Shown here: positions 1 through 64,000 of the stretch, piece by piece
Layout of the letters: each line of letters starts with the position of its first letter
Position numbering within the stretch: the stretch's first letter is position 1
Origin: a virus
IMG/VR virus record: IMGVR_UViG_3300042324_001267
Direction: 5' to 3' (one strand)
Length of the DNA stretch: 64,000 nucleotides
The notes under the pieces: generated by a model
What the model saw: the letters and a program-made list of their open reading frames with translations, nothing else
What the model was told of the DNA's origin: nothing
Database searches by the model: none
Made by a program: the position numbers and the translations under genes

Positions 1-13
1 TATTGATCGAAGA

Positions 14-38
14 AAGGGCTCCTATTAGGGGCCTTTTT
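14..38 (+). terminator. Intrinsic terminator
   Basis: Stem AAGGGCTCCT/AGGGGCCTTT with a 3-nt loop followed by a T-run, just before the first promoter. Confidence 0.7.
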
Positions 39-60
39 GGGTTAAAATAGTTTGTGAAAT

Positions 61-100
61 AGTTGCTAGTTACTAATCTATTTCGTATATTTAGGTATCA
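61..100 (+). promoter_or_regulatory. Putative early promoter (repeat copy 1)
   Basis: AGTTGCTAG..TTCGTATATTTAGGTATCA; TTG and TATATTT 20 nt apart; repeated upstream of many small genes. Confidence 0.8.
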
Positions 101-119
101 ATAATTAAAAAGATATATT

Positions 120-314
120 ATGAAAGACACAGTAAGAGATGTAATTGATTATTTTGATAAGGAATATCCTTATGTTGATTTAGGAATGTTGTCTGAGAAT
201 TCTATAAGTGAATTTTTAGTACAAGATTATATTAAGAATTTATCTTTTGAGAGAAAGATGGATTGTTTATATGACTATATTCTTTCTCAAGATTTATGTG
301 ATGTTCAAGAGTAA
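120..314 (+). CDS. Small acidic hypothetical early protein
   Basis: ORF directly downstream of the repeated promoter. Confidence 0.7.
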   Translation: MKDTVRDVIDYFDKEYPYVDLGMLSENSISEFLVQDYIKNLSFERKMDCLYDYILSQDLCDVQE

Positions 315-340
315 TTAATATTAATTTAAAAAATAAGACT

Positions 341-553
341 ATGACACAGTTAATGCAATCACATCCAGGAATGGTAGAAGAAGTAATCTCTATGTTAAGA
401 CATATGGAGATAGATGGAGAAACAATGCAACACATAATAGAGAGTGTTGGATTAGAAGATCAAATGACTAGGCAATTAATGTTTCTAGCTGATAGAGGCT
501 ATGTAGAAGACCTTTGGGATGAGATAGTAGAGTTGGAAAGAAGTAAAGATTAA
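341..553 (+). CDS. Small acidic hypothetical early protein
   Basis: ORF with A-rich leader, tightly packed. Confidence 0.7.
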   Translation: MTQLMQSHPGMVEEVISMLRHMEIDGETMQHIIESVGLEDQMTRQLMFLADRGYVEDLWDEIVELERSKD

Positions 554-600
554 AGTTGCTAGTTACAATTAAAGTTCATATATTTAGGTATCAATAATTA
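554..600 (+). promoter_or_regulatory. Putative early promoter (copy 2)
   Basis: AGTTGCTAGTTACAATTAAAGTTCATATATTTAGGTATCAATAATTA. Confidence 0.8.
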
Positions 601-613
601 AAACATATACATC

Positions 614-838
614 ATGGCTACATTAATCAAAGATCAAAAAGAAGTTACATTTGTACAAGGAGAGAGAGTTCAATTCTCTATGAGTAATAACGATGATAAT
701 TATTCTCCAAGTCGTAGAATAGTTTATGGAACAGTAGGGAATATAAACAAAGTCTCTATGATTGTTCAAGGAGTGGATGGAAATCTATATAGAGTAATGA
801 AGCATGAGGTTAAAAAATATATTGATCCTTTTGCATAA
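614..838 (+). CDS. Hypothetical early protein (possible SH3-like barrel)
   Basis: ORF after promoter; G-x-V pattern of short beta strands. Confidence 0.7.
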   Translation: MATLIKDQKEVTFVQGERVQFSMSNNDDNYSPSRRIVYGTVGNINKVSMIVQGVDGNLYRVMKHEVKKYIDPFA

Positions 839-841
839 AAT

Positions 842-880
842 AGTTGCTAGTTACAATTAAAGTTCTTATATTTAGGTATC
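842..880 (+). promoter_or_regulatory. Putative early promoter (copy 3)
   Basis: AGTTGCTAGTTACAATTAAAGTTCTTATATTTAGGTATC. Confidence 0.8.
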
Positions 881-915
881 AAAATTAATTAATCAATAAT
901 TAAAAACAAAACATT

Positions 916-1281
916 ATGAAAAAAGAATTCGTATTACAGTTAGTAGAAAATTCAGCATCTTCAATCTTTTCAAGAGAAGATGTTATTAAGCTTATCAATT
1001 CAGTTGAAGGAGGAGGAAGAGTAATCTCAGTAGATGATATTGAAAGAGCAATTGATAAAGTTATTAGTTGGGCTGATAATAATGAATCAGATGTTGTTGA
1101 CTTTGATTCAGTTGAGTTTGAATTAGCTTATAATAATAAGATTGAAGTAACTAATGTTCCTCTTCAATTGGAAAACTTAAGAGAAGCTTTAGAGAATAAC
1201 TTTATGGACTTTGGAGAAGCAGAAGAAGATGAAGATGTAGTTGAGCTAGAAAGAATTGATGAAGAAAGAGATGATGAATAA
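916..1281 (+). CDS. Highly acidic hypothetical early protein
   Basis: 121-aa ORF, D/E-rich C-terminus. Confidence 0.75.
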   Translation: MKKEFVLQLVENSASSIFSREDVIKLINSVEGGGRVISVDDIERAIDKVISWADNNESDVVDFDSVEFELAYNNKIEVTNVPLQLENLREALENNFMDFGEAEEDEDVVELERIDEERDDE

Positions 1282-1282
1282 A

Positions 1283-1322
1283 GGTTGCTAGTTACAAAGT
1301 TAATTCGTATATTTAGGTATCA
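1283..1322 (+). promoter_or_regulatory. Putative early promoter (copy 4)
   Basis: GGTTGCTAGTTACAAAGTTAATTCGTATATTTAGGTATCA. Confidence 0.8.
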
Positions 1323-1345
1323 TTAATAATTAAAACTATAACATC

Positions 1346-1555
1346 ATGGAAGATTTAAAACAATTTTTAGAAACATCGTTTAAAGGATTAGAGAGAGGAA
1401 TAGTTGCAACTCCAAAATCGAGAGAAGATCTAGAGTCATTTGCAAAAGCTAATCAAGGGTCAATGGATATTTTGTTAATGCAGATGGCTATGAACTTTGG
1501 CTATAAGATAGCATTAGAGAATGTTCAAGCTGTATTAGATAGTGAGGCAGCTTAG
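1346..1555 (+). CDS. Hypothetical early protein
   Basis: ORF after promoter. Confidence 0.7.
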   Translation: MEDLKQFLETSFKGLERGIVATPKSREDLESFAKANQGSMDILLMQMAMNFGYKIALENVQAVLDSEAA

Positions 1556-1789
1556 ATGAGTGAGCAATGTATAAAGGGTAAGTGGAAGTTAAGAGCTCCT
1601 AGTAAGCTTCCTAAGTCTTCTTACCCTATGGTAGGGATGGTCTATGAAGGAGTTGATAAGTTCTTTGGTAAGAGAACGATAGGAGTCTTAGTAGAGATGT
1701 TTGATCAGAACGATGAAGCAGTCTTAAGAGCAATAGATAATAAATTAATCTCAGTAGATATTAAATCATTAAAAGTAATCATAGTATGA
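1556..1789 (+). CDS. Hypothetical protein
   Basis: Abuts the upstream stop (TAG-ATG). Confidence 0.65.
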   Translation: MSEQCIKGKWKLRAPSKLPKSSYPMVGMVYEGVDKFFGKRTIGVLVEMFDQNDEAVLRAIDNKLISVDIKSLKVIIV

Positions 1790-1965
1790 CGATAGAGGTC
1801 ACAATACCACAAAGCATATTAAACACTTGTAGGGAGTGTGGATGGAATGAATTAGAAGCTGCAGAGTATTTTAATAAGTATCTTACTGAGGTAATCAATC
1901 ATCCTTATGGGCAATTTGAGCAAGACTTCGGAATGTGGCTAGAAGATTTAGAGGAAGAAAGTTAG
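1786..1965 (+). CDS. 59-aa acidic hypothetical protein (absent from ORF track)
   Basis: ATGA overlap with upstream gene; MTIEVTIPQSILNTCRECGWNE...WLEDLEEES*. Confidence 0.65.
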   Translation: MTIEVTIPQSILNTCRECGWNELEAAEYFNKYLTEVINHPYGQFEQDFGMWLEDLEEES

Positions 1966-1971
1966 TTAAAG

Positions 1972-2020
1972 AGTTGCTATCCTCAATAAGAGTTCTTATA
2001 TTTAGGTATCAATAATTAAA
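1972..2020 (+). promoter_or_regulatory. Putative early promoter (copy 5)
   Basis: AGTTGCTATCCTCAATAAGAGTTCTTATATTTAGGTATCAATAATTAAA. Confidence 0.8.
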
Positions 2021-2032
2021 ACAAGATACATT

Positions 2033-2281
2033 ATGACAAGAGAAGATTTTATTGCAGGAGTGGAGTTCGAGATTAAAGGCAATTACTTTAAGCTGGATAG
2101 GGATCAAAGATCTATTACAAAGGTCTTTAGAACATCTGATAGGAGTACAGTAGTAATGGAGGACTATCATATGAATGTAGAGAGGATAGGTAGAGTAAGA
2201 TTTGAAACCTATTCTTACATGCTAGGTAAGAGAGTAGATAGGAAGATTAGGTTTGAGGACCTAGAAGTTTTTAAGGGTTAG
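2033..2281 (+). CDS. Hypothetical early protein
   Basis: ORF between promoter and terminator. Confidence 0.7.
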   Translation: MTREDFIAGVEFEIKGNYFKLDRDQRSITKVFRTSDRSTVVMEDYHMNVERIGRVRFETYSYMLGKRVDRKIRFEDLEVFKG

Positions 2282-2303
2282 TCTTCGGACTAACTTTTTT
2301 TTT
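2277..2303 (+). terminator. Intrinsic terminator with UUCG tetraloop
   Basis: GTTAGTC-TTCG-GACTAAC followed by 9 T. Confidence 0.9.
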
Positions 2304-2310
2304 GACCGGT

Positions 2311-2354
2311 GGTCAAGGTGATGTCACGGTGAGGTCAAGTTGAGAGAAGTTTGA
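2311..2354. repeat. Imperfect 11-bp tandem repeats (iteron-like)
   Basis: GGTCAAGGTGA / TGTCACGGTGA / GGTCAAGTTGA / (GAGAAGTTTGA). Confidence 0.55.
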
Positions 2355-2646
2355 TAGTTAAGTTCCCTCAACGGGTAGCTACTCGGGTATCCGGAGCCAC
2401 ATAGAGTTGTATATTTCTGATGAAAATTGAGGTATGGGGGTATATATTTATATATACTACATAGCTTTAAGAGAGATGTTGTTATGGACCCAACCAATCC
2501 AATCCTAGTCCTTCCGAAGAAGAATTACTGCCCAAGGTGTCCTCTCTCTCAAGTTTGATCTATATAGCTGCTAAACCCTAGCACGGTTACCACCTATACC
2601 CCTAACCTACCTCTTATGTTGTATCTTATCAGATTTGTTTCTTATA

Positions 2647-2680
2647 TTTAATATAGAACCTTTTAGGTAATTTTCCAACT
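2647..2680 (-). promoter_or_regulatory. Possible reverse-strand early-type promoter
   Basis: Minus strand reads AGTTG-N20-TATATTAA, same spacing as the + strand copies. Confidence 0.4.
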
Positions 2681-2739
2681 ACCCCCAGTTTTTTTTCCGG
2701 AAAATTTTTCGTTATAGGTTAAGTATATATTTATATAAG

Positions 2740-3153
2740 ATGAAAAAGCTAAATAGCGATGATCTTTTCAATATATTTTCCATAGGAGATGAAGAGATTT
2801 ACAAAGAACACAAGATAGAGGATATGATGGATAATACCTTCATACTTTTTGGCATGGTTGTCAGAGGTGTGGAGAATTACTTCATTATAGACAAAATGTA
2901 TGCCAATAGATATCAGGAAAGGTATGGCTCCGTAAGAGAAAATATAAAGCTAAAGTACTTTAACGGCCTTGTAAATTACCTTGAGAGGGTTAAGGATATA
3001 AAGGCAGATACAGTAGAAGAGCTAAAGGATGAATTTGGTCCCCAGGCCATTAAATATGCTTTAGAAGAAATGCTTGAATTCTACAAAGAATTAGAGATGT
3101 ACGAGAAATGTGCAATTATTTTTAAGTTTTATGAACTTTTCTTTAAGAAATAG
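2740..3153 (+). CDS. Hypothetical protein
   Basis: 137-aa ORF; C-terminal E-x-YEKCA-x-I helix motif. Confidence 0.75.
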   Translation: MKKLNSDDLFNIFSIGDEEIYKEHKIEDMMDNTFILFGMVVRGVENYFIIDKMYANRYQERYGSVRENIKLKYFNGLVNYLERVKDIKADTVEELKDEFGPQAIKYALEEMLEFYKELEMYEKCAIIFKFYELFFKK

Positions 3154-3190
3154 TTGCTATAACCAATCTTTCTTCTTATATTTAGGTATA
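3152..3190 (+). promoter_or_regulatory. Putative early promoter (copy 6)
   Basis: AGTTGCTATAACCAATCTTTCTTCTTATATTTAGGTATA. Confidence 0.75.
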
Positions 3191-3213
3191 GAAATCAATT
3201 AAAAATAAAGGTT

Positions 3214-3417
3214 ATGTTAGTATCTATTTTAAACACAATTTTTTCGGTACCGTATTTAGTGGTAGGTGTGCTTATAGCAGCCTTGCTAGATATAGCAATT
3301 CACTACACAAAGGCTACTACCCGGTTTACTTTACTTGAAATATGGGGATGTGTGATGTGTTGGCCTGCAGTTCTTGTACTTCTGTTTTTTGCATTTATTT
3401 TCGGACAAAAAGAGTAA
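3214..3417 (+). CDS. Small membrane protein (2 TM)
   Basis: Two hydrophobic segments. Confidence 0.7.
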   Translation: MLVSILNTIFSVPYLVVGVLIAALLDIAIHYTKATTRFTLLEIWGCVMCWPAVLVLLFFAFIFGQKE

Positions 3418-3420
3418 ATT

Positions 3421-4053
3421 ATGTATAAAGATAAAATTAGTATGGCAGAGGCCATGTCCTTGGAATTAGTAGGAGAGATTACAATTGTTGATTCTTCACC
3501 AGAATCTGTTTTGGCTTACCCTAAAGTTGGTAAGAAATGGAAAGAAGCATTTATTGCTTTACAATCCAAATACAGACATGTATCTCCAGAAAAACTCCTT
3601 ACCTTTCTATCGGCAAAATATCTTATAGAGGTATCTGAAGGCATAGTAGATAAAGATACCAATACCTATTCCTGGAGATATTTCCATGGTATAGAGAATT
3701 CTAAGATAAAAGAGAAGTCTACAGACGATATCGAGTATGTTTACGTTCTGGTTAATCCCGGGTATACTTCCTTGGTTAAGATAGGAATGACCATTCATGA
3801 CGTTCCTAGGAGAGTCACGGCAATAAACGCTACAGCCACGGTTGAGGAATGGGTTCCGAAATTTGCTTTACCTTTGAAAAAGGGTACGGCTATGAGAGTA
3901 GAAAAAGCTGTTCATAAGCATTTTAGTTCCGTTAGGGTTTCTTCCGATAAAGGCGGTTCTAGAGAGTTTTTTAAAGTTACTCCTTTTGAGGCTTTTGATA
4001 AGATTCGTGAGGTAGGAGCATTGTTTACTGTAGGGGAATGTATAATTTATTAG
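3421..4053 (+). CDS. T5orf172/GIY-YIG-like domain protein
   Basis: YVYVLVNP..LVKIGMT..RR..VEKAVH..REFF motif set. Confidence 0.75.
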   Translation: MYKDKISMAEAMSLELVGEITIVDSSPESVLAYPKVGKKWKEAFIALQSKYRHVSPEKLLTFLSAKYLIEVSEGIVDKDTNTYSWRYFHGIENSKIKEKSTDDIEYVYVLVNPGYTSLVKIGMTIHDVPRRVTAINATATVEEWVPKFALPLKKGTAMRVEKAVHKHFSSVRVSSDKGGSREFFKVTPFEAFDKIREVGALFTVGECIIY

Positions 4054-4144
4054 AATATATAAGAAATCTTGCGAACTTAACAGGTGTCTGGGGAGGATAT
4101 ATAAAAATCTTGCGCGGCGATTCTTCGAAAATAACTTATAAAAT

Positions 4145-4182
4145 AGTTGCCCCTTCCCTTTTTTCTTCGTATATTTAGGTAC
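4145..4182 (+). promoter_or_regulatory. Putative early promoter (copy 7)
   Basis: AGTTGCCCCTTCCCTTTTTTCTTCGTATATTTAGGTAC. Confidence 0.75.
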
Positions 4183-4199
4183 AATCAAAAAATAGTGTT

Positions 4200-4853
4200 A
4201 TGAAACAGTTGAAAAATTTATTTCTTTTATTACTTTCTTTATTCGTTTTTAGTTGTTCTACTCCTGAAATTGAGCCTGATGTATGTTTAAATGGTAATTG
4301 CGGTGCTGAATTTTGGGTAGATACTCAAGGTCATCCTGGAACTTACCAAGACGGGCAAGGAGTTTGGCATATAAAACACGCTGGATTGAATTATTTTACT
4401 GTAAAAGGTACTGTAAATGAGTTAGATCCTCACTATGTTATCAATGGGATTCCACTGGTAAGTGTAGGTTTTGATTCTAATTTCTTCTATACACCGGGGA
4501 ATGTAATATGGACTTACCCTGTTTATTCCTACTTAGGGTTATGGTCTAGTAATCAAATGAACACACCTATCCCTGTCGGAACTCAGACTTACACCTTTCC
4601 ACAGCTTATAGGGCAGACAAATATAATGAACCTAACAGGATATACAATTCAACGCAATCCCAATGTAAATGTGAATCACCCAGCATATAAGACGTATTTC
4701 GCTACTTACAGTAAATATACTTACAGACCTCAGCAGTCTATGACGTTTTTTACAGACTTTATAGGTAGAACAGCAACAATCTATATAGAGGTAACTCTAG
4801 GAGAAAACAAGAAAACAGTATTAAAAGAGCTAAAAGTAATGTTCGAACTGTAA
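4200..4853 (+). CDS. Predicted lipoprotein
   Basis: MKQLKN + hydrophobic stretch + lipobox-like VFS-C. Confidence 0.75.
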   Translation: MKQLKNLFLLLLSLFVFSCSTPEIEPDVCLNGNCGAEFWVDTQGHPGTYQDGQGVWHIKHAGLNYFTVKGTVNELDPHYVINGIPLVSVGFDSNFFYTPGNVIWTYPVYSYLGLWSSNQMNTPIPVGTQTYTFPQLIGQTNIMNLTGYTIQRNPNVNVNHPAYKTYFATYSKYTYRPQQSMTFFTDFIGRTATIYIEVTLGENKKTVLKELKVMFEL

Positions 4854-4941
4854 GAGTTGTTTCCCAAAAAAAAAGTTCATACCTTACCCCTATATGGATT
4901 TATAAAGTATAAAGAAGTATTAATAAATTAAAAATAAAAAA

Positions 4942-5115
4942 ATGAGAAACAAAGACTTGTTTACACAGAAATTAGAGAGATTTGAATCCGAAGTAAAGAA
5001 AATAGGGTATCATATTCATCGTAACGAGCAATCAGAAGCGTATGAAAAGGTACAGGAATTACTAGAAAAGATAGGGGATCTTAGAACTTTATTAAATACA
5101 GAATCTCAAGACTAA
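4942..5115 (+). CDS. 57-aa helical hypothetical protein (absent from ORF track)
   Basis: A-rich leader; MRNKDLFTQKLERFESE...NTESQD*; TAATG overlap with next gene. Confidence 0.65.
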   Translation: MRNKDLFTQKLERFESEVKKIGYHIHRNEQSEAYEKVQELLEKIGDLRTLLNTESQD

Positions 5116-5852
5116 TGAATCTTTCGGCAGAACAAATAGAAAAGAATTGGGAGAAGCATCTTAAAATTGTAGATACTTTTATAACAGGTGACCGTAGGGA
5201 TAAGTTAAAAGCTCTTTACCTAGACCTATCCGATGAAATGATTATGGCTCCTGCCTCCGGAAAGACTTTCTACCATAATGCTTTCCCGGGAGGGTATATT
5301 GACCACGTTAACCGTGTTGTTCATTGTGCTTTAAAAACGAAAGCACTATGGGAAGAAATGGGTACTTCTATAGACTTTACCGATGAAGAGTTAGTTTTTG
5401 CTGCTCTTAATCATGATTTAGGTAAAATAGGTTCTAAAGGAAAACCTAATTATATTCAACAAACAGATAAATGGAGACAAGATAAATTAAATGAAATGTA
5501 TACTCCTAATAAGGATTTAACCTTCATGCTTATACAAGACCGTTCTTTATTCACCCTGCAGCAATATGGTATAGCTTTAACTGAGAGAGAATTCTTAGCT
5601 ATTAAATTACATGATGGATTATATGATGATGTAAACAAACCCTACTACATGTCTTTTAGTCCAGATGCTAAATTTAAAACTAATTTAGTGTATATTCTTC
5701 ATAATGCAGATTTTTTAGCATCTAAAATAGAATACGATAATTGGAAACTCTCAGGAGGTTCTACAGAAAATAAAGCAGAGAAAACTAAAGCAAGTACAGG
5801 TAGAACAGTTAATGCTTCAGAAGGGTTAATGAATTTAGTAAAAAATATTTAA
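5115..5852 (+). CDS. HD-domain phosphohydrolase (YhaM-like)
   Basis: APAS..YHNAFPGGYIDH, NHDLGK, LHDG, HNAD motifs. Confidence 0.85.
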   Translation: MNLSAEQIEKNWEKHLKIVDTFITGDRRDKLKALYLDLSDEMIMAPASGKTFYHNAFPGGYIDHVNRVVHCALKTKALWEEMGTSIDFTDEELVFAALNHDLGKIGSKGKPNYIQQTDKWRQDKLNEMYTPNKDLTFMLIQDRSLFTLQQYGIALTEREFLAIKLHDGLYDDVNKPYYMSFSPDAKFKTNLVYILHNADFLASKIEYDNWKLSGGSTENKAEKTKASTGRTVNASEGLMNLVKNI

Positions 5853-5855
5853 ACA

Positions 5856-6149
5856 ATGGAAATAGTATTATCAATTTTAGTATTAATTATTCTAGTTCTA
5901 ACTTATGTGGTTTACAATTTAAACCGTAAAGTAATTAAACAGGAAGATGTGTTAGAGTACCAAGTTGACTATCTAAGAAAAGTTTCGTATCTTATTAGTG
6001 AATCAAAAATTTACGTTGAACAATTAGATGAGTCAGGAGCATTTAGATCAGATGATGAGGTAGGAGTTTTCTTTAATTTTATGAAAGAAATACAAGATAC
6101 AATAAATGATTTCCGTCTCCCAGAAGAGTATGGCAAAACCACCAAATAA
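5856..6149 (+). CDS. Single-TM membrane protein
   Basis: N-terminal hydrophobic helix then charged domain. Confidence 0.7.
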   Translation: MEIVLSILVLIILVLTYVVYNLNRKVIKQEDVLEYQVDYLRKVSYLISESKIYVEQLDESGAFRSDDEVGVFFNFMKEIQDTINDFRLPEEYGKTTK

Positions 6150-6828
6150 AGATAATTACTATTTCACACAAGAAACAGAGGATGCAATCGTAAGATATAA
6201 CGCATCCTCTGATCCTGTTTTTAGAGATACGGTATTTAAGAAAGAGATATACCACCCACTTTACAAGCTAGCAGAGAATATTATACATACTTTTAAGTTT
6301 TATTACTTAGATGTAGATAGTATAGAGGATTTAAAGTTAGATGTAGTTAGTATGCTTGTAGAAGAAAAACTTCATAGATTTGACGCTACCAATGGCGCTA
6401 AAGCGTTTTCATACTTTCAAACAATAGTAAAGAGATGGCTTATAAATTATAATAATCGTAATTATAAGAAGTTAAAACAAGTAGGATCTTTTGAAGAAAT
6501 GGAAGATTCTTACGAAACAGAAGGAGCACCAGATTCTGAAAGACGAATAGCCTTAGCATCTATAGTTAATTTTTTTATAGAAAGCAGTTACGACAGTATG
6601 GAGGAGCTTTTTCCTAAAGAACAAGATCAAAGAGTAGCAGACGCTATACTCACCCTATTTAGAACACGTCATGATTTAGAAATTTTTCGAAAGAAAGCTC
6701 TCTACATCTACATAAGAGAGATGACTGACTGTGAAACACCTACCCTCACCAAGGTTATATCTAAACTCAAAGAAGAATTTTATAAAATATACAAATCTTA
6801 CCAAGATGCAGGATTTTCTATTCAATAA
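6130..6828 (+). CDS. Phage RNA polymerase sigma factor-like protein (late-sigma candidate)
   Basis: Region-2-like FDATNGAKAFSYFQTIVKRWL; ATG at 6130 preferred over 6106. Confidence 0.6.
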   Translation: MAKPPNKDNYYFTQETEDAIVRYNASSDPVFRDTVFKKEIYHPLYKLAENIIHTFKFYYLDVDSIEDLKLDVVSMLVEEKLHRFDATNGAKAFSYFQTIVKRWLINYNNRNYKKLKQVGSFEEMEDSYETEGAPDSERRIALASIVNFFIESSYDSMEELFPKEQDQRVADAILTLFRTRHDLEIFRKKALYIYIREMTDCETPTLTKVISKLKEEFYKIYKSYQDAGFSIQ

Positions 6829-6861
6829 GATATAAACAGATATTTATATAATAAATAGACT

Positions 6862-7212
6862 ATGGGATTAGATACAACAATATTCGGGAAAAAGACCGTT
6901 TCTGATGTTCTAAAAGAAATTTACGATAATTCTAAGAATAAAGAAAAACAAATCAACGCTCTTATCGGAGAGTTGAAACCTCTTGTTGAGAACATAGGAG
7001 ATGCAACTTTAGTTGTTCCTATGATAAAAGAGTATTTAGAGGTTGGAGTAAAGAATGATGAACATCTTATTAAAATGGTAGCACTTGTTCAAAGACTAGA
7101 AGGTACAGCAAAAGGATCTGAAGCAGACTTCTTCAACCCAGAAGAGCTTGCAAAACTAATGGAACAGAGCGAAGAGCTTGGAAAGCAATTAGATAAAAAA
7201 GACGAAGAGTAA
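6862..7212 (+). CDS. Helical hypothetical protein, first gene of late operon
   Basis: ORF after TATTTATA motif. Confidence 0.7.
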   Translation: MGLDTTIFGKKTVSDVLKEIYDNSKNKEKQINALIGELKPLVENIGDATLVVPMIKEYLEVGVKNDEHLIKMVALVQRLEGTAKGSEADFFNPEELAKLMEQSEELGKQLDKKDEE

Positions 7213-8351
7213 TGGCAGTTAAGTCGCATTTTACACCCAGTAAAGGTTCTTCAGGAAGCTCTACAGGCGGTTCAGGAGCAGGGAATCAATACGGAAGAGT
7301 AGTTAGTACTATTTTATCTGCAAATGACCCTAACTGTAAAGATCCGTCCATGTTAAATGGAGTATACTATAGAGCTGCTAAAATCGCAGGTGATGAAAGT
7401 GAGATAGATACTCTACTATTTGCATACCAAGGAAGTGCGACAATAAGAGTTATTCCTATGGAAGGTGAGATGGTTCAAATAGAATCAGCTCCTGGAGCTA
7501 ATAGCCAAGGAACAGTTGGTGCAACAGTCAAATACTGGACTAAAATAGTAAACGTTTGGAACTCCCCACATCATAATGCCTCTCCAGATACTAAACAAGT
7601 AGGGTGGCAAGACAGGTTAATAGGCGGAGCTAAAGAAGAAGCTAATATAAATCCACTACAAGCAGCACCGGGAGATACTTTAATAGAAGGTAGATTAGGA
7701 CAGTCTATAAGGTTTGGAGGAAATAAAGGAGCAGAATCTACATTAATTGGAGATTCAAATAACGGAAGCCCTCTAATCATTATAAGTAACGGACAAATAG
7801 TTACAGATAACGGAATAGATCCTATAGAGGAGAATATAAATGATGATTTTAACTCACTGTATTTTACATCTAAACATGTAATACCTCTTAAATCTATTAA
7901 TACAAAAAGAGATTCTTACGATGTACCGCCGATAACCTCAGATAAGTATTTAGGTAATCAAGTACTTTTAAACGGAGGAAGACTTTATTTTAATGCAAAA
8001 GAAGATAGTGCTTTTATTTCTGCTAAAGAATCCATAGGATTAAATGCAAGAACTTTAAATTTTGATGCAATAGACTATATGTGTGTAGATGCCAAGCAGA
8101 TATACTTAGGGGTAAAAGCTAGAACAGCAAGAACAAAAGAGCCTGTAATCTTAGGAAGACAGTTAGAAAACTGGATGAATTCTCTATTAGATGCACTAAG
8201 CAGTGTAGCATCTGCATTATCATCAGCCGCTGCAGTAAGTGGAGGGCCGGTAACACAGTTAAATGCAGCAGGACCAGAACTACAAGCAGTTGTGAAGTCT
8301 TTACGAACTCAAATAAAACAATTTCAATCAAATAAAGTCTTCACAGAGTAA
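7212..8351 (+). CDS. Baseplate hub/spike protein (gp5/gpV-like)
   Basis: N-terminal OB-like region (P.EGE.V), GDTLIEGRLGQSIRFG, beta-rich C-terminus; upstream of gp25/gp6-like genes. Confidence 0.55.
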   Translation: MAVKSHFTPSKGSSGSSTGGSGAGNQYGRVVSTILSANDPNCKDPSMLNGVYYRAAKIAGDESEIDTLLFAYQGSATIRVIPMEGEMVQIESAPGANSQGTVGATVKYWTKIVNVWNSPHHNASPDTKQVGWQDRLIGGAKEEANINPLQAAPGDTLIEGRLGQSIRFGGNKGAESTLIGDSNNGSPLIIISNGQIVTDNGIDPIEENINDDFNSLYFTSKHVIPLKSINTKRDSYDVPPITSDKYLGNQVLLNGGRLYFNAKEDSAFISAKESIGLNARTLNFDAIDYMCVDAKQIYLGVKARTARTKEPVILGRQLENWMNSLLDALSSVASALSSAAAVSGGPVTQLNAAGPELQAVVKSLRTQIKQFQSNKVFTE

Positions 8352-9469
8352 TGGCAGATACAAAATTAACACCAGAACAATTACAAGTTCAAGCAACTGC
8401 TCTAAAAGAAGTAGCATACGAAAAACTCGCTAAAGCAGAAGAAGGTATAGAGAGAGCTAAGAAATTTGCAGCATCTCAAGGAAGACTTACTAAAGTATCT
8501 GCAGCATTAGAGAAAGCACAAGCAGCTCAAGCACAGTTTAACGAAACAAAAGCAAAATTTGAAGCGTACAAAGCTAAAGCAGAAGCTGCAGCTAAGAAAG
8601 CAAAAGAGCTTAAAAGAAAACTTGAAGAAACTAAAGCACTATTAAAAGCAGCAGGACCTTCTGCAAAAGGAATTGCAGGAGTAATTGCAGTACAGATAGG
8701 GGGAATGAGAGGAAAACTTATTGCTCAAATACAGCAAAGAGTATTAGAGTCACTAAGTAAGTTTGTGAATGAATGTCCAAATGCAAAAGAACTTCAAAAG
8801 ATTATAAAAATTAAAAATAATCTCTCAAAAAATATAGGAGCTTTTCAAAAAAGAGCACAGAAGTTTAAGAGTACAGCAGGACAATTAGTAAGAATAGCAA
8901 GTACAGTTAGAGTAGCTATTACTGTTATTAAAAACATTCCAACCCCGACAGCAATTATACCTCCAGGAAGTCCAGGAGGATTAGGGGTTCCTATGAATAT
9001 TCTTAATAGATATTCAGATAAGTTAATACAGTTAGATAAACTTGTAGAAAAGTATACAAATGAAGGTACAGCAATACTTTCAACAGTAGAAGGGATAATA
9101 CCTCCTATTGATAATATAAAAAATAGATTAGATTCAATAGATATTGCAATTCAACAATGCAGTACTGATACAGCAACAACTTTAGATTTAGCTAGTATAC
9201 TAGCAACCGCACAGCCAAAAGATAATACAGGTTCAGAAGGGACACCTATAGATGTACTAACAGGTCAACCTGATCCAAAATACACTTATAGAGGATATAC
9301 TTTAGCAGTTGTACAAGATCCTAACTCTCCAAAAGTAGCTCCAAGGAGATTTGCAGTAGCGAAAGATGGAAGGGGGATAGTTGTACTAAAAGGACAGCCA
9401 TCTTTTAGTTCTTCTACAGATATACTTCTAGAGGAATTGAAATTTAGAATAGATAATCAATTACCATAA
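8351..9469 (+). CDS. Hypothetical virion protein with coiled-coil N-terminus
   Basis: A/K-rich coiled coil, within the baseplate operon. Confidence 0.6.
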   Translation: MADTKLTPEQLQVQATALKEVAYEKLAKAEEGIERAKKFAASQGRLTKVSAALEKAQAAQAQFNETKAKFEAYKAKAEAAAKKAKELKRKLEETKALLKAAGPSAKGIAGVIAVQIGGMRGKLIAQIQQRVLESLSKFVNECPNAKELQKIIKIKNNLSKNIGAFQKRAQKFKSTAGQLVRIASTVRVAITVIKNIPTPTAIIPPGSPGGLGVPMNILNRYSDKLIQLDKLVEKYTNEGTAILSTVEGIIPPIDNIKNRLDSIDIAIQQCSTDTATTLDLASILATAQPKDNTGSEGTPIDVLTGQPDPKYTYRGYTLAVVQDPNSPKVAPRRFAVAKDGRGIVVLKGQPSFSSSTDILLEELKFRIDNQLP

Positions 9470-9486
9470 CATAACTATTTATTAAT

Positions 9487-9906
9487 ATGAAGTTAGATTT
9501 ATTAAAAAAATTAATCAAAGAAGCAGTAAAAGAAGCGGTTCGTGAAGAATTAGCAATAGTTCTTTCTGAAGATGTAAGAACTGCCTCTAAAACTCCTATA
9601 GTACAGCATGTGACAAAGTATGCAGAACATAAACCAATAGTTGCAAAACCAGTACCTACAGGGAATCCAATTATGGATCTAATGAATGAGACAAAACATT
9701 CAATGACTCAAGGAGAATATCAAAACCTAGTAAGTGCTACATCTGATATGGTTCAAGCACCTGGATTAGGAATGAACCCAATAACAGAGAATTTCAGACA
9801 AGGTCCTGAACCGGGATTAGATATTTCACAGTTTGATTTTATGATGAGAGCAGGAGATGTGTACAAGGCATCAGTACAGAAAGATAAAGAAAGATTTGGA
9901 GCATAA
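9487..9906 (+). CDS. Hypothetical protein with LKKLIKE leader
   Basis: N-terminus MKLDLLKKLIKEAVKEAVREE. Confidence 0.65.
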   Translation: MKLDLLKKLIKEAVKEAVREELAIVLSEDVRTASKTPIVQHVTKYAEHKPIVAKPVPTGNPIMDLMNETKHSMTQGEYQNLVSATSDMVQAPGLGMNPITENFRQGPEPGLDISQFDFMMRAGDVYKASVQKDKERFGA

Positions 9907-10316
9907 TGGCATTTAACGTACAGAAAATACATCCAATAGATTTACAACCTAGGAAAGCAGTTGGCGTTAGTCTTCCGTTCTCCTCTAAAGCTGTATTTAA
10001 CTCTACGTATACAACCCAAGAGGCACTTAAATCTAATTTAATTAACTTCTTCTTAACAGGAAGACAGGAAAGATTCTTAAATCCAAATTTCGGAACAAAC
10101 CTAAGAGCATTACTATTCAACCAGATGACACCTGATACTCAGGAAGAGATCAAAATAGAAGTTAGAAGAGGAATAGCTGATTGGTTTCCAAATATAATAA
10201 TAGAACAACTATTAGTTGAAGAATCTCCAGACACACATGCAGTAACAATCTACATAAAATATAGTGTAGATCAGACAAATATACAAGACGAATTGTTAAT
10301 TAATTTCGAACAATAA
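9906..10316 (+). CDS. Baseplate wedge protein gp25-like
   Basis: NLINFFLT...ERFLNPNFGTNL..LLF motif of GPW/gp25 family. Confidence 0.85.
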   Translation: MAFNVQKIHPIDLQPRKAVGVSLPFSSKAVFNSTYTTQEALKSNLINFFLTGRQERFLNPNFGTNLRALLFNQMTPDTQEEIKIEVRRGIADWFPNIIIEQLLVEESPDTHAVTIYIKYSVDQTNIQDELLINFEQ

Positions 10317-12139
10317 TGGCTCAAGATAGAGATATAAAATATGTAAATAGGGACTTTACTGATTTTAAGACCCAGTTAACTGAGTACGCAAAGAATTACT
10401 TCCCAGACGCTTATAATGACTTTTCTCCTACATCACCAGGTATGATGTTTATAGAAATGGCAGCATACGTAGGTGATATTTTATCATTCTATCAAGATAC
10501 TCAATTACAAGAAACATATTTACAGTACGCTAAAAATCCTGCAAATTTATATAACTTAGCTTATATGATGGGATATCGACCAAAGGTAACAACAGTTTCT
10601 GAAGTCGATATAGAAGTATCATGTACAGTACCGCCAGCAGCAAACGGAGAACCAAACTGGGCAGTAGCACCTCAATTAGGAGCTGGAACAGAACTTGCAT
10701 CTACAACCTCAGGACAAGCTAAATTTATTATAGATAAACCAGTTGATTTCAGCTTCTCTAGTTCGTATAATCCAACATCAGTTGCTGTTTCGCAACTAGA
10801 TCCACTTACCTATATTCCTACAGAATTTATACTTAGAAAAACAGCTAAAGCATATTCAGGAGAAATAAAGCAAATTACACAAGTGATTGGTACTGTTGAG
10901 AAATTTAAAACAATAACAGTAGATGATACTGATATAGTAGGAATTCACTCTATAGAAGATGCTGACGGAAATACATGGTACGAAGTACCTTTCTTAGGAC
11001 AAGATACTATTTTTAAAGATACACCTAATATAGGAGCATCAGACAGTAATGTAGCTCCTTACTTATTATCATTAGAGAAAGTACCGAGAAGATTTGTTAC
11101 TAGATTTACCTCTACAGGTCAATTACAGATACAATTTGGATCAGGAGTAACAGGAACTGCAGATACAATACTAACACCAGACCCTACTAATATAGGATTA
11201 GGACTTACGCCATTTAATATTAATATTGACTATGCATATGATCCTTCTAACTTCTTAGTTACACAGACTTATGGATTAGCTCCTTCCAATACTACTCTTA
11301 CCATCAGGTACATAGTAGGAGGAGGAGTAACAGCTAATGTACCTGGAAATACAATTACAACTGTAGTAAATAAGTTTCCATTAGGAAATACAACTAGACA
11401 GAATACTGTAGTATTTAATAATCCACAAGCAGCAACTGGAGGTAGAGATGGAGATACAGTAGAGGAATTAAGACAGAATGCTCTTAAATCTTTTAACGAA
11501 CAAGGTAGAACAGTTTCTTTACAGGATTATATCGTTAGATCTTTATCACTACCGTCAAAATACGGTTCAATTGCAAAAGTATATGTAGCTCAAGACCAGT
11601 TATCAAACCCTAATTCTAAAGTAGATAGTATAATAGATAGTAATCCTTTATCACTTTCTATCTATACATTAGCTTATAATAATAACGGAAACCTTATACA
11701 AGCAACACCTAACCTGCATAATAACTTAAAAACATACCTATCACAGTACGTATTATTAACAGATGCTATAAACATAAAAGATGCATTTGTAGTTAATATA
11801 GAAATCGACTTTGATATAATAGTAAGACCTAACTACTCAGGTAGAGATGTCCTACTTGCTTGTACGAATAGGTTAAAAGATTACTTTAATATTACTAAAT
11901 GGAATATTAACCAGCCAATTAATTTATCAAGTATATATACATTACTAGATCAAGAGAAAGGAGTACAAACAGTACAGAAAGTTAGAGTACTTAACAAAGC
12001 AGGAGGAGACTACTCAGAATATGCATACGATGTAGAAGGAGCAACAAAAAACAATATAGTATATCCTTCTTATGATCCTATGATTTTTGAAGTAAAATAC
12101 TTAGATAGAGATATTAAAGGAAGAATAACAACACTATAA
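10316..12139 (+). CDS. Baseplate wedge protein gp6 / baseplate J-like
   Basis: DF..S.GMMFIEM.AYVGD.LSFY, FG.G..G, ATGGRD.DT.EELR, R.V...DY motifs. Confidence 0.85.
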   Translation: MAQDRDIKYVNRDFTDFKTQLTEYAKNYFPDAYNDFSPTSPGMMFIEMAAYVGDILSFYQDTQLQETYLQYAKNPANLYNLAYMMGYRPKVTTVSEVDIEVSCTVPPAANGEPNWAVAPQLGAGTELASTTSGQAKFIIDKPVDFSFSSSYNPTSVAVSQLDPLTYIPTEFILRKTAKAYSGEIKQITQVIGTVEKFKTITVDDTDIVGIHSIEDADGNTWYEVPFLGQDTIFKDTPNIGASDSNVAPYLLSLEKVPRRFVTRFTSTGQLQIQFGSGVTGTADTILTPDPTNIGLGLTPFNINIDYAYDPSNFLVTQTYGLAPSNTTLTIRYIVGGGVTANVPGNTITTVVNKFPLGNTTRQNTVVFNNPQAATGGRDGDTVEELRQNALKSFNEQGRTVSLQDYIVRSLSLPSKYGSIAKVYVAQDQLSNPNSKVDSIIDSNPLSLSIYTLAYNNNGNLIQATPNLHNNLKTYLSQYVLLTDAINIKDAFVVNIEIDFDIIVRPNYSGRDVLLACTNRLKDYFNITKWNINQPINLSSIYTLLDQEKGVQTVQKVRVLNKAGGDYSEYAYDVEGATKNNIVYPSYDPMIFEVKYLDRDIKGRITTL

Positions 12140-12140
12140 T

Positions 12141-13250
12141 ATGGCAGTATACAGAATATTCCCGGAAAAAGATACATTTATATCAACTGAAGCTGTTTTA
12201 GGAAACGCAGGTTTAGATGAAATAATCGAACTAGGAGGATATCCAGACCTAATAGGTACAGGGCAAACCAACCGAATACTTACTAAATACAGTACAGTAG
12301 ATATAAAAGATGTGATTGCAAACAAGGTAGGAGCAGCTGGGTATAGTGCAAGCCTTAACATGTATTTAGCAGAAGCTTACGAATTACCTGTAGAATATAC
12401 TGTGTATGCATATCCGGTTTCTGGGGCATGGGATAGCGGAATAGGTAAATTTGGAGATAATCCAACTAATAAAACAGGAGCATCCTGGAAGTATAGACAG
12501 ACAACAGAAACTAGCCCTTGGGTATTGGGATCATACGCACAATATACTACAGGTTCTTATGATTCCCCACTTACAGGAGGAGGTAACTGGTATACAGCTT
12601 CAGCAGGATTTAATATGGAATTTACACAATCCCACAACATTAACTCTACCCACGATGTAAACATAAATGTAACAAGAGCAATACAGTTAATAAACAGCAA
12701 TACACTGGTAAATGATGGGTTTTTATTAAAACTCCCCGATGATATAGAGTATAATATGTCTTCCTCTATTAGGTTAAAATACTACAGTGCAGACACGAAT
12801 ACTATCTATCCACCATTCTTAGAATTTAAGTGGGACGATAGTGTATATACTACAGGATCTTTATCAGTTCTTTCAAATAGTATTTCAACAATAGGGGTAA
12901 CAAATAATAAAGGAAAATATCCGGATGTAGGAAAACAGAGATTTAGAATATCTGCAAAACCCAAATACCCAGTTAGAACTTTTACAACCTCTTCAGTCTA
13001 TTTAAAAAACTACGCTCTTCCATCAGGTTCATACTGGGGATTAAGAGATGAGAATACAGAAGAAATGATTGTTGATTTTGATACACAATTTACAAAAGTT
13101 AGTTGTGATCCAACAGGACCTTTCTTTGATGTGTATATGGATGGCTTGCAACCTGAAAGATATTATCGTATATTAGTTAAGACGACGTTAGACGGAAGTA
13201 CTACAGTAGTAGATGATAAAAACATATTCAAAGTAGTAAGAAATGGCTAA
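12141..13250 (+). CDS. Putative baseplate/virion structural protein
   Basis: Operon context, beta-rich. Confidence 0.6.
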   Translation: MAVYRIFPEKDTFISTEAVLGNAGLDEIIELGGYPDLIGTGQTNRILTKYSTVDIKDVIANKVGAAGYSASLNMYLAEAYELPVEYTVYAYPVSGAWDSGIGKFGDNPTNKTGASWKYRQTTETSPWVLGSYAQYTTGSYDSPLTGGGNWYTASAGFNMEFTQSHNINSTHDVNINVTRAIQLINSNTLVNDGFLLKLPDDIEYNMSSSIRLKYYSADTNTIYPPFLEFKWDDSVYTTGSLSVLSNSISTIGVTNNKGKYPDVGKQRFRISAKPKYPVRTFTTSSVYLKNYALPSGSYWGLRDENTEEMIVDFDTQFTKVSCDPTGPFFDVYMDGLQPERYYRILVKTTLDGSTTVVDDKNIFKVVRNG

Positions 13251-13581
13251 TGATATTCAAATAATAAAAACAGTCCATAATAAGACAGAATTTTCTAGGG
13301 TAATTGATAAGGGGTTTAAAACATACACTCAACCAGTACCGGAAGAAGATACAGATACACCAGAAGAACTCTTCAGGTTGTATGAAAAATTATATTACGT
13401 AATTGATATAGAGGGAGAAGAAGACTCACACGAGTATTTAATAAAAAAGAGTTCAGAATTAATATCTTATGAAAGAGATACAGAAGATATTCAACCTCTT
13501 CTAGATGAAATAGCACAGTTAAGAATTCAACTATTACAAGCAAATCAACAAATTCTTGACCTAGAAACAAAAACAGAGTAG
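13243..13581 (+). CDS. Hypothetical protein with C-terminal coiled coil
   Basis: Overlapping operon packing. Confidence 0.6.
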   Translation: MANDIQIIKTVHNKTEFSRVIDKGFKTYTQPVPEEDTDTPEELFRLYEKLYYVIDIEGEEDSHEYLIKKSSELISYERDTEDIQPLLDEIAQLRIQLLQANQQILDLETKTE

Positions 13582-16500
13582 ATGGCAGAAATAAAGTACA
13601 CAGCTAATAGAGACATACCAGGGAACATAGCAGGTGTTGAGAGATACTCTACAGAAGATACACAGTTAATCTCTTCCTTTGAGGTAAATAGTTCTTTTGA
13701 TACCAGTAAGCATGTAGTAGAACTTCACCTACTATCCCTTAGTGATGATATATTATTTAGTGAATACGATTATAGAGGTTACAAACAATTAGGAAATGCT
13801 CAATCTTCAGGACAAGAAGGAGCATCAGTACTTACTATAGACCCTATTCAAGATAGTATCTCTTTTGATTACGGTAACGGAGGAATTAAACTACTGTATC
13901 ACTTTTTAAACGACTTATTTACAGATGACACTTCTGCCGCAGAACTGTACATACAAGATATCTCACCAGATAGAACAGAGTTAAAACTTGCTTCACTAGC
14001 ATTATCTCCTACAGATTTAGAGAGGTTTACTAATGTAATAAAAAGTAAGTTAGAGAGCGAAGCTTTCTTTAACGAGTTTAGGTTAAATTTTGAAGATAAC
14101 GACCTACTTATCGGTATTAATATAGATACTCTAGATAATGGTATAGAGAAAGAAGTAACAGTAAAACTATATGAACCATTACCTTTTACTTACGGAATAA
14201 AAAGTAAGTTAAGGATAGTTGAATTAGTAGCTGATTCTGTCGCATACGAAGTACAATCTGAGGTAACACCTGAACCGGAAGTATTCCCAACTCTAAAACC
14301 TGCCAATTTCAACATAGACATACAGGATGAGAATATAATACCTACCCAGTATTTTAACTATGATGAATTATTTAGTTATCCATTAAATAATGCAAATAGT
14401 CAACTATTCTCTTTAGTTAACGAGAAAGGTGTCGATATAAGTATCGATCACACCTCTTATAAAGACTTTATACACTTCTCATCAGCTCAAGAAAGACTAC
14501 TAAACTTTAAGTATAAATTAGACTTAGTAACATCTTATTCTGCTAGCTTATCATCAATAAACAGTCAAATACCGGGTGCTCAAGGAACATTAGGTTTACA
14601 AGGAATATCAGGAAGTAGAACATATTTTGAAGGGTTAATGGAAGGAGTGTTAAATAACTTCGATCATTACGAAAGATTCTTATATTACGAATCAGGTAGT
14701 TCTAGTTGGCCAAAATCTAATACTAAGAAACCATATCAAAACCAGGTAAGTAGTACACCTCAATCAATACTTTGGTATACCAACCAAATTGCAGAAGCAA
14801 TATCGTATGACAATACCAATTATAATTCATTAATATTTTCTATACCATCTTACCTTAGAGAGGATACAAATAATGAGAATTACTTGACATTCATCCATAT
14901 GATAGGTCAGCATTTTGATAACTTATGGTTATATGCAGATGCAGTAACAGATAAGTATGATGCTGATAATAGAATGAATAAAGGAATCTCTAAAGATTTA
15001 GTTGGGGAGGCTTTAAAGAATTTTGGAGTTAAATTATATACTTCAAATAAATCTATTGAAGACTTATTCTCAAGCTTTATAGGACAGGGATACGTATCGG
15101 GAAGTGAACATATTAATTTCTATATAACAGGATCACTAACAGGATCACTAACAGGACCTAATACTCCTATAGAACCTTCTTCTTTTGATACTTATGAAAA
15201 AGAGATTCAAAAAAGAATTTACCATAACCTTTCTTATTTACTAAAAACAAAAGGTACAGAGAGAGGTCTAAGAGCACTTATAAACTGTTTCGGTATTCCT
15301 TCAGACATATTAGATATAAAACTATACGGAGGTAGAAATACAAACGAAAGACCTTTTTACGGAGACTACCAATACTATACAAGTTCTTTAGATAAAATAC
15401 GAATTGACCATACAGGTAGTATTATACCAGGTAACACATTATCAAGTCATACTTCTATAGTAAAAAGAGATAATAAGTATACAGATGATTTACATGTTAT
15501 TGAAGTAGGGTTTTCTCCTACCGATAATGTGGATAAGTATATTATATCTAAATCACTAGCAGATCCAAATCTAACTACATTTAATATAGATCAATATATA
15601 GGAAACCCAAGCAGCTTAACACTTCCAGATTACGAAGGACTTTATAAAGTAGCAGAAGACATATTAGGAGATTTATCACAATACGATGTAAGAGCTTTTG
15701 TAAGACTAATCAAATTCTTTGATAATGTAATCTTTAAAATGGTTAAGGATTTTATACCTGCTAGAACAGTAGCTGATACAGGTATAATAATTAAGCCAAA
15801 TTTACTAAATAGATCAAAAGCAAAATCTATAAAAGCATCTGTAGATACAATTACAGGATCAAATATGGATAATGCATTTACATATACATCATCTATCGAT
15901 ACTGCTTTTGCAGAAGGTTACCACGGAGATACTTTTGGATCAGTAGTTGAATACATAGCCTCTTACAAACAAATAGTAGATACCCCAGAAGGACGAAGAA
16001 TATCTTACCTTAAGGATAAAGAAGAAGCAAAGTTTGATGGAGAATTAGCAAATAGTACGATTAGAGTATCAACAGGAGAGCTTAATAGAAGTAATACATT
16101 AAAGAAAGCAATTCCGCCAAAAGTTCAATTTAATGTAAGGTTCTACGAAGGAACACCGCCAGACTTATGTACACTAACTCCAGGAGCTAACGATAGTTTT
16201 GTAGTACAGCCAGGTATTCCATATGCATTAGGTCCATTATTTGGAGGAAATGGTGTATCAGCACCACCTAATACATTATATTACTTAGGAACAACTCCTC
16301 AAGGAACACCAATACCTTCTACATACACCTTTACAGGTGCACAATATGACGAGACAATTATACATGGGTACGCTAAACTCGGTTGTGATGAAACAGTAAG
16401 ATTCCGTAATGTAACCTGTTCTCTAGGACCTGATACAGCACCAAGTTATATAGTAGCTGGAACAAGTTATGACCTTGCAAACTGGTTTACATTGAATTTA

Positions 16501-17319
16501 AACAATCAAGTAGTATACACGGTACAGAAGAATAACACAGCACCAGAAACACTAGGTCCAGGAATCTCTACTTACGTATTTAATGGTGTAACAGGAGACG
16601 CCTATACCGTTACTGTAACCGATAAGTACGATACTAATTGTACAAGATCCGTAACAAAACAATTCTATACATGTCTTATACTCCCGCAAGAGTACACCGT
16701 ATATGATTTATATGCAGGACCTGCAGCCAATGAAGCACTAGTTGTAGATTTCCGAACATTCTTCGAAGGAGAGTTACCAACCGCTACCTATCAATTTCAA
16801 ACAGTTACTGTAGGGACAAAATTTGCACCAAATCCTAATACATGGATATCAGTACCAGATCCATTTGATTTTATCTTTCTAGGAAAAGCTATATGGATAA
16901 AGCTAATAAACGTAGCAGGTGCTTGTGAAAGAGTTATTAAACTTGAAAAAACAGGAGACGGAATTGCACAGGATTACATAGGACTGTCATATGGTAAAAC
17001 AGCCCCAAATGGAGCATGTACTGCCGGAGCAGTCATAACAGAGAATTCTTCCGCATATGGAAATGGATTTTTTATATCTAACTCGGTATACTATACAAAA
17101 ATAACCAGCGAACCAAGCTACTCATTTCAACAGCTATGGAACTCAGGTAAACAACTAAGAGCCTTTGGAACAGGAGACCCAATAAACGGATGGTGTAGTG
17201 ATGGATATATAGCATTACCGTACAGTAACGGATACCCAAACCCATCAGCAATACCTTTATATAATTTTACAGGAACAGCAATAGTGTGCAGTACATTACA
17301 TGGATACACTGGCCCTTAA
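13582..17319 (+). CDS. Large baseplate protein (gp7/P2 gpI-like domain with Cys-containing C-terminal modules)
   Basis: LLKTKGTERGLRALINCFG motif; 1245 aa. Confidence 0.6.
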   Translation: MAEIKYTANRDIPGNIAGVERYSTEDTQLISSFEVNSSFDTSKHVVELHLLSLSDDILFSEYDYRGYKQLGNAQSSGQEGASVLTIDPIQDSISFDYGNGGIKLLYHFLNDLFTDDTSAAELYIQDISPDRTELKLASLALSPTDLERFTNVIKSKLESEAFFNEFRLNFEDNDLLIGINIDTLDNGIEKEVTVKLYEPLPFTYGIKSKLRIVELVADSVAYEVQSEVTPEPEVFPTLKPANFNIDIQDENIIPTQYFNYDELFSYPLNNANSQLFSLVNEKGVDISIDHTSYKDFIHFSSAQERLLNFKYKLDLVTSYSASLSSINSQIPGAQGTLGLQGISGSRTYFEGLMEGVLNNFDHYERFLYYESGSSSWPKSNTKKPYQNQVSSTPQSILWYTNQIAEAISYDNTNYNSLIFSIPSYLREDTNNENYLTFIHMIGQHFDNLWLYADAVTDKYDADNRMNKGISKDLVGEALKNFGVKLYTSNKSIEDLFSSFIGQGYVSGSEHINFYITGSLTGSLTGPNTPIEPSSFDTYEKEIQKRIYHNLSYLLKTKGTERGLRALINCFGIPSDILDIKLYGGRNTNERPFYGDYQYYTSSLDKIRIDHTGSIIPGNTLSSHTSIVKRDNKYTDDLHVIEVGFSPTDNVDKYIISKSLADPNLTTFNIDQYIGNPSSLTLPDYEGLYKVAEDILGDLSQYDVRAFVRLIKFFDNVIFKMVKDFIPARTVADTGIIIKPNLLNRSKAKSIKASVDTITGSNMDNAFTYTSSIDTAFAEGYHGDTFGSVVEYIASYKQIVDTPEGRRISYLKDKEEAKFDGELANSTIRVSTGELNRSNTLKKAIPPKVQFNVRFYEGTPPDLCTLTPGANDSFVVQPGIPYALGPLFGGNGVSAPPNTLYYLGTTPQGTPIPSTYTFTGAQYDETIIHGYAKLGCDETVRFRNVTCSLGPDTAPSYIVAGTSYDLANWFTLNLNNQVVYTVQKNNTAPETLGPGISTYVFNGVTGDAYTVTVTDKYDTNCTRSVTKQFYTCLILPQEYTVYDLYAGPAANEALVVDFRTFFEGELPTATYQFQTVTVGTKFAPNPNTWISVPDPFDFIFLGKAIWIKLINVAGACERVIKLEKTGDGIAQDYIGLSYGKTAPNGACTAGAVITENSSAYGNGFFISNSVYYTKITSEPSYSFQQLWNSGKQLRAFGTGDPINGWCSDGYIALPYSNGYPNPSAIPLYNFTGTAIVCSTLHGYTGP

Positions 17320-17334
17320 TACAATAACATAAAA

Positions 17335-18558
17335 ATGGATATAGCAACATTTCTCTTTGTACATCAGACAAACGATACTACTAATATAAACAAAGACGCC
17401 CGCATCAACGTAAACTGCGAAGCACACCCTACAGACTCCACTAAAATAATAGTAACAGGAGTTACTGTAACGGTTGCTACAAGGAAAGATTGGAGTCAAC
17501 AAACATCACCTCTGAATCAAATAGATTTAGAGAATGTGTTACTAACAGCAACTAGTTTACGGTTTGCTGTAAATGAACAGTTATATGAATTACCTATAGT
17601 AAGTAGATCTAAATACGCTAATGCTTTTAACAGCCCAACAAGTAATTACTACTACTTTGAAATAACCCCAAAAGAGTTTAATAAAACTCCGAACAATGCC
17701 AATGGACTAGGACAAGATCAGGTAAATGTTACTTTCCTACCTTATGTACAAGATGAAAAATACGAGTATAGTGATTTTAATCCACTAATCAGTAATGCAT
17801 TACAGAACAGAACATCTACATATATACAACAATCCGACAGAGTAGGGTCAGGAGTAAATCCTACAAACCTATCAGAAATATTACAAGAGACAGCAACTCC
17901 AGCACAAATACAGGATAGTAGTTACTCATCTACAGGATGGAGTAATGCTAGGTATGTAGGGTCATCAACAGATGCACAGAATTATAAAGGAATTCCACCT
18001 GCTATTACTGCCAGAACCTTTGTAGGAGAACAAAACCCATCCTCTTCAGCAGATTTGTCAATATGCTCAAGATCCTTAACAGATAGAATAACATCAGAGT
18101 TTCTATTTACAGGAGACCAGGAAGTACCTTCTTTTGAAGGGTTTGTATATACGAAGTATAAACTACTACAATCAAACAACGCTACTGTTACTTCTTTAGA
18201 GTATGGATTAGATACTACACCAGAAACAGGTTCTATTGAAATAGGAAGTATATTAGCAGCCAATGACGGTACAATGTTGGCAGAAAGGCTACGAGTAGTT
18301 GGAATTAAATTAGGAACAGGAGGCTTACCTAACGTACTAACAGTTACAAGAGGATATTTAAATACACCTACAGGGAGTTTACCTCAAAACAGTAAACTAA
18401 TGGTAGTAAAGCCTTTACGAATTTTTAAAGTAGATAATGTAAGTGCAAAAATTATAAATTCAACAAATTCTAAAATATGGGTAAAAGATTCAAAAGAAAT
18501 ACTTGATACAGATGAATACGGACTAGTACATAGTAGCAGTAGTCTATGTATAACTTAG
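17335..18558 (+). CDS. Putative virion structural protein
   Basis: S/T-rich beta protein in tail operon. Confidence 0.55.
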   Translation: MDIATFLFVHQTNDTTNINKDARINVNCEAHPTDSTKIIVTGVTVTVATRKDWSQQTSPLNQIDLENVLLTATSLRFAVNEQLYELPIVSRSKYANAFNSPTSNYYYFEITPKEFNKTPNNANGLGQDQVNVTFLPYVQDEKYEYSDFNPLISNALQNRTSTYIQQSDRVGSGVNPTNLSEILQETATPAQIQDSSYSSTGWSNARYVGSSTDAQNYKGIPPAITARTFVGEQNPSSSADLSICSRSLTDRITSEFLFTGDQEVPSFEGFVYTKYKLLQSNNATVTSLEYGLDTTPETGSIEIGSILAANDGTMLAERLRVVGIKLGTGGLPNVLTVTRGYLNTPTGSLPQNSKLMVVKPLRIFKVDNVSAKIINSTNSKIWVKDSKEILDTDEYGLVHSSSSLCIT

Positions 18559-18612
18559 AGTTGTATAAAATAATAAAAAAACGTATATTTATAATAAGAT
18601 AAAAAACATAAA

Positions 18613-19272
18613 ATGGGATACTTAGATAATTCAATTGTAACAGTTGATGCAATTTTAACTAAAAAAGGAAGAGAATTACTTGCAAGAGGTGATGGTTCTT
18701 TCAAAATCACTCAATTTGCTTTAGCAGATGATGAGATTGATTACACATTATACAATCCAAATCATCCAAATGGATCAGCTTACTACGGAGAGGCTATTGA
18801 AAAAATGCCACTACTGGAAGCATTTCCGGATGAAACTCAAATCATGAAGTATAAGCTTACAACTCTTCCAAGAGGAACAGCTAAGTTACCAATTCTAGAT
18901 TTAGGATTCTCAGCCATCAGATTAAAACAAGGAGCATCACTTGCTATCACTCCTCAAACACTGAACTACTTAGGATCTTCTCAAACTTTTGAAGCAGGAG
19001 GATATGTAGCAACTATTGCAGATGCTAGAGTAACAAATACATTCAACGGGGTAGGAATTAATACCTCAGAGGCTGAAAGATTAAACTCAACTACTACCCT
19101 AGGAACAAACGTTTCTAAAGCAGTAATTGGTACTTCTATCAACATAACAGCAACAACAATCAATACGTTATTCGGAGCTAATACAACACTTCAAACAACA
19201 CTTACAGTAATAGGTAGAGATTCAGGAGCTAGATTAACAATCCCAGTAACCATAGTAAAAGTAAATCAATAA
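18613..19272 (+). CDS. Putative baseplate/fibre-attachment protein
   Basis: LTKKGRELLA...ITQFAL.D motif like tail-fibre anchor N-termini. Confidence 0.55.
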   Translation: MGYLDNSIVTVDAILTKKGRELLARGDGSFKITQFALADDEIDYTLYNPNHPNGSAYYGEAIEKMPLLEAFPDETQIMKYKLTTLPRGTAKLPILDLGFSAIRLKQGASLAITPQTLNYLGSSQTFEAGGYVATIADARVTNTFNGVGINTSEAERLNSTTTLGTNVSKAVIGTSINITATTINTLFGANTTLQTTLTVIGRDSGARLTIPVTIVKVNQ

Positions 19273-19275
19273 CAT

Positions 19276-20310
19276 ATGTCATTCAAAAGATTAGATCCAG
19301 AAGATATATCCATTAGTGCAGAGTCAGTAGTGACTCCTCTATGGTCTACAAACAGCAAACTGTTAACTTCATTTTTCACATCATCTACTCAAGTAGCTTC
19401 TACAGGAGAATATTTTCATAGAATATACAATACAGATATAAACCTAGTTGATACAGCAGTAGCGCAAATGGGAATTACCTATGGAGATAAAGACGGTAAA
19501 GGATCAGTAAACTATAACGGAGGTGCAGCAGGTAAATCACCATCTTCAACAATATATGGACAGTATAGAAATTTAGTATTTGGAGATGAAGATACAAATT
19601 TTACATTTCAAGGACAGTCTTCTGACTACATCTACGTAATCTCTATCGATAGAGCTAGGTATAAAGAAAAACTTCTACCAGGAAGCTTTAACCTAACACT
19701 TTCAGGTTCAGGTGCTGCTAAAATACGTTTAACAGATAATAGTGAAACACTAACAACAATCTCATATGTAGACTCAGGAAGAGTATATGATATTATTAGT
19801 GGTTCAAACGGTTACCCATGGGATTGGAACGGTACTACAGCAACTAACGGATATAATACAACTGGAGGAAGCTATGGTAAGTACTTACCAGATGTAGGAG
19901 TTATTATTCTTAGTGGAGAAGCATTAGATGATGCTTTTGTAGATGGAGGTCTTGCTTTAGGTACAGCCAGAACAGCTTCACCAGGTACTGATGAAGAGAA
20001 TATTAAGAAATTTTATAATGCTATCACTAAAGGAGCATATTTTGAATCACAAGCAGAAGAAACAGTATCTTCAAACTACATATTTGTTCGAGTAAGAAAT
20101 AGTGAATTCAACTACTCAACAAATCCTTCTAACATTACAGGTTCAGGAGAATTGAGACATGATATTATGATTAATACACCTCAAGCGTATTTAACAACAG
20201 TAGGCCTATATAACGATAATAATGACCTTTTAGCAGTAGCAAAATTATCTAAACCACTCTTAAAGGATTTCACAAAAGAAGCATTAGTAAGAATCAAGTT
20301 GGACTATTAA
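19276..20310 (+). CDS. Putative baseplate structural protein (paralog A)
   Basis: C-terminal EFNYS.NPS...TTVGLYNDNNDLLAVAK. Confidence 0.55.
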   Translation: MSFKRLDPEDISISAESVVTPLWSTNSKLLTSFFTSSTQVASTGEYFHRIYNTDINLVDTAVAQMGITYGDKDGKGSVNYNGGAAGKSPSSTIYGQYRNLVFGDEDTNFTFQGQSSDYIYVISIDRARYKEKLLPGSFNLTLSGSGAAKIRLTDNSETLTTISYVDSGRVYDIISGSNGYPWDWNGTTATNGYNTTGGSYGKYLPDVGVIILSGEALDDAFVDGGLALGTARTASPGTDEENIKKFYNAITKGAYFESQAEETVSSNYIFVRVRNSEFNYSTNPSNITGSGELRHDIMINTPQAYLTTVGLYNDNNDLLAVAKLSKPLLKDFTKEALVRIKLDY

Positions 20311-20313
20311 TGA

Positions 20314-21387
20314 ATGAGTGCTTACAAAAAACTAAACAAGCAAGATGCTTACATAACCACATACACTGCCCGAAAATCTTGGGCAGTATCTGGTAGTGAT
20401 TATAGCGCAAATAGAATAGAGACACTTGTAGGTATCTCCGGTTCTTCAAATTACTACTTACCTACAAACGAAATACAAAGTATTTCATACAAGAGATTAA
20501 TCTTTCAAAGTACAAATCATTTATATTACAGCTTATTTCAAAGCGGAAGTATAACAACTACAGGATCTTATGACAACTTTCTACAATCCTCTTACACTAG
20601 TGGATCTAGAAACATACATTCGTATATAGGGGTTTACTCTATGCCAAGAGATATTGTAGGTACTCACATTGAACCTTTCTCTCTAGAAATAGTTCCTGAA
20701 GCAGGAGTCTCTTCAAGTTATGTACTCTCTTCTTACGCCAGAGAAAACGCAGAAGATGATTACGTAGAAGATTTCTTTAACATATACGGATCTACACCAA
20801 ATGCTTGTAATATAATTGGTAGCGATTACTTGACTAACGAAGGTAACTATGTACAAGAAACACCAGCAGCAGGAGGAGAATATTTAGATACACCAGATGG
20901 GTATTCATCTACTATAGTAGATGATGGAGAGGGTAACCTATACTTAAAATGTTCTAGTCCTAGAAAGTATGTAGGAAATGTAATATACACTCACGGTCAG
21001 ATTATAATCACAGACGAGCTTGTAGCAAACTACCTAATGGACTATGTAGACGGAACAGTTAGATGGAAATCTAATCATCCTATTTATACACATAACTACC
21101 ACTGTAGGATTAGAGAGTCGGAATTTAACCACACATATAATCCCTCAGCACTAAGTAGTTCAATAAAAACAACATACTATAATGACGGAACAGAGTATTC
21201 AAATACACTTGCTTCATCAACAGGAGACTTACATAATAACGTAACAGGAAGCTACTTCCAACCGTATATTACAACAGTCGGATTATACAACGATGCAAAT
21301 GAACTAATAGCAGTAGGTAAAATGGGTCAACCGGTACCAAAATCTGCAAATACAGATATGACTTTCATTGTAAAAATAGATATATAA
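20314..21387 (+). CDS. Putative baseplate structural protein (paralog B)
   Basis: C-terminal EFNHTYNPS...TTVGLYNDANELIAVGK shared with upstream gene. Confidence 0.55.
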   Translation: MSAYKKLNKQDAYITTYTARKSWAVSGSDYSANRIETLVGISGSSNYYLPTNEIQSISYKRLIFQSTNHLYYSLFQSGSITTTGSYDNFLQSSYTSGSRNIHSYIGVYSMPRDIVGTHIEPFSLEIVPEAGVSSSYVLSSYARENAEDDYVEDFFNIYGSTPNACNIIGSDYLTNEGNYVQETPAAGGEYLDTPDGYSSTIVDDGEGNLYLKCSSPRKYVGNVIYTHGQIIITDELVANYLMDYVDGTVRWKSNHPIYTHNYHCRIRESEFNHTYNPSALSSSIKTTYYNDGTEYSNTLASSTGDLHNNVTGSYFQPYITTVGLYNDANELIAVGKMGQPVPKSANTDMTFIVKIDI

Positions 21388-21397
21388 AATAAGTAAT

Positions 21398-23575
21398 ATG
21401 GCAATACAATTAAGAACAAACAAAGCATCAGCACTTACCTATAATGAGATGGATAGGAACTTTTCTTCCTTCTTTTATTCTGCGTCTATAGATAATGGTA
21501 ATATGCTAAAACTGTGGTATACAGGAAGTAGTACATTAAATACTGCACCAGGAGATGATTTTGGACCAGCTAGGTTTGTACCTATTGATCTACAGCCAAC
21601 TACAGGAGCAACACCTACACTAGTAGTAGCAGGAGATCCAAGAACTATTCAATTCAGACATAGTACTAATCCTATTCTAGATGCAGACAACGGGTTCTTA
21701 TACAATACTGCACAGCAATTAGGAATAGGAGTATCGCTTCCTGCTGCAAATGCAAAAATACATGCAAAAGGTACAAACGCTATCCCAGCCACATTAAGAC
21801 TGGAGAGTACTGTTACAGTAGGTACAAACAGACGAGCTGCTGTAGATTTCTATCAAGGAACAACACTTATGGGAACTATCGGAAGACATGACCATAATGA
21901 TAATAACCTGTACATAAAATCATGGGCACCTTCTGGAAAATTTGCTGAACTTCAAGACCCAGGGCATATTAGGTTTGTAGTAGGGAGTAATGCAAATTAC
22001 GGAGCCTTTACACAAGCCGGATTCGGTATAGGTACCTTCTCACCACAACACCTTTTTCATGCAGAAGGTAATGGATTTTTTGCAGGAAGATTAGGAGTAG
22101 GAACTGGACCAGGGTCAGCAGCACTACATGTATTCCAGACAGCACAAACAGGGACATTATTAGGAGACTTTCAAACTATTGCTCAATTTGGAATAACACC
22201 GCAACAAAACGTAGACTCATTAAAAATACTATCAGTTAGACAGCTAGCTGGAGGAGGAGATTGGTTGAGTAACGGAATGAGAATTCAACAGGATGTTGAC
22301 GGATCCTACCGTACTTATATACAGTTCAGCGGACAAGGTAACTTACATGGATTCTCAATAGGAACAGGTCAAAGTACAAGTCCACATGCACCAGGAGATA
22401 TAGGTATAGAAGAGAGATTCAGAATTGATTCATATGGAAATATCTCTATGAACAAATCAATACCTAATGCTAAATTAGATGTAAACGGAGATACTATTGT
22501 AACAGGTTCTTTTACAGTAAAAGGAAATACAGTAACAACAGGAACTGCTGCAGTAGGACTTTCATTAACAACAGGAACATCGGCAGCTGTAGGTACAAAC
22601 CTAACAGTAGGAAATATAGCAACTATATTAAATGTACCAGCAAGTGTTGAATCTAACCCAAGGGTATTAACAGTAAGCCAGACAGCTGGCTCTATAGGGC
22701 AGATTCAATATATTACAGGTACTTTTCCACTAGGAGGTATTGTAATGTGGGCAGGGTCACCAACAGCACCTCCAGCAGGTTGGACACTCTGTGATGGTAG
22801 AGCACCGGTAGGAGGGGTAACAATTCCAGATTTAAGAGAAAGATTTATTGTAGGAGCAGGAGGAAAGAATAATGAGGTAGTAACATACGATTTTACTACA
22901 TTTACTATAAATTCAAACTTAACTTTTAATACAGGGAATTCATACGTACAAGGAACGTTTACTAAAGTAAGTAATACTTCTATGGTAACGAATCCTACCC
23001 CTAGCACAGCGGTTTTTAATTCTAATATGGGTCAAAGCACACCAGGCACACCGGACATTGGCAGACAATACGCACTATACTCACTAGTAGGTAATAGTGC
23101 AAATACATCGTACTTCTTAGTGTATCATCAAGGTCTAGATAATTACGTATTATACAGAGGTTATGTACCTGCAAATGGAACTAATGTAACAACAGGATAT
23201 CCATACGTACTATTCCCACCAGGATCTATAGCAGTATTATCACAAACAGGTAACCTAGTAACACATAGACCTAATATTAGTACGATACAATGGGTAGCCG
23301 ATATAAATGGATATACAGTAGGAGAAAAAGGAGGATTTAACAACGTTAAGTTACATACTTCTGAAATGCCTTCACACAATCACGGTTTCACAAGAAGTTG
23401 GAGAGATAACGGAGATTATGGAAGAGGATTAGAGACAGGGGATACCGAAATAGGTACTCAAGATTTCCCAACACCTCCTAATGAGGGAAATATACATTTT
23501 ACAGGAGGTAATTTCCCTCACGAAAACAGACCACCTTATTATGCATTAGCATTCATTATATATACAGGTGCATAA
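21398..23575 (+). CDS. Tail fibre protein with tail-collar domain
   Basis: LTYNEMDRNF N-terminus; P.GGIVMWAG..GW.LCDG..PDLRERFIVGAG; EMPSHNH; HENRPPYYALAFI. Confidence 0.8.
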   Translation: MAIQLRTNKASALTYNEMDRNFSSFFYSASIDNGNMLKLWYTGSSTLNTAPGDDFGPARFVPIDLQPTTGATPTLVVAGDPRTIQFRHSTNPILDADNGFLYNTAQQLGIGVSLPAANAKIHAKGTNAIPATLRLESTVTVGTNRRAAVDFYQGTTLMGTIGRHDHNDNNLYIKSWAPSGKFAELQDPGHIRFVVGSNANYGAFTQAGFGIGTFSPQHLFHAEGNGFFAGRLGVGTGPGSAALHVFQTAQTGTLLGDFQTIAQFGITPQQNVDSLKILSVRQLAGGGDWLSNGMRIQQDVDGSYRTYIQFSGQGNLHGFSIGTGQSTSPHAPGDIGIEERFRIDSYGNISMNKSIPNAKLDVNGDTIVTGSFTVKGNTVTTGTAAVGLSLTTGTSAAVGTNLTVGNIATILNVPASVESNPRVLTVSQTAGSIGQIQYITGTFPLGGIVMWAGSPTAPPAGWTLCDGRAPVGGVTIPDLRERFIVGAGGKNNEVVTYDFTTFTINSNLTFNTGNSYVQGTFTKVSNTSMVTNPTPSTAVFNSNMGQSTPGTPDIGRQYALYSLVGNSANTSYFLVYHQGLDNYVLYRGYVPANGTNVTTGYPYVLFPPGSIAVLSQTGNLVTHRPNISTIQWVADINGYTVGEKGGFNNVKLHTSEMPSHNHGFTRSWRDNGDYGRGLETGDTEIGTQDFPTPPNEGNIHFTGGNFPHENRPPYYALAFIIYTGA

Positions 23576-23613
23576 AACAGAAGATTAAAAGAAGATATTT
23601 ATAATAAAGTACT

Positions 23614-25419
23614 ATGGCAATAACATTTAGAACAAGTCTAGGAGCAGCTCTCACCCATGCACAAATGGATGAGAACTTCTCTTCTGTTTACTTCTCAAGT
23701 TCCATTCACAATATACCTAACTCTACTTCAAAAGAGTTAAAATTATGGTTCGATAACGATACAGACCCTTTAACATACCACAGTGTTGAATTACCAGCAC
23801 CAGGAGGAGGAACAGTAACAATAGATGGTAATCAAAACAATAATGTACTAACAGCAACTGGAGGGACATCACTTCAAGGAGAATCAAATCTTACTTTTGA
23901 TGGAAGTATACTAACCCTAGCCGGTAGGTTTGAACCAGTAGATACAGTAGGAAATCTAAGTATAGGAGCTGGTGCAGGTCTAGCAGCAACTGCTGGAAGT
24001 AATATACTAATAGGAGCTCTTGCAGGACAGGATATAGGAGGTACAGATAACGTAGCGATAGGGGATAATTCTCTTGTAAGTGCAGATCAAGTAAGTAGTA
24101 CGGTAGCAGTAGGGGATTATTCATTAGTAAATCTTACTACAGGGCATAGTAATACTGCAATAGGAGTTCAAACAGGTGAGAATGTACAAGCAGGAATGGG
24201 CAATATCTACATAGGGTATGCAGCAGGACCTCTTACAAATACTCCAACACAGAATAACAAACTATACATAAATAACTCACCAGACGATACACCTCTTATT
24301 TTAGGTGATTTTGCTACAGGTCAAGTAACCTTCCACAGCCAGGTGTCTGCATCGGTTTTCTCTGGTTCTTTCATAGGAAACGGAGCAGGATTGACAGGAG
24401 TAACAACTGAATGGGACGGTACTAGAAACGGTTTTGCACAAATAACAGGATCGTTAATTGTATCAGGTTCAACACCTACTACAGTTCAATTTCTAAACAT
24501 GACTGCAATATCAGGATCTGTATTTTCAGGATCATTTGTAGGAGATGGATCAGGGTTAACAGGTATTATTGCCAACTCAGAATGGGATGGTACTAGAAAT
24601 GGAAATGGAGAGATAACAGGATCATTTATTGTATCAGGTTCTTCACCGACTATTAACTTAAAAGGTGTTACAACCATTGATGAAAATATTAAAATACATA
24701 ACCCAGACGGTTCATCAATAGGTATAGGGACAGGTACACTAAACAACACATCAGCTGCTAGTGTAGCATTAGGAGCATACGCAGGAGCAGGAGCAGATAA
24801 CAGCACTACCTCAATAGGCTATTCAGCAGGTCAGAATGCTGGAGGTGAATCATCATATTTAGGGTACCTTGCAGGAGGAGGTAACAACGGTAAATACTCA
24901 ACAGGGATAGGGAGTCTAGTGTTAACTAAAGCTAATGAATCGAGTTTTGAGACTGCCTTGGGGTACTTATCTTTATTTAAAGTAAATCAAGGATATGGAG
25001 ATGTATCAATAGGTGCAGAAACCCTATCAAACTTAGAAGAAGGTGCATACAATACAGTTGTAGGTACAGGGGCTTTTAAGAACCTTATTAGAGGTAGAGG
25101 GAATGTAGCTTTAGGTTTTGAAGCAGGAAGTCCTAAGTTAGAAAAAGGAGGCTATGACAATGTATACCTAGGGCCTTATACAGGACGTGACGATGTAGTT
25201 TATGAAGAAAATCAACTTTATATAGATAATAGAAGAACAAACGATGCTTTAATAAGAGGAGATTTTAGCGATAGAATATTAACATTTAATGCATTACAGA
25301 TATTCCTACCAGGATTATTAAATGAATCTGATCAATCCCCAGGAAATTTAGCAGCAATTAATGCACTACCATCTGGAGCTCTTTATAAGAGTTGGGACCT
25401 TGTAGTAGTTAAGCCATAA
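23614..25419 (+). CDS. Tail fibre/adhesin-like protein
   Basis: LTHAQMDENF N-terminus shared with previous fibre; N-x-A-I-G beta-roll repeats; SGSF.G.G.GLTG motifs. Confidence 0.75.
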   Translation: MAITFRTSLGAALTHAQMDENFSSVYFSSSIHNIPNSTSKELKLWFDNDTDPLTYHSVELPAPGGGTVTIDGNQNNNVLTATGGTSLQGESNLTFDGSILTLAGRFEPVDTVGNLSIGAGAGLAATAGSNILIGALAGQDIGGTDNVAIGDNSLVSADQVSSTVAVGDYSLVNLTTGHSNTAIGVQTGENVQAGMGNIYIGYAAGPLTNTPTQNNKLYINNSPDDTPLILGDFATGQVTFHSQVSASVFSGSFIGNGAGLTGVTTEWDGTRNGFAQITGSLIVSGSTPTTVQFLNMTAISGSVFSGSFVGDGSGLTGIIANSEWDGTRNGNGEITGSFIVSGSSPTINLKGVTTIDENIKIHNPDGSSIGIGTGTLNNTSAASVALGAYAGAGADNSTTSIGYSAGQNAGGESSYLGYLAGGGNNGKYSTGIGSLVLTKANESSFETALGYLSLFKVNQGYGDVSIGAETLSNLEEGAYNTVVGTGAFKNLIRGRGNVALGFEAGSPKLEKGGYDNVYLGPYTGRDDVVYEENQLYIDNRRTNDALIRGDFSDRILTFNALQIFLPGLLNESDQSPGNLAAINALPSGALYKSWDLVVVKP

Positions 25420-25444
25420 TAGTAGAAAATAAAAATAAAAGAAT

Positions 25445-26080
25445 ATGCCAACAATCGGTAATCTAACAGTAGTAGGGCCTTTAATAGTATCAGGATCTAT
25501 AATAATGCAGTCAGGAAGTGCTTTTCAAGGAAGTGGATCCTTTACTGGTTCTTTTTCTGGATCTTATGTAGGAGATGGATCAGGGTTAACAGGAATAACA
25601 ACAGCCAACTGGAATGGAATTAGAAGCGGTAGTGCAGGTATTACAGGCTCTTTAACAGTTGTATCCGGAAGTACTTCACTTCAAGGAGTAACTATAGGGA
25701 GTACCTTAACCATATCAACAGGGAGTGCTACAGCAGCTAGTGTTAATGTATTTCACTATGCAACAAGCAGTCTCTCAGGAACAAATGTTTTAATGACTTT
25801 CCCGATATCTGCTTCAGCAGGTTATAGTGGATTTAAAGCAGACTACGTACTAACAACTGCTACTGAAAACGAAAAGAAAGTAGGTACATTACTAGGTAGC
25901 TGGGATAGATCGGGGAATGCAAGTATAACAGATAACCACGTAGTAGCAACAGGTGATGCAATATCAAGCTCTTTTAGCTTAGTTGCTTCATCTCTAACAT
26001 CTGCTTCATTATATGTAGATGCAGTAGGAGGTAATTTTGAAATAAACATGCTAGTAACAGCATTTAAGAGACCAGTATAA
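25445..26080 (+). CDS. Gly/Ser-rich fibre-associated protein
   Basis: GSFTGSFSGSYVGDGSGLTG motif. Confidence 0.6.
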   Translation: MPTIGNLTVVGPLIVSGSIIMQSGSAFQGSGSFTGSFSGSYVGDGSGLTGITTANWNGIRSGSAGITGSLTVVSGSTSLQGVTIGSTLTISTGSATAASVNVFHYATSSLSGTNVLMTFPISASAGYSGFKADYVLTTATENEKKVGTLLGSWDRSGNASITDNHVVATGDAISSSFSLVASSLTSASLYVDAVGGNFEINMLVTAFKRPV

Positions 26081-26093
26081 AATAATATAAAAC

Positions 26094-28229
26094 ATGGCTA
26101 ACGAACATATCATAAGTAATAATACACAGATATCAGGCTCACTTAACGTAAGTGGTGCAATATCTGCATCTGCATTCTACGGAGATGGATCAGGTTTACT
26201 TTACGTAACAGCTTCCTCACAGTGGAACGGAGTATTAACAGGTAGTGTAGATATTACAGGATCCCTTAGAGTAGAAGGTGGAAATATAGATTTAAGATTC
26301 TCATCAGGAGCATCAGGATCTTTTTCAGGATCTTTACAAGGAGATGGATCAAAGATAACAGGACTAAGCCTAAATGGATATCAAGCATCAGGAAGTAACT
26401 TTACAGGTTCTTTCTCAGGATCATTTACAGGAAACGGTTCAGGATTAACAGGAGTAACTGCTTCTTTCTTTACAGGATCCGTAACAAATGCTACATCAGC
26501 TTCTTTTGCAAGTACAGCTTCATATTGGAGCGGTTCGATAGCAAGTTCTTCTTATGCAGTATCAGCTTCATTTGCTGCAACAGCATCATACTGGAGTGGA
26601 TCATTTACAAGTGCACAAACAGCATCATACGTTAACTCTTTAGTACAGGATGTACAGTTAACAGGATCTTTAGATATAACAGGTAGCCAAACAGTATCAT
26701 CAACATTAGAAGTAACTGGTAAAATACGATCTACAGCAGGAGTTGACATAGTACCGACAAATGGAATACACTGGAAAACAGGAGGATTTAATACAACAGC
26801 AGTAGGGTCAGTAATATATAACGATGGTATAAGATTTTTCTCAAATGGACTAGTAACACCTAGAATGTTTATTAGTTCAAGCGGAAATATAGGTATTGCA
26901 ACTATAACCCCAACTCTAGGAAAATTACAAGTAGAAGGAAATATCTACGCTACATCTGTAACAAGTTCTTTATTAGGAACAGCATCTTACGCCTCTCAAG
27001 CATTATCTGCTTCTTGGGCACCAATCCCAGTATCTGCTTCTTTTGCAACAACTGCTTCTTATTTTAATACAAGTGCATTAACATCATTAACAGCATTTAA
27101 TACATTTACAGGTTCATTTAATACTGGATCTTATACCGGATCATTTACAGGAAACGGATCTGGGTTAACAGGTATAGCAGCAGAGTGGGATGGATCTTTA
27201 TCTGGAAGTGCAAGTATTACAGGATCATTAATAGTAACAGGTACTGTAACAGCAAATACATTTGTAGGAGACGGGGCAGGAATAACAGGAATTGTTTCAC
27301 CCACAGCCATTACAGCATCTTATGCAATATCGGCCTCATACACAGATGTAGTAGGGTTAGCAACAACAGCATCTTATACATTATTTGCAGAATCTAGTAA
27401 TACAGCTTCTATAGCAGGAACAGCAGCTTTTGCAGAATCTAGTAATACAGCTTCTATAGCCACTTCTGCTTCATTTGCAGCAACAGCATCATACTATAAT
27501 GGAAGTGTAATATCTGCTTCTTTTGCAACAAACGCAATAACAGCAAGTTACTTACTAGGAACAGTTACTGCTTCTTATTCAAATACATCTATATCAGCTT
27601 CTTATGCAGCAACAAGCTCTTACGCTACTTATGCATTATCTGCATCATATATAGATGTAGTAGATCAGACAGGTGGAACAGGTCCTTACTATCCATTATT
27701 TAGCGATGGTACAATAAACAATAGAATATATATTGATAGTTCTTTATATTCATATAATGCTACAACAAATACATTAACTGTAACAGCTTCAAGAGCAGTA
27801 ACGGCATCTCATGCTTTAACAGCATCTTACTACAATGGAAGTGTGGTATCAGCTTCTTATGCTCAAACAGCATCTTTAGCACCAGGATACTTACCACTTA
27901 CAGGAGGAACAGTATCAGGAGACTTAACAGTAACAGGAAATCTAACAGCACAGCAATATATAGTATCTTCATCTGTAACATATTTTACTGAATCATTCTC
28001 TTCAGGATCTACTAGATTTGGAGACACTTTAGATGATACACATCAATTTACTGGTTCTTTATCAGTAACAGGTTCTTTTCAAGTAAGTAACAATTCAGCA
28101 GTAGCAGGTATAACAAATGCAGGTTCATTAAGATATAGAACATCAGGAAATAATTCTTTTGTAGATATGTCAATGCAAACAGGAGCTTCAACTTACGAAT
28201 GGGTAAACATAGTACAAAATAACTGGTAA
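26094..28229 (+). CDS. Ser/Ala/Thr-rich fibre protein
   Basis: Many [ST]AS[YF]A hexad repeats and SGS motifs. Confidence 0.65.
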   Translation: MANEHIISNNTQISGSLNVSGAISASAFYGDGSGLLYVTASSQWNGVLTGSVDITGSLRVEGGNIDLRFSSGASGSFSGSLQGDGSKITGLSLNGYQASGSNFTGSFSGSFTGNGSGLTGVTASFFTGSVTNATSASFASTASYWSGSIASSSYAVSASFAATASYWSGSFTSAQTASYVNSLVQDVQLTGSLDITGSQTVSSTLEVTGKIRSTAGVDIVPTNGIHWKTGGFNTTAVGSVIYNDGIRFFSNGLVTPRMFISSSGNIGIATITPTLGKLQVEGNIYATSVTSSLLGTASYASQALSASWAPIPVSASFATTASYFNTSALTSLTAFNTFTGSFNTGSYTGSFTGNGSGLTGIAAEWDGSLSGSASITGSLIVTGTVTANTFVGDGAGITGIVSPTAITASYAISASYTDVVGLATTASYTLFAESSNTASIAGTAAFAESSNTASIATSASFAATASYYNGSVISASFATNAITASYLLGTVTASYSNTSISASYAATSSYATYALSASYIDVVDQTGGTGPYYPLFSDGTINNRIYIDSSLYSYNATTNTLTVTASRAVTASHALTASYYNGSVVSASYAQTASLAPGYLPLTGGTVSGDLTVTGNLTAQQYIVSSSVTYFTESFSSGSTRFGDTLDDTHQFTGSLSVTGSFQVSNNSAVAGITNAGSLRYRTSGNNSFVDMSMQTGASTYEWVNIVQNNW

Positions 28230-28243
28230 TAAAGTAAAATAAA

Positions 28244-31200
28244 ATGGCAAAAAAATATACAGCTGATTCAGTAGAGGCTACATCATTTACAGGTTCGTTA
28301 TTTGGAACAGCTTCCTATGCAACAACAGCATCTTTAGCACCAGGATACTTACCGCTAACAGGAGGAACAGTATCAGGTAATATAACAGTAACAGGAACAA
28401 CACAATTAAACGGCAGTACAGCTATAACTGGTTCTTTATCACAAGGACCAACTGGTAATATAGTAATAGGACAGTACTCTCATGCTGAAGGAAATTCTAC
28501 ATCAGCATCAGGTAACTATTCACATGCCGAAGGAAATTATACAAGAACAGTAGGACAATACTCTCATGCTGAAGGAAGTTATACACTAGCATCAGCATCG
28601 TACTCTCATGCTGAAGGAAGTGAAACAACAGCATCAGGTAACTATTCACATGCTGAAGGATATCAAACTACTGCAAGAGGAACATACTCACATGCTCAAG
28701 GTATTACTACAATATCATCAGGATCTTATTCACATGCAGAAGGAGTTAGTACAATAGCACAGGGGTATGGATCACATGCAGAAGGAAGTGAAGCAATAGC
28801 TGTAGGAAATCGCTCACATGCCGAAGGTCGAAAAACATCTGCATCAGGAGATTACTCTCATGCTGAAGGATACTTCACAATAGCATCAGGATCTTACTCA
28901 CATGCCGAAGGATTTACCACAGAAGCAATCGGGGATGCTTCACATGCTGAAGGATATACTACTTATGCAAGAGGAACATACTCACACGCTGAAGGACAGA
29001 ATACACAAGCATCAGGATCTTACTCACATGCTGAAGGTATTAACTCAGTAGCAATAGGGTTAGCATCACATGCAGAAGGGTATAACACAATAGCATCAGG
29101 AAACTACTCACATGCAGAAGGAGACTCTACCATTGCATCAGGAAATTCATCACATGTAGAAGGCCTTCAAACCATATCATCAGGATCTTACCAACACGTT
29201 CAAGGGCAGTTTAACATTACATCATCAGCACAGTCTGCTTTCATAATAGGAAACGGAACATTTGGAAATAGATCAAATCTAGTACTTGCATCAGGATCTC
29301 AATTTCAAGTAACAGGATCAGTTATTGCTACTCAAGGATTAACAGGTTCTCTACAAGGAACAGCTTCTTACGCTTTAAACAGCGGAGGTGTAGCAGCTTT
29401 TCCATATACAGGAAGTGCTTTAATAACAGGTTCATTAGGAGTAACAGGAAGTCTTTCACAAGGATTAGCAAATATAGCAACTGGAAACTTTTCACATGCC
29501 GAAGGTACAGGATCAGTAGCAATAGGGGACTATTCACATGCTGAAGGAGAAAGAACAATAACACAAGGACAGTCATCACATGCAGAAGGACTAAGTACCA
29601 GAACAGTAGGGTATGGATCACATGTTGAAGGAAATCAAACACGTACTGACGGTTCTTTTTCACATGCCGAAGGATACTTTACATCAGCATCAGGATACAG
29701 TTCACATGCAGAAGGAAGTTCAAGTACAGCATCAGGGTTTTATTCACATGCTGAAGGATCTTATACCCTAGCACAAGGAGCAGTATCCCACACTGAAGGA
29801 GGCTACACAACAGCCTCAGGAGACTACTCACATGCAGAAGGAGAGACCACAATAGCATCAGGATCTTATTCACATGCAGAAGGAAGTCAAACATTATCAC
29901 AAGGAGTGTCTTCACACGCTGAAGGAATAAGTACAATAGCATTAGGAGAAGGTTCACACGCAGAAGGAAGCTTAACATCAGCAGTAGGCGACATATCTCA
30001 TGCAGAAGGACTTAGGACTATAGCAAACGGAATAGCTTCACATACTCAAGGACTATACACAACAGCTTCAGGAAACTATTCTCATGCAGAAGGCTCAGGA
30101 TCACTAGCTTCAGGTATGGCAGCACATGCTGAAGGATTCTTTACAATAGCATCAGGGTCTTCTTCTCATGCAGAAGGGTATCAAACACAGGCAGTAGGGG
30201 AAACCTCACATGCAGAAGGAGTAATTACATTAGCATCAGGATATGCCTCACATGCTGAAGGCTCTACTACAAAAGCATCAGGAAATTATTCACATGCGGA
30301 AGGAGGCACCGCACACGCAAGAGGAGATTTTTCACACGCTGAAGGATTTAATACACTAGCATCAGCATCTTTTGCACATGCTGAAGGGCACAATACAACA
30401 GGATCAGGATACGCTTCACATGCTGAAGGCTTTAGTTCAAAAGCAACAGGTAACTACTCACATGCAGAAGGGTACAGTACAGTATCATTTGGACTTGTAT
30501 CACACGCTGAAGGGTCAAGCTCATTATCCTACGGTGATGCTTCACATGCAGAAGGACTTCTTACAACATCATCAGGAGATTTCTCACATGCTGAAGGATT
30601 CTTTACAGTAGCAACAGGTTCATGGTCACATGCTGAAGGAGAGATTACAACAGCATACGGTACAGGATCTCATGCTGAAGGATTAAATACTAATGCGATA
30701 GGTGACTACTCACATGCAGAGGGATACCTGTCAACAGCTATAGGGATATATTCACATGCAGAAGGACTAAATACTACAGCAACAGGAGTTATTGCTCACG
30801 CAGAAGGATCTGTAACTTATGCAGAAGGAGAAGCAGCACATGCTGAAGGAAGGCAAACAGTAGCTTCAGGACAATGGTCTCATGCAGAAGGAGAGTGGAC
30901 ACAAGCATACGCAACAGGATCACATGCTGAAGGGTATTTCACAGCAGCATCAGGAAGCTACCAACATGTTCAAGGACAGTACAACATATCATCATCAGCA
31001 CAATCTGCTTTTATAATAGGAAACGGAACAGCAGATGGATCTAGAAGTAACTTAGTATTTGCATCAGGATCTCAATTCCAAGTAACAGGATCAGTTATTG
31101 CTACTCAAGGATTTACAGGATCTTTCTCAGGAGATGGTTCTGCTTTAACAGGGGTAACAAGTACTCCTATTGCTTGGTTAGAATCTTATAGTCCTTTTAA

Positions 31201-31816
31201 AAATGTTTGGAATAACGGATTTGGTAATATAGCAACAAATACATCATTTGGGGATAATGCTCTATCTAAGACAACCGGTGCTGGTGGAAATACAGCAATT
31301 GGGTACAGTGCTATGTACCTTGCCTCAATTGGATATGGAAATACTGCATTAGGTGAAAGTGCTCTTTATCAGCACAGTGGAAGTAACAATGTTGGAATAG
31401 GACAAAACGCACTAAAGCTTGCCACAGAAGGGTTCGGCAATACTGGAATTGGTAATTTTGTTCTTTATAAAATATCAGGTTCATACAACACTGCTTTAGG
31501 TTGGAGTGCCGGAGCTTATGCTTCAGGAAGCGGTAATCTATACCTAGGTGCTAGTGCAGGTTCTGCAACAGATGTTATTGAAAATTCTAAACTATACATA
31601 GCATCAGGATCAGGTACACCCCTAATTGGAGGTGATTTTGCTTCAGGCTCAGTAACAATTAACAATATACTAACACTTGCACCTAGAGCAACAACACCAG
31701 CAACAGCAGAAACAGGTAGCATAATGATATCAGGGAGTGGAATAGACTGCAAAATGTATGTATATCTAGGACGCGGAATGGCAGGAAATGGCTGGGCAGC
31801 AATTAACGCAACTTAA
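28244..31816 (+). CDS. Fibre with YadA-head-like 14-aa SHAEG repeats
   Basis: Two arrays of A-x-G-x-x-SHAEG-x-x-T-x repeats plus C-terminal NTA[IL]G repeats. Confidence 0.8.
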   Translation: MAKKYTADSVEATSFTGSLFGTASYATTASLAPGYLPLTGGTVSGNITVTGTTQLNGSTAITGSLSQGPTGNIVIGQYSHAEGNSTSASGNYSHAEGNYTRTVGQYSHAEGSYTLASASYSHAEGSETTASGNYSHAEGYQTTARGTYSHAQGITTISSGSYSHAEGVSTIAQGYGSHAEGSEAIAVGNRSHAEGRKTSASGDYSHAEGYFTIASGSYSHAEGFTTEAIGDASHAEGYTTYARGTYSHAEGQNTQASGSYSHAEGINSVAIGLASHAEGYNTIASGNYSHAEGDSTIASGNSSHVEGLQTISSGSYQHVQGQFNITSSAQSAFIIGNGTFGNRSNLVLASGSQFQVTGSVIATQGLTGSLQGTASYALNSGGVAAFPYTGSALITGSLGVTGSLSQGLANIATGNFSHAEGTGSVAIGDYSHAEGERTITQGQSSHAEGLSTRTVGYGSHVEGNQTRTDGSFSHAEGYFTSASGYSSHAEGSSSTASGFYSHAEGSYTLAQGAVSHTEGGYTTASGDYSHAEGETTIASGSYSHAEGSQTLSQGVSSHAEGISTIALGEGSHAEGSLTSAVGDISHAEGLRTIANGIASHTQGLYTTASGNYSHAEGSGSLASGMAAHAEGFFTIASGSSSHAEGYQTQAVGETSHAEGVITLASGYASHAEGSTTKASGNYSHAEGGTAHARGDFSHAEGFNTLASASFAHAEGHNTTGSGYASHAEGFSSKATGNYSHAEGYSTVSFGLVSHAEGSSSLSYGDASHAEGLLTTSSGDFSHAEGFFTVATGSWSHAEGEITTAYGTGSHAEGLNTNAIGDYSHAEGYLSTAIGIYSHAEGLNTTATGVIAHAEGSVTYAEGEAAHAEGRQTVASGQWSHAEGEWTQAYATGSHAEGYFTAASGSYQHVQGQYNISSSAQSAFIIGNGTADGSRSNLVFASGSQFQVTGSVIATQGFTGSFSGDGSALTGVTSTPIAWLESYSPFKNVWNNGFGNIATNTSFGDNALSKTTGAGGNTAIGYSAMYLASIGYGNTALGESALYQHSGSNNVGIGQNALKLATEGFGNTGIGNFVLYKISGSYNTALGWSAGAYASGSGNLYLGASAGSATDVIENSKLYIASGSGTPLIGGDFASGSVTINNILTLAPRATTPATAETGSIMISGSGIDCKMYVYLGRGMAGNGWAAINAT
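28465..30976 (+). repeat. Coding 42-bp tandem repeat arrays (TCACATGC[TA]GAAGG core)
   Basis: About 18 units at 28465-29210 and about 35 units at 29476-30976. Confidence 0.9.
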
Positions 31817-31833
31817 AATAAGGTAAAATAAAA

Positions 31834-32271
31834 ATGTGGTTATATCAAAATAAAGAAATTAAAGAACTAGAAGATATGCCCGGAGACAACTTCGGGTTTA
31901 TCTATGAAGTAACACATCTACCAACCGGTAGAAAGTACTTAGGAAAGAAACAACTTATTTCTGTTACAAAAAAAGCTTTAGGTAAAAAAGAATTAGCTTT
32001 AATAACAGATAAAAGAGCTAGTAAATCTAAAATAGTTAGAAAAGAATCTGATTGGAAAACCTATTACGGTTCCCACTTAGAAATAAAAGGCTTAATAAAA
32101 GAAGGAAAACAGTCGGAATTCTCAAGAGAAATTCTTATCTTTACTCCAAATAAAAAGTTACATACATACTATGAGAACAAATTCCTATTTATAAAAGGAG
32201 TAATAGAACCAGATTCCAACTATATAAATGATAATATAGAAGGAAGATATTTTAGAAAAGATTTCTTATGA
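31834..32271 (+). CDS. GIY-YIG-family nuclease-like protein
   Basis: GFIYEVT...GRKYLGKK, WKTYYGS, YINDNI. Confidence 0.7.
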   Translation: MWLYQNKEIKELEDMPGDNFGFIYEVTHLPTGRKYLGKKQLISVTKKALGKKELALITDKRASKSKIVRKESDWKTYYGSHLEIKGLIKEGKQSEFSREILIFTPNKKLHTYYENKFLFIKGVIEPDSNYINDNIEGRYFRKDFL

Positions 32272-32825
32272 TAAAATTACAAGAAGTAGTAGGATTACCG
32301 AACCTACAGTACCACTTAGACAACAAGCTGACACTATCTGAATGTGTCTACCGCTATTCCTCTAATTCGTTTATACAATTGTTTGCTGAAGCAAGACAAG
32401 CCTTTAGAGACGGTAAAATTGTATTAAGTGAACAAGATATTCAACTACTAGAATTAACAGATATTGGACAATACGGAATGTATGAAGGACAAAAAGTACC
32501 TTTAGATCTTCCAATGGTCGATGAAGAACTTGATGAAGGAGAATACAGAGGTAAAGATGTTCCTTTAAATAAACCAAAAAGAGGCGGTTCTAAAAAATTC
32601 TACGTTTATACTAAGAATAAAAAAGGAAACGTAGTAAAAGTATCTTTTGGAGGTACAACAGGATTGAATGTTAAAATAGATGAGCCAGGAGCTAGATCTT
32701 CTTTCGCCGCTAGACATAAATGTGCTACTAAAAAAGATAAAACAAAACCAGGATACTGGGCTTGTAATATCGGAAGATATTGGAAATCTTTAGGAGGAAG
32801 TAGAAACTTTAGTGGATACTGGTAA
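32268..32825 (+). CDS. Two-domain hypothetical protein with basic C-terminal domain
   Basis: LDE|G junction, then KKFYVY..VKVSFG..SFAARHKC..GYWAC. Confidence 0.65.
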   Translation: MIKLQEVVGLPNLQYHLDNKLTLSECVYRYSSNSFIQLFAEARQAFRDGKIVLSEQDIQLLELTDIGQYGMYEGQKVPLDLPMVDEELDEGEYRGKDVPLNKPKRGGSKKFYVYTKNKKGNVVKVSFGGTTGLNVKIDEPGARSSFAARHKCATKKDKTKPGYWACNIGRYWKSLGGSRNFSGYW

Positions 32826-32826
32826 T

Positions 32827-33084
32827 ATGAGACCTTATTTTCAATTAGAGACATCAGAGTATCTTTATAGAAAATTTACACAAGATATCTCAGACGAAGA
32901 ATTAGTATGGCATAGAGATGAGAATGATAGAGAGGTAGAGATATTAGAATCTACCGATTGGATGTTTCAATTCGATAATGAATTACCGCAAGTATTAAAA
33001 GATAAAGTTTTTATACCAAAAGAGGTCTACCATAGGCTTATAAAAGGAACAGGAACGTTAAATGTAAGAATAAAAGAATACTAA
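32827..33084 (+). CDS. Small cupin-like protein
   Basis: WHRD..DR.V and FIPK..YHRLIKG cupin motifs; start at 32827 preferred. Confidence 0.6.
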   Translation: MRPYFQLETSEYLYRKFTQDISDEELVWHRDENDREVEILESTDWMFQFDNELPQVLKDKVFIPKEVYHRLIKGTGTLNVRIKEY

Positions 33085-33179
33085 TGATACAGGATATAAT
33101 AGCAGGCATAATCGTATTAGGTGCTTTTGCAATTCTATTAAATACTTTACTATTTATAATTAAACCTAAAAAGGAGTAA
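33084..33179 (+). CDS. 31-aa single-TM microprotein (absent from ORF track)
   Basis: TAATG overlap; MIQDIIAGIIVLGAFAILLNTLLFIIKPKKE*. Confidence 0.55.
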   Translation: MIQDIIAGIIVLGAFAILLNTLLFIIKPKKE

Positions 33180-33198
33180 TACTAATTATAAAATTCTA

Positions 33199-33288
33199 AT
33201 GGACGGAGGAGACATAGCGTATTATTGGATAGCAGCGGTTGTTACCTTAGCATTGTATTTAATTGTAGAGGAATATAAAAAAAAATAA
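33199..33288 (+). CDS. 29-aa single-TM microprotein (absent from ORF track)
   Basis: MDGGDIAYYWIAAVVTLALYLIVEEYKKK*. Confidence 0.5.
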   Translation: MDGGDIAYYWIAAVVTLALYLIVEEYKKK

Positions 33289-33291
33289 TTA

Positions 33292-33867
33292 ATGAAAAGA
33301 TCACAACTAGTAAAGTTAATAAAAGAAGAAATTAACATACAGGATAACGGACCAGAAGAAGCACAGTTTGATACAGAGTTAATGTCAACTGCTAACGGTA
33401 TTGCAGCAGCTATAGGTACAGAATTAAAGAATAAAAAACAACAGAACGAAGGTCAGTTAGATGAAGCAATTGTAGCAACTGTAATTGTAGGAGTTTTAAC
33501 AGGAAATGCACTTATAGGGTTTATTTCTAAAATGGCTGCTAGACTGTTAAAGAAACTTAACTGGAAAAAAGGAGAAGACTTTGCAGAAAAAATACACCAC
33601 TGGGCACATGATAATGAAAAAGCTTTTCAATCTCCAATTAAAAGAGTGTTAGGGTTTTTTATAAAAGATCCAAATACATTAGAAACAACAACTAAAGCTA
33701 TCTATGCAATTGTTATTGCAAGTATGGCAGCAGGATATGGAGCAGAAGCAGTAAGCGGATTATCAAAAGCAGATTGGTTTCAAGGAGCATTATCTTCTTT
33801 AAAAACAGTAGCCAAAGCAGATGAAGCAATACTAAATGCATACCCAGCAATTAAATCAATACTATAA
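33292..33867 (+). CDS. Leader-bearing protein with hydrophobic C-terminal domain
   Basis: MKRSQLVKLIKEEI leader; LDE|A then hydrophobic helices. Confidence 0.7.
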   Translation: MKRSQLVKLIKEEINIQDNGPEEAQFDTELMSTANGIAAAIGTELKNKKQQNEGQLDEAIVATVIVGVLTGNALIGFISKMAARLLKKLNWKKGEDFAEKIHHWAHDNEKAFQSPIKRVLGFFIKDPNTLETTTKAIYAIVIASMAAGYGAEAVSGLSKADWFQGALSSLKTVAKADEAILNAYPAIKSIL

Positions 33868-33877
33868 AACATATATA

Positions 33878-34312
33878 ATGAAAAAATCTGAATTAAAAAG
33901 AATTATTCAAGAAGAATTAAAAGGGTATTCAAAGTATGCTCCAGAAGGAGAAACTAAAGGAGGTACTACAGATGACTTTAGAAACATCTTAACAACAATT
34001 GCTAAAAGTGTTCCTAAAGAAGATTCAGAAGAGAAAACTGTTTCTGAAAATTCAATAAACTTTAATGAAGAAGAGATTAAAGCACAATTTCCTGATCTAG
34101 ATCTTAGCTACGGTTTTAAAGGAGAAAATATGCATGAAATTAGATCAATAAGAAAACGAAATCTAACAAAAGAGGAGTTTGAAAGTATAATTTCATTTTT
34201 AGAAGATAGAGGATATACTGTTTTGCGTAATAAATCTACTATGGATCTTGATGATGATGGTGACAGGTGGTACTACCCTTCTATCATATTTACAGCACCT
34301 ACTGAAGCTTAA
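33878..34312 (+). CDS. Leader-bearing hypothetical protein
   Basis: MKKSELKRIIQEEL; ATG at 33878 preferred over 33836. Confidence 0.7.
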   Translation: MKKSELKRIIQEELKGYSKYAPEGETKGGTTDDFRNILTTIAKSVPKEDSEEKTVSENSINFNEEEIKAQFPDLDLSYGFKGENMHEIRSIRKRNLTKEEFESIISFLEDRGYTVLRNKSTMDLDDDGDRWYYPSIIFTAPTEA

Positions 34313-34318
34313 AAAACG

Positions 34319-34762
34319 GTGATTAGTATTTATAAGATATTAAAAGAGGTAATTACGCCCTCTCAAGAGTACCAAGAACTTGTTAACAATATTGTTGATG
34401 AAGGAGGAGAGTATTTAGGAGAAGGAGATTATGGAGCAGTATTCTTAGTAGGAAATAAAGTAAAAAAAGTAACTACTGATTCAGAAGAATTGGAAGATGC
34501 ACAACAAATAAAAGGACAAAAAACTAAATACTTTGTATACATATACGATGTAGAAGTTAGAAATCCAAAACTAGGAATCATCACAATGGATAATCTAGAA
34601 CCTTTTACAGGGTCTGAGAAAGATGTTCCAATTGATGATATAATGGAAGAAGCAGAAATGCTAGGAATATATCCGGACTTAGAAGGACCAGGAGGTTCAA
34701 TTAAAATGGATAACCTAATGCAAGATAGGTATTACGGTAATATAAAGGTAATAGACGTATAA
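34319..34762 (+). CDS. Minimal protein kinase-like protein
   Basis: LGEGDYGAVF Gly-loop, KVT Lys, helix-C Glu, DL...DNLM, KVID. Confidence 0.6.
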   Translation: MISIYKILKEVITPSQEYQELVNNIVDEGGEYLGEGDYGAVFLVGNKVKKVTTDSEELEDAQQIKGQKTKYFVYIYDVEVRNPKLGIITMDNLEPFTGSEKDVPIDDIMEEAEMLGIYPDLEGPGGSIKMDNLMQDRYYGNIKVIDV

Positions 34763-34773
34763 AATAATTAAAG

Positions 34774-34800
34774 AAAGGCTTGTTTATTCAAGTCTTTTTT
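34774..34800 (+). terminator. Intrinsic terminator, overlapping a possible early-type promoter
   Basis: AAAGGCTTG-tttatt-CAAGTCTTT plus T-run; TTG..TTCGTATCTTA. Confidence 0.55.
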
Positions 34801-34834
34801 CGTATCTTAAGATGTCAATCGGTTATGTACATAT

Positions 34835-35755
34835 ATGAGTAGTAATATATTATTAGGTTTTATAGAGAACGTTTTAGGAAAATCCCACAAAAGAGCTAGG
34901 GAGAACTATGCCTTTACCTGTCCAAAATGTAATCATCATAAGCCAAAGCTGGAAGTAAACCTGTATACTAATGAAAAAGGTGAGAATCCTTTCGAATGCT
35001 GGGTATGTGGCTTTAAAGGGCGTACAATTAAGTCTTTACTTAAACAACTACAAGTACCTGCCGAACAAGCGTATGAAATACTTAAATACGTAAGAAAAGG
35101 TGATGAAATAGGGTATGCACCTACATCTTCCGTAGAACTTCCTAAAGAGTTTCAAGCTCTGTATACAGCATCAACCACATCTATTATAGCAAATAAAGTA
35201 AGGAAATACCTCTATAAAAGAGGATTTACCGATAGAGACTTCTTAAAATACAACATAGGTTACTGTACTTCAGGAGAATACACAGGAAGAGTGATTGTTC
35301 CGTCATATAACGAGAACAACCAGTTAAACTTCTTTGTAGGTAGGACATTCGAAGATGCTTACCATAAATACAGAAATCCAGAGTGCTCTAAGGATATAAT
35401 AGGGTTTGAGAACCTAATCAATTGGTCACAACCTATAATCCTGGTAGAAGGGGTATTTGATGCAATAGCAGTAAAAAGAAACGCAGTACCAATACTCGGT
35501 AAGTCTTTATCAAAATCTTTGATAAAAAAGATAGTATCAAGTCAGGTAGAAGATATATACGTAGCCCTAGACAGGGATGCATTTAAAAAAGCACTCTCAT
35601 ACACAGAACAGTTTCTGAATATGGGAAAGAAAGTATATCTAGTAGATATGCAAGATAAGGATCCAAGCGATATGGGCTTTGCAAGCTTCACTCGTTATGT
35701 ACAACAGGCAGAGGAAATGGACTTCGGAAAGTTACTCCGCTACAAACTATCATAA
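34835..35755 (+). CDS. DNA primase (Zn-binding + TOPRIM)
   Basis: CPKC/CWVC Zn finger; ILVEGVFDA; VALDRDA; KDPSD. Confidence 0.85.
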   Translation: MSSNILLGFIENVLGKSHKRARENYAFTCPKCNHHKPKLEVNLYTNEKGENPFECWVCGFKGRTIKSLLKQLQVPAEQAYEILKYVRKGDEIGYAPTSSVELPKEFQALYTASTTSIIANKVRKYLYKRGFTDRDFLKYNIGYCTSGEYTGRVIVPSYNENNQLNFFVGRTFEDAYHKYRNPECSKDIIGFENLINWSQPIILVEGVFDAIAVKRNAVPILGKSLSKSLIKKIVSSQVEDIYVALDRDAFKKALSYTEQFLNMGKKVYLVDMQDKDPSDMGFASFTRYVQQAEEMDFGKLLRYKLS

Positions 35756-35756
35756 T

Positions 35757-36539
35757 ATGATACAAAAAGGACAGAATGTTTTGTCAGAACATGCTAAGAA
35801 GAGGTTAGATTTTAAACCTGAACTTAAGCAAATTAACTTCCTTGATAGGAGGGTTTATCAACGATCAGAAGGAGTATACTATCCTTCAGTTACTTCAATC
35901 TTACAGTACATGCCAAAGAATAAGTTCTTTGAAAGCTGGTTGAAAGATGTAGGACACAATTCAGACATTATAATGAGAAGAGCCGGAGATGAAGGTACTC
36001 AAACTCATAATGCAATTGAAGAGCTATTAGAAGGTAAAGAACTTACCTGGATGGATGATTACGGTAATGCCCGTTACAATGAATTGGTATGGGGAATGAT
36101 TATGAAGTTTAAAGAGTTCTGGGATGTAGCAAAACCCGTACTACTCTTTACAGAAGAGTTTACCTACTCAGATACTCACAAGTATGCCGGAACTGCCGAT
36201 ATAGTTGTATCGATGAATGGAGAGAATTGGCTTATTGACTTTAAGACATCAAATCATTTACATAAATCATATGACTTACAACTAGCAGCTTATGCTAAAT
36301 CAATCGAAGAAACAAAAGGTATTAAAATTGATAGAACAGCTATTCTTTGGTTGAAAGCATCAACTCGAGGAGCTGATAAAGCCGGGAAGAAGTTACAAGG
36401 TAAAGGATGGGAGTTAAAAGTGATTGATGATATAGAAAAGAACTTTGAATTATTCAAATTGATCTATAAATTATATGAACTTGAGCATCCAACAACAGAG
36501 CCGAAGTTTACATCATATCCAACCACTATCAAACTTTAG
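35757..36539 (+). CDS. PD-(D/E)XK exonuclease
   Basis: YPSVTSIL, GT..H..IE, YAGTAD, IDFKTS, QLAAY; ATG at 35757 preferred. Confidence 0.85.
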   Translation: MIQKGQNVLSEHAKKRLDFKPELKQINFLDRRVYQRSEGVYYPSVTSILQYMPKNKFFESWLKDVGHNSDIIMRRAGDEGTQTHNAIEELLEGKELTWMDDYGNARYNELVWGMIMKFKEFWDVAKPVLLFTEEFTYSDTHKYAGTADIVVSMNGENWLIDFKTSNHLHKSYDLQLAAYAKSIEETKGIKIDRTAILWLKASTRGADKAGKKLQGKGWELKVIDDIEKNFELFKLIYKLYELEHPTTEPKFTSYPTTIKL

Positions 36540-36560
36540 TACTATTTATTTAATATAATC

Positions 36561-36596
36561 GTTGGATAATCGAAAGAATATTCGTATATTTAGGTA
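36561..36596 (+). promoter_or_regulatory. Putative early promoter (copy 8)
   Basis: GTTGGATAATCGAAAGAATATTCGTATATTTAGGTA, same spacing as left-end copies. Confidence 0.7.
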
Positions 36597-36609
36597 AATA
36601 AAAAGTATA

Positions 36610-37518
36610 ATGGGAGGAAACGTATTCGATAGTACAGCACCGATAAAAAAAGAGCATATTAAACCAACTCTATTAGAGTTCTTTAAGCAGTTCAAAACTA
36701 TATTTCCAAAAGCAGAACCATTCTTTAGAGAGATGAAAACTCTAGGATCTGTAGGGAAAAAAGATTACTCAGGGGATATTGACCTAGCACTTGCCGGGTC
36801 ATCCTTTGATAATGTAGAGGATTGGGGTCTAGATGAGAAACACGTTCAAGACCTATTTGTAGGGTTTAAGAAAAGAGCTAGAACATCTTCTGATGATCAG
36901 CTAATGAAAAGAGCTGTAATTGTAGCAATAGCACAAAAGATAGCAGAAGCAGATACAGAGATTATAGCAGATGTAAAAGGATCTTCTGCAGGAGCTTTAT
37001 TTCTTCTATTTCCTCAATACGATGAGAATAACGAAGTAGTAGGACAAAACGTTCAAATAGATGTAAATGTAGGAGATGTAGATTGGTTACAATTTGCATA
37101 CCACTCAGCCACTTACTCAGGAAACGTAAAAGGGTTACATAGAACACAATTACTTGTATCTTTATTCTCTCAGAAAGGATATACATTCTCTCACAATTAT
37201 GGAGTAAAGGAGAAAGAATCACAAGAGATTGTAGCAAACACACCACAACAAGCAATAGACCTTCTAAATAAGTCATATGGCTTAAATTTAGATAGAGATA
37301 CAATAGGAGATTATTTTAAATTGATAGAAGTACTAGAAGCAGGACTATCCCCACAGGATTTAAACGCTGTATATGATACTTATCTTAAGATATTAGATAG
37401 CACTAGAGCAGATATACCAGAAGATCTACAGGCTTATTGGATAAAAAATCAAGAAAGATTAGGGTTAAAAGGTAAATTCTTACCGGATAATTCAAATTTA
37501 ACACAATATAAAGTATAA
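36610..37518 (+). CDS. Pol-beta-superfamily nucleotidyltransferase
   Basis: LGSVGKKDYSGDIDL (GS..DxD) and third acid in VQIDV. Confidence 0.7.
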   Translation: MGGNVFDSTAPIKKEHIKPTLLEFFKQFKTIFPKAEPFFREMKTLGSVGKKDYSGDIDLALAGSSFDNVEDWGLDEKHVQDLFVGFKKRARTSSDDQLMKRAVIVAIAQKIAEADTEIIADVKGSSAGALFLLFPQYDENNEVVGQNVQIDVNVGDVDWLQFAYHSATYSGNVKGLHRTQLLVSLFSQKGYTFSHNYGVKEKESQEIVANTPQQAIDLLNKSYGLNLDRDTIGDYFKLIEVLEAGLSPQDLNAVYDTYLKILDSTRADIPEDLQAYWIKNQERLGLKGKFLPDNSNLTQYKV

Positions 37519-37519
37519 T

Positions 37520-40240
37520 ATGTCAGGAGTAGCAGGAGGAAATAGAATAGAAAGAGGGGATGTACATAATACATTCAACAAATACGTAGAAGAAGTTCTA
37601 AGTAAAGTACCAGGCTTCAAGAAAGCTTCTCTATCTGGATCTGTAAAAGCAGGAACAAAAGCTGACTTTGGAGACTTAGATATTATTGTTTGGTTTGAAG
37701 GAGATGATAAGAGAGAGGTTAAACAAAGACTTATCGATGCAGCTCTAGCTCTTCCACAAAACATAATTGTACCTTTTAAATCAGAAAAATATACCGGAAG
37801 AAGGTATTATAACTCAGGTGAACTAATCTCAGTACTCTATCCAATTGTAGGAAAGGAAGATCAATATATTCAGGTTGATAATATTATATCTCTTACAGAA
37901 GAAGAACATGCCTTTAAAGGATCATTCTTAGACCTACCAGCTGAAAAGCAAGGACTGTTAATAGGGCTAGCAAAAGTAATTTTACTTGAGCAAGACCCAC
38001 AAGATGTATTCAGAAGAATGGGTATTTCAAATGTACCTAATCTAGAAAAAGGTGAAGAGTTTGAATTTAACCTATCATCGGTAAAACTATCTTTAAGAAA
38101 AGTAAAACTAGAAAACTTTAGAGAAATAGCAAGAGAAGAGGTATGGTCAACAACAGCTTGGGGTACTATTAAGATACTATTTAAAGGATTTAATATAGAC
38201 GGTTCTTTCGAAGACCTATTAGATGATGTTGCTAAAAAACTTACAAATGCTAGATCTAAAAATAGAATAGCAGGTATTTTTAAATCAATGGTATCTGTTA
38301 AATCAGGAGAAGTTGGAACAGCTAAAGGAAAAGGTAAAGAAGATGCATTAGAAAAAGTAGCACAAACACTTGCAGAAGCATTGGATGATGGATCCGAAGT
38401 AGTAGCTTTATATGCTGGAGGATTCAAACCACCACACCTTGCTCACTTTGAAAATGCCAAATTTCTATCTACTAAAGCAGACAAAATTGTAATATTTATC
38501 GGACCTAAGATCAGAGAAGGTGTAAAAATTACAGCAGAACAATCAAAAGCTATTTGGGAAATCTATGCAAAATACATAAACGTACCAATGGAGATTGTAA
38601 TCAGTAAAGTAACTCCAATATTAGATACATATGAATGGATTGATGCAAATCAAGACAAAGTAACAAGCATTATTACAGGAGCTATGGCTGATGAAATGGG
38701 TAAATTCTCTGGAATAGAAAAGAGAAAAGAAAAAGGTGAGTATAAGAATGTAGAAGTAAAAGAACTACCTGTTATTACAAATAAAGAAGACGATAAATTC
38801 TCAGCAACTGATATTAGAAAGTCAGAAAAGTTCTTATTAGAAGGCAAATGGATGCCAAAAGTAGTATCAAAAGAAGATAAGCAAGCAATCCTAGATATTA
38901 TAACTCCTCAAAAAGAAGATTCAGTAGAAGATAAAATGCTAACTGCAGTAGATAACGTATTTGAAAGTTTCTTTCCAAAGAAAACTAAAAAAGAAGTAAT
39001 ACAAGAAGGGTCAGCAGGAACACCTATACAGCCATCAGGAGCTATTCCATCAAAGGATAGAGAAAACTTAATACACCTCTTTAGCCAACTAAAATCAACT
39101 ATTAATTCAGAAAAGTATACAGTAGTATTTGAGCAAGATAGAATAGGAGTATACATAAAAACGTATGCAGATGTAAGCTTTGACCAAACACCTCAACAAA
39201 AAACACTACCAGAAGGAGCAGAGCAAGAAAAATTCGACTACACACCTTACATAGGATCTCTTTTAGAGTATATGTTAGATGAGAAGATGAATATTACACC
39301 GTTACCGGAAGTAAAAATCAGATATGACGAAGAACAAGCAAACGACTTCTTCGGTAAAACAGCTTACTATGATCCAAATAAGCAAGAAGTAGTATTATAT
39401 GTAATGAATAGACATCCAAAAGATGTCTGTAGATCATTCTCTCATGAAATGATTCACCATATGCAAAATATGGAAGGAAGACTTGAAGGATTAGCAGCTA
39501 CTACTAATACAAATGAAGACGATTACTTACAGGAAATAGAAAAAGAAGCTTACCTAAAGGGTAATATTACATTTAGAAACTGGGAAGACGGATTAAAAAG
39601 TAATAAAGAGGTTATGGCAGAAGGAAGATACGATAAAATTAGTAATCAAGCATCATCAGACTTGTTTAGAGGCTGGAAAGAAGCATTTAATGCAGGAGAA
39701 AAGAGTATAGGATTTGAAGAAACTTATTCAAATGGTGATGTAGAATTCGACGTAGAAGGTACTTTAGTACTAACACCAGGAACCGGTAAAATGGAAGTCT
39801 TAGAAAGTACAGGAGCAGGCTTTGACGAAGATGGAGATTTTATTATAGTAGATATCGCTATTGATCCAGAACTATTACCAGGCTTTTGGGAAGAGATTTC
39901 AATGACTTTAAAAGATCTTTTCAGACATGAAATTGAACACCTAACACATAATAAAGGAGGAGTATCTACAAATCCTTCTAAAATAATGAGAGGTGATTTA
40001 GCAAAAAGAGATAAGATAAGAGCAGGAGAAAAGCCAATAGGAGATTATTTTAAACTTAAAAAAGAAATAGATGCAAACCTACAGGGAATGTATTTTAGAG
40101 CTAAAAAAGAAAAAAGACCATTTGCAGATGTTGTAAATAGTTACTTAGATGCTCAAGATATTACACCTCAAGAAAGAGAGGAAATACTTACATTATGGCG
40201 TAACAGACTTCCTGCATTAGGATTAAAACAAACATTATAA
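37520..40240 (+). CDS. Multidomain protein: Pol-beta NTase + HxxH nucleotidyltransferase + two HExxH zincin-like domains
   Basis: SGSV..FGDLDII/IQVD; AGGFKPPHLAH...SATDIR; SHEMIHH; RHEIEH. Confidence 0.7.
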   Translation: MSGVAGGNRIERGDVHNTFNKYVEEVLSKVPGFKKASLSGSVKAGTKADFGDLDIIVWFEGDDKREVKQRLIDAALALPQNIIVPFKSEKYTGRRYYNSGELISVLYPIVGKEDQYIQVDNIISLTEEEHAFKGSFLDLPAEKQGLLIGLAKVILLEQDPQDVFRRMGISNVPNLEKGEEFEFNLSSVKLSLRKVKLENFREIAREEVWSTTAWGTIKILFKGFNIDGSFEDLLDDVAKKLTNARSKNRIAGIFKSMVSVKSGEVGTAKGKGKEDALEKVAQTLAEALDDGSEVVALYAGGFKPPHLAHFENAKFLSTKADKIVIFIGPKIREGVKITAEQSKAIWEIYAKYINVPMEIVISKVTPILDTYEWIDANQDKVTSIITGAMADEMGKFSGIEKRKEKGEYKNVEVKELPVITNKEDDKFSATDIRKSEKFLLEGKWMPKVVSKEDKQAILDIITPQKEDSVEDKMLTAVDNVFESFFPKKTKKEVIQEGSAGTPIQPSGAIPSKDRENLIHLFSQLKSTINSEKYTVVFEQDRIGVYIKTYADVSFDQTPQQKTLPEGAEQEKFDYTPYIGSLLEYMLDEKMNITPLPEVKIRYDEEQANDFFGKTAYYDPNKQEVVLYVMNRHPKDVCRSFSHEMIHHMQNMEGRLEGLAATTNTNEDDYLQEIEKEAYLKGNITFRNWEDGLKSNKEVMAEGRYDKISNQASSDLFRGWKEAFNAGEKSIGFEETYSNGDVEFDVEGTLVLTPGTGKMEVLESTGAGFDEDGDFIIVDIAIDPELLPGFWEEISMTLKDLFRHEIEHLTHNKGGVSTNPSKIMRGDLAKRDKIRAGEKPIGDYFKLKKEIDANLQGMYFRAKKEKRPFADVVNSYLDAQDITPQEREEILTLWRNRLPALGLKQTL

Positions 40241-40253
40241 AAATAAAAAGGTT

Positions 40254-40841
40254 ATGGGAAAATTAGCAGACTTATTACTAGAAGAATCAGACTTCATGCC
40301 TAAATATCAGATATATTGTGATATGGATGGAGTATTAACAGACTTTGAAAAGAGATTTGTTACATTATTACAACAAGAAGGTCCAAAGTACTATTCAAAA
40401 GCGACAATTGCTCAAGTAACAAGGCCTAAACACTTTGATAAACTAGAAGGAACAGAAGAGTTTTGGAAGTTTATTGATCAGTATATTGGATTAGAGTTCT
40501 GGTCAGAAATGGAATGGATGCCAAATGGTAGAGAGTTATGGAACTTTATACAACCATACGGACCAAAACTTTTAACATCTCCTTCCAGAGACAATACCTC
40601 AAGACTTGGTAAAAGATTATGGGTAAAAGAAAACCTAGTACCTGCCCCTGAAGTCTTATTTAGGTTTGGAGATGCTAAGTCGGATTTTGCAAATGAAAAT
40701 GCTATATTAATAGACGATAAGCCTTCCAACCTCGCTGCATTTTCTGCTAAAGGAGGAATAGCAATAGAGGTAAAAGACGGAGAAATACAATCGGTTATTA
40801 ATAAATTAAAACAACTTGGTTATGGGCGAGAGCTTACTTAA
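40254..40841 (+). CDS. HAD-family 5'(3')-nucleotidase-like phosphatase
   Basis: CDMDGVLTDF, LTSP, GK..W, LIDD. Confidence 0.8.
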   Translation: MGKLADLLLEESDFMPKYQIYCDMDGVLTDFEKRFVTLLQQEGPKYYSKATIAQVTRPKHFDKLEGTEEFWKFIDQYIGLEFWSEMEWMPNGRELWNFIQPYGPKLLTSPSRDNTSRLGKRLWVKENLVPAPEVLFRFGDAKSDFANENAILIDDKPSNLAAFSAKGGIAIEVKDGEIQSVINKLKQLGYGRELT

Positions 40842-41400
40842 AAAAGAATTCAAATCAAAAGACGTAAATAGAGCTAGAAATTTAGTTAAAAAAGACTTCT
40901 CAGCAAAGACTGTAGACGGTGTTGGATACTCTAAAGCACAGGTTGCTTATAAAGAGGGAGACATTTGGGAAGAGAATGGAAGAAACTGGACTATTAAAGA
41001 TGGATTAAGACAAAATATTACAAAACTAGACTCAGCAAAAAAAGCTTTACAAATACCTTTAGCATGTCCAAAATGTAAAGGATCTATGAATTATTATCTC
41101 AGTCATAAAATGTATAAGATACATAAGATGTGCTTTGATTGTGTAATTGATTATGAAGCAGAATTAAGAAAAGCAGGTCTATATGAATCATATGAAAAGA
41201 ATATGATGCAAGGAAGTCTTAAAGCTTTTGCAAGAGATATTGAACAATGGGTATTGGATACATTAGAGACAACTAATAGCTTTGTAACAGAACAAGGAGA
41301 CTTAGAAGACTGGAATAGTAATGATTCGAAATTTAAAGAACAAATAAACAGTAATCTTCAAGAATATTTAAAGCATATAAAAAGTCATATAGAAGAGTAA
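40822..41400 (+). CDS. Zn-finger hypothetical protein
   Basis: CPKC...CFDC; EGDIWEENGRNWTIKDG. Confidence 0.65.
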   Translation: MGESLLKKEFKSKDVNRARNLVKKDFSAKTVDGVGYSKAQVAYKEGDIWEENGRNWTIKDGLRQNITKLDSAKKALQIPLACPKCKGSMNYYLSHKMYKIHKMCFDCVIDYEAELRKAGLYESYEKNMMQGSLKAFARDIEQWVLDTLETTNSFVTEQGDLEDWNSNDSKFKEQINSNLQEYLKHIKSHIEE

Positions 41401-41448
41401 TAAGTTTTTGTTACTATTTATTTTTAAACAGTAAATAGTATTTGACTT

Positions 41449-41586
41449 ATGGCAAAAGCAGCACAATCTTCCGTTAAAATAGAGAGACCTAAAGTATCTA
41501 GACCTGGAGTTCATGCAAAATCTAAAACTTCAAAATTGAAGAGTTCTAAGAACTATAAAAAACTTTACAATGGACAAGGGAAGTAG
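41449..41586 (+). CDS. 45-aa highly basic microprotein (absent from ORF track)
   Basis: MAKAAQSSVKIERPKVSRPGVHAKSKTSKLKSSKNYKKLYNGQGK* after a TATTTAT motif. Confidence 0.65.
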   Translation: MAKAAQSSVKIERPKVSRPGVHAKSKTSKLKSSKNYKKLYNGQGK

Positions 41587-41809
41587 TAAAAAATTAAAAC
41601 AATTACTACAAGAAGCAGATAACCCTCAAGCAGGTAAAGCAGCACCTTATGGTTCAGGATATGCAAAGGTAAAACAAGCAATTCATGAACTTGTAAAAGA
41701 AGTTCTTTCAGAAAAAGTAAAAGGCGTTGACGGTAAAGCTTGTTGGAAGGGATACAGGTATGCTGGTACTAAAGATGGAAAAGACATCTGTGTAAAAATT
41801 ACAAAATAA
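41570..41809 (+). CDS. Leader-bearing small protein with CWKGY..C module
   Basis: LKQLLQE|A, VLSE|K, then CWKGYRYAGTKDGKDICV. Confidence 0.65.
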   Translation: MDKGSSKKLKQLLQEADNPQAGKAAPYGSGYAKVKQAIHELVKEVLSEKVKGVDGKACWKGYRYAGTKDGKDICVKITK

Positions 41810-41810
41810 T

Positions 41811-42125
41811 ATGAAGCTACTACAACTATTAAAAGAAGCAAAAGAGGTATTAGAAGACTTCGCTAAAACCAGAGGAGAAGGTGCAGCTAAAATAGCATCA
41901 AATGCTCAAGAAAAAGGAGGACTTGCTTTGCTAACCTGGCATCATTTCAAAGTAAAAGCTCCGTATTATAAAAAAGCTTCTGAAGGAAAGCTTGATATGG
42001 AACAAGCAAAGAAAGAGTACGAAGAGACTTATAAAAAGATCTCTCTAGATATGACTCAAATTGAATTTCAAAGAGAGGTAGGAAGACTAGAAGTACTAGG
42101 AGAATTGCTAATAAAGAATAAATAA
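41811..42125 (+). CDS. Leader-bearing hypothetical protein
   Basis: MKLLQLLKEAK. Confidence 0.65.
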   Translation: MKLLQLLKEAKEVLEDFAKTRGEGAAKIASNAQEKGGLALLTWHHFKVKAPYYKKASEGKLDMEQAKKEYEETYKKISLDMTQIEFQREVGRLEVLGELLIKNK

Positions 42126-42769
42126 TGTCAACACTAAATACATCTATACCTCACTTCTATGCTAAGATGAGAATAGAACACCTCTACCAGCATGACGGGA
42201 GAGAAGGTATGCAAGATGTAATAGTATTTGGAGCACAATCTGTAGGAGGTAGAGCTCTTACCTTCCATATAATGACTGATGAAGGAGCTGTTAGATCAAG
42301 AGTTCCAATTCATATGCTTGCCTGGAAAGATGATGCACCAAAAATGGCTTTAGACCATTTACAACTATGGGATTGTTTTGGACATGAAGTATCATGTACA
42401 GCATACGATTACTTACTCCAATCAAGAGTAAAGGCAATATTTAAAGACGGTAGTAAAGAGTGGGGAAATTATATTATGACCTTTGATTGGTTTAATAATC
42501 CATATTCTAACGAACCAACACAATACAAGGCAGCACATCTAATTAAATTAGATAACGGAAATTTTACTCTTCAGCCTAATAATAGATTAATGTGGAGAGA
42601 TATGTCTTTTGTAACTCAACCATTTCCTGAAAAACCGGATTGGATGATTGATAATAAAGAGTGGTTTTGCGAATCAGTTTCCGATAAATGGACAATGGAA
42701 AAAGGTAATGAAAATATTTACTACTACACTTTAGAAAATGAAAAAAAGTCAACTAAAAAAGATAATTAA
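42125..42769 (+). CDS. Hypothetical protein
   Basis: 214-aa aromatic-rich ORF (LQLWDCF, QPNNR). Confidence 0.7.
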   Translation: MSTLNTSIPHFYAKMRIEHLYQHDGREGMQDVIVFGAQSVGGRALTFHIMTDEGAVRSRVPIHMLAWKDDAPKMALDHLQLWDCFGHEVSCTAYDYLLQSRVKAIFKDGSKEWGNYIMTFDWFNNPYSNEPTQYKAAHLIKLDNGNFTLQPNNRLMWRDMSFVTQPFPEKPDWMIDNKEWFCESVSDKWTMEKGNENIYYYTLENEKKSTKKDN

Positions 42770-43166
42770 AGAGGTATTAGATGCTTCAACACCTGCTCCT
42801 AGTGAAATACCGGGAGGACTAGCACAGTTTGCTACTATTGGAGATTTAGCTACAATGCATAATCTTCCTTTAGATCAAATCATAAAGCAGATAGTAAAAG
42901 GAGTAAAGACAGAATCAGAACATACAACAGATTTAGATATTGCTATGGAAATAGCTTTTGACCATGTATATGAAGATCCTAAATATTACGATAAATTATC
43001 CAACATAGAAGAAGGTAAACATGACCCAGTAGAACCGGGTATTTTAAAAAAAAGGTTAGGTAAACTTACCTGTTCAAAAGTAAGAGCAGAAAGAAGTAAA
43101 TTAGAAGACAAGGGTACTCATTATGCAAAAGCATTGCAGAGATACTTAAATTACCATTGTCAGTAA
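42738..43166 (+). CDS. Leader-bearing hypothetical protein
   Basis: MKKSQLKKIIKEVL; E.EHT....A.EIA.DH..EDP.YY module; IEE|G junction. Confidence 0.7.
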   Translation: MKKSQLKKIIKEVLDASTPAPSEIPGGLAQFATIGDLATMHNLPLDQIIKQIVKGVKTESEHTTDLDIAMEIAFDHVYEDPKYYDKLSNIEEGKHDPVEPGILKKRLGKLTCSKVRAERSKLEDKGTHYAKALQRYLNYHCQ

Positions 43167-43225
43167 AATAATTTACTATTTATTTGTATATATGATTAAA
43201 AATAACTATCTTTAGATATTATAAT

Positions 43226-44788
43226 ATGAAGAAATTAGTAAGAATAGTAGAAGCAGGAGAAAAGACAGCATTTATCCAAACAGCTAGAGGAGAAAAGAAG
43301 ACGATCGAATATAAAAAAGACGATGAACTTACAGGTTTGAAAGATAATCAGGATATTGCAAAAATTGATACTGCAGATGGTAAGAGAATAAAAGAAGAAG
43401 TACGAAAATATACTGCTCAAGAATCAGCAGCTGTAGGAAAAGCAGTAGCTAAATCTCTTGTAAAAGTTCTTAGAGCTCAAGGAGATGAAATCTCAAAACT
43501 AAGACTTACAGGAATAGGAGTTGATAGATTTAATATCCACGTTGAATATGGAAATGAAAAAGGAGTAGATACTTTTAAATTTGACCTAAACCCACAAGGT
43601 ACTGCTATCATATTAGACTTAGGAAACGAACCATTAGAGCTAGTAGACTTCGTGATAACACAAGGTAATACTGTTTCTCTACCTACTCCTGAGTTAGAAG
43701 ATAAACTAGGTGATGCAATGAAAAAGTATGTGGGAGAACCTACAGATGCTGAATATGATAATATGGCAGCAATGCAAGAGCCGACAGATCCTTCTCAATT
43801 TGCAAAAGAATTAAACGAAGATGATTGGAAACAATCAGACGACGAATCTACAATGGCAAAAGCACAGTTAAAATCTATTCAATCCAATGCAAGTAAGTTG
43901 ATGAATATAATAGGAGATAACGAGCAATTAGATGCATGGGTTCAAGCCAAGCTAACAAAAGCAGAAGATTATTTAGACTCAGCAGCAGGATACCTAGAAT
44001 CAGAAGAAGATGAAGAGGGTCATCAACCTGTAGCACTTGCAATAGCTTTAAATGAAAAGAAAGCTACATATTGCGGAAGATGTGGACATACCCATGTTAA
44101 GGGTACACCTTGTCCAAGACCTTTTAAAAATGAAGCATTAGATGCAGTTGGAAAAGAGGATGACGATATTAATAATGATGGAAAAGTCGATAAGACTGAT
44201 AAATACTTAAAAAACAGAAGAAATACTATCTCTAAAAAGATAACTAAAGAAGAACTGAGAGAATTAATGCTTGAAGCATATATCGAAGTTCTTAAAGAAG
44301 AAGAAGGAGCAGTATTAGAGACATCTACAGATGAAATACTAGGAAAATTTCCTACAGTAAAGAAAGCAATAACATCTCTATTTACAAAAGAATATCCAGA
44401 ATTTGTAACAGATATAAGATGGGTAGCACCAAAACCTTCCACATTTGCAGTTGATCTTAAAAACGGTCAATCATTTAACTTAAAATGGATGGGTAAAGGA
44501 TTTGAAGCACAAATAGAAGGTAAAAAATACTACTTAGATACTTTACAAGACTATCAACAAGCTTTAGATAAGATAAACGATATACTTAAGAACGGACCAA
44601 TCACACAAGGTGAAGAACCAGGTGGAGAAGAATTCGGAGCAGATCCAGCAGCACCAGCAGGTGGAGGAGGAGGAGATTTTCCAGGTGGAGAAGCTGGAGG
44701 AGAGCCAGCAGCTGAATTTGGAGCAGAAGAAGCACCAGCAGGGGAAGAAGAAGCAGGAGCAGAACCAGAAACACCAGAAGCACTTTAA
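43226..44788 (+). CDS. Modular hypothetical protein (putative head polyprotein)
   Basis: Modules separated by LNE/IKE/VLE; CGRCGHTH..C; [12 protein letters not shown] Ca-binding-like loop. Confidence 0.7.
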
Positions 44789-45762
44789 TGAGCGTAATAG
44801 ATAAAATAGTTGCAGAATGGGCTTTCCGTTGTAAAAAAGGATACCCGGATATGAATAATCCTAGCGATATAAAAATATTGAAAGAGATTTATTCAGAATA
44901 TGGGGTAGTCTTGGAAGAGGAAAAACCAGAAAAAAAGAAAGAGGATGGAGTAACTCAAGAAGATCTAGCAGTATTAAGAAGTGCTTTTGAAAATATAAAA
45001 GTACCTTACTCAAAGTACTTATCTATCTTTAATTATTTTGATCCAAATTCTTTAGGAACAATCTCAGAAGTATTATTAACAAAGTTACTTAATACCGTAG
45101 ACAATGTACAAGCTCAACACGTTGGAGGAGCTCAAGGACTTGCAGATATAATAATAAACGGGCATCATATTTCACTGAAAACAACTGCAAAAGGAAAACC
45201 TATAGGATTAGGTTCGGATGAAGTAAATATAAGTCCTTCTGATTCTAAAGAAGTAGTAAGTACTTTAAATGCATTATACAAGCAAGACCCTACACTAAAA
45301 AATCTTTCTATAAGTGAACTACAGGGTAAGATTCCTGACGAAACATATAATAATATTAATAAACGATTATCCTCTATTGCTAAAAAAATAGCAGGAGAGT
45401 TAAATAAAGAGGTTTTTGTGTGGATAGAAAAGATATATAAACAGAAACTTCTTACAGGAATTGTTATCCATGTGGTAAAGTATGATCTTAATAAAGCGTT
45501 AAATACTTTCCTACAAAGTAAAATATCAGTAACAGAAAAAGCTTGGGGAGTAGTGGATGCAGCAGGTAAAGCAATAATTAGTGCAGATACCTCAGGAAAA
45601 CACCTCAATATTACACCAGAATTTGTGTATAGTAGTTCAAGAGGTACTAATACAGCTATTGACTTAGAAGTAAATTTAAAATATTCATCAGAAGAAGTAC
45701 AACAAAAAGTATCAGATAAAGTGTTTAAGGCTCTTAATACAATATACTCTGAACTTTTTTAG
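44788..45762 (+). CDS. Putative PD-(D/E)XK endonuclease
   Basis: GTISE..., ADIIINGHHISLKT (D-x(n)-SxK variant) after VLEE junction. Confidence 0.5.
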   Translation: MSVIDKIVAEWAFRCKKGYPDMNNPSDIKILKEIYSEYGVVLEEEKPEKKKEDGVTQEDLAVLRSAFENIKVPYSKYLSIFNYFDPNSLGTISEVLLTKLLNTVDNVQAQHVGGAQGLADIIINGHHISLKTTAKGKPIGLGSDEVNISPSDSKEVVSTLNALYKQDPTLKNLSISELQGKIPDETYNNINKRLSSIAKKIAGELNKEVFVWIEKIYKQKLLTGIVIHVVKYDLNKALNTFLQSKISVTEKAWGVVDAAGKAIISADTSGKHLNITPEFVYSSSRGTNTAIDLEVNLKYSSEEVQQKVSDKVFKALNTIYSELF

Positions 45763-45799
45763 TTAAAAACAAACTATTTATAAACAAAAATAAAACACA

Positions 45800-46690
45800 A
45801 TGGCAGATAATTTCAACTTAAGAACATTCTTAACAGAGAATAAACTTACTAAAAATGCACAGCTTCTTTCAGAAGGAATAGAGTTTAACGGTAAACCGGT
45901 AAACGTTGGATCGGTAGAAATCGATGGAATAGATACAGAAGATTACCCAGACTTTGTAGATGCATATATTGCAGCAGCAGAATACGAAGACGGTACTCCA
46001 TTAACAGACGAAGAATTAGTACAGTTTCAAGAAGAAAATTACGATTTAGTAAGCCAAATGATTCACGATGATCAGCTATACTTAGAAGCAAAGAAAGAAG
46101 ATGGTATGGAAGAAGCATCTAGCGAGGATATGGCTTATACTGAAAAAGTTGACGAAGCTTTAGCAGAAAGTAAATTAACTGCTAAAGAAAGACGTTTAGT
46201 AGAAATGGTTCAAAATGCTTTAGGAGAAGAAAATGTAGATTATACAATGGGACGTCAAGACGATCCAAATCAACTACCAAACCCAGCACCAGAACTTAAC
46301 ATACCAGAAGGAGAAGCTAATATAGAAGAAGCAAAACCTCTTCCAAAATATGAATCAATTGAAGAATTGATGAAAGAGATTGAACACGGTACTAACGAAG
46401 CAGCTCACAAATACAAAATGGATGAGATGAAAAGAGTTTACGAGGCTTTAGAGGCTAAAGTAGGGTCTTTAGAAGAAGGAGAGCATGCTGAGCATATCGA
46501 TCAAAAAGCTGTTAAGCAAATGCGTAAAGATATTGCAACATTAAGAAAAGCAGAAGAGAAATTAAGAAAAGAATTTGATAAAAAATTCTCAGGTAAAGAA
46601 AAGAAAGAAACTCCAGCTAAAGAAAAAGCAGTAGAAGCTTTACAAGAAGGATTCAACTTAAGAAAATTCTTAGCAGAAAACAGAAAATAA
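45800..46690 (+). CDS. Acidic hypothetical protein (putative head core protein)
   Basis: FNLRTFLTEN at N-terminus and FNLRKFLAEN at C-terminus. Confidence 0.7.
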   Translation: MADNFNLRTFLTENKLTKNAQLLSEGIEFNGKPVNVGSVEIDGIDTEDYPDFVDAYIAAAEYEDGTPLTDEELVQFQEENYDLVSQMIHDDQLYLEAKKEDGMEEASSEDMAYTEKVDEALAESKLTAKERRLVEMVQNALGEENVDYTMGRQDDPNQLPNPAPELNIPEGEANIEEAKPLPKYESIEELMKEIEHGTNEAAHKYKMDEMKRVYEALEAKVGSLEEGEHAEHIDQKAVKQMRKDIATLRKAEEKLRKEFDKKFSGKEKKETPAKEKAVEALQEGFNLRKFLAENRK

Positions 46691-46708
46691 GATTACTCAA
46701 TAGTAAAC

Positions 46709-46737
46709 AAGCCCACTCCTTAAAGGTGGGTTTTTTT
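46709..46737 (+). terminator. Intrinsic terminator
   Basis: AAGCCCAC..GTGGGTT + T-run. Confidence 0.8.
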
Positions 46738-46771
46738 ATATACACATATTTATAATATATAAGTATATAAT

Positions 46772-48346
46772 ATGTCACAAGCAGATATAAAACAAATAGT
46801 AGCACAGGAGTACATAAAGTGTGCAAAAGATCCGGCTTACTTCATGAAGAAGTATTGCTACATACAGCATCCAACAAGAGGTAGAATCTTATTTAACCTC
46901 TACCCATTCCAGGAAGGAGTATTACATTTATTCAGAGATGAAAAGATGTTGATAACTCTAAAATCAAGACAGTTAGGAATCTCTACATTAGCCTCGGCCT
47001 ACGCTTTATGGTTAATGATCTTTCATAAAGATAAGAACGTACTGGCATTAGCAATTACTCAAGCAACAGCTAGAAACCTTGTAACTAAGACGATTTTCAT
47101 GTATGAGAATCTACCAAAATGGTTACAGTTGCCCTTTACAGAGAAGAATAAATTATCTCTTAGACTTAAAAACGGTTCTAAAATCACAGCTAAATCATCT
47201 AATGCAGATGCTGCTCGTTCAGAAGCGGTATCGTTACTGCTAATAGATGAGGCTGCTTTCATTGATAATATTGAAGAAACATTTACTGCAGCACAACAAA
47301 CACTTGCTACAGGGGGTCAATGTATGGCTCTTTCTACTCCAAATGGTGTAGGAAACTGGTTCCATAAAACATGGGAAAAAGCTGAAGCAGGAGAGAATGG
47401 GTTTGTACCAGTTAAATTAAAATGGGATGTGCATCCTGAAAGAGCACAAGACTGGAGAGATGAACAATCAAGACAATTAGGAGAGAAACATGCCGCTCAA
47501 GAGTGTGACTGTGACTTCCTATCATCTGGAGATTCAGTAATTGAGGTTGAAAATATGGCTTTTTACGAAGAGACATATGTAAAAGAGCCGATGGAAAAGA
47601 GAGGCGTAGATGGAAATCTTTGGATATGGGAATCACCTGACTATCAAAAGTCTTATATGGTTGTTGCCGATGTCGCTAGAGGGGACTCTACTGACTACTC
47701 TGGCTTCCATGTCTTTGATATCGAAAGCTGTACACAAGTGGCAGAATATAAAGGTAAGATATCACCTAAAGAATACGGAAACGTATTGGTAGGAATAGCA
47801 ACAGAGTACTGTGATGCACTTCTAGTAATAGAGAATGCCAATATTGGATGGTCAACCATTGAACAAGTACTATCCAGAGAGTATAAAAACCTATACTATT
47901 CATCAAGATCAGATAATGAGACAGTTGAATCGTATATGGCTAAGTACGAAAGAGATAAATTAGTACCTGGATTCACAATGTCTCTTAAAACAAGACCTCT
48001 GGTAATAGCTAAAATGACTGAATACATACGGGAAAGATCGGTTATAGTGCAATCTAAGAGGTTATTAGCCGAAATGAGAGTATTCATATGGAGAAATGGT
48101 AAAGCACAGGCACAATCGGGGTATAACGACGATTTAATTATGGCTTTTGCAACAGCTTTATATGTTAGAGATACAGCTATTCGTATGAGACAACAAGGAA
48201 TGGATCTTTCAAGAGCTACAATGAATGCTTTTGTTGGATTGAATCAAAGAGATCCTGGCGTATATAACGTTGCTCCTATGCAGAATAATCCTTATCTTAT
48301 GGAAACGCCATATGGTCAAGAGGACTTAACCTGGCTAATAAGATAA
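46772..48346 (+). CDS. terL: Terminase large subunit (T4 gp17-like)
   Basis: KSRQLGIST Walker A, LLIDEAAF Walker B, STPNG, ADVARG..DYS and DDL nuclease motifs. Confidence 0.95.
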   Translation: MSQADIKQIVAQEYIKCAKDPAYFMKKYCYIQHPTRGRILFNLYPFQEGVLHLFRDEKMLITLKSRQLGISTLASAYALWLMIFHKDKNVLALAITQATARNLVTKTIFMYENLPKWLQLPFTEKNKLSLRLKNGSKITAKSSNADAARSEAVSLLLIDEAAFIDNIEETFTAAQQTLATGGQCMALSTPNGVGNWFHKTWEKAEAGENGFVPVKLKWDVHPERAQDWRDEQSRQLGEKHAAQECDCDFLSSGDSVIEVENMAFYEETYVKEPMEKRGVDGNLWIWESPDYQKSYMVVADVARGDSTDYSGFHVFDIESCTQVAEYKGKISPKEYGNVLVGIATEYCDALLVIENANIGWSTIEQVLSREYKNLYYSSRSDNETVESYMAKYERDKLVPGFTMSLKTRPLVIAKMTEYIRERSVIVQSKRLLAEMRVFIWRNGKAQAQSGYNDDLIMAFATALYVRDTAIRMRQQGMDLSRATMNAFVGLNQRDPGVYNVAPMQNNPYLMETPYGQEDLTWLIR

Positions 48347-48375
48347 GTTACTATTTATAAATAAAACATTTTAAA

Positions 48376-50229
48376 ATGGCAGAAAGAAATTTATTTAACT
48401 CTCTCCAGAGATTATTCTCGACTGATATATTAGTTAGAAACGTAGGAGGGGATGAGTTGAAGATTGCTGATATTAATCACATACAATCAACAGGGAAATA
48501 TCAAACCAATTCACTATTGGATAGATTCTCTCGTCTATATATTTACAATAATAAAAATATATTTAACCCAAACCTTAATTACCAGACATTAAGGATACAA
48601 CTTTACTCAGACTATGAAGCAATGGATTCAGATCCACTTATTGCTTCCACTCTAGATATACTAGCAGATGAGTCTACACTAAAGAGTGCAATGGGAGAGG
48701 TTCTTTCTATTAAATCTACAGACGAAAACATACAAAGAGTCCTTTATAATTTATATTACGATGTATTGAACATCGAATTTAACCTATGGTCATGGGTTAG
48801 AAATATGTGTAAGTACGGGGACTTCTTTTTAAAATTAGAAATATCAGAAAAATTTGGTGTTTATAATGTTCTTCCTTATACAGTTTACCATATGGTAAGA
48901 CATGAAGGGATGGATAAAGAAGATCCAACTAAAGTAACATTCTCAATCGATCCAGACGGATTAGCTTCTTCATCAGATCCAAACTATATTCCAAATAATA
49001 GTAAGTCAGTTATCGCTTTAGATAATTACGAAGTAGCCCATTTCAGATTACTATCAGATACAAACTACCTTCCTTATGGTAGAGCTTATATTGAACCAGC
49101 TAGAAAAATTTACAAGCAATTGACTTTAATGGAGGATGCAATGTTGATTCACAGAATCATGAGAGCTCCTGAGAAGAGAATGTTCTACATTAACGTAGGA
49201 TCTATTCCACCAAACGAAGTTGAGCAGTTCATGCAAAAAACAATTAACAATATTAAGAAAACTCCATATGTAGATCCACAAACAGGTCAATATAACTTGA
49301 AATTCAACATGCAAAACATGATGGAGGATTTCTACTTACCGGTTAGAGGAGGAGATACATCTACAAGAATTGAGACTACTAAAGGATTGGAGTATGATGG
49401 TACAAACGATATCGAATACTTAAGAGATAAGATGTTTGCAGCACTAAAAGTGCCAAAAGCATATTTTGGATTTGAAAAAGACCTTACAGGTAAAGCAACT
49501 CTTGCAGCAGAAGATATTCGTTTTGCTAGAACAGTAGAAAGAATTCAAAGAATTGTAGAAAGTGAATTAACTAAAATTGGTTTAGTACATTTATACTCGC
49601 AAGGATTCGACAAAGAGTCTTTAGTAAACTTTGAAATTAAATTAACTACTCCTTCTATCATTTATGAACAAGAAAAAGTAGCTCTTTGGAAAGAGAAAGT
49701 TGACTTAGCAACTCAAATGCAAGCAACCAAACTATTCTCTTCAGACTATATCTACGATATGTTATTTGATATCTCAGAAGATAAGTATAACGAAATGAGA
49801 GAACTTATTAGAGAGGATGCTAAAAGAGAGTTTAGAATATCTCAAATTGAAAACGAAGGAAATGATCCAGTAGCTACAGGACAGTCTTTTGGAACACCTC
49901 ACGATTTAGCTTCAATATACGGAAGAGAACAAGGAGAATTACCAGCAGGGTATGACGAAACTAAACCTGGAAGACCTAGAGAGAAAATGTCTATACTAGG
50001 CACAAATGCAGACCCTGTAGGAGGAAGAGATAGACTAGGAGTTCAAGGAATGAAAGGCGGCTTTCCAAGTGATAATGAAAATGTAAAAGAAAACATAAAC
50101 AATACAATGTCAGTTTTTCTTAGAAACAAGAATATATTTATTCCTAAAAAGCAAAATATCTTTGAAGAAGAAGCAGAGAAAGAATCGGATCTCTTAAATG
50201 AAGAGAATATTAAAGATTTAGATAATTAA
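48376..50229 (+). CDS. Portal protein (T4 gp20-like)
   Basis: LMEDAMLIHRIMRAPEKRMFYINVG, MEDFYLPVRGG, ALKVP. Confidence 0.95.
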   Translation: MAERNLFNSLQRLFSTDILVRNVGGDELKIADINHIQSTGKYQTNSLLDRFSRLYIYNNKNIFNPNLNYQTLRIQLYSDYEAMDSDPLIASTLDILADESTLKSAMGEVLSIKSTDENIQRVLYNLYYDVLNIEFNLWSWVRNMCKYGDFFLKLEISEKFGVYNVLPYTVYHMVRHEGMDKEDPTKVTFSIDPDGLASSSDPNYIPNNSKSVIALDNYEVAHFRLLSDTNYLPYGRAYIEPARKIYKQLTLMEDAMLIHRIMRAPEKRMFYINVGSIPPNEVEQFMQKTINNIKKTPYVDPQTGQYNLKFNMQNMMEDFYLPVRGGDTSTRIETTKGLEYDGTNDIEYLRDKMFAALKVPKAYFGFEKDLTGKATLAAEDIRFARTVERIQRIVESELTKIGLVHLYSQGFDKESLVNFEIKLTTPSIIYEQEKVALWKEKVDLATQMQATKLFSSDYIYDMLFDISEDKYNEMRELIREDAKREFRISQIENEGNDPVATGQSFGTPHDLASIYGREQGELPAGYDETKPGRPREKMSILGTNADPVGGRDRLGVQGMKGGFPSDNENVKENINNTMSVFLRNKNIFIPKKQNIFEEEAEKESDLLNEENIKDLDN

Positions 50230-50258
50230 GCACTATTTATAACAAAGACATACCTAAG

Positions 50259-51113
50259 ATGCGTATTAAACACAGTAAGTATAAAAACACAGGCTTAATA
50301 TTTGAACTATTAGTAAAGCAAATAGCAGCGGATACCTTATCTAAAAGAGATTCCCCGGCATTGACAGTACTAAGAAAATTTTATACAGGAAACACAACAC
50401 TAGTAAGAGAGTTTAAATTATACGATTTTGTACTAAAAAATAAAGGCATTGGCCCTAAAAAAGCAGAATCAATACTAAGCACCATTGTAGAGATTTCTAG
50501 AAAACTAGATGCAAAATCTCTTAGTAAGCAAAAATATGAGCTTATAAAAGAACTTAAGAGTCATTACGATTTAGAGGAGTTCTTTTCTATTAAGGTAGAA
50601 GCATATAAGCCTCTAGCAGCTTTATATTGTTTAATGGAAGCACAAAATGCAGCAGAACTTGTAGACCTAGATGTATTTGTTGACAATAAAACTACAATAC
50701 TTGAGCACTTAACTCAAAGTAAAACAGCAGCCGGTCAAGTAAAAAATGCTTTAATTGAAGAGTATTCTAAATATGATAAAGATTTAAGACTTTTAACATA
50801 TAAAATATTACTAGAGAAATTTAATCACCAATATAAAGATTTACTTCCAGAACAGAAAAACATCTTGAAGGAATTTATAGTATCAGTTAACTCTTCTACA
50901 AGACTAAGAAACGTAGTAAATGAAGAAATGACTAAATTACAAGTAGAGATTTCTAAATTAAAAAAGAATATTACTGATAAAGTAGTAAAAATTAAATTAG
51001 AAGAGATTCAAAAAGTAATTATTCCTATAAAAAATACACAAAAAGTAGATGATAATCATTTAGTTTCATTAATGCAGTACTATGAATTAGTAAATGAATT
51101 AAGAAATCTATGA
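50259..51113 (+). CDS. Helical head-module hypothetical protein
   Basis: Between portal and protease. Confidence 0.65.
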   Translation: MRIKHSKYKNTGLIFELLVKQIAADTLSKRDSPALTVLRKFYTGNTTLVREFKLYDFVLKNKGIGPKKAESILSTIVEISRKLDAKSLSKQKYELIKELKSHYDLEEFFSIKVEAYKPLAALYCLMEAQNAAELVDLDVFVDNKTTILEHLTQSKTAAGQVKNALIEEYSKYDKDLRLLTYKILLEKFNHQYKDLLPEQKNILKEFIVSVNSSTRLRNVVNEEMTKLQVEISKLKKNITDKVVKIKLEEIQKVIIPIKNTQKVDDNHLVSLMQYYELVNELRNL

Positions 51114-51331
51114 AAAGATCAGAAGTACTAAAAGCAATACAGGAAGTATTGGCAGAAATGTCAACAACAGCAGGTATGGCAGTACCATCAACTCCATTTG
51201 CTTTTTCTAAAAAAGGACAAGGTAAAAATACAGCTACTAAAACAGCTGAAAAATTAGGTTATAAAACAGTTGAAAGACCTAAACGTCCTTCACACACAAA
51301 AATGTTTGATTACTTAGACGAAAATAAATAA
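51110..51331 (+). CDS. Leader-bearing small protein
   Basis: MKRSEVLKAIQEVLAE|MSTT. Confidence 0.65.
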   Translation: MKRSEVLKAIQEVLAEMSTTAGMAVPSTPFAFSKKGQGKNTATKTAEKLGYKTVERPKRPSHTKMFDYLDENK

Positions 51332-51332
51332 T

Positions 51333-52310
51333 ATGAGAACTTTACAAGAAAAATATAACGGAATTCAAGAGGGAAAATTCTCTAAAGAACATTTCTTAGC
51401 TGAAGCTAGAATGCAACTTCCAAACTTAATAACTCGTTTCAATGGATACGATGATGCTGTTCAGATTTTAAAGAACAGAGGAATGATTCAGGAAGCTAGA
51501 GTAGAAGAAGCTAGACTTACTAAAAACAATCTAACAGATTACAGATTCAAACCAACTAACGAAATGGATAAGTATCCATACGAACAGATTCTTAGAGGAA
51601 TCAGAGTTGAGTTAGAGGTAGCAGGGGTTCTTGGAACACCAACAGCAGAAGAATATTCAAAAGCATTAGTAAAAGTATCTAAAAACTTAGCAAAAGATTC
51701 TATATTCTATACAAACCAGTTAGCAGGAGTTAATCCAAAAGTGGATCTTCATGATAAAATGGTACCTGTAACAGCAAAAAACACTGTAGATGTTTTTAAC
51801 GGTATGAAAAAAGCTGAATTAAAAGAAGGCTTTAAAAAACTAATTAAAAAAGTATTATCTGAAGAGGTAATGGATGTTGAAAGCTATAAAGAAGACGAAG
51901 TATACGAAATGTACGGAGAAGATGAAGCAGATGACATTCCACATCCAAGAGGATACGAAGACCAAGACGAAATCGACTACGATGACGAAAACTTCTCAGA
52001 TCCTTTCATTGATGACCCAGATTTTCAATTTGAATCAACAGATACTGAAGCTGACAAAGATATGGTTCGTAAATTAATGACCATGTACGAAACAGAGCCT
52101 TCTAAATTTGAAAAATTACACAAGCAAGCACAAACTCAAGCATCTACTTCTAAAGATATTAAATTTAAACATTTATTATCTCTAATTGATAGAGCTAAAG
52201 CAGGAGCTTTACAGAGTTTATCTAATCAAGATAAAGCACAAGCTGATAGTGAAGGAATGGATGAAGATCTTTACAAAGGAAAAAAATCGTTATCTGAATT
52301 ATTAAAATAA
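51333..52310 (+). CDS. Putative prohead core protein
   Basis: Multiple IQE/VEE/LKE sites, internal FKKLIKKVLSEE, acidic tract. Confidence 0.6.
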   Translation: MRTLQEKYNGIQEGKFSKEHFLAEARMQLPNLITRFNGYDDAVQILKNRGMIQEARVEEARLTKNNLTDYRFKPTNEMDKYPYEQILRGIRVELEVAGVLGTPTAEEYSKALVKVSKNLAKDSIFYTNQLAGVNPKVDLHDKMVPVTAKNTVDVFNGMKKAELKEGFKKLIKKVLSEEVMDVESYKEDEVYEMYGEDEADDIPHPRGYEDQDEIDYDDENFSDPFIDDPDFQFESTDTEADKDMVRKLMTMYETEPSKFEKLHKQAQTQASTSKDIKFKHLLSLIDRAKAGALQSLSNQDKAQADSEGMDEDLYKGKKSLSELLK

Positions 52311-52315
52311 GAAAG

Positions 52316-52894
52316 ATGAACAATTTATTAGTAAATGTAACTCCTTTCAAAGGAATGCTTACCGAATCAAAGGCTAAACCCGGAGTATTCGAAGTAACAG
52401 GCATTATGCAGAGAGCAGGAGCTAAGAATCAAAACGGAAGAATCTACAAAAGAGAAATTCTTGAAGAAGAAGTAAAAAATTATGTAGAGAATTTTGTTAA
52501 GATAGGAAATGCATACGGAGAATTAGATCATCCAGAATCAGCAATTGTCTCTTTAAAAAACGCATCACACGTTGTAAAAGACTTATGGTGGGATGGAGAT
52601 GACTTGATGGGTAAAGTTGAATTACTAAATACACCCTCAGGAAATATCGTAAAAGAAATATTAAGAGGAGGACATACAATTGGAATCTCTTCAAGAGGAA
52701 CAGGATCAGTATCACAAACCAATGAAGGAACTTTAATGGTACAGGATGATTTTGAATTAGTATGTTGGGATTTCGTTTCTAATCCATCAACACAAGGAGC
52801 TTTTATGAATCCAATTTCACTAAACGAAGGAAAACAATCAGTAGGAAAATACGATAGATTAGATTCTATTATTAACAATATATTAAGAGCATAA
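52316..52894 (+). CDS. Prohead protease (T4 gp21-like)
   Basis: NQNGRIY, GELDHP, ASH, GISSRGTG, DFVSNPS. Confidence 0.95.
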   Translation: MNNLLVNVTPFKGMLTESKAKPGVFEVTGIMQRAGAKNQNGRIYKREILEEEVKNYVENFVKIGNAYGELDHPESAIVSLKNASHVVKDLWWDGDDLMGKVELLNTPSGNIVKEILRGGHTIGISSRGTGSVSQTNEGTLMVQDDFELVCWDFVSNPSTQGAFMNPISLNEGKQSVGKYDRLDSIINNILRA

Positions 52895-53133
52895 TGGAAA
52901 ATAATTTCGACATACACAATTGGCAAGCTAAACACTTGACAAAATTACTAAAAGAAAATACAGTGCAAGAAGGAGGAGGATACGTAGAAGTGATGGGACC
53001 TCGTTTTGATGAAGCAATAGAAGCAATACAATTAGCTTGGGAAGAATGGAAAAACGGACCTATGACAGAGCCAGAAGATATTCCTCAAGCAAAGCAAGAC
53101 ATATTAGACTACATAGTAAGTCTTTTAAAATAA
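52894..53133 (+). CDS. Small hypothetical protein
   Basis: NFDIHNW..LLKE|N, VQE|G. Confidence 0.6.
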   Translation: MENNFDIHNWQAKHLTKLLKENTVQEGGGYVEVMGPRFDEAIEAIQLAWEEWKNGPMTEPEDIPQAKQDILDYIVSLLK

Positions 53134-53139
53134 AAACAC

Positions 53140-53166
53140 AGCCCACCCCATAAAGGTGGGTTTTTT
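53140..53166 (+). terminator. Intrinsic terminator
   Basis: AGCCCACC..GGTGGGT + T-run, near copy of 46709 hairpin. Confidence 0.8.
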
Positions 53167-53291
53167 ATGTTTTAAAAATATATGTATATTTATTTAAGAA
53201 TATATCACGATCCTTATGTGATATCTACTACAAAGTAAAACATTATTACGCTACTACTTAATAAGCGTACGACAAACAAACACAAATTAAA

Positions 53292-54680
53292 ATGTCAAAC
53301 AAAGATTTATTAAAGCAAGCTATTGCTGAAGCGAAAACTATTCGTGAAGCTGCAATTGCCAACGCTAAAGAAGCTTTAGAAGAAACATTAACTCCACACT
53401 TAAAAGAAATGCTTGCTCAAAAGTTGCAAGAAATGGAAGATAAAGAAGATGAGGTAGTTGAAGAAAACATCTATGAAGCTGAAGAAGAAGAGGTAGAAGC
53501 AGGAGAAGGAGAAGAAGGAGCTGAAGAAGAAGCTGGTGAAGAAGAAGAAGGTAACGAAGAAGAAGAATTAGAAATCGAAGATATGTCTGTTGAAGACTTG
53601 AAAGATCTAATTAGAGATATCGTTGCACAAGAAGTAGGTCATGACGAATCAGAAGAAGAATTACCAGGCGAAGAAGCTCCAGCAGGAGAAGAAGATATGG
53701 TAAGTATGGATGGTGATTCAGAAGAGATCGATATTAACGAATTATTAGCAGAATTGGACGAAATGGACAAGGAAGAGGTTAAAGAAGAGAACATAAACGA
53801 AATGGGACCGGAGTATATCGAAGGAGCAGCACAGCTTGTTGAAATGTTTCCATTCTTAACTATGCAAACCGCATCATTAGTTATAGGAGCACTTGGTGCA
53901 GCAGGTCTAGCAGGATTTTCTGCAATTGCTGCTAAAGTAATGGATATGGCCCTAGCAGGTAAATTTGGAACAACAGGTAAAGCTTTTGCTGAAAAATTAC
54001 AAGCAGCAGGTGGTGCAGCAGCCAAAGTTACCCAAAACAGAGAAGGTGTTGAAGCAGTAAATGAAGAAGAAAATATAGATGAAAATATCGATATTATCTA
54101 TCAACTTATTGATGCTTTCCCATTCTTAACTAACCAAACTGCACAATTAGTAGTTGGAGCTTTAGGAGCAGCAGGTCTTACAGGATTATCTGCTATCATG
54201 GCTAAAGTACACGAAATGGCTAAAAACGGAGTTTTTGGTGAAAAAGGAAAACAAATCGGAGATAAATTATCCGATGTTGGTAGTGCAGCAGCAGGAGCAA
54301 GAAACGTATCTGAAGAGTCTGAAGAATTAAACGAAGCTTTAAAGACAGTTAAAATCTTAAGAAACCAACTTCAAGAAGTTAATCTTCTAAATGCAAAATT
54401 ACTTTATGTAAATAAAGTATTCAAATCAACTAACTTATCTGAAGGTCAAAAAGTAAATGTTATCGCAGCATTTGACAAAGCCGAAACAGTTAAGGAAGTA
54501 AAATTAGTTTTCGAAACAGTTTCTAAAAATGTAGTTACTAAACCAGCCGCATTAAAAGAGCACAGATCTTTTGCTTCTAAAGCAACAGGTAACGCAAACA
54601 CAACTGCACCAAAAGAAATCTTATCAGAAGTATCTGAGCAAGTATCAAGATGGCAGAAGTTAGCAGGAATTATTAAATAA
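53292..54680 (+). CDS. Prohead scaffold protein (gp22-like position) with hydrophobic insert
   Basis: Acidic coiled-coil protein between protease and capsid genes; C-terminal RWQKLAGI. Confidence 0.75.
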   Translation: MSNKDLLKQAIAEAKTIREAAIANAKEALEETLTPHLKEMLAQKLQEMEDKEDEVVEENIYEAEEEEVEAGEGEEGAEEEAGEEEEGNEEEELEIEDMSVEDLKDLIRDIVAQEVGHDESEEELPGEEAPAGEEDMVSMDGDSEEIDINELLAELDEMDKEEVKEENINEMGPEYIEGAAQLVEMFPFLTMQTASLVIGALGAAGLAGFSAIAAKVMDMALAGKFGTTGKAFAEKLQAAGGAAAKVTQNREGVEAVNEEENIDENIDIIYQLIDAFPFLTNQTAQLVVGALGAAGLTGLSAIMAKVHEMAKNGVFGEKGKQIGDKLSDVGSAAAGARNVSEESEELNEALKTVKILRNQLQEVNLLNAKLLYVNKVFKSTNLSEGQKVNVIAAFDKAETVKEVKLVFETVSKNVVTKPAALKEHRSFASKATGNANTTAPKEILSEVSEQVSRWQKLAGIIK

Positions 54681-54706
54681 AAAAATAAAAAACACAAAAA
54701 ACCACA

Positions 54707-56332
54707 ATGGAATTAAATCAATTATTCGAAGGGGCGAACAACTATAAGACTTTACAAGCTGATGCAGCTCGTTTGTCTGGTAAATGGGCCAAATCAGGTT
54801 TGTTAGAAGGAATTTCTAACGAAATCGAAAGAAACAACATGGCTATGATTCTTGAGAATCAAGCAAAACAAATCGTATCAGAAAATACTACAGGTACAGG
54901 TGCAATGGGTACTTCTACAGGTGGTGCTGAGCAATGGGCTGGAGTAGCTTTACCATTAGTACGTAAAGTATTCGCTCAAATCGCAGCTAAAGATTTCGTT
55001 TCTGTACAACCAATGAACTTACCTTCAGGACTTGTATTTTACTTAGACTTTAAATACGGTACAAACGCAGTAGGTAGAACAGACGGGGATAACCTTTACG
55101 GTAACGTTTCTACAGCTAACTCTAAAATTGGAGTAGATGTTGATCCATCAGGAGGTTTATACGGAGCAGGTCAATTTGGTTACTCAATCAACTCTGCATC
55201 TTCTGCAGGAGTTTACAGTACTACTGGATCAGCAGTATCTTCTTCTATCGCATACCAAGATGGAATAAATCCTTCAAACTATTTTACATTAGCATTCGGA
55301 ACAGGAAGTATCGCAGGATTCGATCCTAAAGGTGTTAGAGCATTCAGACTTTACTCTGCTTCAGTAGATGTAACTTCTAACCCAGAACTTACTTTCTTAT
55401 CTTCTTCTGCAGCAGGAGAATATGTGAAATTCGTAGGATTAGCATCAGGAATCACTACAGGATCTTTCACAGCTACTGTAAAATACCAAATGCAACCAAC
55501 TGACAGATCAAGAGGTGACTTCGAAGACGGAGGAACTAACCCAGCAGGAAACAACAACGGAACTATTAAAATTCCTGAAATCAACGTATCATTAGCTTCT
55601 GAAGCTATCGTTGCTAAAACAAGAAAATTAAAAGCACAATGGACTCCAGAGTTCGCACAAGATCTTAACTCTTACCATTCAATTGATGCTGAAGCAGAAT
55701 TAACTTCATTATTATCAGAGTACATCTCTATGGAGATTGACTTAGAGTTAATGGATATGTTAATCCAAGATGCAGCTACAACTGAAAGATGGTCAGCAGT
55801 TAACAACAAAAACTGGAACCCATCAACTAATGCTTGGGAAACAGGTACATTCAATGCAGGAACTAGTTTCTACAACACTCAAGGTCAATGGTTCGGAACT
55901 TTAGGTACTAAAGTACAAAAAGTATCTAACAAAATTCACCAAAAAACTTTAAGAGGTGGAGCTAACTTCTTAGTATGTTCTCCAACTGTAGCTACAATCT
56001 TAGAATCAATTCCAGGATATGCAGCAGATACAAACGGTGACAAAATGGACTTTGCAATGGGAGTTCAGAAAGTAGGTAACTTGAATTCTCGTTTCAGAGT
56101 TTACAAAAACCCTTACATGACTGAAAACGTAATCTTATTAGGTTACAGAGGATCTCAATTCTTGGAAACTGGTGCAGTTTATGCTCCATATATTCCATTA
56201 ATCATGACTCCATTAGTGTACAATCCAGAAACCTTTACACCAGTAAAAGGTATCATGACTCGTTACGCTAAGAAAATGATCAGACCAGAATTCTACGGTA
56301 AAATCTTCGTTAGCGATATCGCTACTGTATAA
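54707..56332 (+). CDS. Major capsid protein (T4 gp23-like)
   Basis: ILENQ, VQPMNLPSGLVF, AKTRKLKAQWT.E.AQDL..H..DAE.EL, YAPYIPL, P.KGIMTRY. Confidence 0.95.
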   Translation: MELNQLFEGANNYKTLQADAARLSGKWAKSGLLEGISNEIERNNMAMILENQAKQIVSENTTGTGAMGTSTGGAEQWAGVALPLVRKVFAQIAAKDFVSVQPMNLPSGLVFYLDFKYGTNAVGRTDGDNLYGNVSTANSKIGVDVDPSGGLYGAGQFGYSINSASSAGVYSTTGSAVSSSIAYQDGINPSNYFTLAFGTGSIAGFDPKGVRAFRLYSASVDVTSNPELTFLSSSAAGEYVKFVGLASGITTGSFTATVKYQMQPTDRSRGDFEDGGTNPAGNNNGTIKIPEINVSLASEAIVAKTRKLKAQWTPEFAQDLNSYHSIDAEAELTSLLSEYISMEIDLELMDMLIQDAATTERWSAVNNKNWNPSTNAWETGTFNAGTSFYNTQGQWFGTLGTKVQKVSNKIHQKTLRGGANFLVCSPTVATILESIPGYAADTNGDKMDFAMGVQKVGNLNSRFRVYKNPYMTENVILLGYRGSQFLETGAVYAPYIPLIMTPLVYNPETFTPVKGIMTRYAKKMIRPEFYGKIFVSDIATV

Positions 56333-56353
56333 TTTACTACAGAATAATAAATT

Positions 56354-56382
56354 AAAGAGAGCTAAAAGCTCTCTTTTTTTTT
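56354..56382 (+). terminator. Intrinsic terminator after capsid gene
   Basis: AAAGAGAGCT-AA-AAGCTCTCTTT + T-run. Confidence 0.85.
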
Positions 56383-56419
56383 ATAAGATAATTTCGTATA
56401 TTTATATAAAATAGATAAT

Positions 56420-57019
56420 ATGATTGTAGGAGAATTAACCTGGCAGCAATTTAGGTCTTTAGATTCAATAAGAAACTTAGACGAAAACAGGCAAATGCAG
56501 CATTACCATGAATACCTGGTATCACTTAACGAATGGACTATTCATCAAAATAAAGGTCCTATACCTTCAGCAATATCTAATTGCTTAAGTTCTTTGGAGT
56601 TTATAGTACAGTATAATGATGAATTGGGAGAATGCCCGGGAGGGCACAGCTGTGATGCAGCAACTTTTTACTTAAGAGCAAATACAACAACAGTAGGTAC
56701 AGTCTATTTAAGTAATACAGGTGGAGTAACAGATCAATTTAACTACCCGCCAGGAGAAACATCTGGACCTAATCGATATAACGTACTAACACTAACACCA
56801 GAGCAAGTTCAAGAAATAGCAACAACATCAGAAGACAGTAACATATCTCTATCTCTAATATGTGCTACCCCTATTGATGTAGACTATGGATGGGGATTAG
56901 GAGGATGTCACTCTAATGTAACATGGGTTACATTAAAACTAGACGGAACAGAGGTCTACAGCGGATGTCCAGAAAATAACTTTTTAACAATAAATCCTTG
57001 TACAGGAGTAGTAATATAG
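56420..57019 (+). CDS. Cys-rich hypothetical protein
   Basis: 199-aa ORF with several Cys. Confidence 0.65.
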   Translation: MIVGELTWQQFRSLDSIRNLDENRQMQHYHEYLVSLNEWTIHQNKGPIPSAISNCLSSLEFIVQYNDELGECPGGHSCDAATFYLRANTTTVGTVYLSNTGGVTDQFNYPPGETSGPNRYNVLTLTPEQVQEIATTSEDSNISLSLICATPIDVDYGWGLGGCHSNVTWVTLKLDGTEVYSGCPENNFLTINPCTGVVI

Positions 57020-57023
57020 TAAT

Positions 57024-57284
57024 ATGGGAAGACAAGCATCATACACTTTAGAAAACCGTACAATCAATCTAGGAGACATATTTAATGTAGAAGGAACTAG
57101 AATGATGGTCAAAGAAATATTTACACTAAATAATCAAACATATATTAGTTACGATATTGAAAAACAAGAAGGATTGTCTATTGAATTAATAGATAAATTT
57201 ATAGAAGATAAGTTTAATTACTTTAACACAGTAATTCCAAATCCAATTGCAGATACAGTCTGCGGATTAGGAGAAAAGAAATAA
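57024..57284 (+). CDS. Hypothetical protein
   Basis: ORF packing. Confidence 0.6.
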   Translation: MGRQASYTLENRTINLGDIFNVEGTRMMVKEIFTLNNQTYISYDIEKQEGLSIELIDKFIEDKFNYFNTVIPNPIADTVCGLGEKK

Positions 57285-57292
57285 ACAACAGA

Positions 57293-57318
57293 GAGCCTAG
57301 TTTTTACTAGGCTTTTTT
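57293..57318 (+). terminator. Intrinsic terminator
   Basis: AGCCTAG-tttta-CTAGGCT + T-run. Confidence 0.75.
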
Positions 57319-57353
57319 CGTATATTTATTGTAAACAAATACAGTTTATATTT

Positions 57354-58040
57354 ATGGCTTCTAACCATCACACCGATGAGGTTTTTACTCCAAAGAGAAA
57401 ACCAAAAAACCCAATTAAGTTTCAACTCCAACTTAATGACGAACAAAAATTAGCAAAAGCACTTATCGTAGAAAATCCAGTAGTCGTTCTAAAAGGAATG
57501 GCAGGTTCAGGAAAGACTTTAGTAGCAGTACAAGCAGCTCTAGATATGTTATTCTGTAAAGAGGTAGAGAAGATTGTTATCACAAGACCTACAGTGGCTA
57601 AGGAAGAATTAGGCTTTTTACCAGGCGATCTTAAAGAAAAGATGGATCCGTGGTTAGCACCAATATACCACAACCTTTATATGCTATACGGAAAAGATAA
57701 AGTAGATAAAGAATTGGAATACGGAAATATTGAAATTGTACCATTTGCATTTATGAGAGGTAGAACATTTGTTAACTCTTTTGTAATTGTAGATGAGGCA
57801 CAAAACGTTACTCAAGATCAAATGGAAACAGTATTGGGGAGACTTGGTAAAAATTCTAAAATGGTAATCTGCGGGGATTTAGCTCAAATAGATTTAAAAG
57901 TAAAGAAAGAAACAGGATTTTCTTTTCTTACAAGAATTGAAGAGCAAGTAAAAGGTTTTAGAGTATTTGCTTTAAAAGCTAATCACAGACATGAGATTGT
58001 AGCACCTATACTAAAGGTATATCAAGATTTTAGGGATTAA
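57354..58040 (+). CDS. phoH: PhoH-family ATPase
   Basis: GMAGSGKT, TRP, LGFLPG..EKM.PW, FMRGRTF, DEAQN, GD..Q.D, RH. Confidence 0.95.
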   Translation: MASNHHTDEVFTPKRKPKNPIKFQLQLNDEQKLAKALIVENPVVVLKGMAGSGKTLVAVQAALDMLFCKEVEKIVITRPTVAKEELGFLPGDLKEKMDPWLAPIYHNLYMLYGKDKVDKELEYGNIEIVPFAFMRGRTFVNSFVIVDEAQNVTQDQMETVLGRLGKNSKMVICGDLAQIDLKVKKETGFSFLTRIEEQVKGFRVFALKANHRHEIVAPILKVYQDFRD

Positions 58041-58074
58041 AGTAAGTCGCTATTTATAAATAAACTATTTGGTA

Positions 58075-58494
58075 ATGGCAAAATTTACATACTTTATACG
58101 AGAAAGACTTAAATTAAACGGAGTTGAAAGAGGTACAAACTTTGAAACATCTATAACAGGTGTTAACTATGCAGATAGCAGAGTAATGTCAGTACCTTCA
58201 GGATCAATGACTGAGATTATTAACTTAGCAGCACTTCCAGGAGCAGGTACTTTTGTATCAAGCAGTGTAAGGTATGCTAGAATTTCAAATCTTTCAACAG
58301 GATCTGTTAATTTACAACTATCTGGTTCAACACATCAATTCAACTTCCTACTTCGAGGAAGCGGTAGCTTTATATTTAATTCAGAATACGTAAGCGGTCA
58401 GTTTAATAACTTTACATATGGAGATTTAAGATCAGTAAAAGCTTCTCCAGTTGACTCAGAAGCTACTATTGGATACTTAGTAGTAACTACTTAA
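58075..58494 (+). CDS. Putative virion structural protein
   Basis: Beta-rich ORF after TATTTATA motif. Confidence 0.6.
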   Translation: MAKFTYFIRERLKLNGVERGTNFETSITGVNYADSRVMSVPSGSMTEIINLAALPGAGTFVSSSVRYARISNLSTGSVNLQLSGSTHQFNFLLRGSGSFIFNSEYVSGQFNNFTYGDLRSVKASPVDSEATIGYLVVTT

Positions 58495-58506
58495 ACTTTT
58501 TAAAAC

Positions 58507-59709
58507 ATGGCAAATATTCAAATCTGGGATGGTAGTACAAACTTCATAGCAGGGGAATCAACTCCCTTTGGCTTTTATGATGATGACTTATCTTTCCAAG
58601 AAGATGCACCTAAGGTAGCACGTTATTGTGCTGAGAAATTAGGATGGCCGGTACTAGATATAGAATTACACGAAAGACAACTTTACGCAGCTTTTGAAGA
58701 AGCAGTTACTGCTTACGGAAAAGAAGTAATAGAAGCTATAACTGCAGAGACATTATCTTCCCAATTAGGAGGAAGTGCTGGAGGTTCAGCTGTAAATCAA
58801 ACTATATTTAGACCTAGTTTACAGAATGTAATTCTAACAAGTGCACAATACGGAACAGAAGCAGGAGTAGGAGGACCAGTTACCCTAAGAACAGCAATGA
58901 TTGATCTTGTAGCAAACCAACAAGACTATAACCTTACAACTCTAATAGGACAAGGAGCAATTGAAATACGAAAAGTATTTTACGAAGCACCTCCTGCTAT
59001 TATGAGATACTTTGACCCATATGCAGGAACAGGAACAGGTATTCAGTCTCTTATGGATGCATTTGATTTTGGATCATTCTCACCAGGGGTAAACTTCTTA
59101 TTGATGCCAGCATCTTATGATGTATTAAAAACACAAGCAATTGAGTTTAACGATCAAATAAGAAAATCAACTTACTCTTTTGAGATTCATAATAATATAT
59201 TAACTTTATTTCCAGTACCAGCAAAAGCCGGTAAATTAAAAGTACAGTATTATATACTCAGTGAAAAAACAGGTCAATACATAAGTGATACTATTTCATT
59301 TGCAGCTTCTGCAAATTCTTCTGGAGCAATAACAGGAACAGGAGGAAGTAGTTCAACAACAGGTGTAACAACCAATATGTCAAATGCTAATGCACAAAAT
59401 TTAGTATACTCTGAAATAAACGCAATAGGACGTCAGTGGATATTCAAGTATGCAGCAGCTACCTGTAAAGAGATATTAGCATACGTTAGAGGTAAGTACG
59501 AAACAGTACCAGTACCAGGATCAGAAGTTAGGTTAAATGCAGCAGATTTATTAGCAGATGCAAGAACAGAGAAAGCTACTTTGGTAGAATCTTTAAAAGC
59601 AACAATGCAAACAGCATCTCTAACAAACCAGCTTTCCTTACAAGCAACACAAACACAATATATCAATGATGCTTTATCTAAAGTACCAATGTTAATATAC
59701 GTAGGATAA
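58507..59709 (+). CDS. Neck/head-tail adaptor (gp13-like)
   Basis: LGWPVLDIEL..QL; WI.KYA.A..KE.L..VRGKY...P..LN. Confidence 0.7.
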   Translation: MANIQIWDGSTNFIAGESTPFGFYDDDLSFQEDAPKVARYCAEKLGWPVLDIELHERQLYAAFEEAVTAYGKEVIEAITAETLSSQLGGSAGGSAVNQTIFRPSLQNVILTSAQYGTEAGVGGPVTLRTAMIDLVANQQDYNLTTLIGQGAIEIRKVFYEAPPAIMRYFDPYAGTGTGIQSLMDAFDFGSFSPGVNFLLMPASYDVLKTQAIEFNDQIRKSTYSFEIHNNILTLFPVPAKAGKLKVQYYILSEKTGQYISDTISFAASANSSGAITGTGGSSSTTGVTTNMSNANAQNLVYSEINAIGRQWIFKYAAATCKEILAYVRGKYETVPVPGSEVRLNAADLLADARTEKATLVESLKATMQTASLTNQLSLQATQTQYINDALSKVPMLIYVG

Positions 59710-60008
59710 TGAGAAAACTAATAAACGAAGTAACTTTTGGAATATACCAAGGCCTTATCAGGGTTGGTCACAAAGATGAAATTACAGCTTCAGAGGTTGC
59801 AGATTTCGTTAGAGCTATGCCAGGTGTTACAAGAGTTACAGCTATTGATTCAGATGAAGATAGAAATATAGTTGTACTAAAAGTAAAAATATTAACTGCC
59901 AAACCAGGTCCAGTTGTATTTGAAAAGTTAAAAAAAGATACATTTAAGTTAGTACCTAATATTAAAAAGGTAGACTTGTCTTTAAAATCAATTGAAAAAA
60001 TAGAATAA
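59709..60008 (+). CDS. Small leader-bearing hypothetical protein
   Basis: MRKLINE|V; ferredoxin-like alternating pattern. Confidence 0.6.
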   Translation: MRKLINEVTFGIYQGLIRVGHKDEITASEVADFVRAMPGVTRVTAIDSDEDRNIVVLKVKILTAKPGPVVFEKLKKDTFKLVPNIKKVDLSLKSIEKIE

Positions 60009-60556
60009 TGATATTCGGAAGCCAAAGAGATTTTAATCTACTTATAAAGATAAACAGAGAGTTATTATCAGATGTAATAGAACAAGAAATTCTCTATTAC
60101 AAAATGTCTTTGGAAGAAACTCAAGCAAACATATACGGAGAAGCTCAGGAAAAAGTTTATTGGTCACCAGTAAAAGTTAATTGTCTTATTGATAGAGGAG
60201 AGCCAGGAATGTCTGTAGATGATTTTGGACCTGATAGAGGAAGATCTACAAGTTTTAAATTTTTAAGAGAAGATTTAAAAGATGTAAATACTGTACCTGA
60301 AGTAGGGGATATTATACAGTGGCAAGAAGATTACTACGAAGTAGATAACACTGTAGAGAACCAGCTATTTGTAGGTAGAGACGAGAATTATAACCTAACT
60401 GACTACGGACCAGACTATGCAGGAACACTTTCTATTATATGTGTATGCCATTTAACAAGAGCAGATAAAGTTGGAATAGTTTCAAGATATGAAGCAACAC
60501 CAATAGACTCTAATTCAATTACAACGGCAACTACACAAGCAAATACAATATTATAA
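60008..60556 (+). CDS. Head closure/neck protein (gp14-like)
   Basis: NIYGE, PEVGDII..YYEV; position after gp13-like gene. Confidence 0.65.
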   Translation: MIFGSQRDFNLLIKINRELLSDVIEQEILYYKMSLEETQANIYGEAQEKVYWSPVKVNCLIDRGEPGMSVDDFGPDRGRSTSFKFLREDLKDVNTVPEVGDIIQWQEDYYEVDNTVENQLFVGRDENYNLTDYGPDYAGTLSIICVCHLTRADKVGIVSRYEATPIDSNSITTATTQANTIL

Positions 60557-61782
60557 TGGCATTAACAAGAAAACCTGTACCGAAATCACAAGTCGAATTG
60601 TCTCAAGAGACTATTCAACCTTACTTAAGTCAAGGTAAATCTCTTGTACCTGCTAATAAAAAAAGAGAGAATCAAAGAACTGTAAAAGGAGATGATGTAA
60701 AGCAGTTTCAAGTAGGATTAAAAGATGTAGATGAATCTATATTCTACTACTTCAACAATATAATTAGACCATCAGTAATTCAGAACAGCATAAAAGTAAA
60801 CGTTCCGGTTATTTATGGATCACCAGAAAGATGGGCAGCAATGCAAAAAGATGGATTTTACAGAGATAAAAACGGTAAGATTCAAACACCTCTTATAATG
60901 GTTAAAAGAGATTCTATTGAAAAGAATAGATCACTTGGAAATAAAATGGATGCAAATAATCCTGTACATTTTGGAGTATTTCAAAAAAAATATTCACAAA
61001 AAAATGTATACGATAGATTTTCTACTTTAAATAATAGAGAACCTGTTAAAGAATATTACGGAGTTATTATGCCGGACTATGTAAACCTGGTTTACTCATG
61101 TGTTATTTTTACAGAATACGTAGAGCAAATGAATAAGATAGTAGAGTCAGTGAACTTTGCATCAGATTCATACTGGGGAGATCCAGAAAGATTTAAGTTT
61201 AGAGCAGCAATTGATAACTATTCAACAACAACTGAATTAGTTGAAGGAGGAGACAGAACAGTAAAGACTTCTTTTCAAATTAAAATAGCAGGGTATATTG
61301 TATCGGATGCAATTAATACAAATGTAGGTAATCCAAATAAGTTTTTCTCCAAAGCTGCAGTAAGTTTTGGAATAGAAACAGCAACTAGTAGCACCTCCCT
61401 ACAGAGACAAGCTACAACCTCAACTAAAGCAGGTTCAACAAGGTTTTATGATCAACTCCCAGTAACTATAGTACAGGATAATAGTATGACAACAGCACAG
61501 ATAGAATTTATCTCACTTAACAACACTGAAGTAGTAACCGGTACAAGTATTGTAAGTGGGGATACAGCAGTATTTTCAGGTAAAGCATTTGCAATACCTC
61601 CACCTGGCTTCACAATAACTCAGGAATCTTTTGCTATTTATATAAACAGTACCTATATTCCAAATAGTCAGAGAACAGTTTCTCAAGAAAGTGGGGATAT
61701 AGTGGTAGTATTCGATACCGCTAGCATCAAGTATACTCTTTCAGGAGCAGACGAAATAGTGATAGTAGGAAAATTTAATTAG
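60556..61782 (+). CDS. Tail terminator/sheath stabiliser (gp15-like)
   Basis: VPVIYGSPERW, P.I...R, PDYVNLVY..I.T....QMN.IVE. Confidence 0.7.
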   Translation: MALTRKPVPKSQVELSQETIQPYLSQGKSLVPANKKRENQRTVKGDDVKQFQVGLKDVDESIFYYFNNIIRPSVIQNSIKVNVPVIYGSPERWAAMQKDGFYRDKNGKIQTPLIMVKRDSIEKNRSLGNKMDANNPVHFGVFQKKYSQKNVYDRFSTLNNREPVKEYYGVIMPDYVNLVYSCVIFTEYVEQMNKIVESVNFASDSYWGDPERFKFRAAIDNYSTTTELVEGGDRTVKTSFQIKIAGYIVSDAINTNVGNPNKFFSKAAVSFGIETATSSTSLQRQATTSTKAGSTRFYDQLPVTIVQDNSMTTAQIEFISLNNTEVVTGTSIVSGDTAVFSGKAFAIPPPGFTITQESFAIYINSTYIPNSQRTVSQESGDIVVVFDTASIKYTLSGADEIVIVGKFN

Positions 61783-61787
61783 AAGAA

Positions 61788-62153
61788 ATGGCATTAATAC
61801 GATGGAAACAGTTAACAGGTGACTTAAACGGAGCACCTGTATTTACCGGATCACTCCAGATATCTGGATCTATTGTACTGAACGGAATTGATTTATCTAT
61901 CAATCAAAGTATTTTTAGACAAACAGGGTCCTATTGGAATACAACAAGAAATATAGGAATAACAGGATCTTTTCAACTTAATCTTAGTGAAGTAGGTCAG
62001 TATTTTGCAATATCAGTTGGAGGAAATGAAAAGATAAAAGTGAATACAGAAGGAACTTTGCAATTAGCACCACAGAGCGTAACACCGACAGCAGTAACAG
62101 GGGGTATCTTTTATAGTTCAAGTGATGCTTTCTTCTTAGGGTTCAATAATTAG
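61788..62153 (+). CDS. Small fibre-associated structural protein
   Basis: TGSLQISGS motifs as in fibre genes. Confidence 0.55.
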   Translation: MALIRWKQLTGDLNGAPVFTGSLQISGSIVLNGIDLSINQSIFRQTGSYWNTTRNIGITGSFQLNLSEVGQYFAISVGGNEKIKVNTEGTLQLAPQSVTPTAVTGGIFYSSSDAFFLGFNN

Positions 62154-62185
62154 AGATATTTATTAATAAAATAAAACAATAAAAC

Positions 62186-63256
62186 ATGGCAAATTGGAAA
62201 AAAGTCATTGTCAGCGGCTCGTCAGCGCACTTACTAAGTGTAACAGCTTCTAACTTAACAGATGACAACTTAGTAATAGCAGGTGCAGGAGGAGCATTAG
62301 AAAGCAGCGGACTTACCTACAATGGAACTTTATTAAACCTAGGAACTGCTCAAGTACAAGCAGCAGGATTCTCAGGATCATTCTCTGGATCTTTTCAAGG
62401 GAATGGAGCAAACCTAACAGGAATTGTAGCAACAGGTACATCTTTACAAAACGCTATAGCAAGCGGAGAAGGTATTGCACCATTTAGCTATACAAATATA
62501 GCACCAGTTTCAGTAGCAGTATCTGGAGCAATAGATTTAACAGATAACGCTATTACAAAATGGGATAACGATGCAGGTAAGTTTCAAACTTCTTCTTTAC
62601 TTGATAATGGTATTGAAATTACAGGTGTTACTTCAATTCAGTTAACAGGAGGTGCTTCAAATCTTTCTGGATCTTTTTCAGGATCATTCTCAGGAGATGG
62701 AGCAAACTTAACAGGATTAGTTTCTACTCTAAACGTATCTGGCTCAGCAGGTAATGGAGCAGTTGACCTAAAAACTCAAACGTTTACTATTGCAGGTACC
62801 TCTCTAGAGGTTGAGACATCAATGTCAGGTCAAACTCTTACAATTGGTTTACCAAGTGATGTTACAATTGGAAATAATTTAACAGTAACAGGAGATTTAT
62901 TTGTAAATGGTACAACTACTCAGGTAAACACAACTGACTTGTATGTAGAAGATAAATTCATTATCTTAGCATCAGGATCAGCTTCAGCAGGAGATGCAGG
63001 TATTATTATTGATAGAGGATCAGATGCAGCAGGAAATATTGCTTTTGGATACGATGTAGATACAGATAGATGGGGATTCCAAAACGGATTAACAGATACA
63101 CAAAATGCTATTACAATCGGTACAAACGGTAATAGTGCATTTGTAGGATATGTATTCACAGAAGCAGCTCACGTATCAGCACCAACAACAGGAGAATTTG
63201 TAGCAGCAGGAGCAATATACACAGCAACATCAGGAGATATTTTTATATATTCATAA
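62186..63256 (+). CDS. Fibre/whisker-like structural protein
   Basis: SGSFSGSF.G.GANLTG x2; LTVTGDLFVNGTTT..N...L.VED.FI.L. Confidence 0.65.
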   Translation: MANWKKVIVSGSSAHLLSVTASNLTDDNLVIAGAGGALESSGLTYNGTLLNLGTAQVQAAGFSGSFSGSFQGNGANLTGIVATGTSLQNAIASGEGIAPFSYTNIAPVSVAVSGAIDLTDNAITKWDNDAGKFQTSSLLDNGIEITGVTSIQLTGGASNLSGSFSGSFSGDGANLTGLVSTLNVSGSAGNGAVDLKTQTFTIAGTSLEVETSMSGQTLTIGLPSDVTIGNNLTVTGDLFVNGTTTQVNTTDLYVEDKFIILASGSASAGDAGIIIDRGSDAAGNIAFGYDVDTDRWGFQNGLTDTQNAITIGTNGNSAFVGYVFTEAAHVSAPTTGEFVAAGAIYTATSGDIFIYS

Positions 63257-63281
63257 TAGTTATTAAATAAAAAAAGTTATA

Positions 63282-63464
63282 ATGGGATTAATAGACAAGA
63301 TTAGGCCTCAACTAAAACAAGAAGAGACTGAAAGTTTTACAGCAGAAGAGTTAAAGTTTTTACTCTTAAAATTGAGATCGGCAACCTACACAGGACATGA
63401 ATTTGAGACGTTTTACAATATATGGGTTAAGGTAACAAAAGAATTAGAAAGATTAGAAAAATAA
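63282..63464 (+). CDS. Small hypothetical protein
   Basis: 60-aa ORF followed by terminator. Confidence 0.6.
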   Translation: MGLIDKIRPQLKQEETESFTAEELKFLLLKLRSATYTGHEFETFYNIWVKVTKELERLEK

Positions 63465-63466
63465 AC

Positions 63467-63488
63467 AAGAGCCTTAGGGCTCTTTTTT
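63467..63488 (+). terminator. Intrinsic terminator
   Basis: AAGAGCC-TTAG-GGCTCTT + T-run. Confidence 0.8.
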
Positions 63489-63536
63489 GTTAGTTGATTC
63501 TTTAAAAAAAATCTCATAACTTAAAAAGAAAAACAT

Positions 63537-63761
63537 ATGAACTTATTTAGCATAGATAACTTATCCTTAGAAGAAATAAACCTCCTAAGACAATCACTTA
63601 ACGTAATCGAAATAAAAGGGGCTTCGGCTATCTTTGTAGCTACTCTTCAAGTAAAACTAGATCAAGAGATTTCTCAAATCCGTACTATGATTGAGGAAGA
63701 AGAGAAAAAAAAGCAAGCAGGTATTCTAAAGATAGAAAAAGCTGCTAAAGCAGAACTATAA
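63537..63761 (+). CDS. Small hypothetical protein (coiled coil)
   Basis: Resembles upstream small gene (L/F-S/T-x-EE[IL]xxL...x-G). Confidence 0.6.
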   Translation: MNLFSIDNLSLEEINLLRQSLNVIEIKGASAIFVATLQVKLDQEISQIRTMIEEEEKKKQAGILKIEKAAKAEL

Positions 63762-63839
63762 GATATTTATATTATATATTATAGACCTGAAGAAGGAAGT
63801 GGGCCGGCAATCCGGTAACCAATCGTAATAATACTTAAT

Positions 63840-64000
63840 ATGCCAAGTTGGAAAAAAGTCATAATTAGCGGCTCAGATGCTGCTTTAAACTCTCTTAATG
63901 TTTCTACATCACTTACTGCAAGTGGAATAACCTACCCTAATACAGACGGTACATCGGGACAAGTTGTCACAACTGACGGTGCAGGGAATTTAACATTTTC
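63840..64000 (+). CDS. Partial fibre-like protein (runs off the window)
   Basis: MPSWKKVIISGSDAAL..., paralogous N-terminus to 62186 (MANWKKVIVSGS). Confidence 0.7.
   Translation, partial: MPSWKKVIISGSDAALNSLNVSTSLTASGITYPNTDGTSGQVVTTDGAGNLTF

Follow-up and report, generated by a model that had tools for sequence, protein, structure and literature searches.

The phage and its head module

The window analysed here, a stretch of 64,000 nucleotides from IMG/VR record IMGVR_UViG_3300042324_001267, belongs to a Flavobacterium myophage with about 88% identity to vB_FspM_immuto; the only cultured representatives are the immuto phages. Its head module is of the T4 type and follows the T4 gene order: portal, small core ORFs, protease, scaffold and major capsid protein (MCP). 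In and around this module, and elsewhere in the window, proteins begin with a short leader that ends in a Phi-x-E site, and three leader classes can be distinguished: class A (MKKSELKKIIKEE), class B (MxNFDLKKFLVENKLT) and class C (MIKL/MKLLxxLxE). Often the first site is followed, about 8 residues on, by a second. The large terminase (46772-48346) and the gp20-type portal (48376-50229), both assigned by Pfam and, like all features described below, on the plus strand, are without a leader.

The gene at 52316..52894, recognized in an earlier note on this DNA as a gp21 homologue, indeed encodes a prohead protease of the Peptidase_S77 (gp21) family (Pfam E = 2.5e-35), only about 35% identical to T4 gp21, with its own MLTE site at residue 17 and a domain beginning at residue 20. 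The gp23-type MCP (54707..56332; Pfam E = 8e-80) has a propeptide of about 62 residues, and alignment pairs its sites SGLLE|G and QIVSE|N with the T4 sites PLLE|G and FLTE|A. Between the two lies an acidic protein of 462 aa in the scaffold position (53292..54680), whose N-terminus MSNKDLLKQAIAE|A (...AIAE|A) parallels that of T4 gp22, MLKEQLIAE|A; three genomes agree in all of its first 26 residues, at an overall identity of about 55%. This protein has no Pfam or PHROG match, so its putative scaffold role rests on position and N-terminus. These comparisons support the reading that the MCP, the scaffold-position protein and the protease bear Phi-x-E sites where T4 has its own.

Further leader carriers surround these genes. 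The 296-aa product of 45800..46690, with class-B leader MADNFNLRTFLTE...LLSE, represents the largest class-B body family, and its body is also known in a class-A version (L117). In the place that T4 gene order gives to gp67, a small protein of 73 aa (51110..51331) carries the class-A leader MKRSEVLKAIQE, followed by VLAE and by a C-terminal site; the next ORF, 51333, holds an internal leader-like copy at about residues 167-177, as the earlier note had reported. The 79-aa carrier at 52894..53133 has a degenerate class-B leader with LLKE ending at residue 21, and its homologues bear a class-A (L072) or class-B (L189) leader, similarity starting directly after the site. Downstream lie a 139-aa carrier (58075..58494) with a 10-residue leader, MAKFTYFIRE, read from the ATG at 58075, and, after the head-tail adaptor gene 58507, a 99-aa carrier (59709..60008) with the short leader MRKLINE.

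Carriers in the baseplate and replication regions

Several carriers are located outside the head module, amid replication genes (primase, exonuclease), and one, of 139 aa (9487..9906), in the baseplate gene cluster, beyond the span 32268-60008; its leader MKLDLLKKLIKE, kept in immuto and in genome G039, is followed by three stacked Phi-x-E sites up to residue 28. The 185-aa protein at 32268..32825 (phrog_7595, unknown function) is a weak carrier (MIKLQE), and its G039 orthologue, read from an internal Met, has the full class-C leader MIKLLNLLVE. The 191-aa carrier at 33292..33867 has class-A leader MKRSQLVKLIKE, and its body is found elsewhere behind a class-B leader (L134 and L173; 67-69% identity over 150-158 aa). 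Its neighbour of 144 aa (33878..34312; class-A leader MKKSELKRIIQE) has residues 1-42 alone in common with its immuto and G039 orthologues, the body having been swapped. The start at 33878 is an internal ATG of an ORF opening at 33836; its metagenomic homologues have just 1 open codon upstream, which supports this start.

Two carriers have bodies that resemble enzymes. The 147-aa product of 34319..34762 (GTG start; 10-residue leader MISIYKILKE) looks like a minimal protein kinase: the Gly loop, K50, E57, N132 and D146 are retained in its alignment, the AF2 model (pLDDT 90.6) shows the leader as a detached low-confidence helix (pLDDT 55) before a compact body, and the best fold matches in the PDB are, without exception, to protein kinases. 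Likewise, the 195-aa product of 40254..40841 looks like an NT5C/HAD 5'-nucleotidase (Pfam PF06941, E = 7e-7; phrog_2643, E = 2e-22), with the domain from residue 20 and a 10-residue leader, MGKLADLLLE, kept in immuto and G039.

The remaining carriers of this region include a 79-aa protein (41570..41809; partial match to phrog_4359) with its site at E15 (KKLKQLLQE) and three further sites at residues 40-48; a 104-aa protein (41811..42125; leader MKLLQLLKE), whose body in genome G006 sits behind the class-C leader MIKLKNILSE; and a 142-aa protein (42738..43166) in which class-A leader MKKSQLKKIIKE and a linker precede a DUF5661 domain (Pfam PF18905, E = 1e-11). The multi-module protein of 520 aa at 43226..44788 has a looser leader (MKKLVRIVE), L-N-E joints within the chain (198 and 277) and, at about residues 343-358, leader-like copies, the latter again in agreement with the earlier note; its immuto orthologue carries a 326-aa insertion exactly between two L-N-E sites, and its module 202-257 is a free-standing, leader-bearing ORF of 84 aa in G006. 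Finally, the 324-aa carrier at 44788..45762 has a 10-residue leader with Val at P3, and immuto and G039 preserve its residues 1-45, the remainder being swapped.

The sequence TATAAAWA is found 16-20 nt upstream of the portal gene and of four carriers (among them 33292 and 40254, at -18, and 58075, at -20), and is overall without strand bias in the window; this is thin evidence that the carriers might share late expression.

A leader motif on unrelated proteins

The earlier note, whose quoted N-termini could all be located in the sequence at the coordinates given, had proposed a leader on about 15 unrelated proteins. A strict pattern, Phi-x-x-Phi-[IL]-x-E ending by residue 16, was tested on the 77 plus-strand ORFs and matched 13 of them (9487, 33292, 33878, 34319, 40254, 41570, 41811, 42738, 45800, 51110, 53292, 58075 and 59709); the pattern was shaped after examples had been seen, and by expectation about 2 of the 13 matches are false positives. 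With four weaker cases counted in, there are about 17 carriers, and the bodies are mutually unrelated once the leader is taken off. Both 43226 and 32268 fall short of the strict pattern, and 45800, 58075, 44788 and 52894 had been absent from the first list. The primase, terminase, portal and fibre ORFs gave no match, consistent with the absence claimed for them.

Shuffling residues 2-16 within each protein yielded 2.0 +/- 1.3 matches (maximum 8 in 2000 shuffles); segments of the same size deeper in the proteins gave 1-2 matches, the reversed motif none, and Asp in place of Glu one. In immuto, 13 of 80 late-region ORFs matched vs 4 of 150 early-region ORFs (Fisher p = 3e-4), and an independent 182-kb genome (G006) gave 23 matches vs 5.7 +/- 2.2 expected. 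As a positive control, the same pattern recovers ipII, ipIII, gp24 and Alt in T4, other matches amounting to about 3%; it is imperfect in that it also matches T4 ligase and the G006 terminase and misses half of the known T4 substrates. An unbiased enumeration of residue pairs revealed that Lys/Leu/Ile-rich N-termini are general in the genome, early genes included, and that the pair I.E alone (12 vs 3.7 expected, p = 3e-4) fails correction for 1152 tests, so that significance resides in the full motif. The leader copies differ in codons and in upstream DNA, which indicates that selection acts on the peptide itself. The shared N-terminal leader motif on about 17 otherwise unrelated proteins is real.

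The leaders place hydrophobic residues at positions mapped in the T4 capsid targeting sequence (CTS), in which mutagenesis of IPIII assigned targeting to residues 4 and 7 and processing to residues 8 and 10 (PMC9026906). Four leaders of the window fit this layout exactly, being 10-mers with Phi4, Phi7, Phi8 and E10, and class A has the same spacing, offset by two residues.

Leaders, bodies and protease genes in other phages

Among uncultured viral contigs of IMG/VR, scanned for classes A and B, these leaders stand in front of no fewer than 96 unrelated families of bodies (of at least 80 aa), invariably at the true N-terminus, and Glu is the sole invariant leader column over the 96; 93 of the 96 families have no match in Pfam. 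Class A alone matched at least 111 stretches in the whole collection, vs 73 single matches for a far less specific decoy pattern. Portability of the leader is supported by sequence comparison: a single body occurs behind differing leader classes in different phages (33292, 45800, 41811 and 52894), and the kinase family of 34319 has members that bear a leader and others that lack one. When close relatives are compared, the carrier loci prove mosaic, like the internal protein (IP) loci of T-even phages (PMC3012670).

The tag also tracks the gp21-family protease gene across uncultured phages. S77 is present in 33 of 51 leader-bearing contigs vs 3 of 29 decoy contigs, picked by a Lys-rich decoy N-terminus (p = 1.5e-6), and, among near-complete genomes, in 7/7 vs 1/8. 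The earlier note had inferred a portable, T4-like address tag that loads many diverse enzymes into the head; the tag finds support in the CTS geometry, the leader swaps and the S77 link, whereas "many diverse enzymes" was overstated, as only 34319 and 40254 look like enzymes and the other carriers are ORFans.

Comparison with known systems

The T4 CTS of IPI, IPII, IPIII and Alt, removed by gp21, is likewise a short N-terminal propeptide (10-19 aa) with hydrophobic residues at 4, 7 and 8 and Glu at 10, common to unrelated, fast-evolving proteins of a phage with gp20/gp21/gp23-type head genes. By contrast, the window bodies lack sequence homology to the T4 IPs; the 64 kb of the window hold about 17 candidates vs three IPs and Alt in the entire T4 genome; the lineage has at least three leader sequences, swapped on the same body, often with the second downstream site; and the host is a Flavobacterium. 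Gene order and N-terminal Phi-x-E sites also recall the T4 core proteins gp22, gp67 and gp68 and the gp23 and gp24 propeptides. Homology of the core-position ORFs 50259, 51110, 51333, 52894 and 53292 to gp67, gp68 or gp22 was not detectable with Pfam or PHROG, and 53292 has two Gly/Ala-rich hydrophobic repeats of which gp22 shows no sign.

In the giant phages phiKZ, 201phi2-1 and SPN3US, a gp21-related protease matures many of the head proteins by cutting behind Glu, and identical N-termini on diverged paralogues have been proposed to serve targeting (PMC5694885). The motif there is [A/S/G]-x-E, and the majority of the propeptides are longer than 100 residues, whereas the window tags are of 7-25 residues and end, T4-like, in [I/L/V]-x-E. 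Encapsulin cargo-loading peptides are also short terminal peptides that send diverse cargo into an HK97-fold shell; however, their usual place is the C-terminus, their binding partner is the shell protein itself and no protease takes them off, and encapsulins involve neither DNA nor delivery.

Probable capsid targeting and its alternatives

From these sequence comparisons we consider it likely that the leaders are T4-type capsid targeting sequences, predicted to be removed by the gp21-family protease. Against this stand the position of several carriers amid replication genes and of 9487 in the baseplate cluster, the early-region matches in immuto, the generality of Lys/Leu/Ile-rich N-termini, the thin evidence for late expression and the post hoc, imperfect pattern. 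Considerably less probable is that most tagged proteins enter the prohead as assembly-only core, like T4 gp67, gp68 and gp22, and are chopped and expelled at maturation. The small proteins with stacked Phi-x-E sites (51110, 52894, 41570 and 9487), some of them located as gp67/gp68 are in T4, would suit such a role, as would the leader on the scaffold-position protein, but folded bodies with a single N-terminal site (the 34319 kinase, the 40254 HAD nucleotidase and the DUF5661 protein 42738) are poorly explained by it, and bodies that change so quickly from one close relative to the next are more in keeping with an arms race.

It is improbable that the leader represents a general amphipathic helix doing a non-capsid job, such as translation initiation in an AT-rich genome or binding of another partner, the Glu being incidental. 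Pairs such as KK and K.L are enriched at early-gene N-termini too, and the four early-region immuto matches fit this; against it, Glu is specific (13 carriers vs 1 with Asp) and invariant over the families, shuffles that keep N-terminal composition reproduce few matches, S77 follows the tag and not the Lys-rich decoy, and the differing codons argue against a signal at the mRNA level. Still less credible is a recognition sequence for another modifying enzyme, in the style of RiPP leaders: radical-SAM enzymes, QueE for example, are indeed encoded in immuto-type genomes, but the radical-SAM version failed, Radical_SAM occurring in just 6 of 35 leader-bearing records (three over the cut-off; 1/3 near-complete) and S77 in 20 of the same 35 (3/3 near-complete), and a non-systematic look noticed no enzyme besides S77 co-varying with the leaders. 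Chance or descent from one duplicated family, conceivable for a motif defined post hoc in an AT-rich and Lys-rich genome, was tested and can practically be dismissed, given the shuffle and positional controls, the dissimilar bodies and the spread of the same leaders over so many families in other phages.

If the leaders are T4-type targeting sequences, loading may proceed as follows. The tag would form a short N-terminal amphipathic helix, hydrophobic at P7, P4 and P3 and with Glu at P1, that docks its protein on the scaffolding core during prohead assembly, the scaffold-position protein 53292 itself opening with the same motif as the docked cargo. After closure of the shell, the protease 52316 would cut behind the Glu, and at its internal L-N-E joints the multi-module protein 43226 would be divided as well; once the tag is removed, the mature protein would stay in the head, able to exit with the DNA at infection. 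With at least three interchangeable leaders apparently in use in this lineage, the system is probably a larger version of the known T4 head-loading system.

Results

The earlier note had described a common N-terminal leader on unrelated proteins of the window, and every N-terminus it quoted is found in the sequence. Anchored on its Glu, the strict motif is Phi-x-x-Phi-[IL]-x-E (Phi, hydrophobic), ending at or before residue 16. It is matched by 13 of 77 ORFs, against 2.0 +/- 1.3 expected (maximum 8) from 2000 shuffles in which residues 2-16 were permuted inside each protein; same-size windows deeper in the proteins give 1-2 matches, the reversed motif none, and a version with Asp for Glu a single one. 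The leader is also commoner in the late region: in the genome of the cultured Flavobacterium phage vB_FspM_immuto (hereafter immuto), 13 of 80 late-region ORFs carry it versus 4 of 150 early-region ORFs (p = 3e-4). Four carriers (leader-bearing ORFs, named by their start positions: 45800, 58075, 44788 and 52894) come in addition to those first listed, among which 43226 and 32268 prove to be looser cases; the total is 13 strict and 4 looser carriers, with a predicted N-terminal propeptide of about 10-20 residues that ends in hydrophobic-x-Glu and is hydrophobic at the counterparts of residues 4 and 7 of the T4 internal protein IPIII. An unbiased enumeration of residue pairs mainly recovers a general N-terminal Lys/Leu bias and is indecisive by itself; Lys- and Leu/Ile-rich N-termini are widespread in the window and in immuto-type genomes, early genes included, and the pair I.E alone has no significance once corrected. 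The signal is the complete four-position motif and no single residue pair. In G006, an independent genome of 182 kb, 23 carriers compare with 5.7 +/- 2.2 after shuffling; the modest excess in G039 (11 versus 3.9 +/- 1.8, shuffle maximum 11) is not an independent test of enrichment, since G039 is a relative of immuto.

Mutagenesis of the T4 internal protein IPIII has assigned residues 4 and 7 to targeting and residues 8 and 10 to processing (PMC9026906). The four exact 10-mer leaders of the window (58075, 44788, 34319 and 40254) carry Glu at 10 and are hydrophobic at 4, 7 and 8, and one leader class (class A, below) keeps the T4 spacing displaced by two residues. Applied to T4 (135 kb), the strict expression matches 12 of 215 ORFs, namely ipII, ipIII, gp24, Alt, gp2, gp61.1, which resembles a T4 capsid targeting sequence (CTS), and six others that have no known head link and amount to ~3% of T4 ORFs; it misses ipI, gp67, gp68, gp21, gp22 and gp23, whose sites are looser. 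The N-terminus of gp61.1, a 54-aa hypothetical protein (L005:18966-19130, in a part of T4), is MKTFKEFIKE, a near-perfect CTS, and that of gp2 is MAIFQIINE.

All plausible genes of the window lie on the + strand, with a GC content of ~34% and no Shine-Dalgarno sequences in the window, and its head region shares ~88% DNA identity with the genomes of immuto (160 kb, Baltic Sea). The gp21 homologue claimed at 52316 is borne out: the gene (52316-52894, + strand) encodes a prohead protease of the Peptidase_S77/gp21 family (PF03420, E = 2.5e-35, residues 20-172), and it is surrounded in a T4-type head module by the genes for the gp20 portal (48376, +), the scaffold-position protein (53292-54680) and the gp23 major capsid protein (MCP; 54707, +), with the large terminase at 46772 (+); terminase, portal and MCP were likewise identified by Pfam. 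The closest proteases outside the immuto phages are those of T4-like cyanophages (~40% identity), T4 gp21 being 35% identical, and the window represents a deep branch among phages with T4-type heads. Its lineage is abundant in public metagenomes.

The structural proteins of the window (MCP, scaffold-position protein and protease) fit the same predicted cutting rule. When the MCPs are aligned, the T4 mature-MCP site FLTE|A falls on QIVSE|N of the window, and the upstream T4 PLLE|G on GLLE|G. The N-terminus of the scaffold-position protein contains ...AIAE|A, the gp22 counterpart being ...LIAE|A, and its residues 1-26 are identical across three genomes in a protein otherwise ~55% identical; in the protease, MLTE stands at residue 17, immediately ahead of the catalytic domain, comparable to LIE-9 of T4 gp21. 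The agreement of the MCP and scaffold sites with known T4 sites lends indirect support to the predicted cleavage after Glu. The scaffold-position protein is highly acidic, yet a Gly/Ala-rich hydrophobic segment occurs in it twice (~185-240 and ~285-340), which is unexpected in a T4-type scaffold. The annotation of its immuto orthologue as 'DNA polymerase phi-like' was probably misled by the acidic run.

The leader sequences fall into at least three classes, A, B and C, of which A and B were followed across uncultured viruses. For class A (MK[KR]S[EQ]L.[KR].I[KQ]E), a degenerate DNA pattern finds at least 111 stretches and at least 139 ORFs in IMG/VR; all of the matches listed lie at a true N-terminus, frequently on small genes arrayed in tandem, and the unique ORFs (at least 99) make up at least 71 families of bodies (proteins minus leader). 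Positions 13-20, which the pattern leaves unconstrained, are also conserved and bring a second Phi-x-E site at E20. Some small carriers with stacked sites may be core proteins that serve assembly only, rather than delivered cargo. The leaders that we read as capsid targeting and processing tags also take a class B form (M-x-NF[DN]L[KR]xFLxENKLT...[IL]xE), first noticed on 45800 and three immuto ORFs and present on at least 118 stretches and in at least 47 body families. Together, classes A and B cover at least 96 body families, in whose 96 representatives the Glu is the sole invariant column and Leu at P7 (counted backwards from Glu as P1) is more than 90% conserved. Class A is represented among the carriers of G006, as is class C, with eight genes in tandem (MIKLKDILKE). 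Good leaders are also seen on three ORFs of the 'early' part of immuto (L002:1803-2318, L002:24569-24994 and L003:10009-10353), comprising a class B leader, a class C leader (MIKLIDLLTE) and MSLINEIKQILSE, so that tagged genes extend beyond the structural region. Among cultured phages, short-peptide tblastn searches, of low sensitivity with queries of 23-24 residues, returned only immuto when class B was the query and gave no useful match to class A, so that no other cultured phage was seen to bear these leaders. In the literature searched, neither these leader classes nor their expansion in non-enterobacterial T4-type phages is described, and internal proteins are nowhere mentioned in Nolan et al. 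2006 or Petrov et al. 2010.

Once the leaders are removed, no pair of carriers is similar (all E > 0.01, database of 15 sequences). The DNA upstream of the leader copies is unlike, and identical residues are encoded by different codons (Ser by TCA, TCT or AGT), so that the leader is no copied DNA cassette; a mobile promoter-plus-leader element was rejected on these grounds, and the conserved element is the peptide itself. The portability of the tag shows in swaps of leader class on one body and in leaderless relatives. The body of 33292, class A in the window, is 67-69% identical to class-B-led bodies in two uncultured viral stretches (L134 and L173), that of 45800 (class B in the window) has a class-A version in a third (L117), and that of 41811 a class-C version in G006. 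Homologues of 52894 bear class A and class B leaders, their similarity starting directly after the predicted cut, and some members of the 34319 family have no leader and start at the conserved body. At 33878 and 44788, comparison with immuto and G039 shows the first 42-45 residues kept and the bodies different, an exchange that resembles the polymorphism of T-even internal protein loci (PMC3012670).

Across genomes the tag co-occurs with the S77 protease. Among the matches listed, 20 of the 35 records with class A and 13 of the 16 with class B encode the protease (33/51), as do all seven leader-bearing records that are at least 90% complete; those lacking it are fragments, 7-42% complete. A decoy N-terminal pattern (Lys-rich, with Lys at P1), which carries far less information than the leader pattern and has only 73 single matches in the entire collection, is accompanied by S77 on 3 of 29 larger contigs and 1 of 8 complete ones (leader versus decoy, p = 1.5e-6). 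The alternative of a RiPP-like leader recognised by a radical-SAM enzyme is not supported, PF04055 occurring in only 6 of 35 class-A records (3 over the cut-off). In two leader-bearing viral contigs (G019 and G026, parents of L051 and L070), the S77 genes are interrupted by 2-3 TGA codons in frame, suggesting that these phages have recoded TGA.

The earlier proposal that the tag marks many diverse enzymes holds for diverse small proteins; enzymes are few, and the bodies are mostly ORFans. Pfam gives no match for 93 of the 96 metagenomic body families, most window carriers and their neighbours match no family in Pfam or PHROGs, and no carrier matched any Pfam or PHROG internal virion protein family (T4 IPI/IPII/IPIII homology), so that the likeness to T4 internal proteins is confined to the tag and its proposed mechanism. 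At 40254 (+), an NT5C/HAD nucleotidase domain begins at residue 20, which makes the leader an extension. The carrier at 34319-34762 (+, 147 residues) is a putative truncated 'mini-kinase', possibly among the smallest kinase-like proteins. In 38 sequences of its family, G36, G39, K50, E57 and N132 are invariant and D146 is more than 90% conserved, preserving the Gly loop, beta3 Lys, alphaC Glu, D-x4-N and a terminal Asp at the DFG position. In its AF2 model (pLDDT 90.6) the leader is a helix of low confidence that stands apart from the body, and the fold has at least 500 PDB matches, the top ones all kinases (probability 1.00, TM ~0.5). No Pfam kinase model reaches threshold, and a complete C-lobe (activation segment, substrate-binding helices) is absent, the chain stopping one residue past the DFG-equivalent Asp. 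The protein has 467 relatives at E <= 1e-5, with at least 87% identity throughout the 120 matches listed, and its exact sequence is seen on 31 contigs, the longest of 143 kb.

The same kinase module also forms part of long phage chains of 700-2500 residues that combine several enzymes (P0128-P0139), and the multi-module protein at 43226-44788 (+) resembles these chains on a smaller scale. Between 43226 and its relatives, insertions and deletions of modules coincide exactly with L-N-E sites: the immuto orthologue (L001:19007-21532) has a 326-residue insertion precisely between two of them, and five additional [ILVM]-N-E joints. Module 202-257 of 43226 exists in G006 as a separate leader-bearing 84-aa ORF (88809-89063) beside the MCP gene. 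A single-sequence AF2 model of 44788 reached a pLDDT of 38, too low to be usable.

TATAAAWA precedes the start codons (ATG) of the portal gene and of four carriers by 16-20 nt, a hint of a late promoter of the carriers; the element has no strand bias in the window (16 on +, 24 on -). Elsewhere, the same position (16-19 nt upstream of the ATG) is held at small left-end genes by AATTAAAA, which is strongly strand-specific (22 on +, 1 on -) and occurs in region 1-5000 and at 40816; bias and position make it a candidate early promoter or initiation element. The ORF at 31834-32271 encodes a SegE-type GIY-YIG homing endonuclease (Pfam E = 1.2e-25), whose immuto orthologue is annotated 'NAD synthetase'.

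Discussion

From the sequence evidence, we consider it likely that a T4-type capsid targeting and processing system has been expanded and diversified in this lineage. More tentatively, any ORF bearing one of the interchangeable leaders could be loaded into the capsid and injected, throughout a large clade of uncultured phages from aquatic habitats that have T4-type heads and genomes of ~150-180 kb, a clade to which the cultured immuto phages also belong. The concept itself is already established in T4, and also in giant phages, with longer propeptides. If the loading reading is true, an 'ejectome' would be legible from sequence alone, made up of more than 100 ORFan families, enzymes such as a minimal protein kinase of 137 residues and a 5'-nucleotidase, and multi-module proteins split by the head protease into separate effectors.

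Proteins delivered with the DNA act in the cell before any others; those of T4 include anti-restriction and host-takeover factors. If the tags act as in T4, the co-delivered proteins of widespread and abundant aquatic phages could be listed from the genome, and the more than 100 ORFan families, together with the remarkably small kinase, would be candidate early effectors. Because the immuto phages are cultured, the prediction is directly testable and has practical value; if true, it would offer a route to packaging foreign proteins in Bacteroidota phages. The T4 loading signal would then be an old exchangeable module, and no peculiarity of the T-even phages.

What the first reader, a model, noticed from the sequence alone, without database searches (positions are those of the whole stretch)
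36561..40841. Nucleotide-chemistry cluster: two Pol-beta NTases, an HxxH NTase and a HAD phosphatase
Seen: adjacent genes with GS..DxD..D catalytic motifs (36610; N-terminus of 37520), a Rossmann HxxH domain and a HAD enzyme, behind the only clear early-type promoter in mid-window. Known: Pol-beta NTases include CCA-adding, CD-NTase and MenT-type toxin enzymes, and HxGH enzymes include NMNAT/PPAT. Inference: a possible counter-defence or host-takeover module (tRNA-end repair, protein NMPylation, NAD or second-messenger manipulation). The substrate cannot be read from the sequence.
Basis: partly seen in the sequence, partly recalled or inferred. Interest (0 to 1): 0.7.

Follow-up and report, generated by a model that had tools for sequence, protein, structure and literature searches.

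The report
Split multi-enzyme polyvalent protein of phage
Three adjacent genes of this T4-type Flavobacterium phage are pieces of one widely shuffled enzyme array (two polymerase-X-like transferases, an NMNAT/PPAT-like transferase, two zinc-protease-like domains and a deoxynucleotidase) whose modules are separated by sites that fit the phage's head protease, so the enzymes may be packed into the capsid and delivered with the DNA.

Summary
ORF-A (36610-37518), ORF-B (37520-40240) and ORF-C (40254-40841) carry the stated motifs, and these are conserved in relatives clustered at 50% identity.

Folds place ORF-A and the ORF-B N-terminus nearest family-X DNA polymerases (palm plus thumb, like ASFV Pol X). 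CD-NTase, MenT and terminal uridylyl/poly(A) transferase folds score lower; no CCA-adding enzyme was among the rows shown. The HxxH domain is equally close to PPAT and NMNAT, so the GenBank name "NMNAT/NadR" on the relative immuto gp088 is over-specific. ORF-C is an NT5C-type deoxynucleotidase.

The three genes are one unit. In other phages A is fused to D1, and C is fused behind D4. In 80 metagenomic loci the order is kept, always after primase and exonuclease. Other family members add ART-PolyVal, Maf, RegB-like and FMN-reductase domains.

Every module begins just after [LIVMF]-x-E, the T4 gp21-type cleavage pattern, and the window encodes an S77 head protease.

Best reading, at about 0.5: a new phage-only branch of "polyvalent" proteins, cut at module boundaries and probably capsid-delivered. 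Packaging, cleavage and substrates are inferred, not shown. The scan had already noted the protease-site idea on this same ORF (e1-5837341).

The parts
36542..36549 (+). CTATTTAT intergenic motif, a candidate late-type promoter core. The same motif lies upstream of the portal gene and of w43226, w45800, w50259 and w58069.
   Evidence: Nine of the 12 plus-strand copies lie in the 5.2% of the window that is intergenic (p = 5e-10). The motif is conserved upstream of ORF-A in relatives. A promoter function is inferred.
36561..36596 (+). Promoter-like element GTTGG-N19-TTCGTATATTTAGGTA, of the same type as seven elements in the small-gene array at 62-4181.
   Evidence: 8 matches against 0 expected; conserved upstream of ORF-A in most loci with layout (i). 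'Early' timing is inferred and was not measured.
36610..37518 (+). ORF-A, 302 aa. Module A is a family-X-polymerase-like nucleotidyltransferase (palm plus thumb) with G46-S47, D56, D58, D151 and the motif K174-G-L-H-R-T-Q180.
   Evidence: AF2 model, pLDDT 89.8. Foldseek: Pol beta/lambda, E 1e-5 over about 220 columns. VIA: Pol beta Z 9.4, ASFV Pol X Z 9.3 with 159 of 176 residues aligned. Invariant residues. 1788 metagenomic homologues and no Pfam or PHROG family.
37520..38377 (+). ORF-B module D1 (aa 1-286). A second family-X-like nucleotidyltransferase and distant paralogue of A, with G40-S41, D52, D54 and D120. It ends at T-L-A-E286|A.
   Evidence: AF2 pLDDT 88. Foldseek: Pol lambda, E 8e-7. 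VIA: TdT Z 11.9, ASFV Pol X Z 10.9 with 163 of 176 aligned. hhalign A against D1: probability 88.8%, E 2.5e-6. Homologues reach Pfam DNA_pol_B_palm.
38378..39007 (+). ORF-B module D2 (aa 287-496). A HIGH-superfamily (HxGH) nucleotidyltransferase, PPAT/NMNAT-like, with H306, H309 and S428-x-T-x-x-R433. It ends at V-I-Q-E496|G in a disordered linker.
   Evidence: VIA: NadM 2qjt Z 13.5, M. jannaschii NMNAT Z 13.1 with 149 of 164 aligned, PPAT Z 12.3. Profile against PDB: PPAT 1.2e-5, NaMNAT 1e-4, NMNAT 5e-4. CTP_transf_like matched in 48 of 113 homologues scanned.
39008..39622 (+). ORF-B module D3 (aa 497-701). A zincin-like metallopeptidase-type domain with H642-E-M-I-H646 plus E674 and E676. 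It ends at V-M-A-E701|G.
   Evidence: HExxH in 126/126 homologues, E674 and E676 in 124/124. Model topology matches the zincin core: helix, three strands, HExxH helix, Glu helix (description in PMC5512222). Recurrent sub-threshold Pfam hits in homologues fall on D3: DUF6782 (best 3.2e-7), M91, M78, M76, SprT. BFVD lists IrrE-like proteins, but no model range was given. D3 was not folded or searched on its own.
39623..40240 (+). ORF-B module D4 (aa 702-906). A second HExxH domain (R802-H-E-I-E-H807) of no recognised family. It starts at G-R-Y-D.
   Evidence: HExxH in 90/90 homologues. The HExxH lies in helix 790-810, after a five-strand sheet. No Pfam match. Only motif-level similarity to D3. 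The fold is unassigned.
40254..40841 (+). ORF-C, 195 aa. An NT5C-type HAD 5'(3')-deoxyribonucleotidase (D23-M-D25-G-V-L-T-D) with an N-terminal leader-like peptide, MGKLADLLLEE.
   Evidence: Pfam NT5C 7e-7, above the cut-off; phrog_2643 2e-22. Fused behind D4 in at least 24 of 150 representatives. Adjacent to or fused with D4 in nearly all of 80 loci.
52316..52894 (+). T4 gp21-type prohead core serine protease (S77). It is the candidate enzyme for cutting the [LIVMF]-x-E sites. It lies outside the finding.
   Evidence: Pfam Peptidase_S77 2.5e-35. Any link to ORF-A, ORF-B or ORF-C is inferred.
34835..36539 (+). Conserved upstream neighbours: a DnaG-type primase (34835-35755) and a PD-(D/E)XK exonuclease (probable start 35757, end 36539).
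   Evidence: phrog_47 1.5e-42 and phrog_298 4.9e-43. The same order is kept in all 19 diverse relatives inspected that retain upstream DNA. In layout (ii) the exonuclease stop overlaps the D2 start.

Best explanation
ORF-A, ORF-B and ORF-C are the split form of one modular 'polyvalent' enzyme array found only in a large clade of uncultured T4-type phages.

Its modules are:
- two paralogous family-X-polymerase-like nucleotidyltransferases (A, D1);
- a HIGH-superfamily nucleotidyltransferase (D2);
- a zincin-like HExxH domain (D3) and a second HExxH domain of unassigned fold (D4);
- an NT5C-type deoxynucleotidase (C).

All modules keep intact catalytic motifs, so they are probably active enzymes. 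That inference rests on motif conservation only.

Each module is preceded by [LIVMF]-x-E followed by a small residue. This is the recognition pattern of T4 gp21-type head proteases, and the phage encodes one. The proposed mechanism has four steps:
1. The proteins are made from tandem promoter-like elements.
2. They are taken into the prohead.
3. The head protease cuts them into single enzymes.
4. They are released into the host with the DNA and act on nucleotides or on nucleic-acid ends before phage genes are expressed. T4 Alt and the T4 internal proteins are delivered in the same way.

Shown here: the domain identities, motif conservation, fusion and synteny, the junction pattern, and the presence of the protease. 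Inferred: cleavage, packaging, injection, and every substrate.
For: Domain folds.

Catalytic conservation.

Fusion evidence. A is fused to D1 in 6 proteins, and A replaces D1 in A-D2-D3 proteins. C is fused behind D4 in 24 or more of 150 representatives.

Synteny. 80 IMG/VR loci at 37-94% identity keep the order [A | D1-]D2-D3-D4 | C. In the 20 diverse loci inspected, the array sits after primase and exonuclease wherever upstream DNA is present, and before w40816.

Polyvalent character. Module order is shuffled and proteins reach 1580 aa. Other members carry ART-PolyVal (2), MPTase-PolyVal (1), DUF6782/M91/M78 peptidase hits, Maf, FMN_red, RegB_T4 and DUF6934. The concept, and the zincin domain as its hub, come from PMC5512222.

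Junction pattern. [LIVMF]-x-E directly precedes A (6/6 fused cases) and D1 (6/6). It precedes D4 in 72 of 79 motif hits, with otherwise variable upstream sequence. It precedes most D3 starts and most C starts. The background rate of the tripeptide is 1.9% per position. Stand-alone A and D1 start M-GGN and M-SGxAGGN, so removal of the initial Met (assumed, because G or S follows it) would give the same N-terminus as cleavage.

Leaders. Many D2-first proteins carry a leader MNxLxKxLxxxxLxE, and the same peptide recurs inside proteins at D1/D2 junctions.

Protease and head genes. The S77 protease, gp23-type capsid protein and portal are in the window. The capsid protein and scaffold N-termini carry the same sites. 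T4-type head proteases cut after Glu, and T4 capsid-targeting leaders exist (PMC5694885).

Promoters. A motif shared with head genes lies just upstream of ORF-A.

Distribution. The family is absent from isolate bacterial genomes and appears only in 15 MAG contigs.
Against: - ORF-A and ORF-B themselves have no N-terminal leader. How they would enter the prohead is unexplained.
- No virion proteome exists for immuto or any relative, so packaging and cleavage are untested.
- The dedicated promoter-like element at 36561-36596 matches the array in front of small, presumably early genes.
- In layout (ii) the gene is translationally coupled to primase and exonuclease. Both of these points fit a cytoplasmic replication or metabolism role.
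- The [LIVMF]-x-E residues could be part of the domains' own N-terminal caps. The homologues are related, so the counts are not independent.
- The fold of D4 is unassigned, and the peptidase nature of D3 rests on motif, topology and sub-threshold profile hits.
- The polyvalent-protein paper proposes self-processing by the zincin domains, not cutting by a head protease.
Confidence: 0.5

Rival explanations
1. The array is a cytoplasmic replication, repair and nucleotide-pool module, serving a genome in which G is fully replaced by a 7-deazaguanine.

On this reading the two Pol-X-like enzymes fill gaps or tail DNA ends next to the primase and exonuclease. The NT5C enzyme removes an unwanted canonical dNMP such as dGMP. 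D2 makes an adenylylated cofactor. The [LIVMF]-x-E sites are only linker features.
For: The primase-exonuclease-array order is invariant wherever upstream DNA is present, and in layout (ii) the genes are translationally coupled.

The element at 36561-36596 is of the type seen before small early-looking genes.

The relative immuto replaces all G by fdPreQ1 (PMC10516641). A DpdA3 homologue is present in immuto and in all four near-complete relatives searched.

ASFV Pol X, one of the closest structural matches (Z 10.9 for D1, 9.3 for ORF-A), is a minimal repair polymerase. That, and the existence of phage dNMP nucleotidases in phages that replace a base, are my own knowledge and were not tested here.
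Against: This reading does not explain the domain shuffling, the ART-PolyVal, RegB-like or Maf partners, or the two HExxH domains.

It does not explain why the same tripeptide sits at six unrelated junction types, or the leader peptides.

The co-occurrence with DpdA lies within a single lineage, so it is not independent evidence.

The array is far from the replication and queuosine gene block of immuto, which occupies 1-40 kb.
Confidence: 0.3
2. ORF-B is an NAD+ salvage enzyme, NMNAT/NadR, as immuto gp088 is annotated. It would rebuild NAD+ against NAD-depleting host defences.
For: D2 superposes best on NadM and on archaeal NMNAT (Z 13.5 and 13.1). The HxGH and SxTxxR motifs are present. Phage NadM/NadR-NadV salvage is known (PMC9503650).
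Against: NCBIfam NMNAT models score 16.7 bits against a cut-off of 127, and 12.6 against 181.

The D2 profile is closer to PPAT (1.2e-5) than to NMNAT (5e-4), and PPAT scores Z 12.3 in the fold search.

Half of the homologues have TxGH, as PPAT does (the PPAT comparison is my own knowledge).

The immuto genome has no NadV/NAPRTase, and the protein has no Nudix or kinase partner.

D2 is only about 20% of ORF-B.
Confidence: 0.1
3. The array is processed, but by its own HExxH domains D3 and D4, as proposed for polyvalent proteins in general. The head protease plays no part. Cleavage could then happen in the cytoplasm or after delivery.
For: The zincin domain is the hub of polyvalent proteins and is predicted to release neighbouring domains (PMC5512222). 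The catalytic HExxH and Glu residues of D3 and D4 are invariant.
Against: A-D1 fusion proteins carry the same junction sites but have no D3 or D4 (P0180, P0195, P0197).

The site [LIVMF]-x-E is the textbook specificity of T4 gp21-type proteases (my own knowledge; cutting after Glu is confirmed in PMC5694885).

The same sites occur in the capsid protein and scaffold of this phage.
Confidence: 0.1

Closest known systems
Polyvalent proteins of phages and conjugative elements (Iyer, Burroughs, Anand, de Souza, Aravind 2017; PMC5512222)
   Same: Several unrelated enzymatic domains sit in one polypeptide and their order is shuffled freely. One or more zincin-like HExxH domains are interspersed. Nucleotide-metabolism domains are present. 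ART-PolyVal and MPTase-PolyVal profile hits occur in family members. The family is restricted to mobile elements.
   Different: The term searches run in that paper found no Pol-X-like, NT5C or HIGH-transferase domains. Its Pol-beta NTases are minimal versions from Firmicutes elements. Here the array is often split into adjacent genes. The junctions carry head-protease-type sites rather than relying only on zincin self-processing. None of the profiles reaches its threshold on the window's own protein.
T4 internal proteins and Alt (capsid-targeting leader, cleavage by gp21, injection with the DNA)
   Same: The phage is T4-type, with an S77 protease, a gp23-type capsid protein and a gp20-type portal. 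Sites of the form [LIVMF]-x-E followed by a small residue are present. Short amphipathic N-terminal leaders ending in such a site are found on ORF-C and on many homologues. The cargo is enzymatic, as with Alt.
   Different: There is no sequence similarity to IPI-III or Alt. Several enzymes are strung into polyproteins with internal sites and internal leader copies. ORF-A and ORF-B lack a leader. Packaging has not been demonstrated.
African swine fever virus Pol X and cellular family-X polymerases (Pol beta, lambda, mu, TdT)
   Same: The palm-plus-thumb architecture is shared. D1 aligns 163, and ORF-A 159, of the 176 residues of ASFV Pol X. The GS motif and three catalytic Asp are present. Like ASFV Pol X, these modules have no fingers or 8-kDa domain.
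   Different: Sequence identity is 11-16%. The window's own proteins fail the Pfam thresholds. ORF-A has an inserted helical segment between the DxD motif and the third Asp. Both modules have about 60 extra C-terminal helical residues. Polymerase activity and the substrate (DNA, RNA or other) are unknown.
HIGH-superfamily adenylyltransferases: PPAT (CoaD), NMNAT (NadM, NadR, archaeal) and NaMNAT (NadD)
   Same: The Rossmann-like fold is shared, with Z 12-13.5 over about 150 residues. The (H/T)xGH and SxTxxR motifs are present.
   Different: D2 reaches no family-specific threshold. It sits equally close to PPAT and NMNAT. It has no pathway partner: no NadV, Nudix or kinase. It is embedded in a multi-domain protein.
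NT5C family 5'(3')-deoxyribonucleotidases (Pfam PF06941; phrog_2643)
   Same: ORF-C scores above the Pfam cut-off. It has the DMDGV(L)xD motif I and the expected length.
   Different: It carries a leader-like N-terminal peptide. In many relatives it is the C-terminal module of the polyvalent protein.

Membership tests
Family X DNA polymerases | Palm with a GS motif and three catalytic carboxylates | tested here: met
   ORF-A: G46-S47, D56, D58, D151. D1: G40-S41, D52, D54, D120. These are conserved in homologues.
Family X DNA polymerases | Thumb subdomain following the palm, giving a Pol-X-wide structural match | tested here: met
   Predicted models only. About 160-180 residues align to Pol beta, Pol lambda, TdT and ASFV Pol X, with Z 9-12. 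The next classes, TUTase and PAP, align about 100 residues, at Z about 9 for D1 and 7.2 or less for ORF-A.
Family X DNA polymerases | Fingers and 8-kDa (HhH, dRP-lyase) domains | tested here: not met
   Both modules begin at the palm (model residue 1 to about 9 aligns to Pol beta 142-152) and nothing lies upstream. ASFV Pol X lacks these domains too.
Family X DNA polymerases | Family profile reached at its curated threshold | tested here: inconclusive
   The window's ORF-B scores only NTP_transf_2 at 15.4 bits against a cut-off of 21, and ORF-A matches nothing. Homologues do reach DNA_pol_B_palm, for example P0144 at 25.5 against 25, and 14 of 113 members match at E up to 0.01.
Family X DNA polymerases | Template-directed or terminal nucleotide addition to a primer | not testable with these tools
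   This needs an enzyme assay.
NMN adenylyltransferase (NadM/NadR/archaeal NMNAT) | HxGH and SxTxxR motifs on a HIGH-superfamily fold | tested here: met
   H306, H309 and S428-T430-R433. Z 13.5 and 13.1 to NadM and NMNAT. These features are shared by the whole superfamily.
NMN adenylyltransferase (NadM/NadR/archaeal NMNAT) | Equivalog or subfamily model above its cut-off | tested here: not met
   NF002243 scores 16.7 bits against 127. TIGR01527 scores 12.6 against 181.2. In the profile search PPAT ranks above NMNAT.
NMN adenylyltransferase (NadM/NadR/archaeal NMNAT) | Salvage partner (NadV) or a fused Nudix or kinase domain | tested here: not met
   The 160-kb immuto genome has no NAPRTase match, while the control search rang in 9 of 14 genomes. 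ORF-B has no Nudix or kinase domain.
Polyvalent proteins (PMC5512222) | Two or more biochemically disparate domains in one polypeptide, with variable architectures | tested here: met
   ORF-B has four domains of three different kinds. 150 representatives show many orders and inserts, up to 1580 aa.
Polyvalent proteins (PMC5512222) | Zincin-like metallopeptidase hub domain (HExxH helix plus a downstream Glu helix on a helix and three-strand core) | tested here: inconclusive
   D3 has the motif and the topology. Its homologues give recurrent but sub-threshold peptidase profile hits. D3 and D4 could not be folded and searched on their own.
Polyvalent proteins (PMC5512222) | Co-occurrence with signature PolyVal domains | tested here: met
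   ART-PolyVal in 2 of 52 members (best E 2.2e-5) and MPTase-PolyVal in 1 of 61 (E 0.002). The numbers are low.
Polyvalent proteins (PMC5512222) | Packaged in the virion and delivered with the DNA | not testable with these tools
   There are only context hints. The array lies between the tail and head gene blocks, and a motif shared with head genes sits upstream.
T4-type capsid-internal, gp21-processed proteins | The phage encodes an S77 prohead protease | tested here: met
   Window 52316-52894, Peptidase_S77 2.5e-35.
T4-type capsid-internal, gp21-processed proteins | Cleavage motif hydrophobic-x-Glu at the processed boundaries | tested here: met
   Present at six junction types across the family. 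In ORF-B the sites are E286, E496 and E701, at or beside low-confidence linkers. Cleavage itself was not shown.
T4-type capsid-internal, gp21-processed proteins | N-terminal capsid-targeting leader | tested here: not met
   ORF-A starts MGGN and ORF-B starts MSGVAGGN, with no leader. ORF-C (MGKLADLLLEE) and many D2-first homologues do have a leader-like peptide.
NT5C 5'(3')-deoxyribonucleotidase | Pfam PF06941 above its cut-off and HAD motif I DxDxV | tested here: met
   29.7 bits against 24.8. D23-M-D25-G-V. phrog_2643 2.4e-22.
   CD-NTases score Z 8.5-8.6 for D1 and 4.6-5.7 for ORF-A. MenT1 scores 5.7 for ORF-A. Each aligns about 100 residues and ranks below Pol X at Z 9-12. No CCA-adding enzyme was among the rows shown. 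PADLOC gave no match.

The most novel reading that the evidence does not exclude
A T4-type phage lineage packs a protease-processed toolkit of nucleotide enzymes into its capsid. The toolkit includes two minimal Pol-X-type polymerases or terminal transferases, an adenylyltransferase and a deoxynucleotidase, and it is injected with the DNA. This would be the first case of co-injected Pol-X-like enzymes. They would act on the ends or gaps of the incoming 7-deazaguanine genome, or on host nucleic acids and nucleotide signals, before any phage gene is expressed. It would also be a new polyprotein mode of loading capsid cargo.
Probability: 0.25. Interest if true: 0.8.

Novelty: new variant of a known kind. 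Interest (0 to 1): 0.62.

Why it matters
The family is large: 2949 representatives of 50%-identity clusters for ORF-B and 1788 homologues for ORF-A. It has no Pfam or PHROG family of its own, and among cultured phages it is found in only one genus.

If the modules are cut and delivered as proposed, three things follow. The range of enzymes a phage brings into the cell would grow beyond ADP-ribosyltransferases and restriction inhibitors, to polymerase-like and nucleotide-pool enzymes. Polyvalent proteins could be processed by the head protease. Junction pattern plus leader would give a sequence rule for finding capsid cargo in metagenomes.

Even on the rival reading, the work corrects a misleading GenBank name ("NMNAT, NadR"). 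It also points to candidate helpers for complete G replacement, whose mechanism is still open (PMC10516641).

Tried and rejected
- The sigma-70 promoter and terminator scan was uninformative: 39 sites against 48 expected. It is also the wrong model for a Bacteroidota host.
- BLASTP of ORF-A against D1 found nothing. Only profile comparison showed the relationship.
- PDB sequence searches with the single proteins gave chance-level hits only.
- PADLOC gave no match. NCBIfam gave only sub-threshold NMNAT hits. PHROGs gave nothing for ORF-A or ORF-B.
- tblastn against 50,697 phage records found only the immuto strains. Even at E up to 1 the only addition was a 35-residue match in Synechococcus phage S-SRM01.
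- BFVD lists cyanophage 'cytidyltransferase-like' proteins of S-PM2 and S-RIM2 as structural matches. No paper was found under that name.
- The search for related loci with the gappy alignment A1 failed. A3 worked.
- Pfam TGT did not detect DpdA3 in relatives. A direct protein search did.
- D3 against D4 by hhalign gave motif-level similarity only, probability 23%, so I do not call them paralogues.
- No whole genome is held for the window. immuto was used as a proxy.
- A LicD/fukutin-type phosphotransferase reading of A and D1 was considered. No such chain appeared among the top fold matches, so it was dropped.

Full report
**What the window is.** The window is 85% identical in DNA to Flavobacterium phage vB_FspM_immuto, a 160-kb Baltic myovirus. 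It encodes T4-type head genes: large terminase at 46772, gp20-type portal at 48376, an S77 prohead protease at 52316-52894 and a gp23-type capsid protein at 54707. All genes around the finding are on the plus strand.

**Checking the observation.** The three ORFs are as described:
- ORF-A, 36610-37518, 302 aa.
- ORF-B, 37520-40240, 906 aa. Its start lies one base after the ORF-A stop.
- ORF-C, 40254-40841, 195 aa.

The motifs are present:
- ORF-A: G46-S47, D56-x-D58, D151.
- ORF-B: G40-S41, D52-x-D54, D120, then GGFKPPH306LAH309 and S428-A-T-D-I-R433.
- ORF-C: D23-M-D25-G-V.

The window's own proteins are poorly covered by libraries. ORF-A matches nothing in Pfam, PHROGs, NCBIfam or PADLOC. ORF-B gives only sub-threshold NTP_transf_2 and CTP_transf_like hits. 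ORF-C passes NT5C and phrog_2643.

**The promoter claim.** GTTG-N(19-20)-TATATTTAGGTA occurs eight times in the window. Seven copies lie in the small-gene array at 62-4181 and one lies at 36561-36596, with none expected by chance. The element is conserved upstream of ORF-A in most relatives that have ORF-A.

Immediately upstream, at 36542-36549, is a second motif, CTATTTAT. Nine of its twelve plus-strand copies are intergenic (p = 5e-10). They precede the portal gene and w43226, w45800, w50259 and w58069. ORF-A therefore sits behind two different promoter-like elements. Calling them 'early' and 'late' is inference.

**Domain identities.** The AlphaFold2 model of ORF-B has mean pLDDT 88. Low-confidence linkers lie at 465-475, 484-507 and 695-699, with a loop at 549-568.

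- **D1 (aa 1-286)** matches family-X polymerases. Foldseek gives Pol lambda at 8e-7 over about 218 columns. VIA-align gives TdT Z 11.9, Pol beta Z 11.6 and ASFV Pol X Z 10.9, the last with 163 of 176 residues aligned at 3.0 Å. Poly(A) and uridylyl transferases and CD-NTases reach Z about 8.5-9 with about 105 residues aligned.
- **ORF-A** (model pLDDT 89.8) behaves the same way. Its nine best chains are all family X: Pol beta 9.4, ASFV Pol X 9.3 with 159 of 176 aligned, TdT 9.2. TUTases follow at 7.2 or less, then CdnG 5.7, MenT1 5.7 and OAS1 5.3.
- **A and D1 are distant paralogues.** BLASTP sees nothing. hhalign gives 88.8% probability, E 2.5e-6, over the N-terminal strand, helix and GS-DxD segment. 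Both begin with a conserved GGN(V/R)(F/I) strand.
- **D2 (about aa 290-465)** is a HIGH-superfamily transferase. NadM scores Z 13.5, M. jannaschii NMNAT Z 13.1 (149 of 164 aligned) and PPAT Z 12.3. A family profile scores PPAT 1.2e-5, NaMNAT 1e-4 and NMNAT 5e-4.
- **D3** has the zincin core as described in PMC5512222: helix 575-587, three strands 597-627, the HExxH helix 633-651 and a helix 668-693 carrying E674 and E676. Its homologues give recurrent sub-threshold hits to DUF6782, M91, M78, M76 and SprT-like, and these fall on D3.
- **D4** has an invariant RHE(I/L)EH in helix 790-810, after a five-strand sheet. It has no family match, and I leave its fold unassigned.

**Conservation.** Across representatives of 50%-identity clusters the catalytic positions are essentially invariant:
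- D1: D52 and D54 64/64; D120 66/67.
- D2: H309 107/111; position 306 H 55 and T 54; R433 81 of about 92.
- D3: H642, E643 and H646 126/126; E674 and E676 124/124.
- D4: H803, E804 and H807 90/90.
- ORF-C: D23 and D25 23/23.
- ORF-A: all eight fused homologues keep its motifs.

**The three genes are one unit.** A search of 1.84 billion representatives with ORF-B gave 2949 hits at E up to 1e-3. Mapping the window's modules onto the best 150 shows free shuffling. D1, D2, D3 and D4 occur alone, in other orders, duplicated, and separated by unknown inserts, in proteins of up to 1580 aa.

- ORF-A is itself a module of this family. It is fused directly upstream of D1 in six proteins, the same order as in the window. 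It replaces D1 in two A-D2-D3 proteins.
- ORF-C is fused behind D4 in at least 24 representatives.
- In 80 IMG/VR loci, at 37-94% identity on D3-D4, there are two layouts: (i) A | D1-D2-D3-D4 | C, as in the window, and (ii) D2-D3-D4 | C, or all four fused. C follows D4 in nearly every locus that extends far enough.
- In 20 diverse loci inspected, the neighbours are conserved: primase and exonuclease upstream wherever upstream DNA is present, w40816 and w43226 downstream, then the terminase.

So the core is D2-D3-D4-C, and A with D1 is an accessory pair. The pair arrives with its own promoter region. Layout (ii) has no gap after the exonuclease gene.

**Polyvalent character.** Other members carry ART-PolyVal (2 of 52, E 2.2e-5), MPTase-PolyVal (1 of 61), Maf (1.9e-8), FMN_red (4.6e-13), RegB_T4, MTPAP-like palm, DUF6934 (7 members) and a methyltransferase. 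BFVD structural neighbours are large uncultured-phage proteins that also carry SET, AAA, amidoligase, ParB or LysM domains.

This is the pattern described for polyvalent proteins, in which a zincin-like peptidase is the hub domain (PMC5512222). The term searches run in that paper found no Pol-X-like, NT5C-type or HIGH-superfamily domains. The Pol-beta NTases it describes are minimal versions from Firmicutes elements.

The family is absent from isolate bacterial genomes. Among 185,579 species genomes there are only 15 hits, all on MAG contigs with scattered taxonomic labels. Among cultured phages only immuto has it.

**Junction pattern.** After I saw the fused junctions, an earlier first-reader note of this scan on the same ORF (e1-5837341) suggested protease sites, and I tested that idea. 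[LIVMF]-x-E immediately precedes:
- module A in 6 of 6 fused cases (INE, IHE, INE, LVE, LTE, INE | GGN);
- module D1 in 6 of 6 (LNE, LNE, LNE, LKE, LTE, LNE | SGxAGGN);
- module D4 in 72 of 79 G(R/K)YD hits, with unrelated sequence further upstream;
- most D3 starts (...VIQE | GSAGTP);
- most C starts (...LP(V/I/L)FE | ...).

The tripeptide's background density in this window is 1.9% per position.

When A or D1 opens a protein, it starts M-GGN or M-SG(S/V)AGGN. After removal of the first Met, the N-terminus would be the same as after cleavage. This is inference; Met removal is assumed because G or S follows.

Many D2-first proteins carry a 13-15 residue leader, MNxL(T/V)KxL(I/V)xxxLxE. The same peptide recurs inside proteins at D1/D2 junctions.

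In ORF-B the sites are TLAE286|A, VIQE496|G and VMAE701|G, at or beside the low-confidence linkers. ORF-B ends exactly where fused relatives have the D4/C site. ORF-C opens with MGKLADLLLEE.

Cutting after Glu in an x-x-E motif is the known behaviour of T4 gp21 and its giant-phage relatives, and T4 internal proteins use a capsid-targeting leader (PMC5694885). The L/I preference at P3 is my own knowledge.

The window's scaffold (MSNKDLLKQAIAE|A) and capsid protein (MELNQLFE|G, and more sites within the first 60 residues) carry the same sites. N-terminal sites at residues 7-17 are enriched among the window's ORFs: 26 of 72 against 19% expected, p = 6e-4.

**Reading.** The best-supported picture is a polyvalent enzyme array whose modules are released by cleavage at [LIVMF]-x-E. 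The most likely protease is the S77 head protease, which would imply loading into the prohead and delivery with the DNA.

Points against this picture:
- ORF-A and ORF-B have no leader.
- One upstream element matches the type seen before early-looking genes.
- Layout (ii) is coupled to primase and exonuclease.
- No proteome exists.
- The homologues are related, so the counts are not independent.

I put about 0.9 on 'one modular array of active enzymes', about 0.6 on processing, and about 0.45 on packaging and injection. The combined statement gets 0.5.

**Rivals.**
1. *A cytoplasmic replication, repair and nucleotide-pool role.* immuto replaces every G by fdPreQ1 (PMC10516641). A DpdA3 homologue is present in immuto and in all four near-complete relatives searched, covering both layouts. 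A Pol-X-type gap filler and a dNMP nucleotidase would fit such a genome. This reading explains neither the shuffling, nor the PolyVal partners, nor the junction pattern.
2. *NAD+ salvage by an NMNAT, as annotated.* This fails the family thresholds. D2 is no closer to NMNAT than to PPAT. No NadV is present.
3. *Self-processing by D3 and D4.* This is possible, but A-D1 fusions have the same sites without any HExxH domain.

**Limits.**
- No genome is held for the window.

Noticed in passing
window 9475, 33150, 36542, 41414, 43176, 45774, 48351, 50233, 58050: The motif CTATTTAT, often in the form ACTATTTATAA, lies 12-70 nt upstream of the portal gene, w50259, w45800, w43226, w58069 and other genes. 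Nine of its 12 plus-strand copies are intergenic (p = 5e-10). It is a candidate late-promoter core of this phage, distinct from the GTTG...TATATTTAGGTA element.
   Followed up: partly
window 33292-54707 (N-termini of many ORFs): Short amphipathic N-terminal peptides ending in [LIVMF]-x-E are enriched among the window's ORFs: 26 of 72 against 19% expected. Examples are MKKSQLKKIIKE, MKLLQLLKE, MKRSEVLKAIQE and the scaffold MSNKDLLKQAIAE. They cluster around the head genes and the small ORFs flanking this array, which suggests many capsid-targeted proteins.
   Followed up: partly
L001 / NC_055915.1 gp088, gp100, gp082: Several GenBank product names in the relative immuto look over-specific. These include 'nicotinamide mononucleotide adenylyltransferase, NadR' for the 907-aa multi-domain protein, 'NAD synthetase' for a 145-aa protein and 'TiaS' for a 104-aa protein. 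Only the first was tested here, and it is not supported.
   Followed up: partly
L108 34089-34883 (immuto DpdA3) and records G001, G003, G004, G005: A DpdA3 homologue (29-74% identity) is present in all four near-complete relatives searched. The whole clade probably carries 7-deazaguanine DNA. Pfam TGT (PF01702) fails to detect these proteins.
   Followed up: partly
L110-L124 (genome contigs): All 15 hits in species-representative genomes are MAG contigs. They are labelled Microbacteriaceae, Woesearchaeota, Pelagibacter, Legionellales, Arcobacter and others. These are most likely phage contigs mis-binned into MAGs, so the labels should not be read as hosts.
   Followed up: no
P0195, P0197, P0250 (N-terminal about 200 aa): A second, different HIGH-type transferase module, with the motif IYPGRFQPFxxHH as in archaeal NMNAT, is fused upstream of A-D1. 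A HIGH transferase is therefore paired with Pol-X-like modules in two independent architectures.
   Followed up: no
window 34835-35755 and 35757-36539: The primase opens with MSSNILLGFIE and the exonuclease, from its probable ATG at 35757, with MIQKGQNVLSE. Both contain an early [LIVMF]-x-E. This may be chance, and I did not pursue it.
   Followed up: no
window 42125-42769: This 214-aa protein matches phrog_3704 ('ferredoxin', 7e-48) but has no Pfam family. It is conserved in some relatives downstream of the array.
   Followed up: no

Follow-up and report, generated by a model that had tools for sequence, protein, structure and literature searches.

Does a single gene of a T4-type phage encode several separate enzymes in the form of one precursor that is cut apart by the phage's own prohead protease? 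The question is raised by a 906-aa open reading frame of a T4-type Flavobacterium phage, located in a window (the whole stretch of DNA analysed) of 64,000 nucleotides from the virus record IMGVR_UViG_3300042324_001267 (Table 1). A preliminary description had proposed such a polyprotein, matured into about five separate enzymes, and the ORF, its motifs and four candidate cleavage sites were all recovered at the positions that it named. Comparative and structural data, namely the linkers, the shuffling and conservation of modules and sites, and an S77 protease whose motif recurs in head proteins, support this proposal. We regard it as probable that the protein serves as polyprotein cargo and is matured by the prohead protease, and one gene would then probably yield several separate proteins. 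Phage immuto encodes a homologue of 83% identity, annotated as an NMN adenylyltransferase alone.

Table 1. Features of the polyprotein locus and of the head module in the window; a slash marks a predicted cut.
Feature	Position	Strand	Evidence
Two promoter-like elements before the Z-polyprotein-NT5C operon, CTATTTAT (36542) and CGTATATTTA (36583)	36542..36592	+	
Upstream gene Z, 302 aa, MGGNVF...	36610..37518	+	Internal polyprotein module in other phages
906-aa putative polyprotein ORF, modules A-B-C-D-E	37520..40240	+	ORF with translation
Module A, residues 1-286, predicted PolX-like Pol-beta nucleotidyltransferase	37520..38377	+	Weak Pfam match, Foldseek, AlphaFold2 fold
Junction 1, T-L-A-E/A, E286/A287, cut at ~38377	38366..38380	+	Homologue conservation, low pLDDT
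Module B, residues 287-496, predicted NMNAT-like, HIGH-motif cytidylyl/adenylyltransferase-like	38378..39007	+	H-x-x-H plus SATDIR; Pfam CTP_transf_like
Junction 2, V-I-Q-E/G, E496/G497, cut at ~39007, hotspot for inserted extra modules	38996..39010	+	Conservation, disorder
Module C, residues 497-565, small alpha/beta unit	39008..39214	+	Model, homologue architectures
Junction 3, T-L-P-E/G, E565/G566, cut at ~39214	39203..39217	+	Conservation, disorder
Module D, residues 566-701, predicted HEMIH zincin-like module	39215..39622	+	Invariant residues, model topology
Junction 4, V-M-A-E/G, E701/G702, cut at ~39622	39611..39625	+	Conservation, low pLDDT
Module E, residues 702-906, HEIEH module with predicted zincin-like fold	39623..40240	+	AF2 model
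Downstream NT5C-type 5'-nucleotidase gene, leader MGKLADLLLEE/S	40254..40841	+	Pfam NT5C 7e-7
Prohead protease, Peptidase_S77, T4 gp21 type, proposed processing enzyme	52316..52894	+	Pfam PF03420, E 2.5e-35
Major capsid protein, gp23 family, ~60-aa N-terminal propeptide	54707..56332	+	Pfam PF07068 from residue 75

The whole protein has no match in PHROGs, and PDB sequence searches with it and with profiles of modules D and E gave no usable match. Its domain order is nevertheless as first described, with boundaries now refined by AlphaFold to five folded cores: residues 1-285 (A), 293-463 (B), 508-548 (C), 570-693 (D) and 702-906 (E). Module A, well folded throughout 1-285 in the model, carries the motif GSVKAG..DLDI at residues 39-55; its own Pfam match (NTP_transf_2) is weak, and homologues match DNA_pol_B_palm, Polbeta and MTPAP-like. 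Foldseek retrieves Pol lambda, Pol beta and Thermus PolX (E ~1e-6, probability 1.0, ~218 columns, TM by target 0.4-0.5). A Pol-beta-type palm with G-S...D-x-D and adjoining subdomains, as expected of a family X DNA polymerase, is present, and module A is classed here as PolX-like. A linker helix between A and B spans residues 268-286. Module B has GGFKPPHLAH at 300-309 (PPHLAH at 304-309) and SATDIR at 427-432, that is, a HIGH-type H-x-x-H and an ISxTxxR-like motif, in a Rossmann-like model in which strands and helices alternate over 293-463. Its match to Pfam CTP_transf_like (297-434, E 0.043) reaches 14.5 bits against a gathering cut-off of 21; 10 of 46 homologues match this family, the best at E 2e-10. 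Module B is accordingly named here as a predicted NMNAT-like transferase; this NMNAT-like part makes up 170 of the 906 residues, and neither Pfam nor the model revealed the NadR architecture (HTH, NMNAT, ribosylnicotinamide kinase) in the protein.

Modules D and E each contain an HExxH motif. In D, with HEMIH at 642-646, the residues H642, E643, H646, E674 and E676 are invariant, and the modelled topology runs through a helix, three strands, the HExxH helix and a Glu-bearing helix; the nearest named families (M78, DUF6782 and M91) are seen in relatives only. Module E, with HEIEH at 803-807, folds confidently when modelled alone with AF2 (pLDDT 93, pTM 0.89). A Foldseek search of the PDB with this model gave no match at E <= 1e-3; its best structural matches, to the metallopeptidase domain of VgrG2b and to M1 aminopeptidase cores, are weak (Z <= 4.9), and those in BFVD are uncharacterised phage proteins. 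For both modules, motifs and secondary-structure order fit the core of a zincin-like MPTase, with structural matches that stay weak (E, Z at most 4.9). A feature search led to unnamed viral clusters and to weak leads in M78, LPD23 and SprT; neither D nor E matched any named polyvalent-protein Pfam family above threshold, and sequence profile and structure searches confidently matched no known zincin family. Both are best described as putative zincin-like modules. That the precursor's own two zincin-like modules could cut is a point against maturation by the prohead protease. Two or more disparate activities seem to be united in this one phage polypeptide, to judge from motifs and models: a PolX-like nucleotidyltransferase, a HIGH-motif nucleotidyltransferase and two HExxH modules. 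The expectation of about five enzymes holds for the number of folded units; because module C always precedes D in homologues and looks non-enzymatic, more likely a small accessory unit, three to four enzymes are more likely than five.

The hydrophobic-x-Glu motif is frequent in the protein, with 18 copies of [LIVM]xE and 8 of [LIVMFA]xE[GAS], so that the motif by itself is what chance would provide; its placement is not. The AlphaFold2 model of the whole protein (mean pLDDT 83, pTM 0.40) falls below a pLDDT of 50 solely at residues 286-292, 464-474, 476-478, 480-507, 549-569 and 694-701, and five of the eight [LIVMFA]xE[GAS] copies lie inside those 80 residues (binomial P = 2.4e-4). These include all four proposed sites, Junction 1 in the stretch 286-292, Junction 2 in 480-507, Junction 3 in 549-569 and Junction 4 in 694-701. 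The sites are thus not buried within domains, as the domain parsing called for by the preliminary description might have revealed, and occupy the only low-confidence linkers of the model.

That each linker carries a hydrophobic-x-E/[GA] site is borne out by 112 collinear homologues, in which the P3 hydrophobic residue and the P1 Glu are nearly invariant. At Junction 1, L284 and E286 are each retained in 112 of 112; at Junction 2, E496 is likewise universal and 109 have V or I at P3; at Junction 3, E565 is kept in 108 and P3 is L, I or M in 109, with G, N, A or Q at P1'; at Junction 4, E701 occurs in 111 and G702 in all 112. The linker residues around these positions vary, and the within-domain copies of the motif at 441, 762, 656 and 746 are not conserved. 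The codons for P3, P1 and P1' differ at silent positions among relatives, and selection therefore acts at the protein level. A fixed DNA recombination linker at the junctions is ruled out by the same silent-site differences.

Among 149 distant homologues (representatives of 50%-identity clusters, drawn from 2949 hits), modules are found shuffled, inserted, doubled, joined or separated precisely at sites of this kind; this second computational check called for by the preliminary description, like the domain parsing, speaks for the polyprotein. Module order is free: B-E-D occurs, A may be C-terminal, and D or B may be doubled. No modules of the family are commoner than D and E. An [LIVMF]xE motif stands at the start of 6/6 internal copies of A, 90/90 of B, 17/19 of C, 103/119 of D and 75/76 of E, compared with 22-34% of random positions; 16 of the 119 internal D copies are without a nearby site, and the motif directly precedes module E in 73 of 75 homologues. 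Junctions hold 58.8 motifs per 1000 aa, module interiors 2.7. BLAST breakpoints near sites are enriched 2.5-3.5-fold, a modest value because HSP ends are imprecise. Junction 2 accommodates a 170-aa insert in P0004 and a different one in L009. The initiator Met of a gene gives way to the Glu of the site where the module is internal: module A begins M/SGxAGG at an N-terminus and ..LNE/SGSAGG internally, and gene Z begins M/GGNVF as a gene of its own and [LI]xE/GGNVF as an internal module. In P0180, P0195, P0197 and P0260, Z is flanked by [LI]-x-E/GGNVF before it and by LNE/SGSAGG, the start of module A, after it. In at least 14 representative homologues, and also in L021, the NT5C-type nucleotidase, a separate gene in the window, follows module E as a C-terminal fusion.

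A candidate for the processing enzyme is encoded by the phage itself. Its T4-type head module comprises TerL (Terminase_6N), Portal_T4, the S77 protease and Gp23, all recognised by Pfam, and T4 gp21 is known to cut after L/I-X-E (PMC9026906). In T4, Asp in place of the Glu prevents processing but leaves targeting intact. The same motif is found in the capsid propeptide (LFE/G, LLE/G, ILE/N and VSE/N), at the termini of the S77 protease (MLTE/S and SLNE/G) and in core/scaffold proteins of the phage. Two traits of T4-type cargo thus coincide here, an S77 protease in a T4-type head module and L/I-x-E-type sites (P3 L, I or M) in exposed linkers.

The third trait, a capsid-targeting leader of ~10-15 residues ending at a cleavage site, is missing from the 906-aa protein, which starts MSGVAGGNRIERGD (MSGVAGG...), and equally from all 59 A-first homologues; this absence, noted from the beginning, is real and, as regards the route into the prohead, counts against the cargo reading. 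Relatives, however, do carry leaders: 43 of 64 B-first polyproteins have one (e.g. MNQLTKFLVDGILNE/), and stand-alone E proteins can bear a 14-residue leader that resembles the T4 capsid-targeting sequence (e.g. MKYIKLYEDFSINE/GRYD; T4 ipII and ipIII start MKTYQEFIAE/A). Neighbouring genes of the same block also have leaders ending in I/L-x-E. A point against cleavage is that LxE might belong to the conserved N-terminal part of each module. Leaderless stand-alone E proteins exist (MSNNKYN..), so LxE is not required for the fold of module E.

The gene adjoins primase and exonuclease genes, and relatives repeat the arrangement of primase, exonuclease and polyprotein, with TerL, portal and S77 following. 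Its position downstream of an early-type promoter had been raised as a caveat: the element CGTATATTTA is indeed present, with further copies in an early cassette array and ahead of the scaffold gene, but the objection is weakened in that the operon is preceded by CTATTTAT too, which also stands in front of the portal (48351) and further structural genes. With 13 copies against an expected 8.9, CTATTTAT is not enriched as a whole, and it is notable solely for its position before genes. The location beside primase and exonuclease, behind an element also used in the early cassette array, counts against a cargo role.

We envisage the product of the ORF as a beads-on-a-string precursor: five modules, each folding independently, joined by disordered linkers that would each offer a hydrophobic-x-Glu/small-residue site of T4 gp21 specificity (L/I-x-E). 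The S77 protease would cut after E286, E496, E565 and E701, by T4 precedent most likely within the prohead core, and the capsid would carry the pieces along, to be delivered into the next host together with the DNA. If cleavage separates the modules, genes of the locus could be fused, split and reshuffled at the sites without loss of function, and this freedom would account for how very varied the architectures of the family are.

Other explanations can be given for the same junctions. On the one hand, the precursor might process itself as a polyvalent protein, modules D and/or E cutting in cis or in trans with the prohead protease uninvolved, exactly the role put forward for MPTases (Iyer et al. 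2017, PMC5512222). In its favour are the two HExxH modules with invariant His, Glu and His and a downstream Glu helix, which are the commonest of the family, and the ART-PolyVal domains of relatives; the leader of stand-alone E proteins could be a zincin propeptide. We nevertheless think it unlikely: P3 Leu/Ile with P1 Glu is the documented specificity of S77/gp21 and recurs here among the head proteins (capsid protein, protease and core proteins), polyproteins without D or E, such as P0180, P0195 and P0197, retain the same junctions, and the link to any known zincin family lacks a confident match. On the other hand, the protein may not be cleaved at all and may act as one multi-domain enzyme, a scaffolded complex of nucleotide metabolism in which hydrophobic-x-Glu serves in linking, docking or folding or is left over from the joining of the modules. 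Nucleotide enzymes are commonly fused into multi-domain proteins, the genes around this one are those of replication and nucleotide metabolism, and the protein is leaderless. This reading, to which we give an equally low probability, fits poorly with a few nearly invariant residues in otherwise variable linkers, with the same modules existing as separate genes in which Met replaces Glu, and with the free module order; the pTM of the whole model indicates no fixed arrangement between modules, and the variable silent sites speak against a fixed DNA linker as the remnant.

Alternatively, cutting by S77 may take place late in infection in the cytoplasm, with the pieces acting in the producing cell and being neither packaged nor injected. 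In T4, a host CD-NTase of the cytoplasm has an exposed loop that the prohead protease is able to cut (preprint PMC12991175), and both the lack of an N-terminal targeting leader and the early-type element ahead of the operon agree with such a course. It conflicts with the CTS-like leaders of relatives and with those of same-block neighbours, and replication-type enzymes released late in the producing cell would have no obvious use; we judge it to be the least probable of these alternatives.

The concept of a cargo polyprotein cut by the prohead protease extends two known systems, the T4 internal proteins and the polyvalent proteins. IPI, IPII, IPIII and Alt of T4 likewise belong to a T4-type head module with an S77 protease and are cut at L/I-x-E followed by a small residue, the cut being a predicted one here; their unrelated cargo shares just a short leader, of the kind that relatives of the 906-aa protein carry. 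T4 cargo proteins, however, are single modules with one N-terminal leader each, whereas here several unrelated predicted enzymes are chained through internal sites in a leaderless protein. Polyvalent proteins (Iyer et al. 2017, PMC5512222) resemble our protein in joining many disparate domains in one polypeptide with zincin-like HExxH hubs, and their Pol-beta nucleotidyltransferase and ART-PolyVal domains also occur in its family. In that system processing by MPTases was proposed and no conserved junction motif was described, in contrast to the prohead-protease motif of the present junctions, and its Pol-beta is of the minimal firmicute type, unlike the PolX-like module A. In the giant phages phiKZ, 201phi2-1 and SPN3US a protease related to gp21 acts on many head proteins, cutting behind the Glu of short motifs and in some of them at several positions (PMC9026906), but these substrates are mostly structural or inner-body proteins that lose propeptides, and no description presents them as chains of shuffled enzymes. 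Polyproteins of RNA viruses share with the proposed scheme one ORF, a viral protease, short conserved sites and separate functional proteins; they are an analogy only, as protease family, genome type and purpose differ (capsid cargo here, economy of genome expression there).

On a wider scale, the locus may be a hypervariable one in immuto-like and many uncultured aquatic T4-type phages, in which prohead-protease sites serve as universal connectors and enzymes are chained, swapped, duplicated, fused and split. The enzymes seen there are PolX-like polymerases, NMNAT-like transferases, 5'-nucleotidases, ADP-ribosyltransferases and zincins; after packaging into the capsid and cutting, the whole set would be delivered to the host as a toolkit for the first minutes of infection, and ~2949 clusters (50% identity) would belong to this undescribed system. 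We put this picture forward tentatively, as having slightly less than an even chance of being right. A search of the literature on immuto-like phages found no proteomics or otherwise relevant paper; phage immuto is in culture and the prediction is therefore directly testable.

If the proposal is true, T4-type phages would, beyond tagging single proteins for the capsid, encode true polyproteins that are diced by the head protease into separate enzymes, and the free reshuffling of a large cargo repertoire would be explained. It would also supply a sequence rule for recognising injected proteins in metagenomes, hydrophobic-x-Glu in a disordered linker of a phage with an S77 protease, and would put right annotations in which one fifth of a 906-residue precursor gives the whole its name. 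Packaged PolX-like polymerases and NMNAT-like enzymes would then be candidate early tools of counter-defence or repair.

At the DNA level the window shares about 88% identity with Flavobacterium phage vB_FspM_immuto, a myovirus (160 kb) belonging to the genus Immutovirus, whose homologue of the 906-residue protein (83% identity) is annotated solely as an NMN adenylyltransferase. A preliminary description had read this protein as a polyprotein cut between its domains by the prohead protease, and each motif that it named is found in the protein where it was placed. The bare hydrophobic-x-Glu motif is frequent, [LIVM]xE occurring 18 times, with a small residue next in eight of these, so that the weight of the observation rests on the position and conservation of the copies.

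An AlphaFold2 model of the whole protein, built on an alignment of 63 homologues, has a mean pLDDT of 83 and a pTM of 0.40, as is expected of well-folded units whose mutual arrangement is predicted to be unfixed. Values below 50 are confined to residues 286-292, 464-474, 476-478, 480-507, 549-569 and 694-701. The proposed cuts (| marks the bond after the P1 Glu), E286|A287, E496|G497, E565|G566 and E701|G702, all lie in these segments, and the 80 residues hold five of the eight motif copies (P = 2.4e-4). Module B matches Pfam CTP_transf_like weakly in this protein and clearly in related ones. Modules D and E share the order N-terminal helix, small sheet, HExxH helix and later helix with conserved acidic residues, in agreement with the zincin-like core described in PMC5512222; solved metallopeptidases give weak matches (Z <=4.9), and module E modelled alone reaches a pLDDT of 93.

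Features of the polyprotein locus, with residue conservation at the junctions counted in 112 collinear homologues (45-94% identity)
Feature	Position	Strand	Detail
Promoter-like element CTATTTAT	36542		precedes Z-polyprotein-NT5C
Promoter-like element CGTATATTTA	36583		precedes Z-polyprotein-NT5C; also in early cassette array and before scaffold gene
Z gene	36610-37518		starts MGGNVF...; adjoins polyprotein upstream
Polyprotein ORF	37520..40240	+	906 residues
Module A	res 1-285		Foldseek hits to DNA polymerases of family X (Pol lambda, Pol beta, Thermus PolX) at E ~1e-6 over ~218 columns
Junction A|B			P3 L284 112/112; P1 E286 112/112
Module B	res 293-463		H-x-x-H and SATDIR motifs, as in HIGH-motif nucleotidyltransferases
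Junction B|C			P3 V or I at 494, 109/112; P1 E496 112/112
Module C	res 508-548		small alpha/beta unit
Junction C|D			P3 L, I or M at 563, 109/112; P1 E565 108/112
Module D	res 570-693		HExxH motif
Junction D|E			P3 M699 109/112; P1 E701 111/112
Module E	res 702-906		HExxH motif
NT5C gene	40254-40841		own leader MGKLADLLLEE|S; downstream of polyprotein
Peptidase_S77	52316-52894		E 2.5e-35

Among the collinear homologues the linker residues flanking P3 and P1 vary freely, and the intradomain motif copies at 441, 656, 746 and 762 are not conserved. Junction codons differ at silent positions between related contigs, which places the constraint on the protein and rules out the DNA linker as the conserved entity. 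At the fourth junction, V-M-A (39611-39619), the P3 residue is a conserved Met (ATG), from which several metagenomic 208-residue proteins are called as MAE|GRYD..., which may reflect either miscalled genes on short contigs or a real internal start. The C|D site is flanked by a repeat (39170-39250, residues ~551-578; SFDQTPQQK before, KFDYTPYIG after), clearer in the homologue P0125 (FDYTPYQ...E|S...FDYTPHI), which might be left over from a duplication or might serve in recognition.

An exhaustive profile-free search returned 2949 clusters at 50% identity, and modules were mapped on the best 149 of these. Shuffling is evident in this set: other orders occur (B-E-D; A at the C-terminus), as do two copies and long unrelated stretches between modules; domains found in these stretches include NT5C, ART-PolyVal, Maf and DUF6934, along with other peptidase-like domains. 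Alignments of module E in the same 149 invariably start at its first residue, G702, and [LIVMF]-x-E fills the three positions before it in 73 of 75, whatever lies upstream. For all modules together, junctions carry the motif at 58.8 copies per 1000 residues and module interiors at 2.7, and a site marks the start of 87-100% of internal module copies, compared with 22-34% of random positions. Module A begins M|SGxAGG when N-terminal and ..LNE|SGSAGG when internal; Z lies inside the polyproteins P0180, P0195, P0197 and P0260, with [LI]-x-E|GGNVF before it and module A directly after; at least 14 representatives, and contig L021, have NT5C joined on after module E; and P0004-type relatives have an additional module of 170 residues inserted at the B|C junction, where L009 has another insert. 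By these sequence comparisons, the gene boundaries of one phage are the junction sites of another, with the initiator Met in place of the P1 Glu, as expected if mature proteins start right after Glu. Many polyproteins also carry short, recurring micro-modules between cleavage-type sites (for example AAPYGSGY, DPFGLNQFARE and a zinc-knuckle-like piece, CHKCGHDN), located at 41570-41809 and 43226-44788 and in the homologues P0128, P0199, P0201, P0232 and P0245; the AAPYGSGY piece is present in window ORF 41570.

The head module of the window comprises a T4-type large terminase, a portal, the Peptidase_S77 and a gp23-family capsid protein. The junction-type motif recurs on the capsid propeptide (LFE|G, LLE|G, ILE|N, VSE|N), near the protease ends (MLTE|S, SLNE|G) and at the starts of acidic scaffold-like and core-like proteins (IAE|A, IQE|G, LTE|N); T4 gp21 cleaves after L/I-X-E (PMC9026906). 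S77 and the polyprotein locus occur together in those relatives that could be searched, and the order primase, exonuclease, polyprotein is kept in distant members. In three of the latter (L026, L027, L028) a SegE-type GIY-YIG homing endonuclease gene lies just upstream of this block, and in L027 the place of Z is taken by a Zeta_toxin/AAA_33 kinase-like gene. In the distant relative carrying P0180 (L003:13611-16449) the large terminase matches two overlapping frames, 13611-15287 and 15241-16449, which may reflect frameshifting, faulty assembly or a gene split in two.

Linker position, conservation, shuffling and the shared protease motif are all in line with the polyprotein claim, and every computational test at hand supports a protein that would be cut at its junctions. 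The free module order, the Met-Glu equivalence and the invariant linker residues are difficult to square with a multi-domain enzyme that stays uncut. Modules D and E might themselves do the cutting, the role suggested for such domains in polyvalent proteins, but this fits the P1-Glu, P3-Leu/Ile specificity less well, and polyproteins that lack D and E still keep their junctions. Cutting by S77 in the cytoplasm, with no packaging, is a possible alternative to a packaged cargo, given that the T4 prohead protease is able to cleave a cytoplasmic host protein (PMC12991175). A literature search found no paper on such polyproteins or on proteomics of immuto-like phages; the closest parallels are offered by T4 internal proteins with a targeting sequence, multiply cleaved giant-phage head proteins and polyvalent proteins.

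The genes Z, polyprotein and NT5C are separated by 1-13 nt. The caveat that the operon follows an early-type promoter gives half the picture: CGTATATTTA does precede it, but so does CTATTTAT, which is shared with the portal gene; both are motif matches rather than mapped promoters. Nine of 13 copies of CTATTTAT (at 9475, 33150, 36542, 41414, 43176, 45774, 48351, 50233 and 58050), that of the portal gene included, lie just upstream of genes, 12-142 nt before their starts. Its total count in the window shows no excess over chance, placement alone being notable. It is a candidate late-promoter core, similar in style to T4 TATAAATA.

For the proposed packaging of a cut polyprotein, the main gap is the absent leader: the 906-residue protein has none, and neither has any A-first relative. 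In T4, ipII and ipIII both encode products that start with MKTYQEFIAE|A, the ten residues MKTYQEFIAE being the T4 capsid-targeting sequence that gp21 removes. Leaders of 14-15 residues, such as MNQLTKFLVDGILNE|, are found in 43 of 64 B-first polyproteins. Stand-alone module-E proteins of 213-214 residues, many on 16-80 kb contigs, have leaders such as MKYIKLYEDFSINE|GRYD; other copies (MSNNKYN...) have neither leader nor LxE, and the motif is thus dispensable for the E fold. Leader-tagged stand-alone E genes also occur on very large phage-like contigs (the 527-kb metagenome contig L025; L023/L024), other such contigs with E genes encode HSP70, DnaJ, GrpE and T4 RNA ligase, and small stand-alone CTP_transf_like genes lie near E genes on large contigs. 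In the 906-residue protein, the helix preceding the A|B site (residues 268-289) takes the position at which relatives have leader-like helices; speculatively, it could be an internal address.

Unrelated window ORFs, with gene starts at 33292, 33878, 40254, 41570, 41811, 42738, 43226, 51110 and 9487, carry leaders of a like kind, basic and amphipathic with I/L-x-E at the end (for example MKRSQLVKLIKEE, MKKSELKRIIQEE, MKKSQLKKIIKEV, MKRSEVLKAIQEV and MKLLQLLKEA); the ORF at 51110 is inside the head module. Their distribution suggests that the polyprotein lies within a block of genes for capsid-targeted cargo.

Follow-up and report, generated by a model that had tools for sequence, protein, structure and literature searches.

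Why should a protein encoded at the position of a phage head scaffold carry two closely related hydrophobic units in the middle of an otherwise acidic chain, and what becomes of these units as the head matures? The question is raised by a 64,000-nucleotide (nt) stretch of viral DNA (IMG/VR record IMGVR_UViG_3300042324_001267; hereafter, the window), in which a plus-strand open reading frame (ORF) at 53292..54680 encodes a protein of 462 aa with a pI of 4.3. Upstream of it, on the same strand, lies a prohead maturation protease gene (52316..52894; Pfam Peptidase_S77, E 2.5e-35; PHROG 207, E 5.9e-52), the product of which is a homologue of T4 gp21 (36% identity over 158 aa, E 2e-32); the alignment of these two proteins includes the stretches around the catalytic His and Ser of T4 gp21. 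Downstream is the gene for a major capsid protein of the gp23 family (54707..56332, plus strand; Pfam Gp23, E 8.3e-80) that aligns with T4 gp23, and a T4-type portal and terminase are encoded farther upstream of the protease. The order of protease, scaffold-position gene and capsid gene also occurs in related contigs, and it is identical in the closest isolate, Flavobacterium phage vB_FspM_immuto (genus Immutovirus). The source of the window is an Immutovirus-like, T4-type marine Flavobacterium phage (a flavophage).

Because the protease gene lies upstream of ORF 53292..54680 and the gp23-family capsid gene downstream, with the same order in immuto, the encoded protein occupies the gp22 position, i.e., between the prohead protease and the major capsid protein. 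The preliminary description of this locus had named it a scaffold, a designation that stood as regards its acidic composition and its gp22 position beside a true gp21 homologue, but that gained nothing from sequence homology to T4 gp22. More specifically, BLASTP against T4 gp22 returned E 0.12, hhalign a probability of 0.6%, and the protein had no match in Pfam (E ≤ 0.01), PHROG or NCBIfam; membership of the T4 gp22 family PF25623 (T4_CASP) by profile was accordingly rejected, T4 gp22 itself matching that family at E 6.8e-89 as a positive control. The protein has more than 7500 homologues; these hardly vary over their first ~50 and last ~118 residues, between which lies a hypervariable centre. 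In the window, an N-terminal helix (aa 1-49), which belongs to the nearly invariant part of the alignments, and a strongly acidic region (aa 50-170; net charge -54) together span 53292..53801 (plus strand), and a conserved C-terminal domain (aa 345-462) spans 54324..54680 (plus strand). The latter is 83 to 100% identical in the 120 homologues listed, whichever centre they carry, and 47% identical to a protein encoded upstream of the capsid gene of Microcystis phage Mel-JY01, in which there is no central cassette and the acidic region runs straight into the C-terminal domain. The AlphaFold2 model of the full-length protein was poor (mean pLDDT 51), with long N-terminal helices predicted at low confidence and values of 62 to 75 for both hydrophobic units. 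Our best reading is that the protein is a scaffold, on the basis of position, composition and predicted helices rather than homology. Its immuto homologue (L001:6001-7242; MW353176.1) is annotated as a DNA polymerase phi-like protein, a label that almost certainly reflects a spurious match to the acidic region.

The two related hydrophobic units that had been reported within 53802-54318 are present as quoted (aa 171-342), and we refer to them as modules H1 (aa 171-247; 53802..54032, plus strand) and H2 (aa 265-339; 54084..54308, plus strand). By BLASTP, the two are identical at 42 of 72 positions (58%) without a gap (E 1e-25), and at the DNA level they share a 119-nt core (74% identity), the two copies of which lie 270 nt apart. 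Their description as Gly/Ala-rich and hydrophobic was borne out: Gly and Ala together make up 39% of the first unit and 29% of the second, GRAVY values are +0.69 (H1) and +0.33 (H2), the Kyte-Doolittle maximum over 19 residues is 1.98, and each unit contains an uncharged, Gly/Ala-rich run of 30 residues (aa 185-214 and aa 275-304). The accompanying description as cationic did not hold, as the cores have a net charge of 0 and pI values of 6.1 and 6.8 (5.0 and 5.7 with their acidic tails), and a slight positive net charge, by a count made by eye on the translation, is confined to the C-terminal third of each unit. Compared with five relatives, dN/dS was 0.16 to 0.44 for H1 and 0.25 to 0.40 for H2, versus 0.10 to 0.22 for the C-terminal domain; these values lie well below 1, and H is therefore constrained, though less so than the scaffold termini. 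A 128-aa antisense ORF across H1 (53639..54025, minus strand; Ala/Pro/Ser-rich, without homologue support) was dismissed as a gene and is taken as a by-product of Gly/Ala codons on the coding strand.

The uncharged run is long enough to span a membrane, and a prediction of transmembrane or amphipathic helices had been proposed as a check on these units; the structural model gives a folded mini-domain. AlphaFold2 applied to H1 alone, with 28 aligned units, yielded a model (pLDDT 79.6, pTM 0.61) of four helices of ~13, 13, 13 and 23 residues, in which the run is split at a Gly-rich turn into two 13-residue helices that form a hairpin, flanked by two further amphipathic helices. H is thus predicted to be a compact four-helix mini-domain, i.e., a small folded bundle rather than a single transmembrane helix. 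No family in Pfam, PHROGs, NCBIfam or PADLOC corresponded to H, its sequence matched nothing among PDB sequences at E ≤ 1, and Foldseek searches of its predicted fold against PDB and BFVD returned nothing at E ≤ 0.001. A wide VIA-align search gave a best Z of 6.0 with generic small helical (UBA-like) bundles, and the nearest ESM Atlas clusters were unnamed viral proteins (0.90 to 0.91); the named clusters in that atlas (LPD22, LPD14, PT-TG and P22 gp16) scored 0.79 to 0.85, were rated as leads only and were set aside. Another ORF of the window, 33292..33867, was tried as a third H-like module and rejected, its match to the H profile among the window ORFs being insignificant (E 0.83). As modelled, H is a new, very narrowly distributed small hydrophobic fold without annotated relatives.

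Alignment of homologues revealed that the insert varies in copy number, one of the outcomes envisaged at the outset. In 197 unique full-length scaffold homologues, a sample biased toward relatives of the query, we found no copy of H in 112, one copy in 45 and two in 40. H is likewise absent from the whole genomes of two complete relatives, namely, immuto and a 162-kb contig with terminal repeats, and the phage collection contained no H-bearing isolate. At least eight mutually unrelated cassette types occupy the same site of the scaffold, often as tandem duplicates or a triplicate; the immuto homologue, for instance, carries a duplicated non-H cassette in this central bay, and in some homologues the centre is only 32 residues long. 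Scaffolds with C-termini 96 to 98% identical to that of the window bear different centres. On a tree of the conserved flanks (FastTree; 161 rows, 238 columns; of low resolution), the presence or absence of H requires at least 26 parsimony changes, versus 52.6 ± 3.5 for shuffled labels. Fragments predicted to arise from such bays are mostly basic (median pI 8.3), and only 11 of 118 have a GRAVY above 0.3, H being the hydrophobic exception. We read the scaffold centre as best explained by a hypervariable bay into which unrelated cassettes of 45 to 90 residues are inserted, and in which they are duplicated and exchanged. H is a modular, accessory unit under purifying selection. In one metagenomic relative (L009:3001-3585), the scaffold frame stops after 195 residues and the next ORF starts exactly at the first residue of H1, representing either a sequencing frameshift or a truly split gene.

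H also occurs outside the scaffold. A profile of both units matched only 18 proteins among 1.84 billion representatives; of the 14 that we read, three were evident chance matches to low-complexity or repeat sequences, and the others were uncharacterised proteins or proteins of phage head modules. One of the families concerned is represented in the window by a 296-aa protein encoded directly upstream of the terminase (45800..46690, plus strand), which itself lacks H. Its orthologues P0161 and P0162 each carry one central H between hydrophobic-x-Glu tripeptides, and P0162 has further inserts besides H at this variable central site; the 45800..46690 protein therefore looks like a second cassette carrier of the head module. 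A nearly identical motif of ~12 residues is found at its extreme N- and C-termini. In the contigs L090 and L092, the scaffold and the 45800..46690-type protein carry one H each. The idea that two flavours of H are kept in every genome fits these two contigs but was rejected, as contig G003, the coordinates of which should cover both H-hosting genes, has only one H.

In addition, tandem pairs of a shorter H variant, in which nothing is left but the hydrophobic helix and the Lys/Gly-rich segment after it, occur in small or unrelated non-scaffold proteins (P0165, P0166, P0169 and P0172), of which P0165 is encoded next to a tail sheath gene. P0165 and P0166 also have short N-terminal segments that end in hydrophobic-x-Glu, which is suggestive only. 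A further protein, P0160 (L095:3740-4444; 234 aa), is encoded immediately downstream of the protease in a T4-like contig of different organisation (order: tube, portal, two small ORFs, protease) and bears an H1-type module; it was set aside because the contig may be chimeric, given its 2.5x coverage and an odd, unrelated-looking 3' end. P0160 left aside, these occurrences show H to be mobile between proteins. Two other features of the window concern small or variable proteins. The product of the ORF just upstream of the protease (51333..52310, plus strand) is conserved in its N-terminal half, and its C-terminal half varies in length and content between relatives (325 aa in the window, 383 aa at L090:16354-17505 and 307 aa at L092:9230-10153), with a short module repeated internally in relatives; this protein may be a third variable carrier. 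Five plus-strand ORFs (starting at 33292, 33878, 41811, 42738 and 51110) begin with a similar Lys-rich amphipathic leader of the type M-K-K/R-S-E/Q-L, followed within ~10 to 16 residues by a hydrophobic-x-Glu tripeptide, and this leader may be a capsid-targeting-like element common to several small proteins.

The boundaries of H in the scaffold coincide with candidate protease sites, and all four flanking tripeptides named in the preliminary description (INE, VNE, IDE and VSE) are present. I-N-E (aa 168-170; 53793..53801) stands just before H1. The acidic linker between the modules (54033..54083) holds V-N-E (aa 256-258; 54057..54065) and I-D-E (aa 262-264; 54075..54083), and V-S-E (aa 339-341; 54306..54314) follows H2, all on the plus strand. 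I/L-N-E precedes 35 of 35 H1-type modules in homologues, and I/M/L-D/N-E precedes 61 of 61 H2-type modules (P3 I, M or L; P2 D or N; P1 E throughout), with P4 to P6 varying. This pattern extends beyond H: directly before the first conserved residue of almost every cassette type (start anchors picked by eye) stands an [MLIV]-x-E tripeptide, conserved at P3 to P1 and variable at P4 to P6. The assignment of these tripeptides to the T4 gp21 type was likewise upheld, since their conserved hydrophobic-x-Glu form resembles L/I-x-E, after which T4 gp21 cuts, gp22 being cut into several fragments (PMC9026906). Counting against the reading of H as an excised unit, candidate sites are also present within the modules: L-V-E at aa 182-184, which the H1 subtype conserves, and V-H-E at aa 306-308.

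Counting the motif is less informative. [MLIV]-x-E occurs 227 times, versus 157 ± 10 in composition shuffles, but the mirror pattern E-x-[MLIV] is commoner still and likewise enriched over shuffles, so acidic linkers with scattered hydrophobic residues could yield [MLIV]-x-E by themselves and the motif statistics are weak; we therefore discarded shuffle enrichment as evidence for cleavage. The capsid protein offers a separate view. Throughout the family, its first 59 aa are conserved and end with a V-S/A-E site, beyond which the sequence is variable, and the maturation site of T4 gp23 falls within ~10 residues of this site in the alignment with T4 gp23. In the window (54707..54883, plus strand), the N-terminus is kept as far as V-S/A-E at residues 57-59 in over 40 of the listed relatives, and a variable Gly/Ser/Thr-rich stretch follows. 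V-S/A-E is likely the propeptide cleavage site, and would provide an independent calibration of the protease motif; it is of the same type as the V-S-E after H2. Across the scaffold homologues, H is consistently bounded by hydrophobic-x-Glu tripeptides, which we regard as putative cleavage sites.

On balance, we lean towards the reading that the scaffold centre carries exchangeable accessory cassettes that are excised by the prohead protease, and that H may then be retained in the head and ejected in the manner of T4 internal proteins. The conserved N- and C-terminal parts of the 53292..54680 protein would do the scaffolding, the gp21-type protease would cut at the junction tripeptides during head maturation, and every scaffold subunit would thereby release one copy of each H, as a mini-protein of ~8 kDa folded into four helices. 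Like T4 internal proteins, freed H might then remain inside the capsid and pass into the host together with the DNA. Inside the host, the buried Gly/Ala-rich hydrophobic hairpin might conceivably open and insert into a membrane, a hypothesis prompted only by the hydrophobicity of H. We word retention and ejection more cautiously than excision because most T4 scaffold core fragments leave the head (PMC9026906). A compact 76-residue protein, IPI*, is kept in T4 heads (PMC3012670), and H is of matching size. In sum, the scaffold probably doubles as a carrier that brings small accessory proteins into the capsid. A bolder form of this reading, in which the scaffold throughout this large group of marine T4-type phages is a polyprotein delivery vehicle for an exchangeable arsenal of small proteins, released by the head protease in hundreds of copies per capsid and injected, with H as a new membrane-inserting effector that acts at infection on the inner membrane of the host, possibly in paired paralogous flavours, strikes us as doubtful.

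The departure of most core fragments from the T4 head (PMC9026906) would suit another account, which we consider possible, if on the unlikely side: the cassettes are filler in the scaffold core, or set its length, volume or charge balance; they are lost together with the remaining scaffold, by degradation or expulsion, and have no role after assembly, their variability being mere tolerance. Consistently, the centre is dispensable, shrinking to the 32 residues seen in some members and to nothing in Mel-JY01; the mostly basic fragments could offset the very acidic N-terminal region; and dN/dS is higher in H than in the termini. Each cassette type, however, remains recognisable across diverged backbones, and dN/dS of H is well below 1. 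Moreover, H moves intact into other proteins and stands on its own in small ones, it is predicted to fold independently, and simple filling gives no reason to keep a 30-residue uncharged Gly/Ala run. That same run, together with the positive GRAVY of H and the labelling of some homologues as small membrane proteins by JGI pipelines, could point to a role during assembly, in which H mediates scaffold self-association or tethers the core transiently to the cytoplasmic membrane until cleavage releases the prohead. T4 proheads indeed assemble on the membrane and detach after processing by gp21 (PMC9026906). We nonetheless find such a role improbable, given that H is missing from complete genomes of close relatives whose portal, protease and capsid genes are the same, so that assembly does not need it, that H occurs in non-scaffold proteins too, and that the AlphaFold2 model buries the hydrophobic helices in the bundle.

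A further alternative is that H is indeed released and injected, and acts as a soluble four-helix binding protein rather than at a membrane, for example by inhibiting a host defence or a takeover factor in the way of T4 IPI*. The predicted fold is compact and confident, and its 13-residue helices would singly be too short to span a bilayer; H is not cationic; and its patchy, accessory distribution resembles that of those hypervariable internal proteins by which T4 counteracts particular host nucleases (PMC3012670). Against this, a soluble protein of 75 residues would not usually have a GRAVY of +0.3 to +0.7 or go 30 residues without a charge, and the shorter H variants are reduced to precisely the hydrophobic helix and the Lys/Gly-rich segment; we rate a purely soluble effector as unlikely. 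The reading of excised cassettes, perhaps retained and ejected, is the one that we find plausible and favour. The family has thousands of metagenomic members. If cleavage and retention were confirmed, phages would have here a compact way to load and diversify injected proteins, the bays, with no fewer than eight cassette types, would supply many uncharacterised candidates for small effectors, and the arrangement would offer a natural design for packaging foreign peptides in capsids.

Among known systems, pore-forming and bacteriocin-like peptides, to which the units had been likened in the preliminary description, share with H a size of ~8 kDa, a helical nature, a Gly/Ala-rich hydrophobic core segment and frequent pairing. 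That resemblance went no further, as sequence, profile and fold searches gave no link to such peptides, and H, unlike them, has no family match and no secretion leader, is not cationic and is predicted to form a soluble bundle. T4 gp22 is comparable to the window protein in gene position, acidity, predicted helicity, richness in hydrophobic-x-Glu and the neighbouring protease, a true gp21 homologue; the two differ in length (269 aa versus 462 aa) and in lacking any sequence or profile similarity, and the hypervariable bay of cassettes predicted to fold independently is undescribed for T4 gp22. The giant phages phiKZ, 201phi2-1 and SPN3US likewise have a diverged gp21-type protease, which cleaves numerous head proteins behind the Glu of short motifs; the fragments set free remain in the head, where they serve as ejection proteins (PMC9026906). 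These, in contrast, are separate large proteins that lose propeptides, bear no sequence relation to the present ones, and no exchangeable scaffold bay has been described for them.

The textbook case of counter-defence cargo packaged in virions is that of the T4 internal proteins, each with its own gene and targeting peptide. Like IPI, IPII, IPIII and Alt, H represents small accessory proteins that are highly variable between related phages, and its patchy occurrence in a hypervariable site is what characterises internal proteins of the T4 type. T4 internal proteins are packed into the core, undergo trimming after Glu and remain in the head until injection (PMC3012670, PMC9026906), and we presume that H is core-loaded and trimmed after Glu as they are. 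H has no sequence relation to them, and they are basic, whereas H is hydrophobic and near-neutral (pI 5.0 to 6.8), the other bay cassettes being basic. A further difference is one of arrangement: T4 internal proteins come from separate genes with an N-terminal targeting peptide of their own, whereas H in the window, being internal to the scaffold, has no capsid-targeting peptide of its own at its N-terminus and would have to be cut on both sides. Here, the cargo is apparently built into the scaffold, and into a second head-module protein, as interchangeable cassettes bounded by protease sites.
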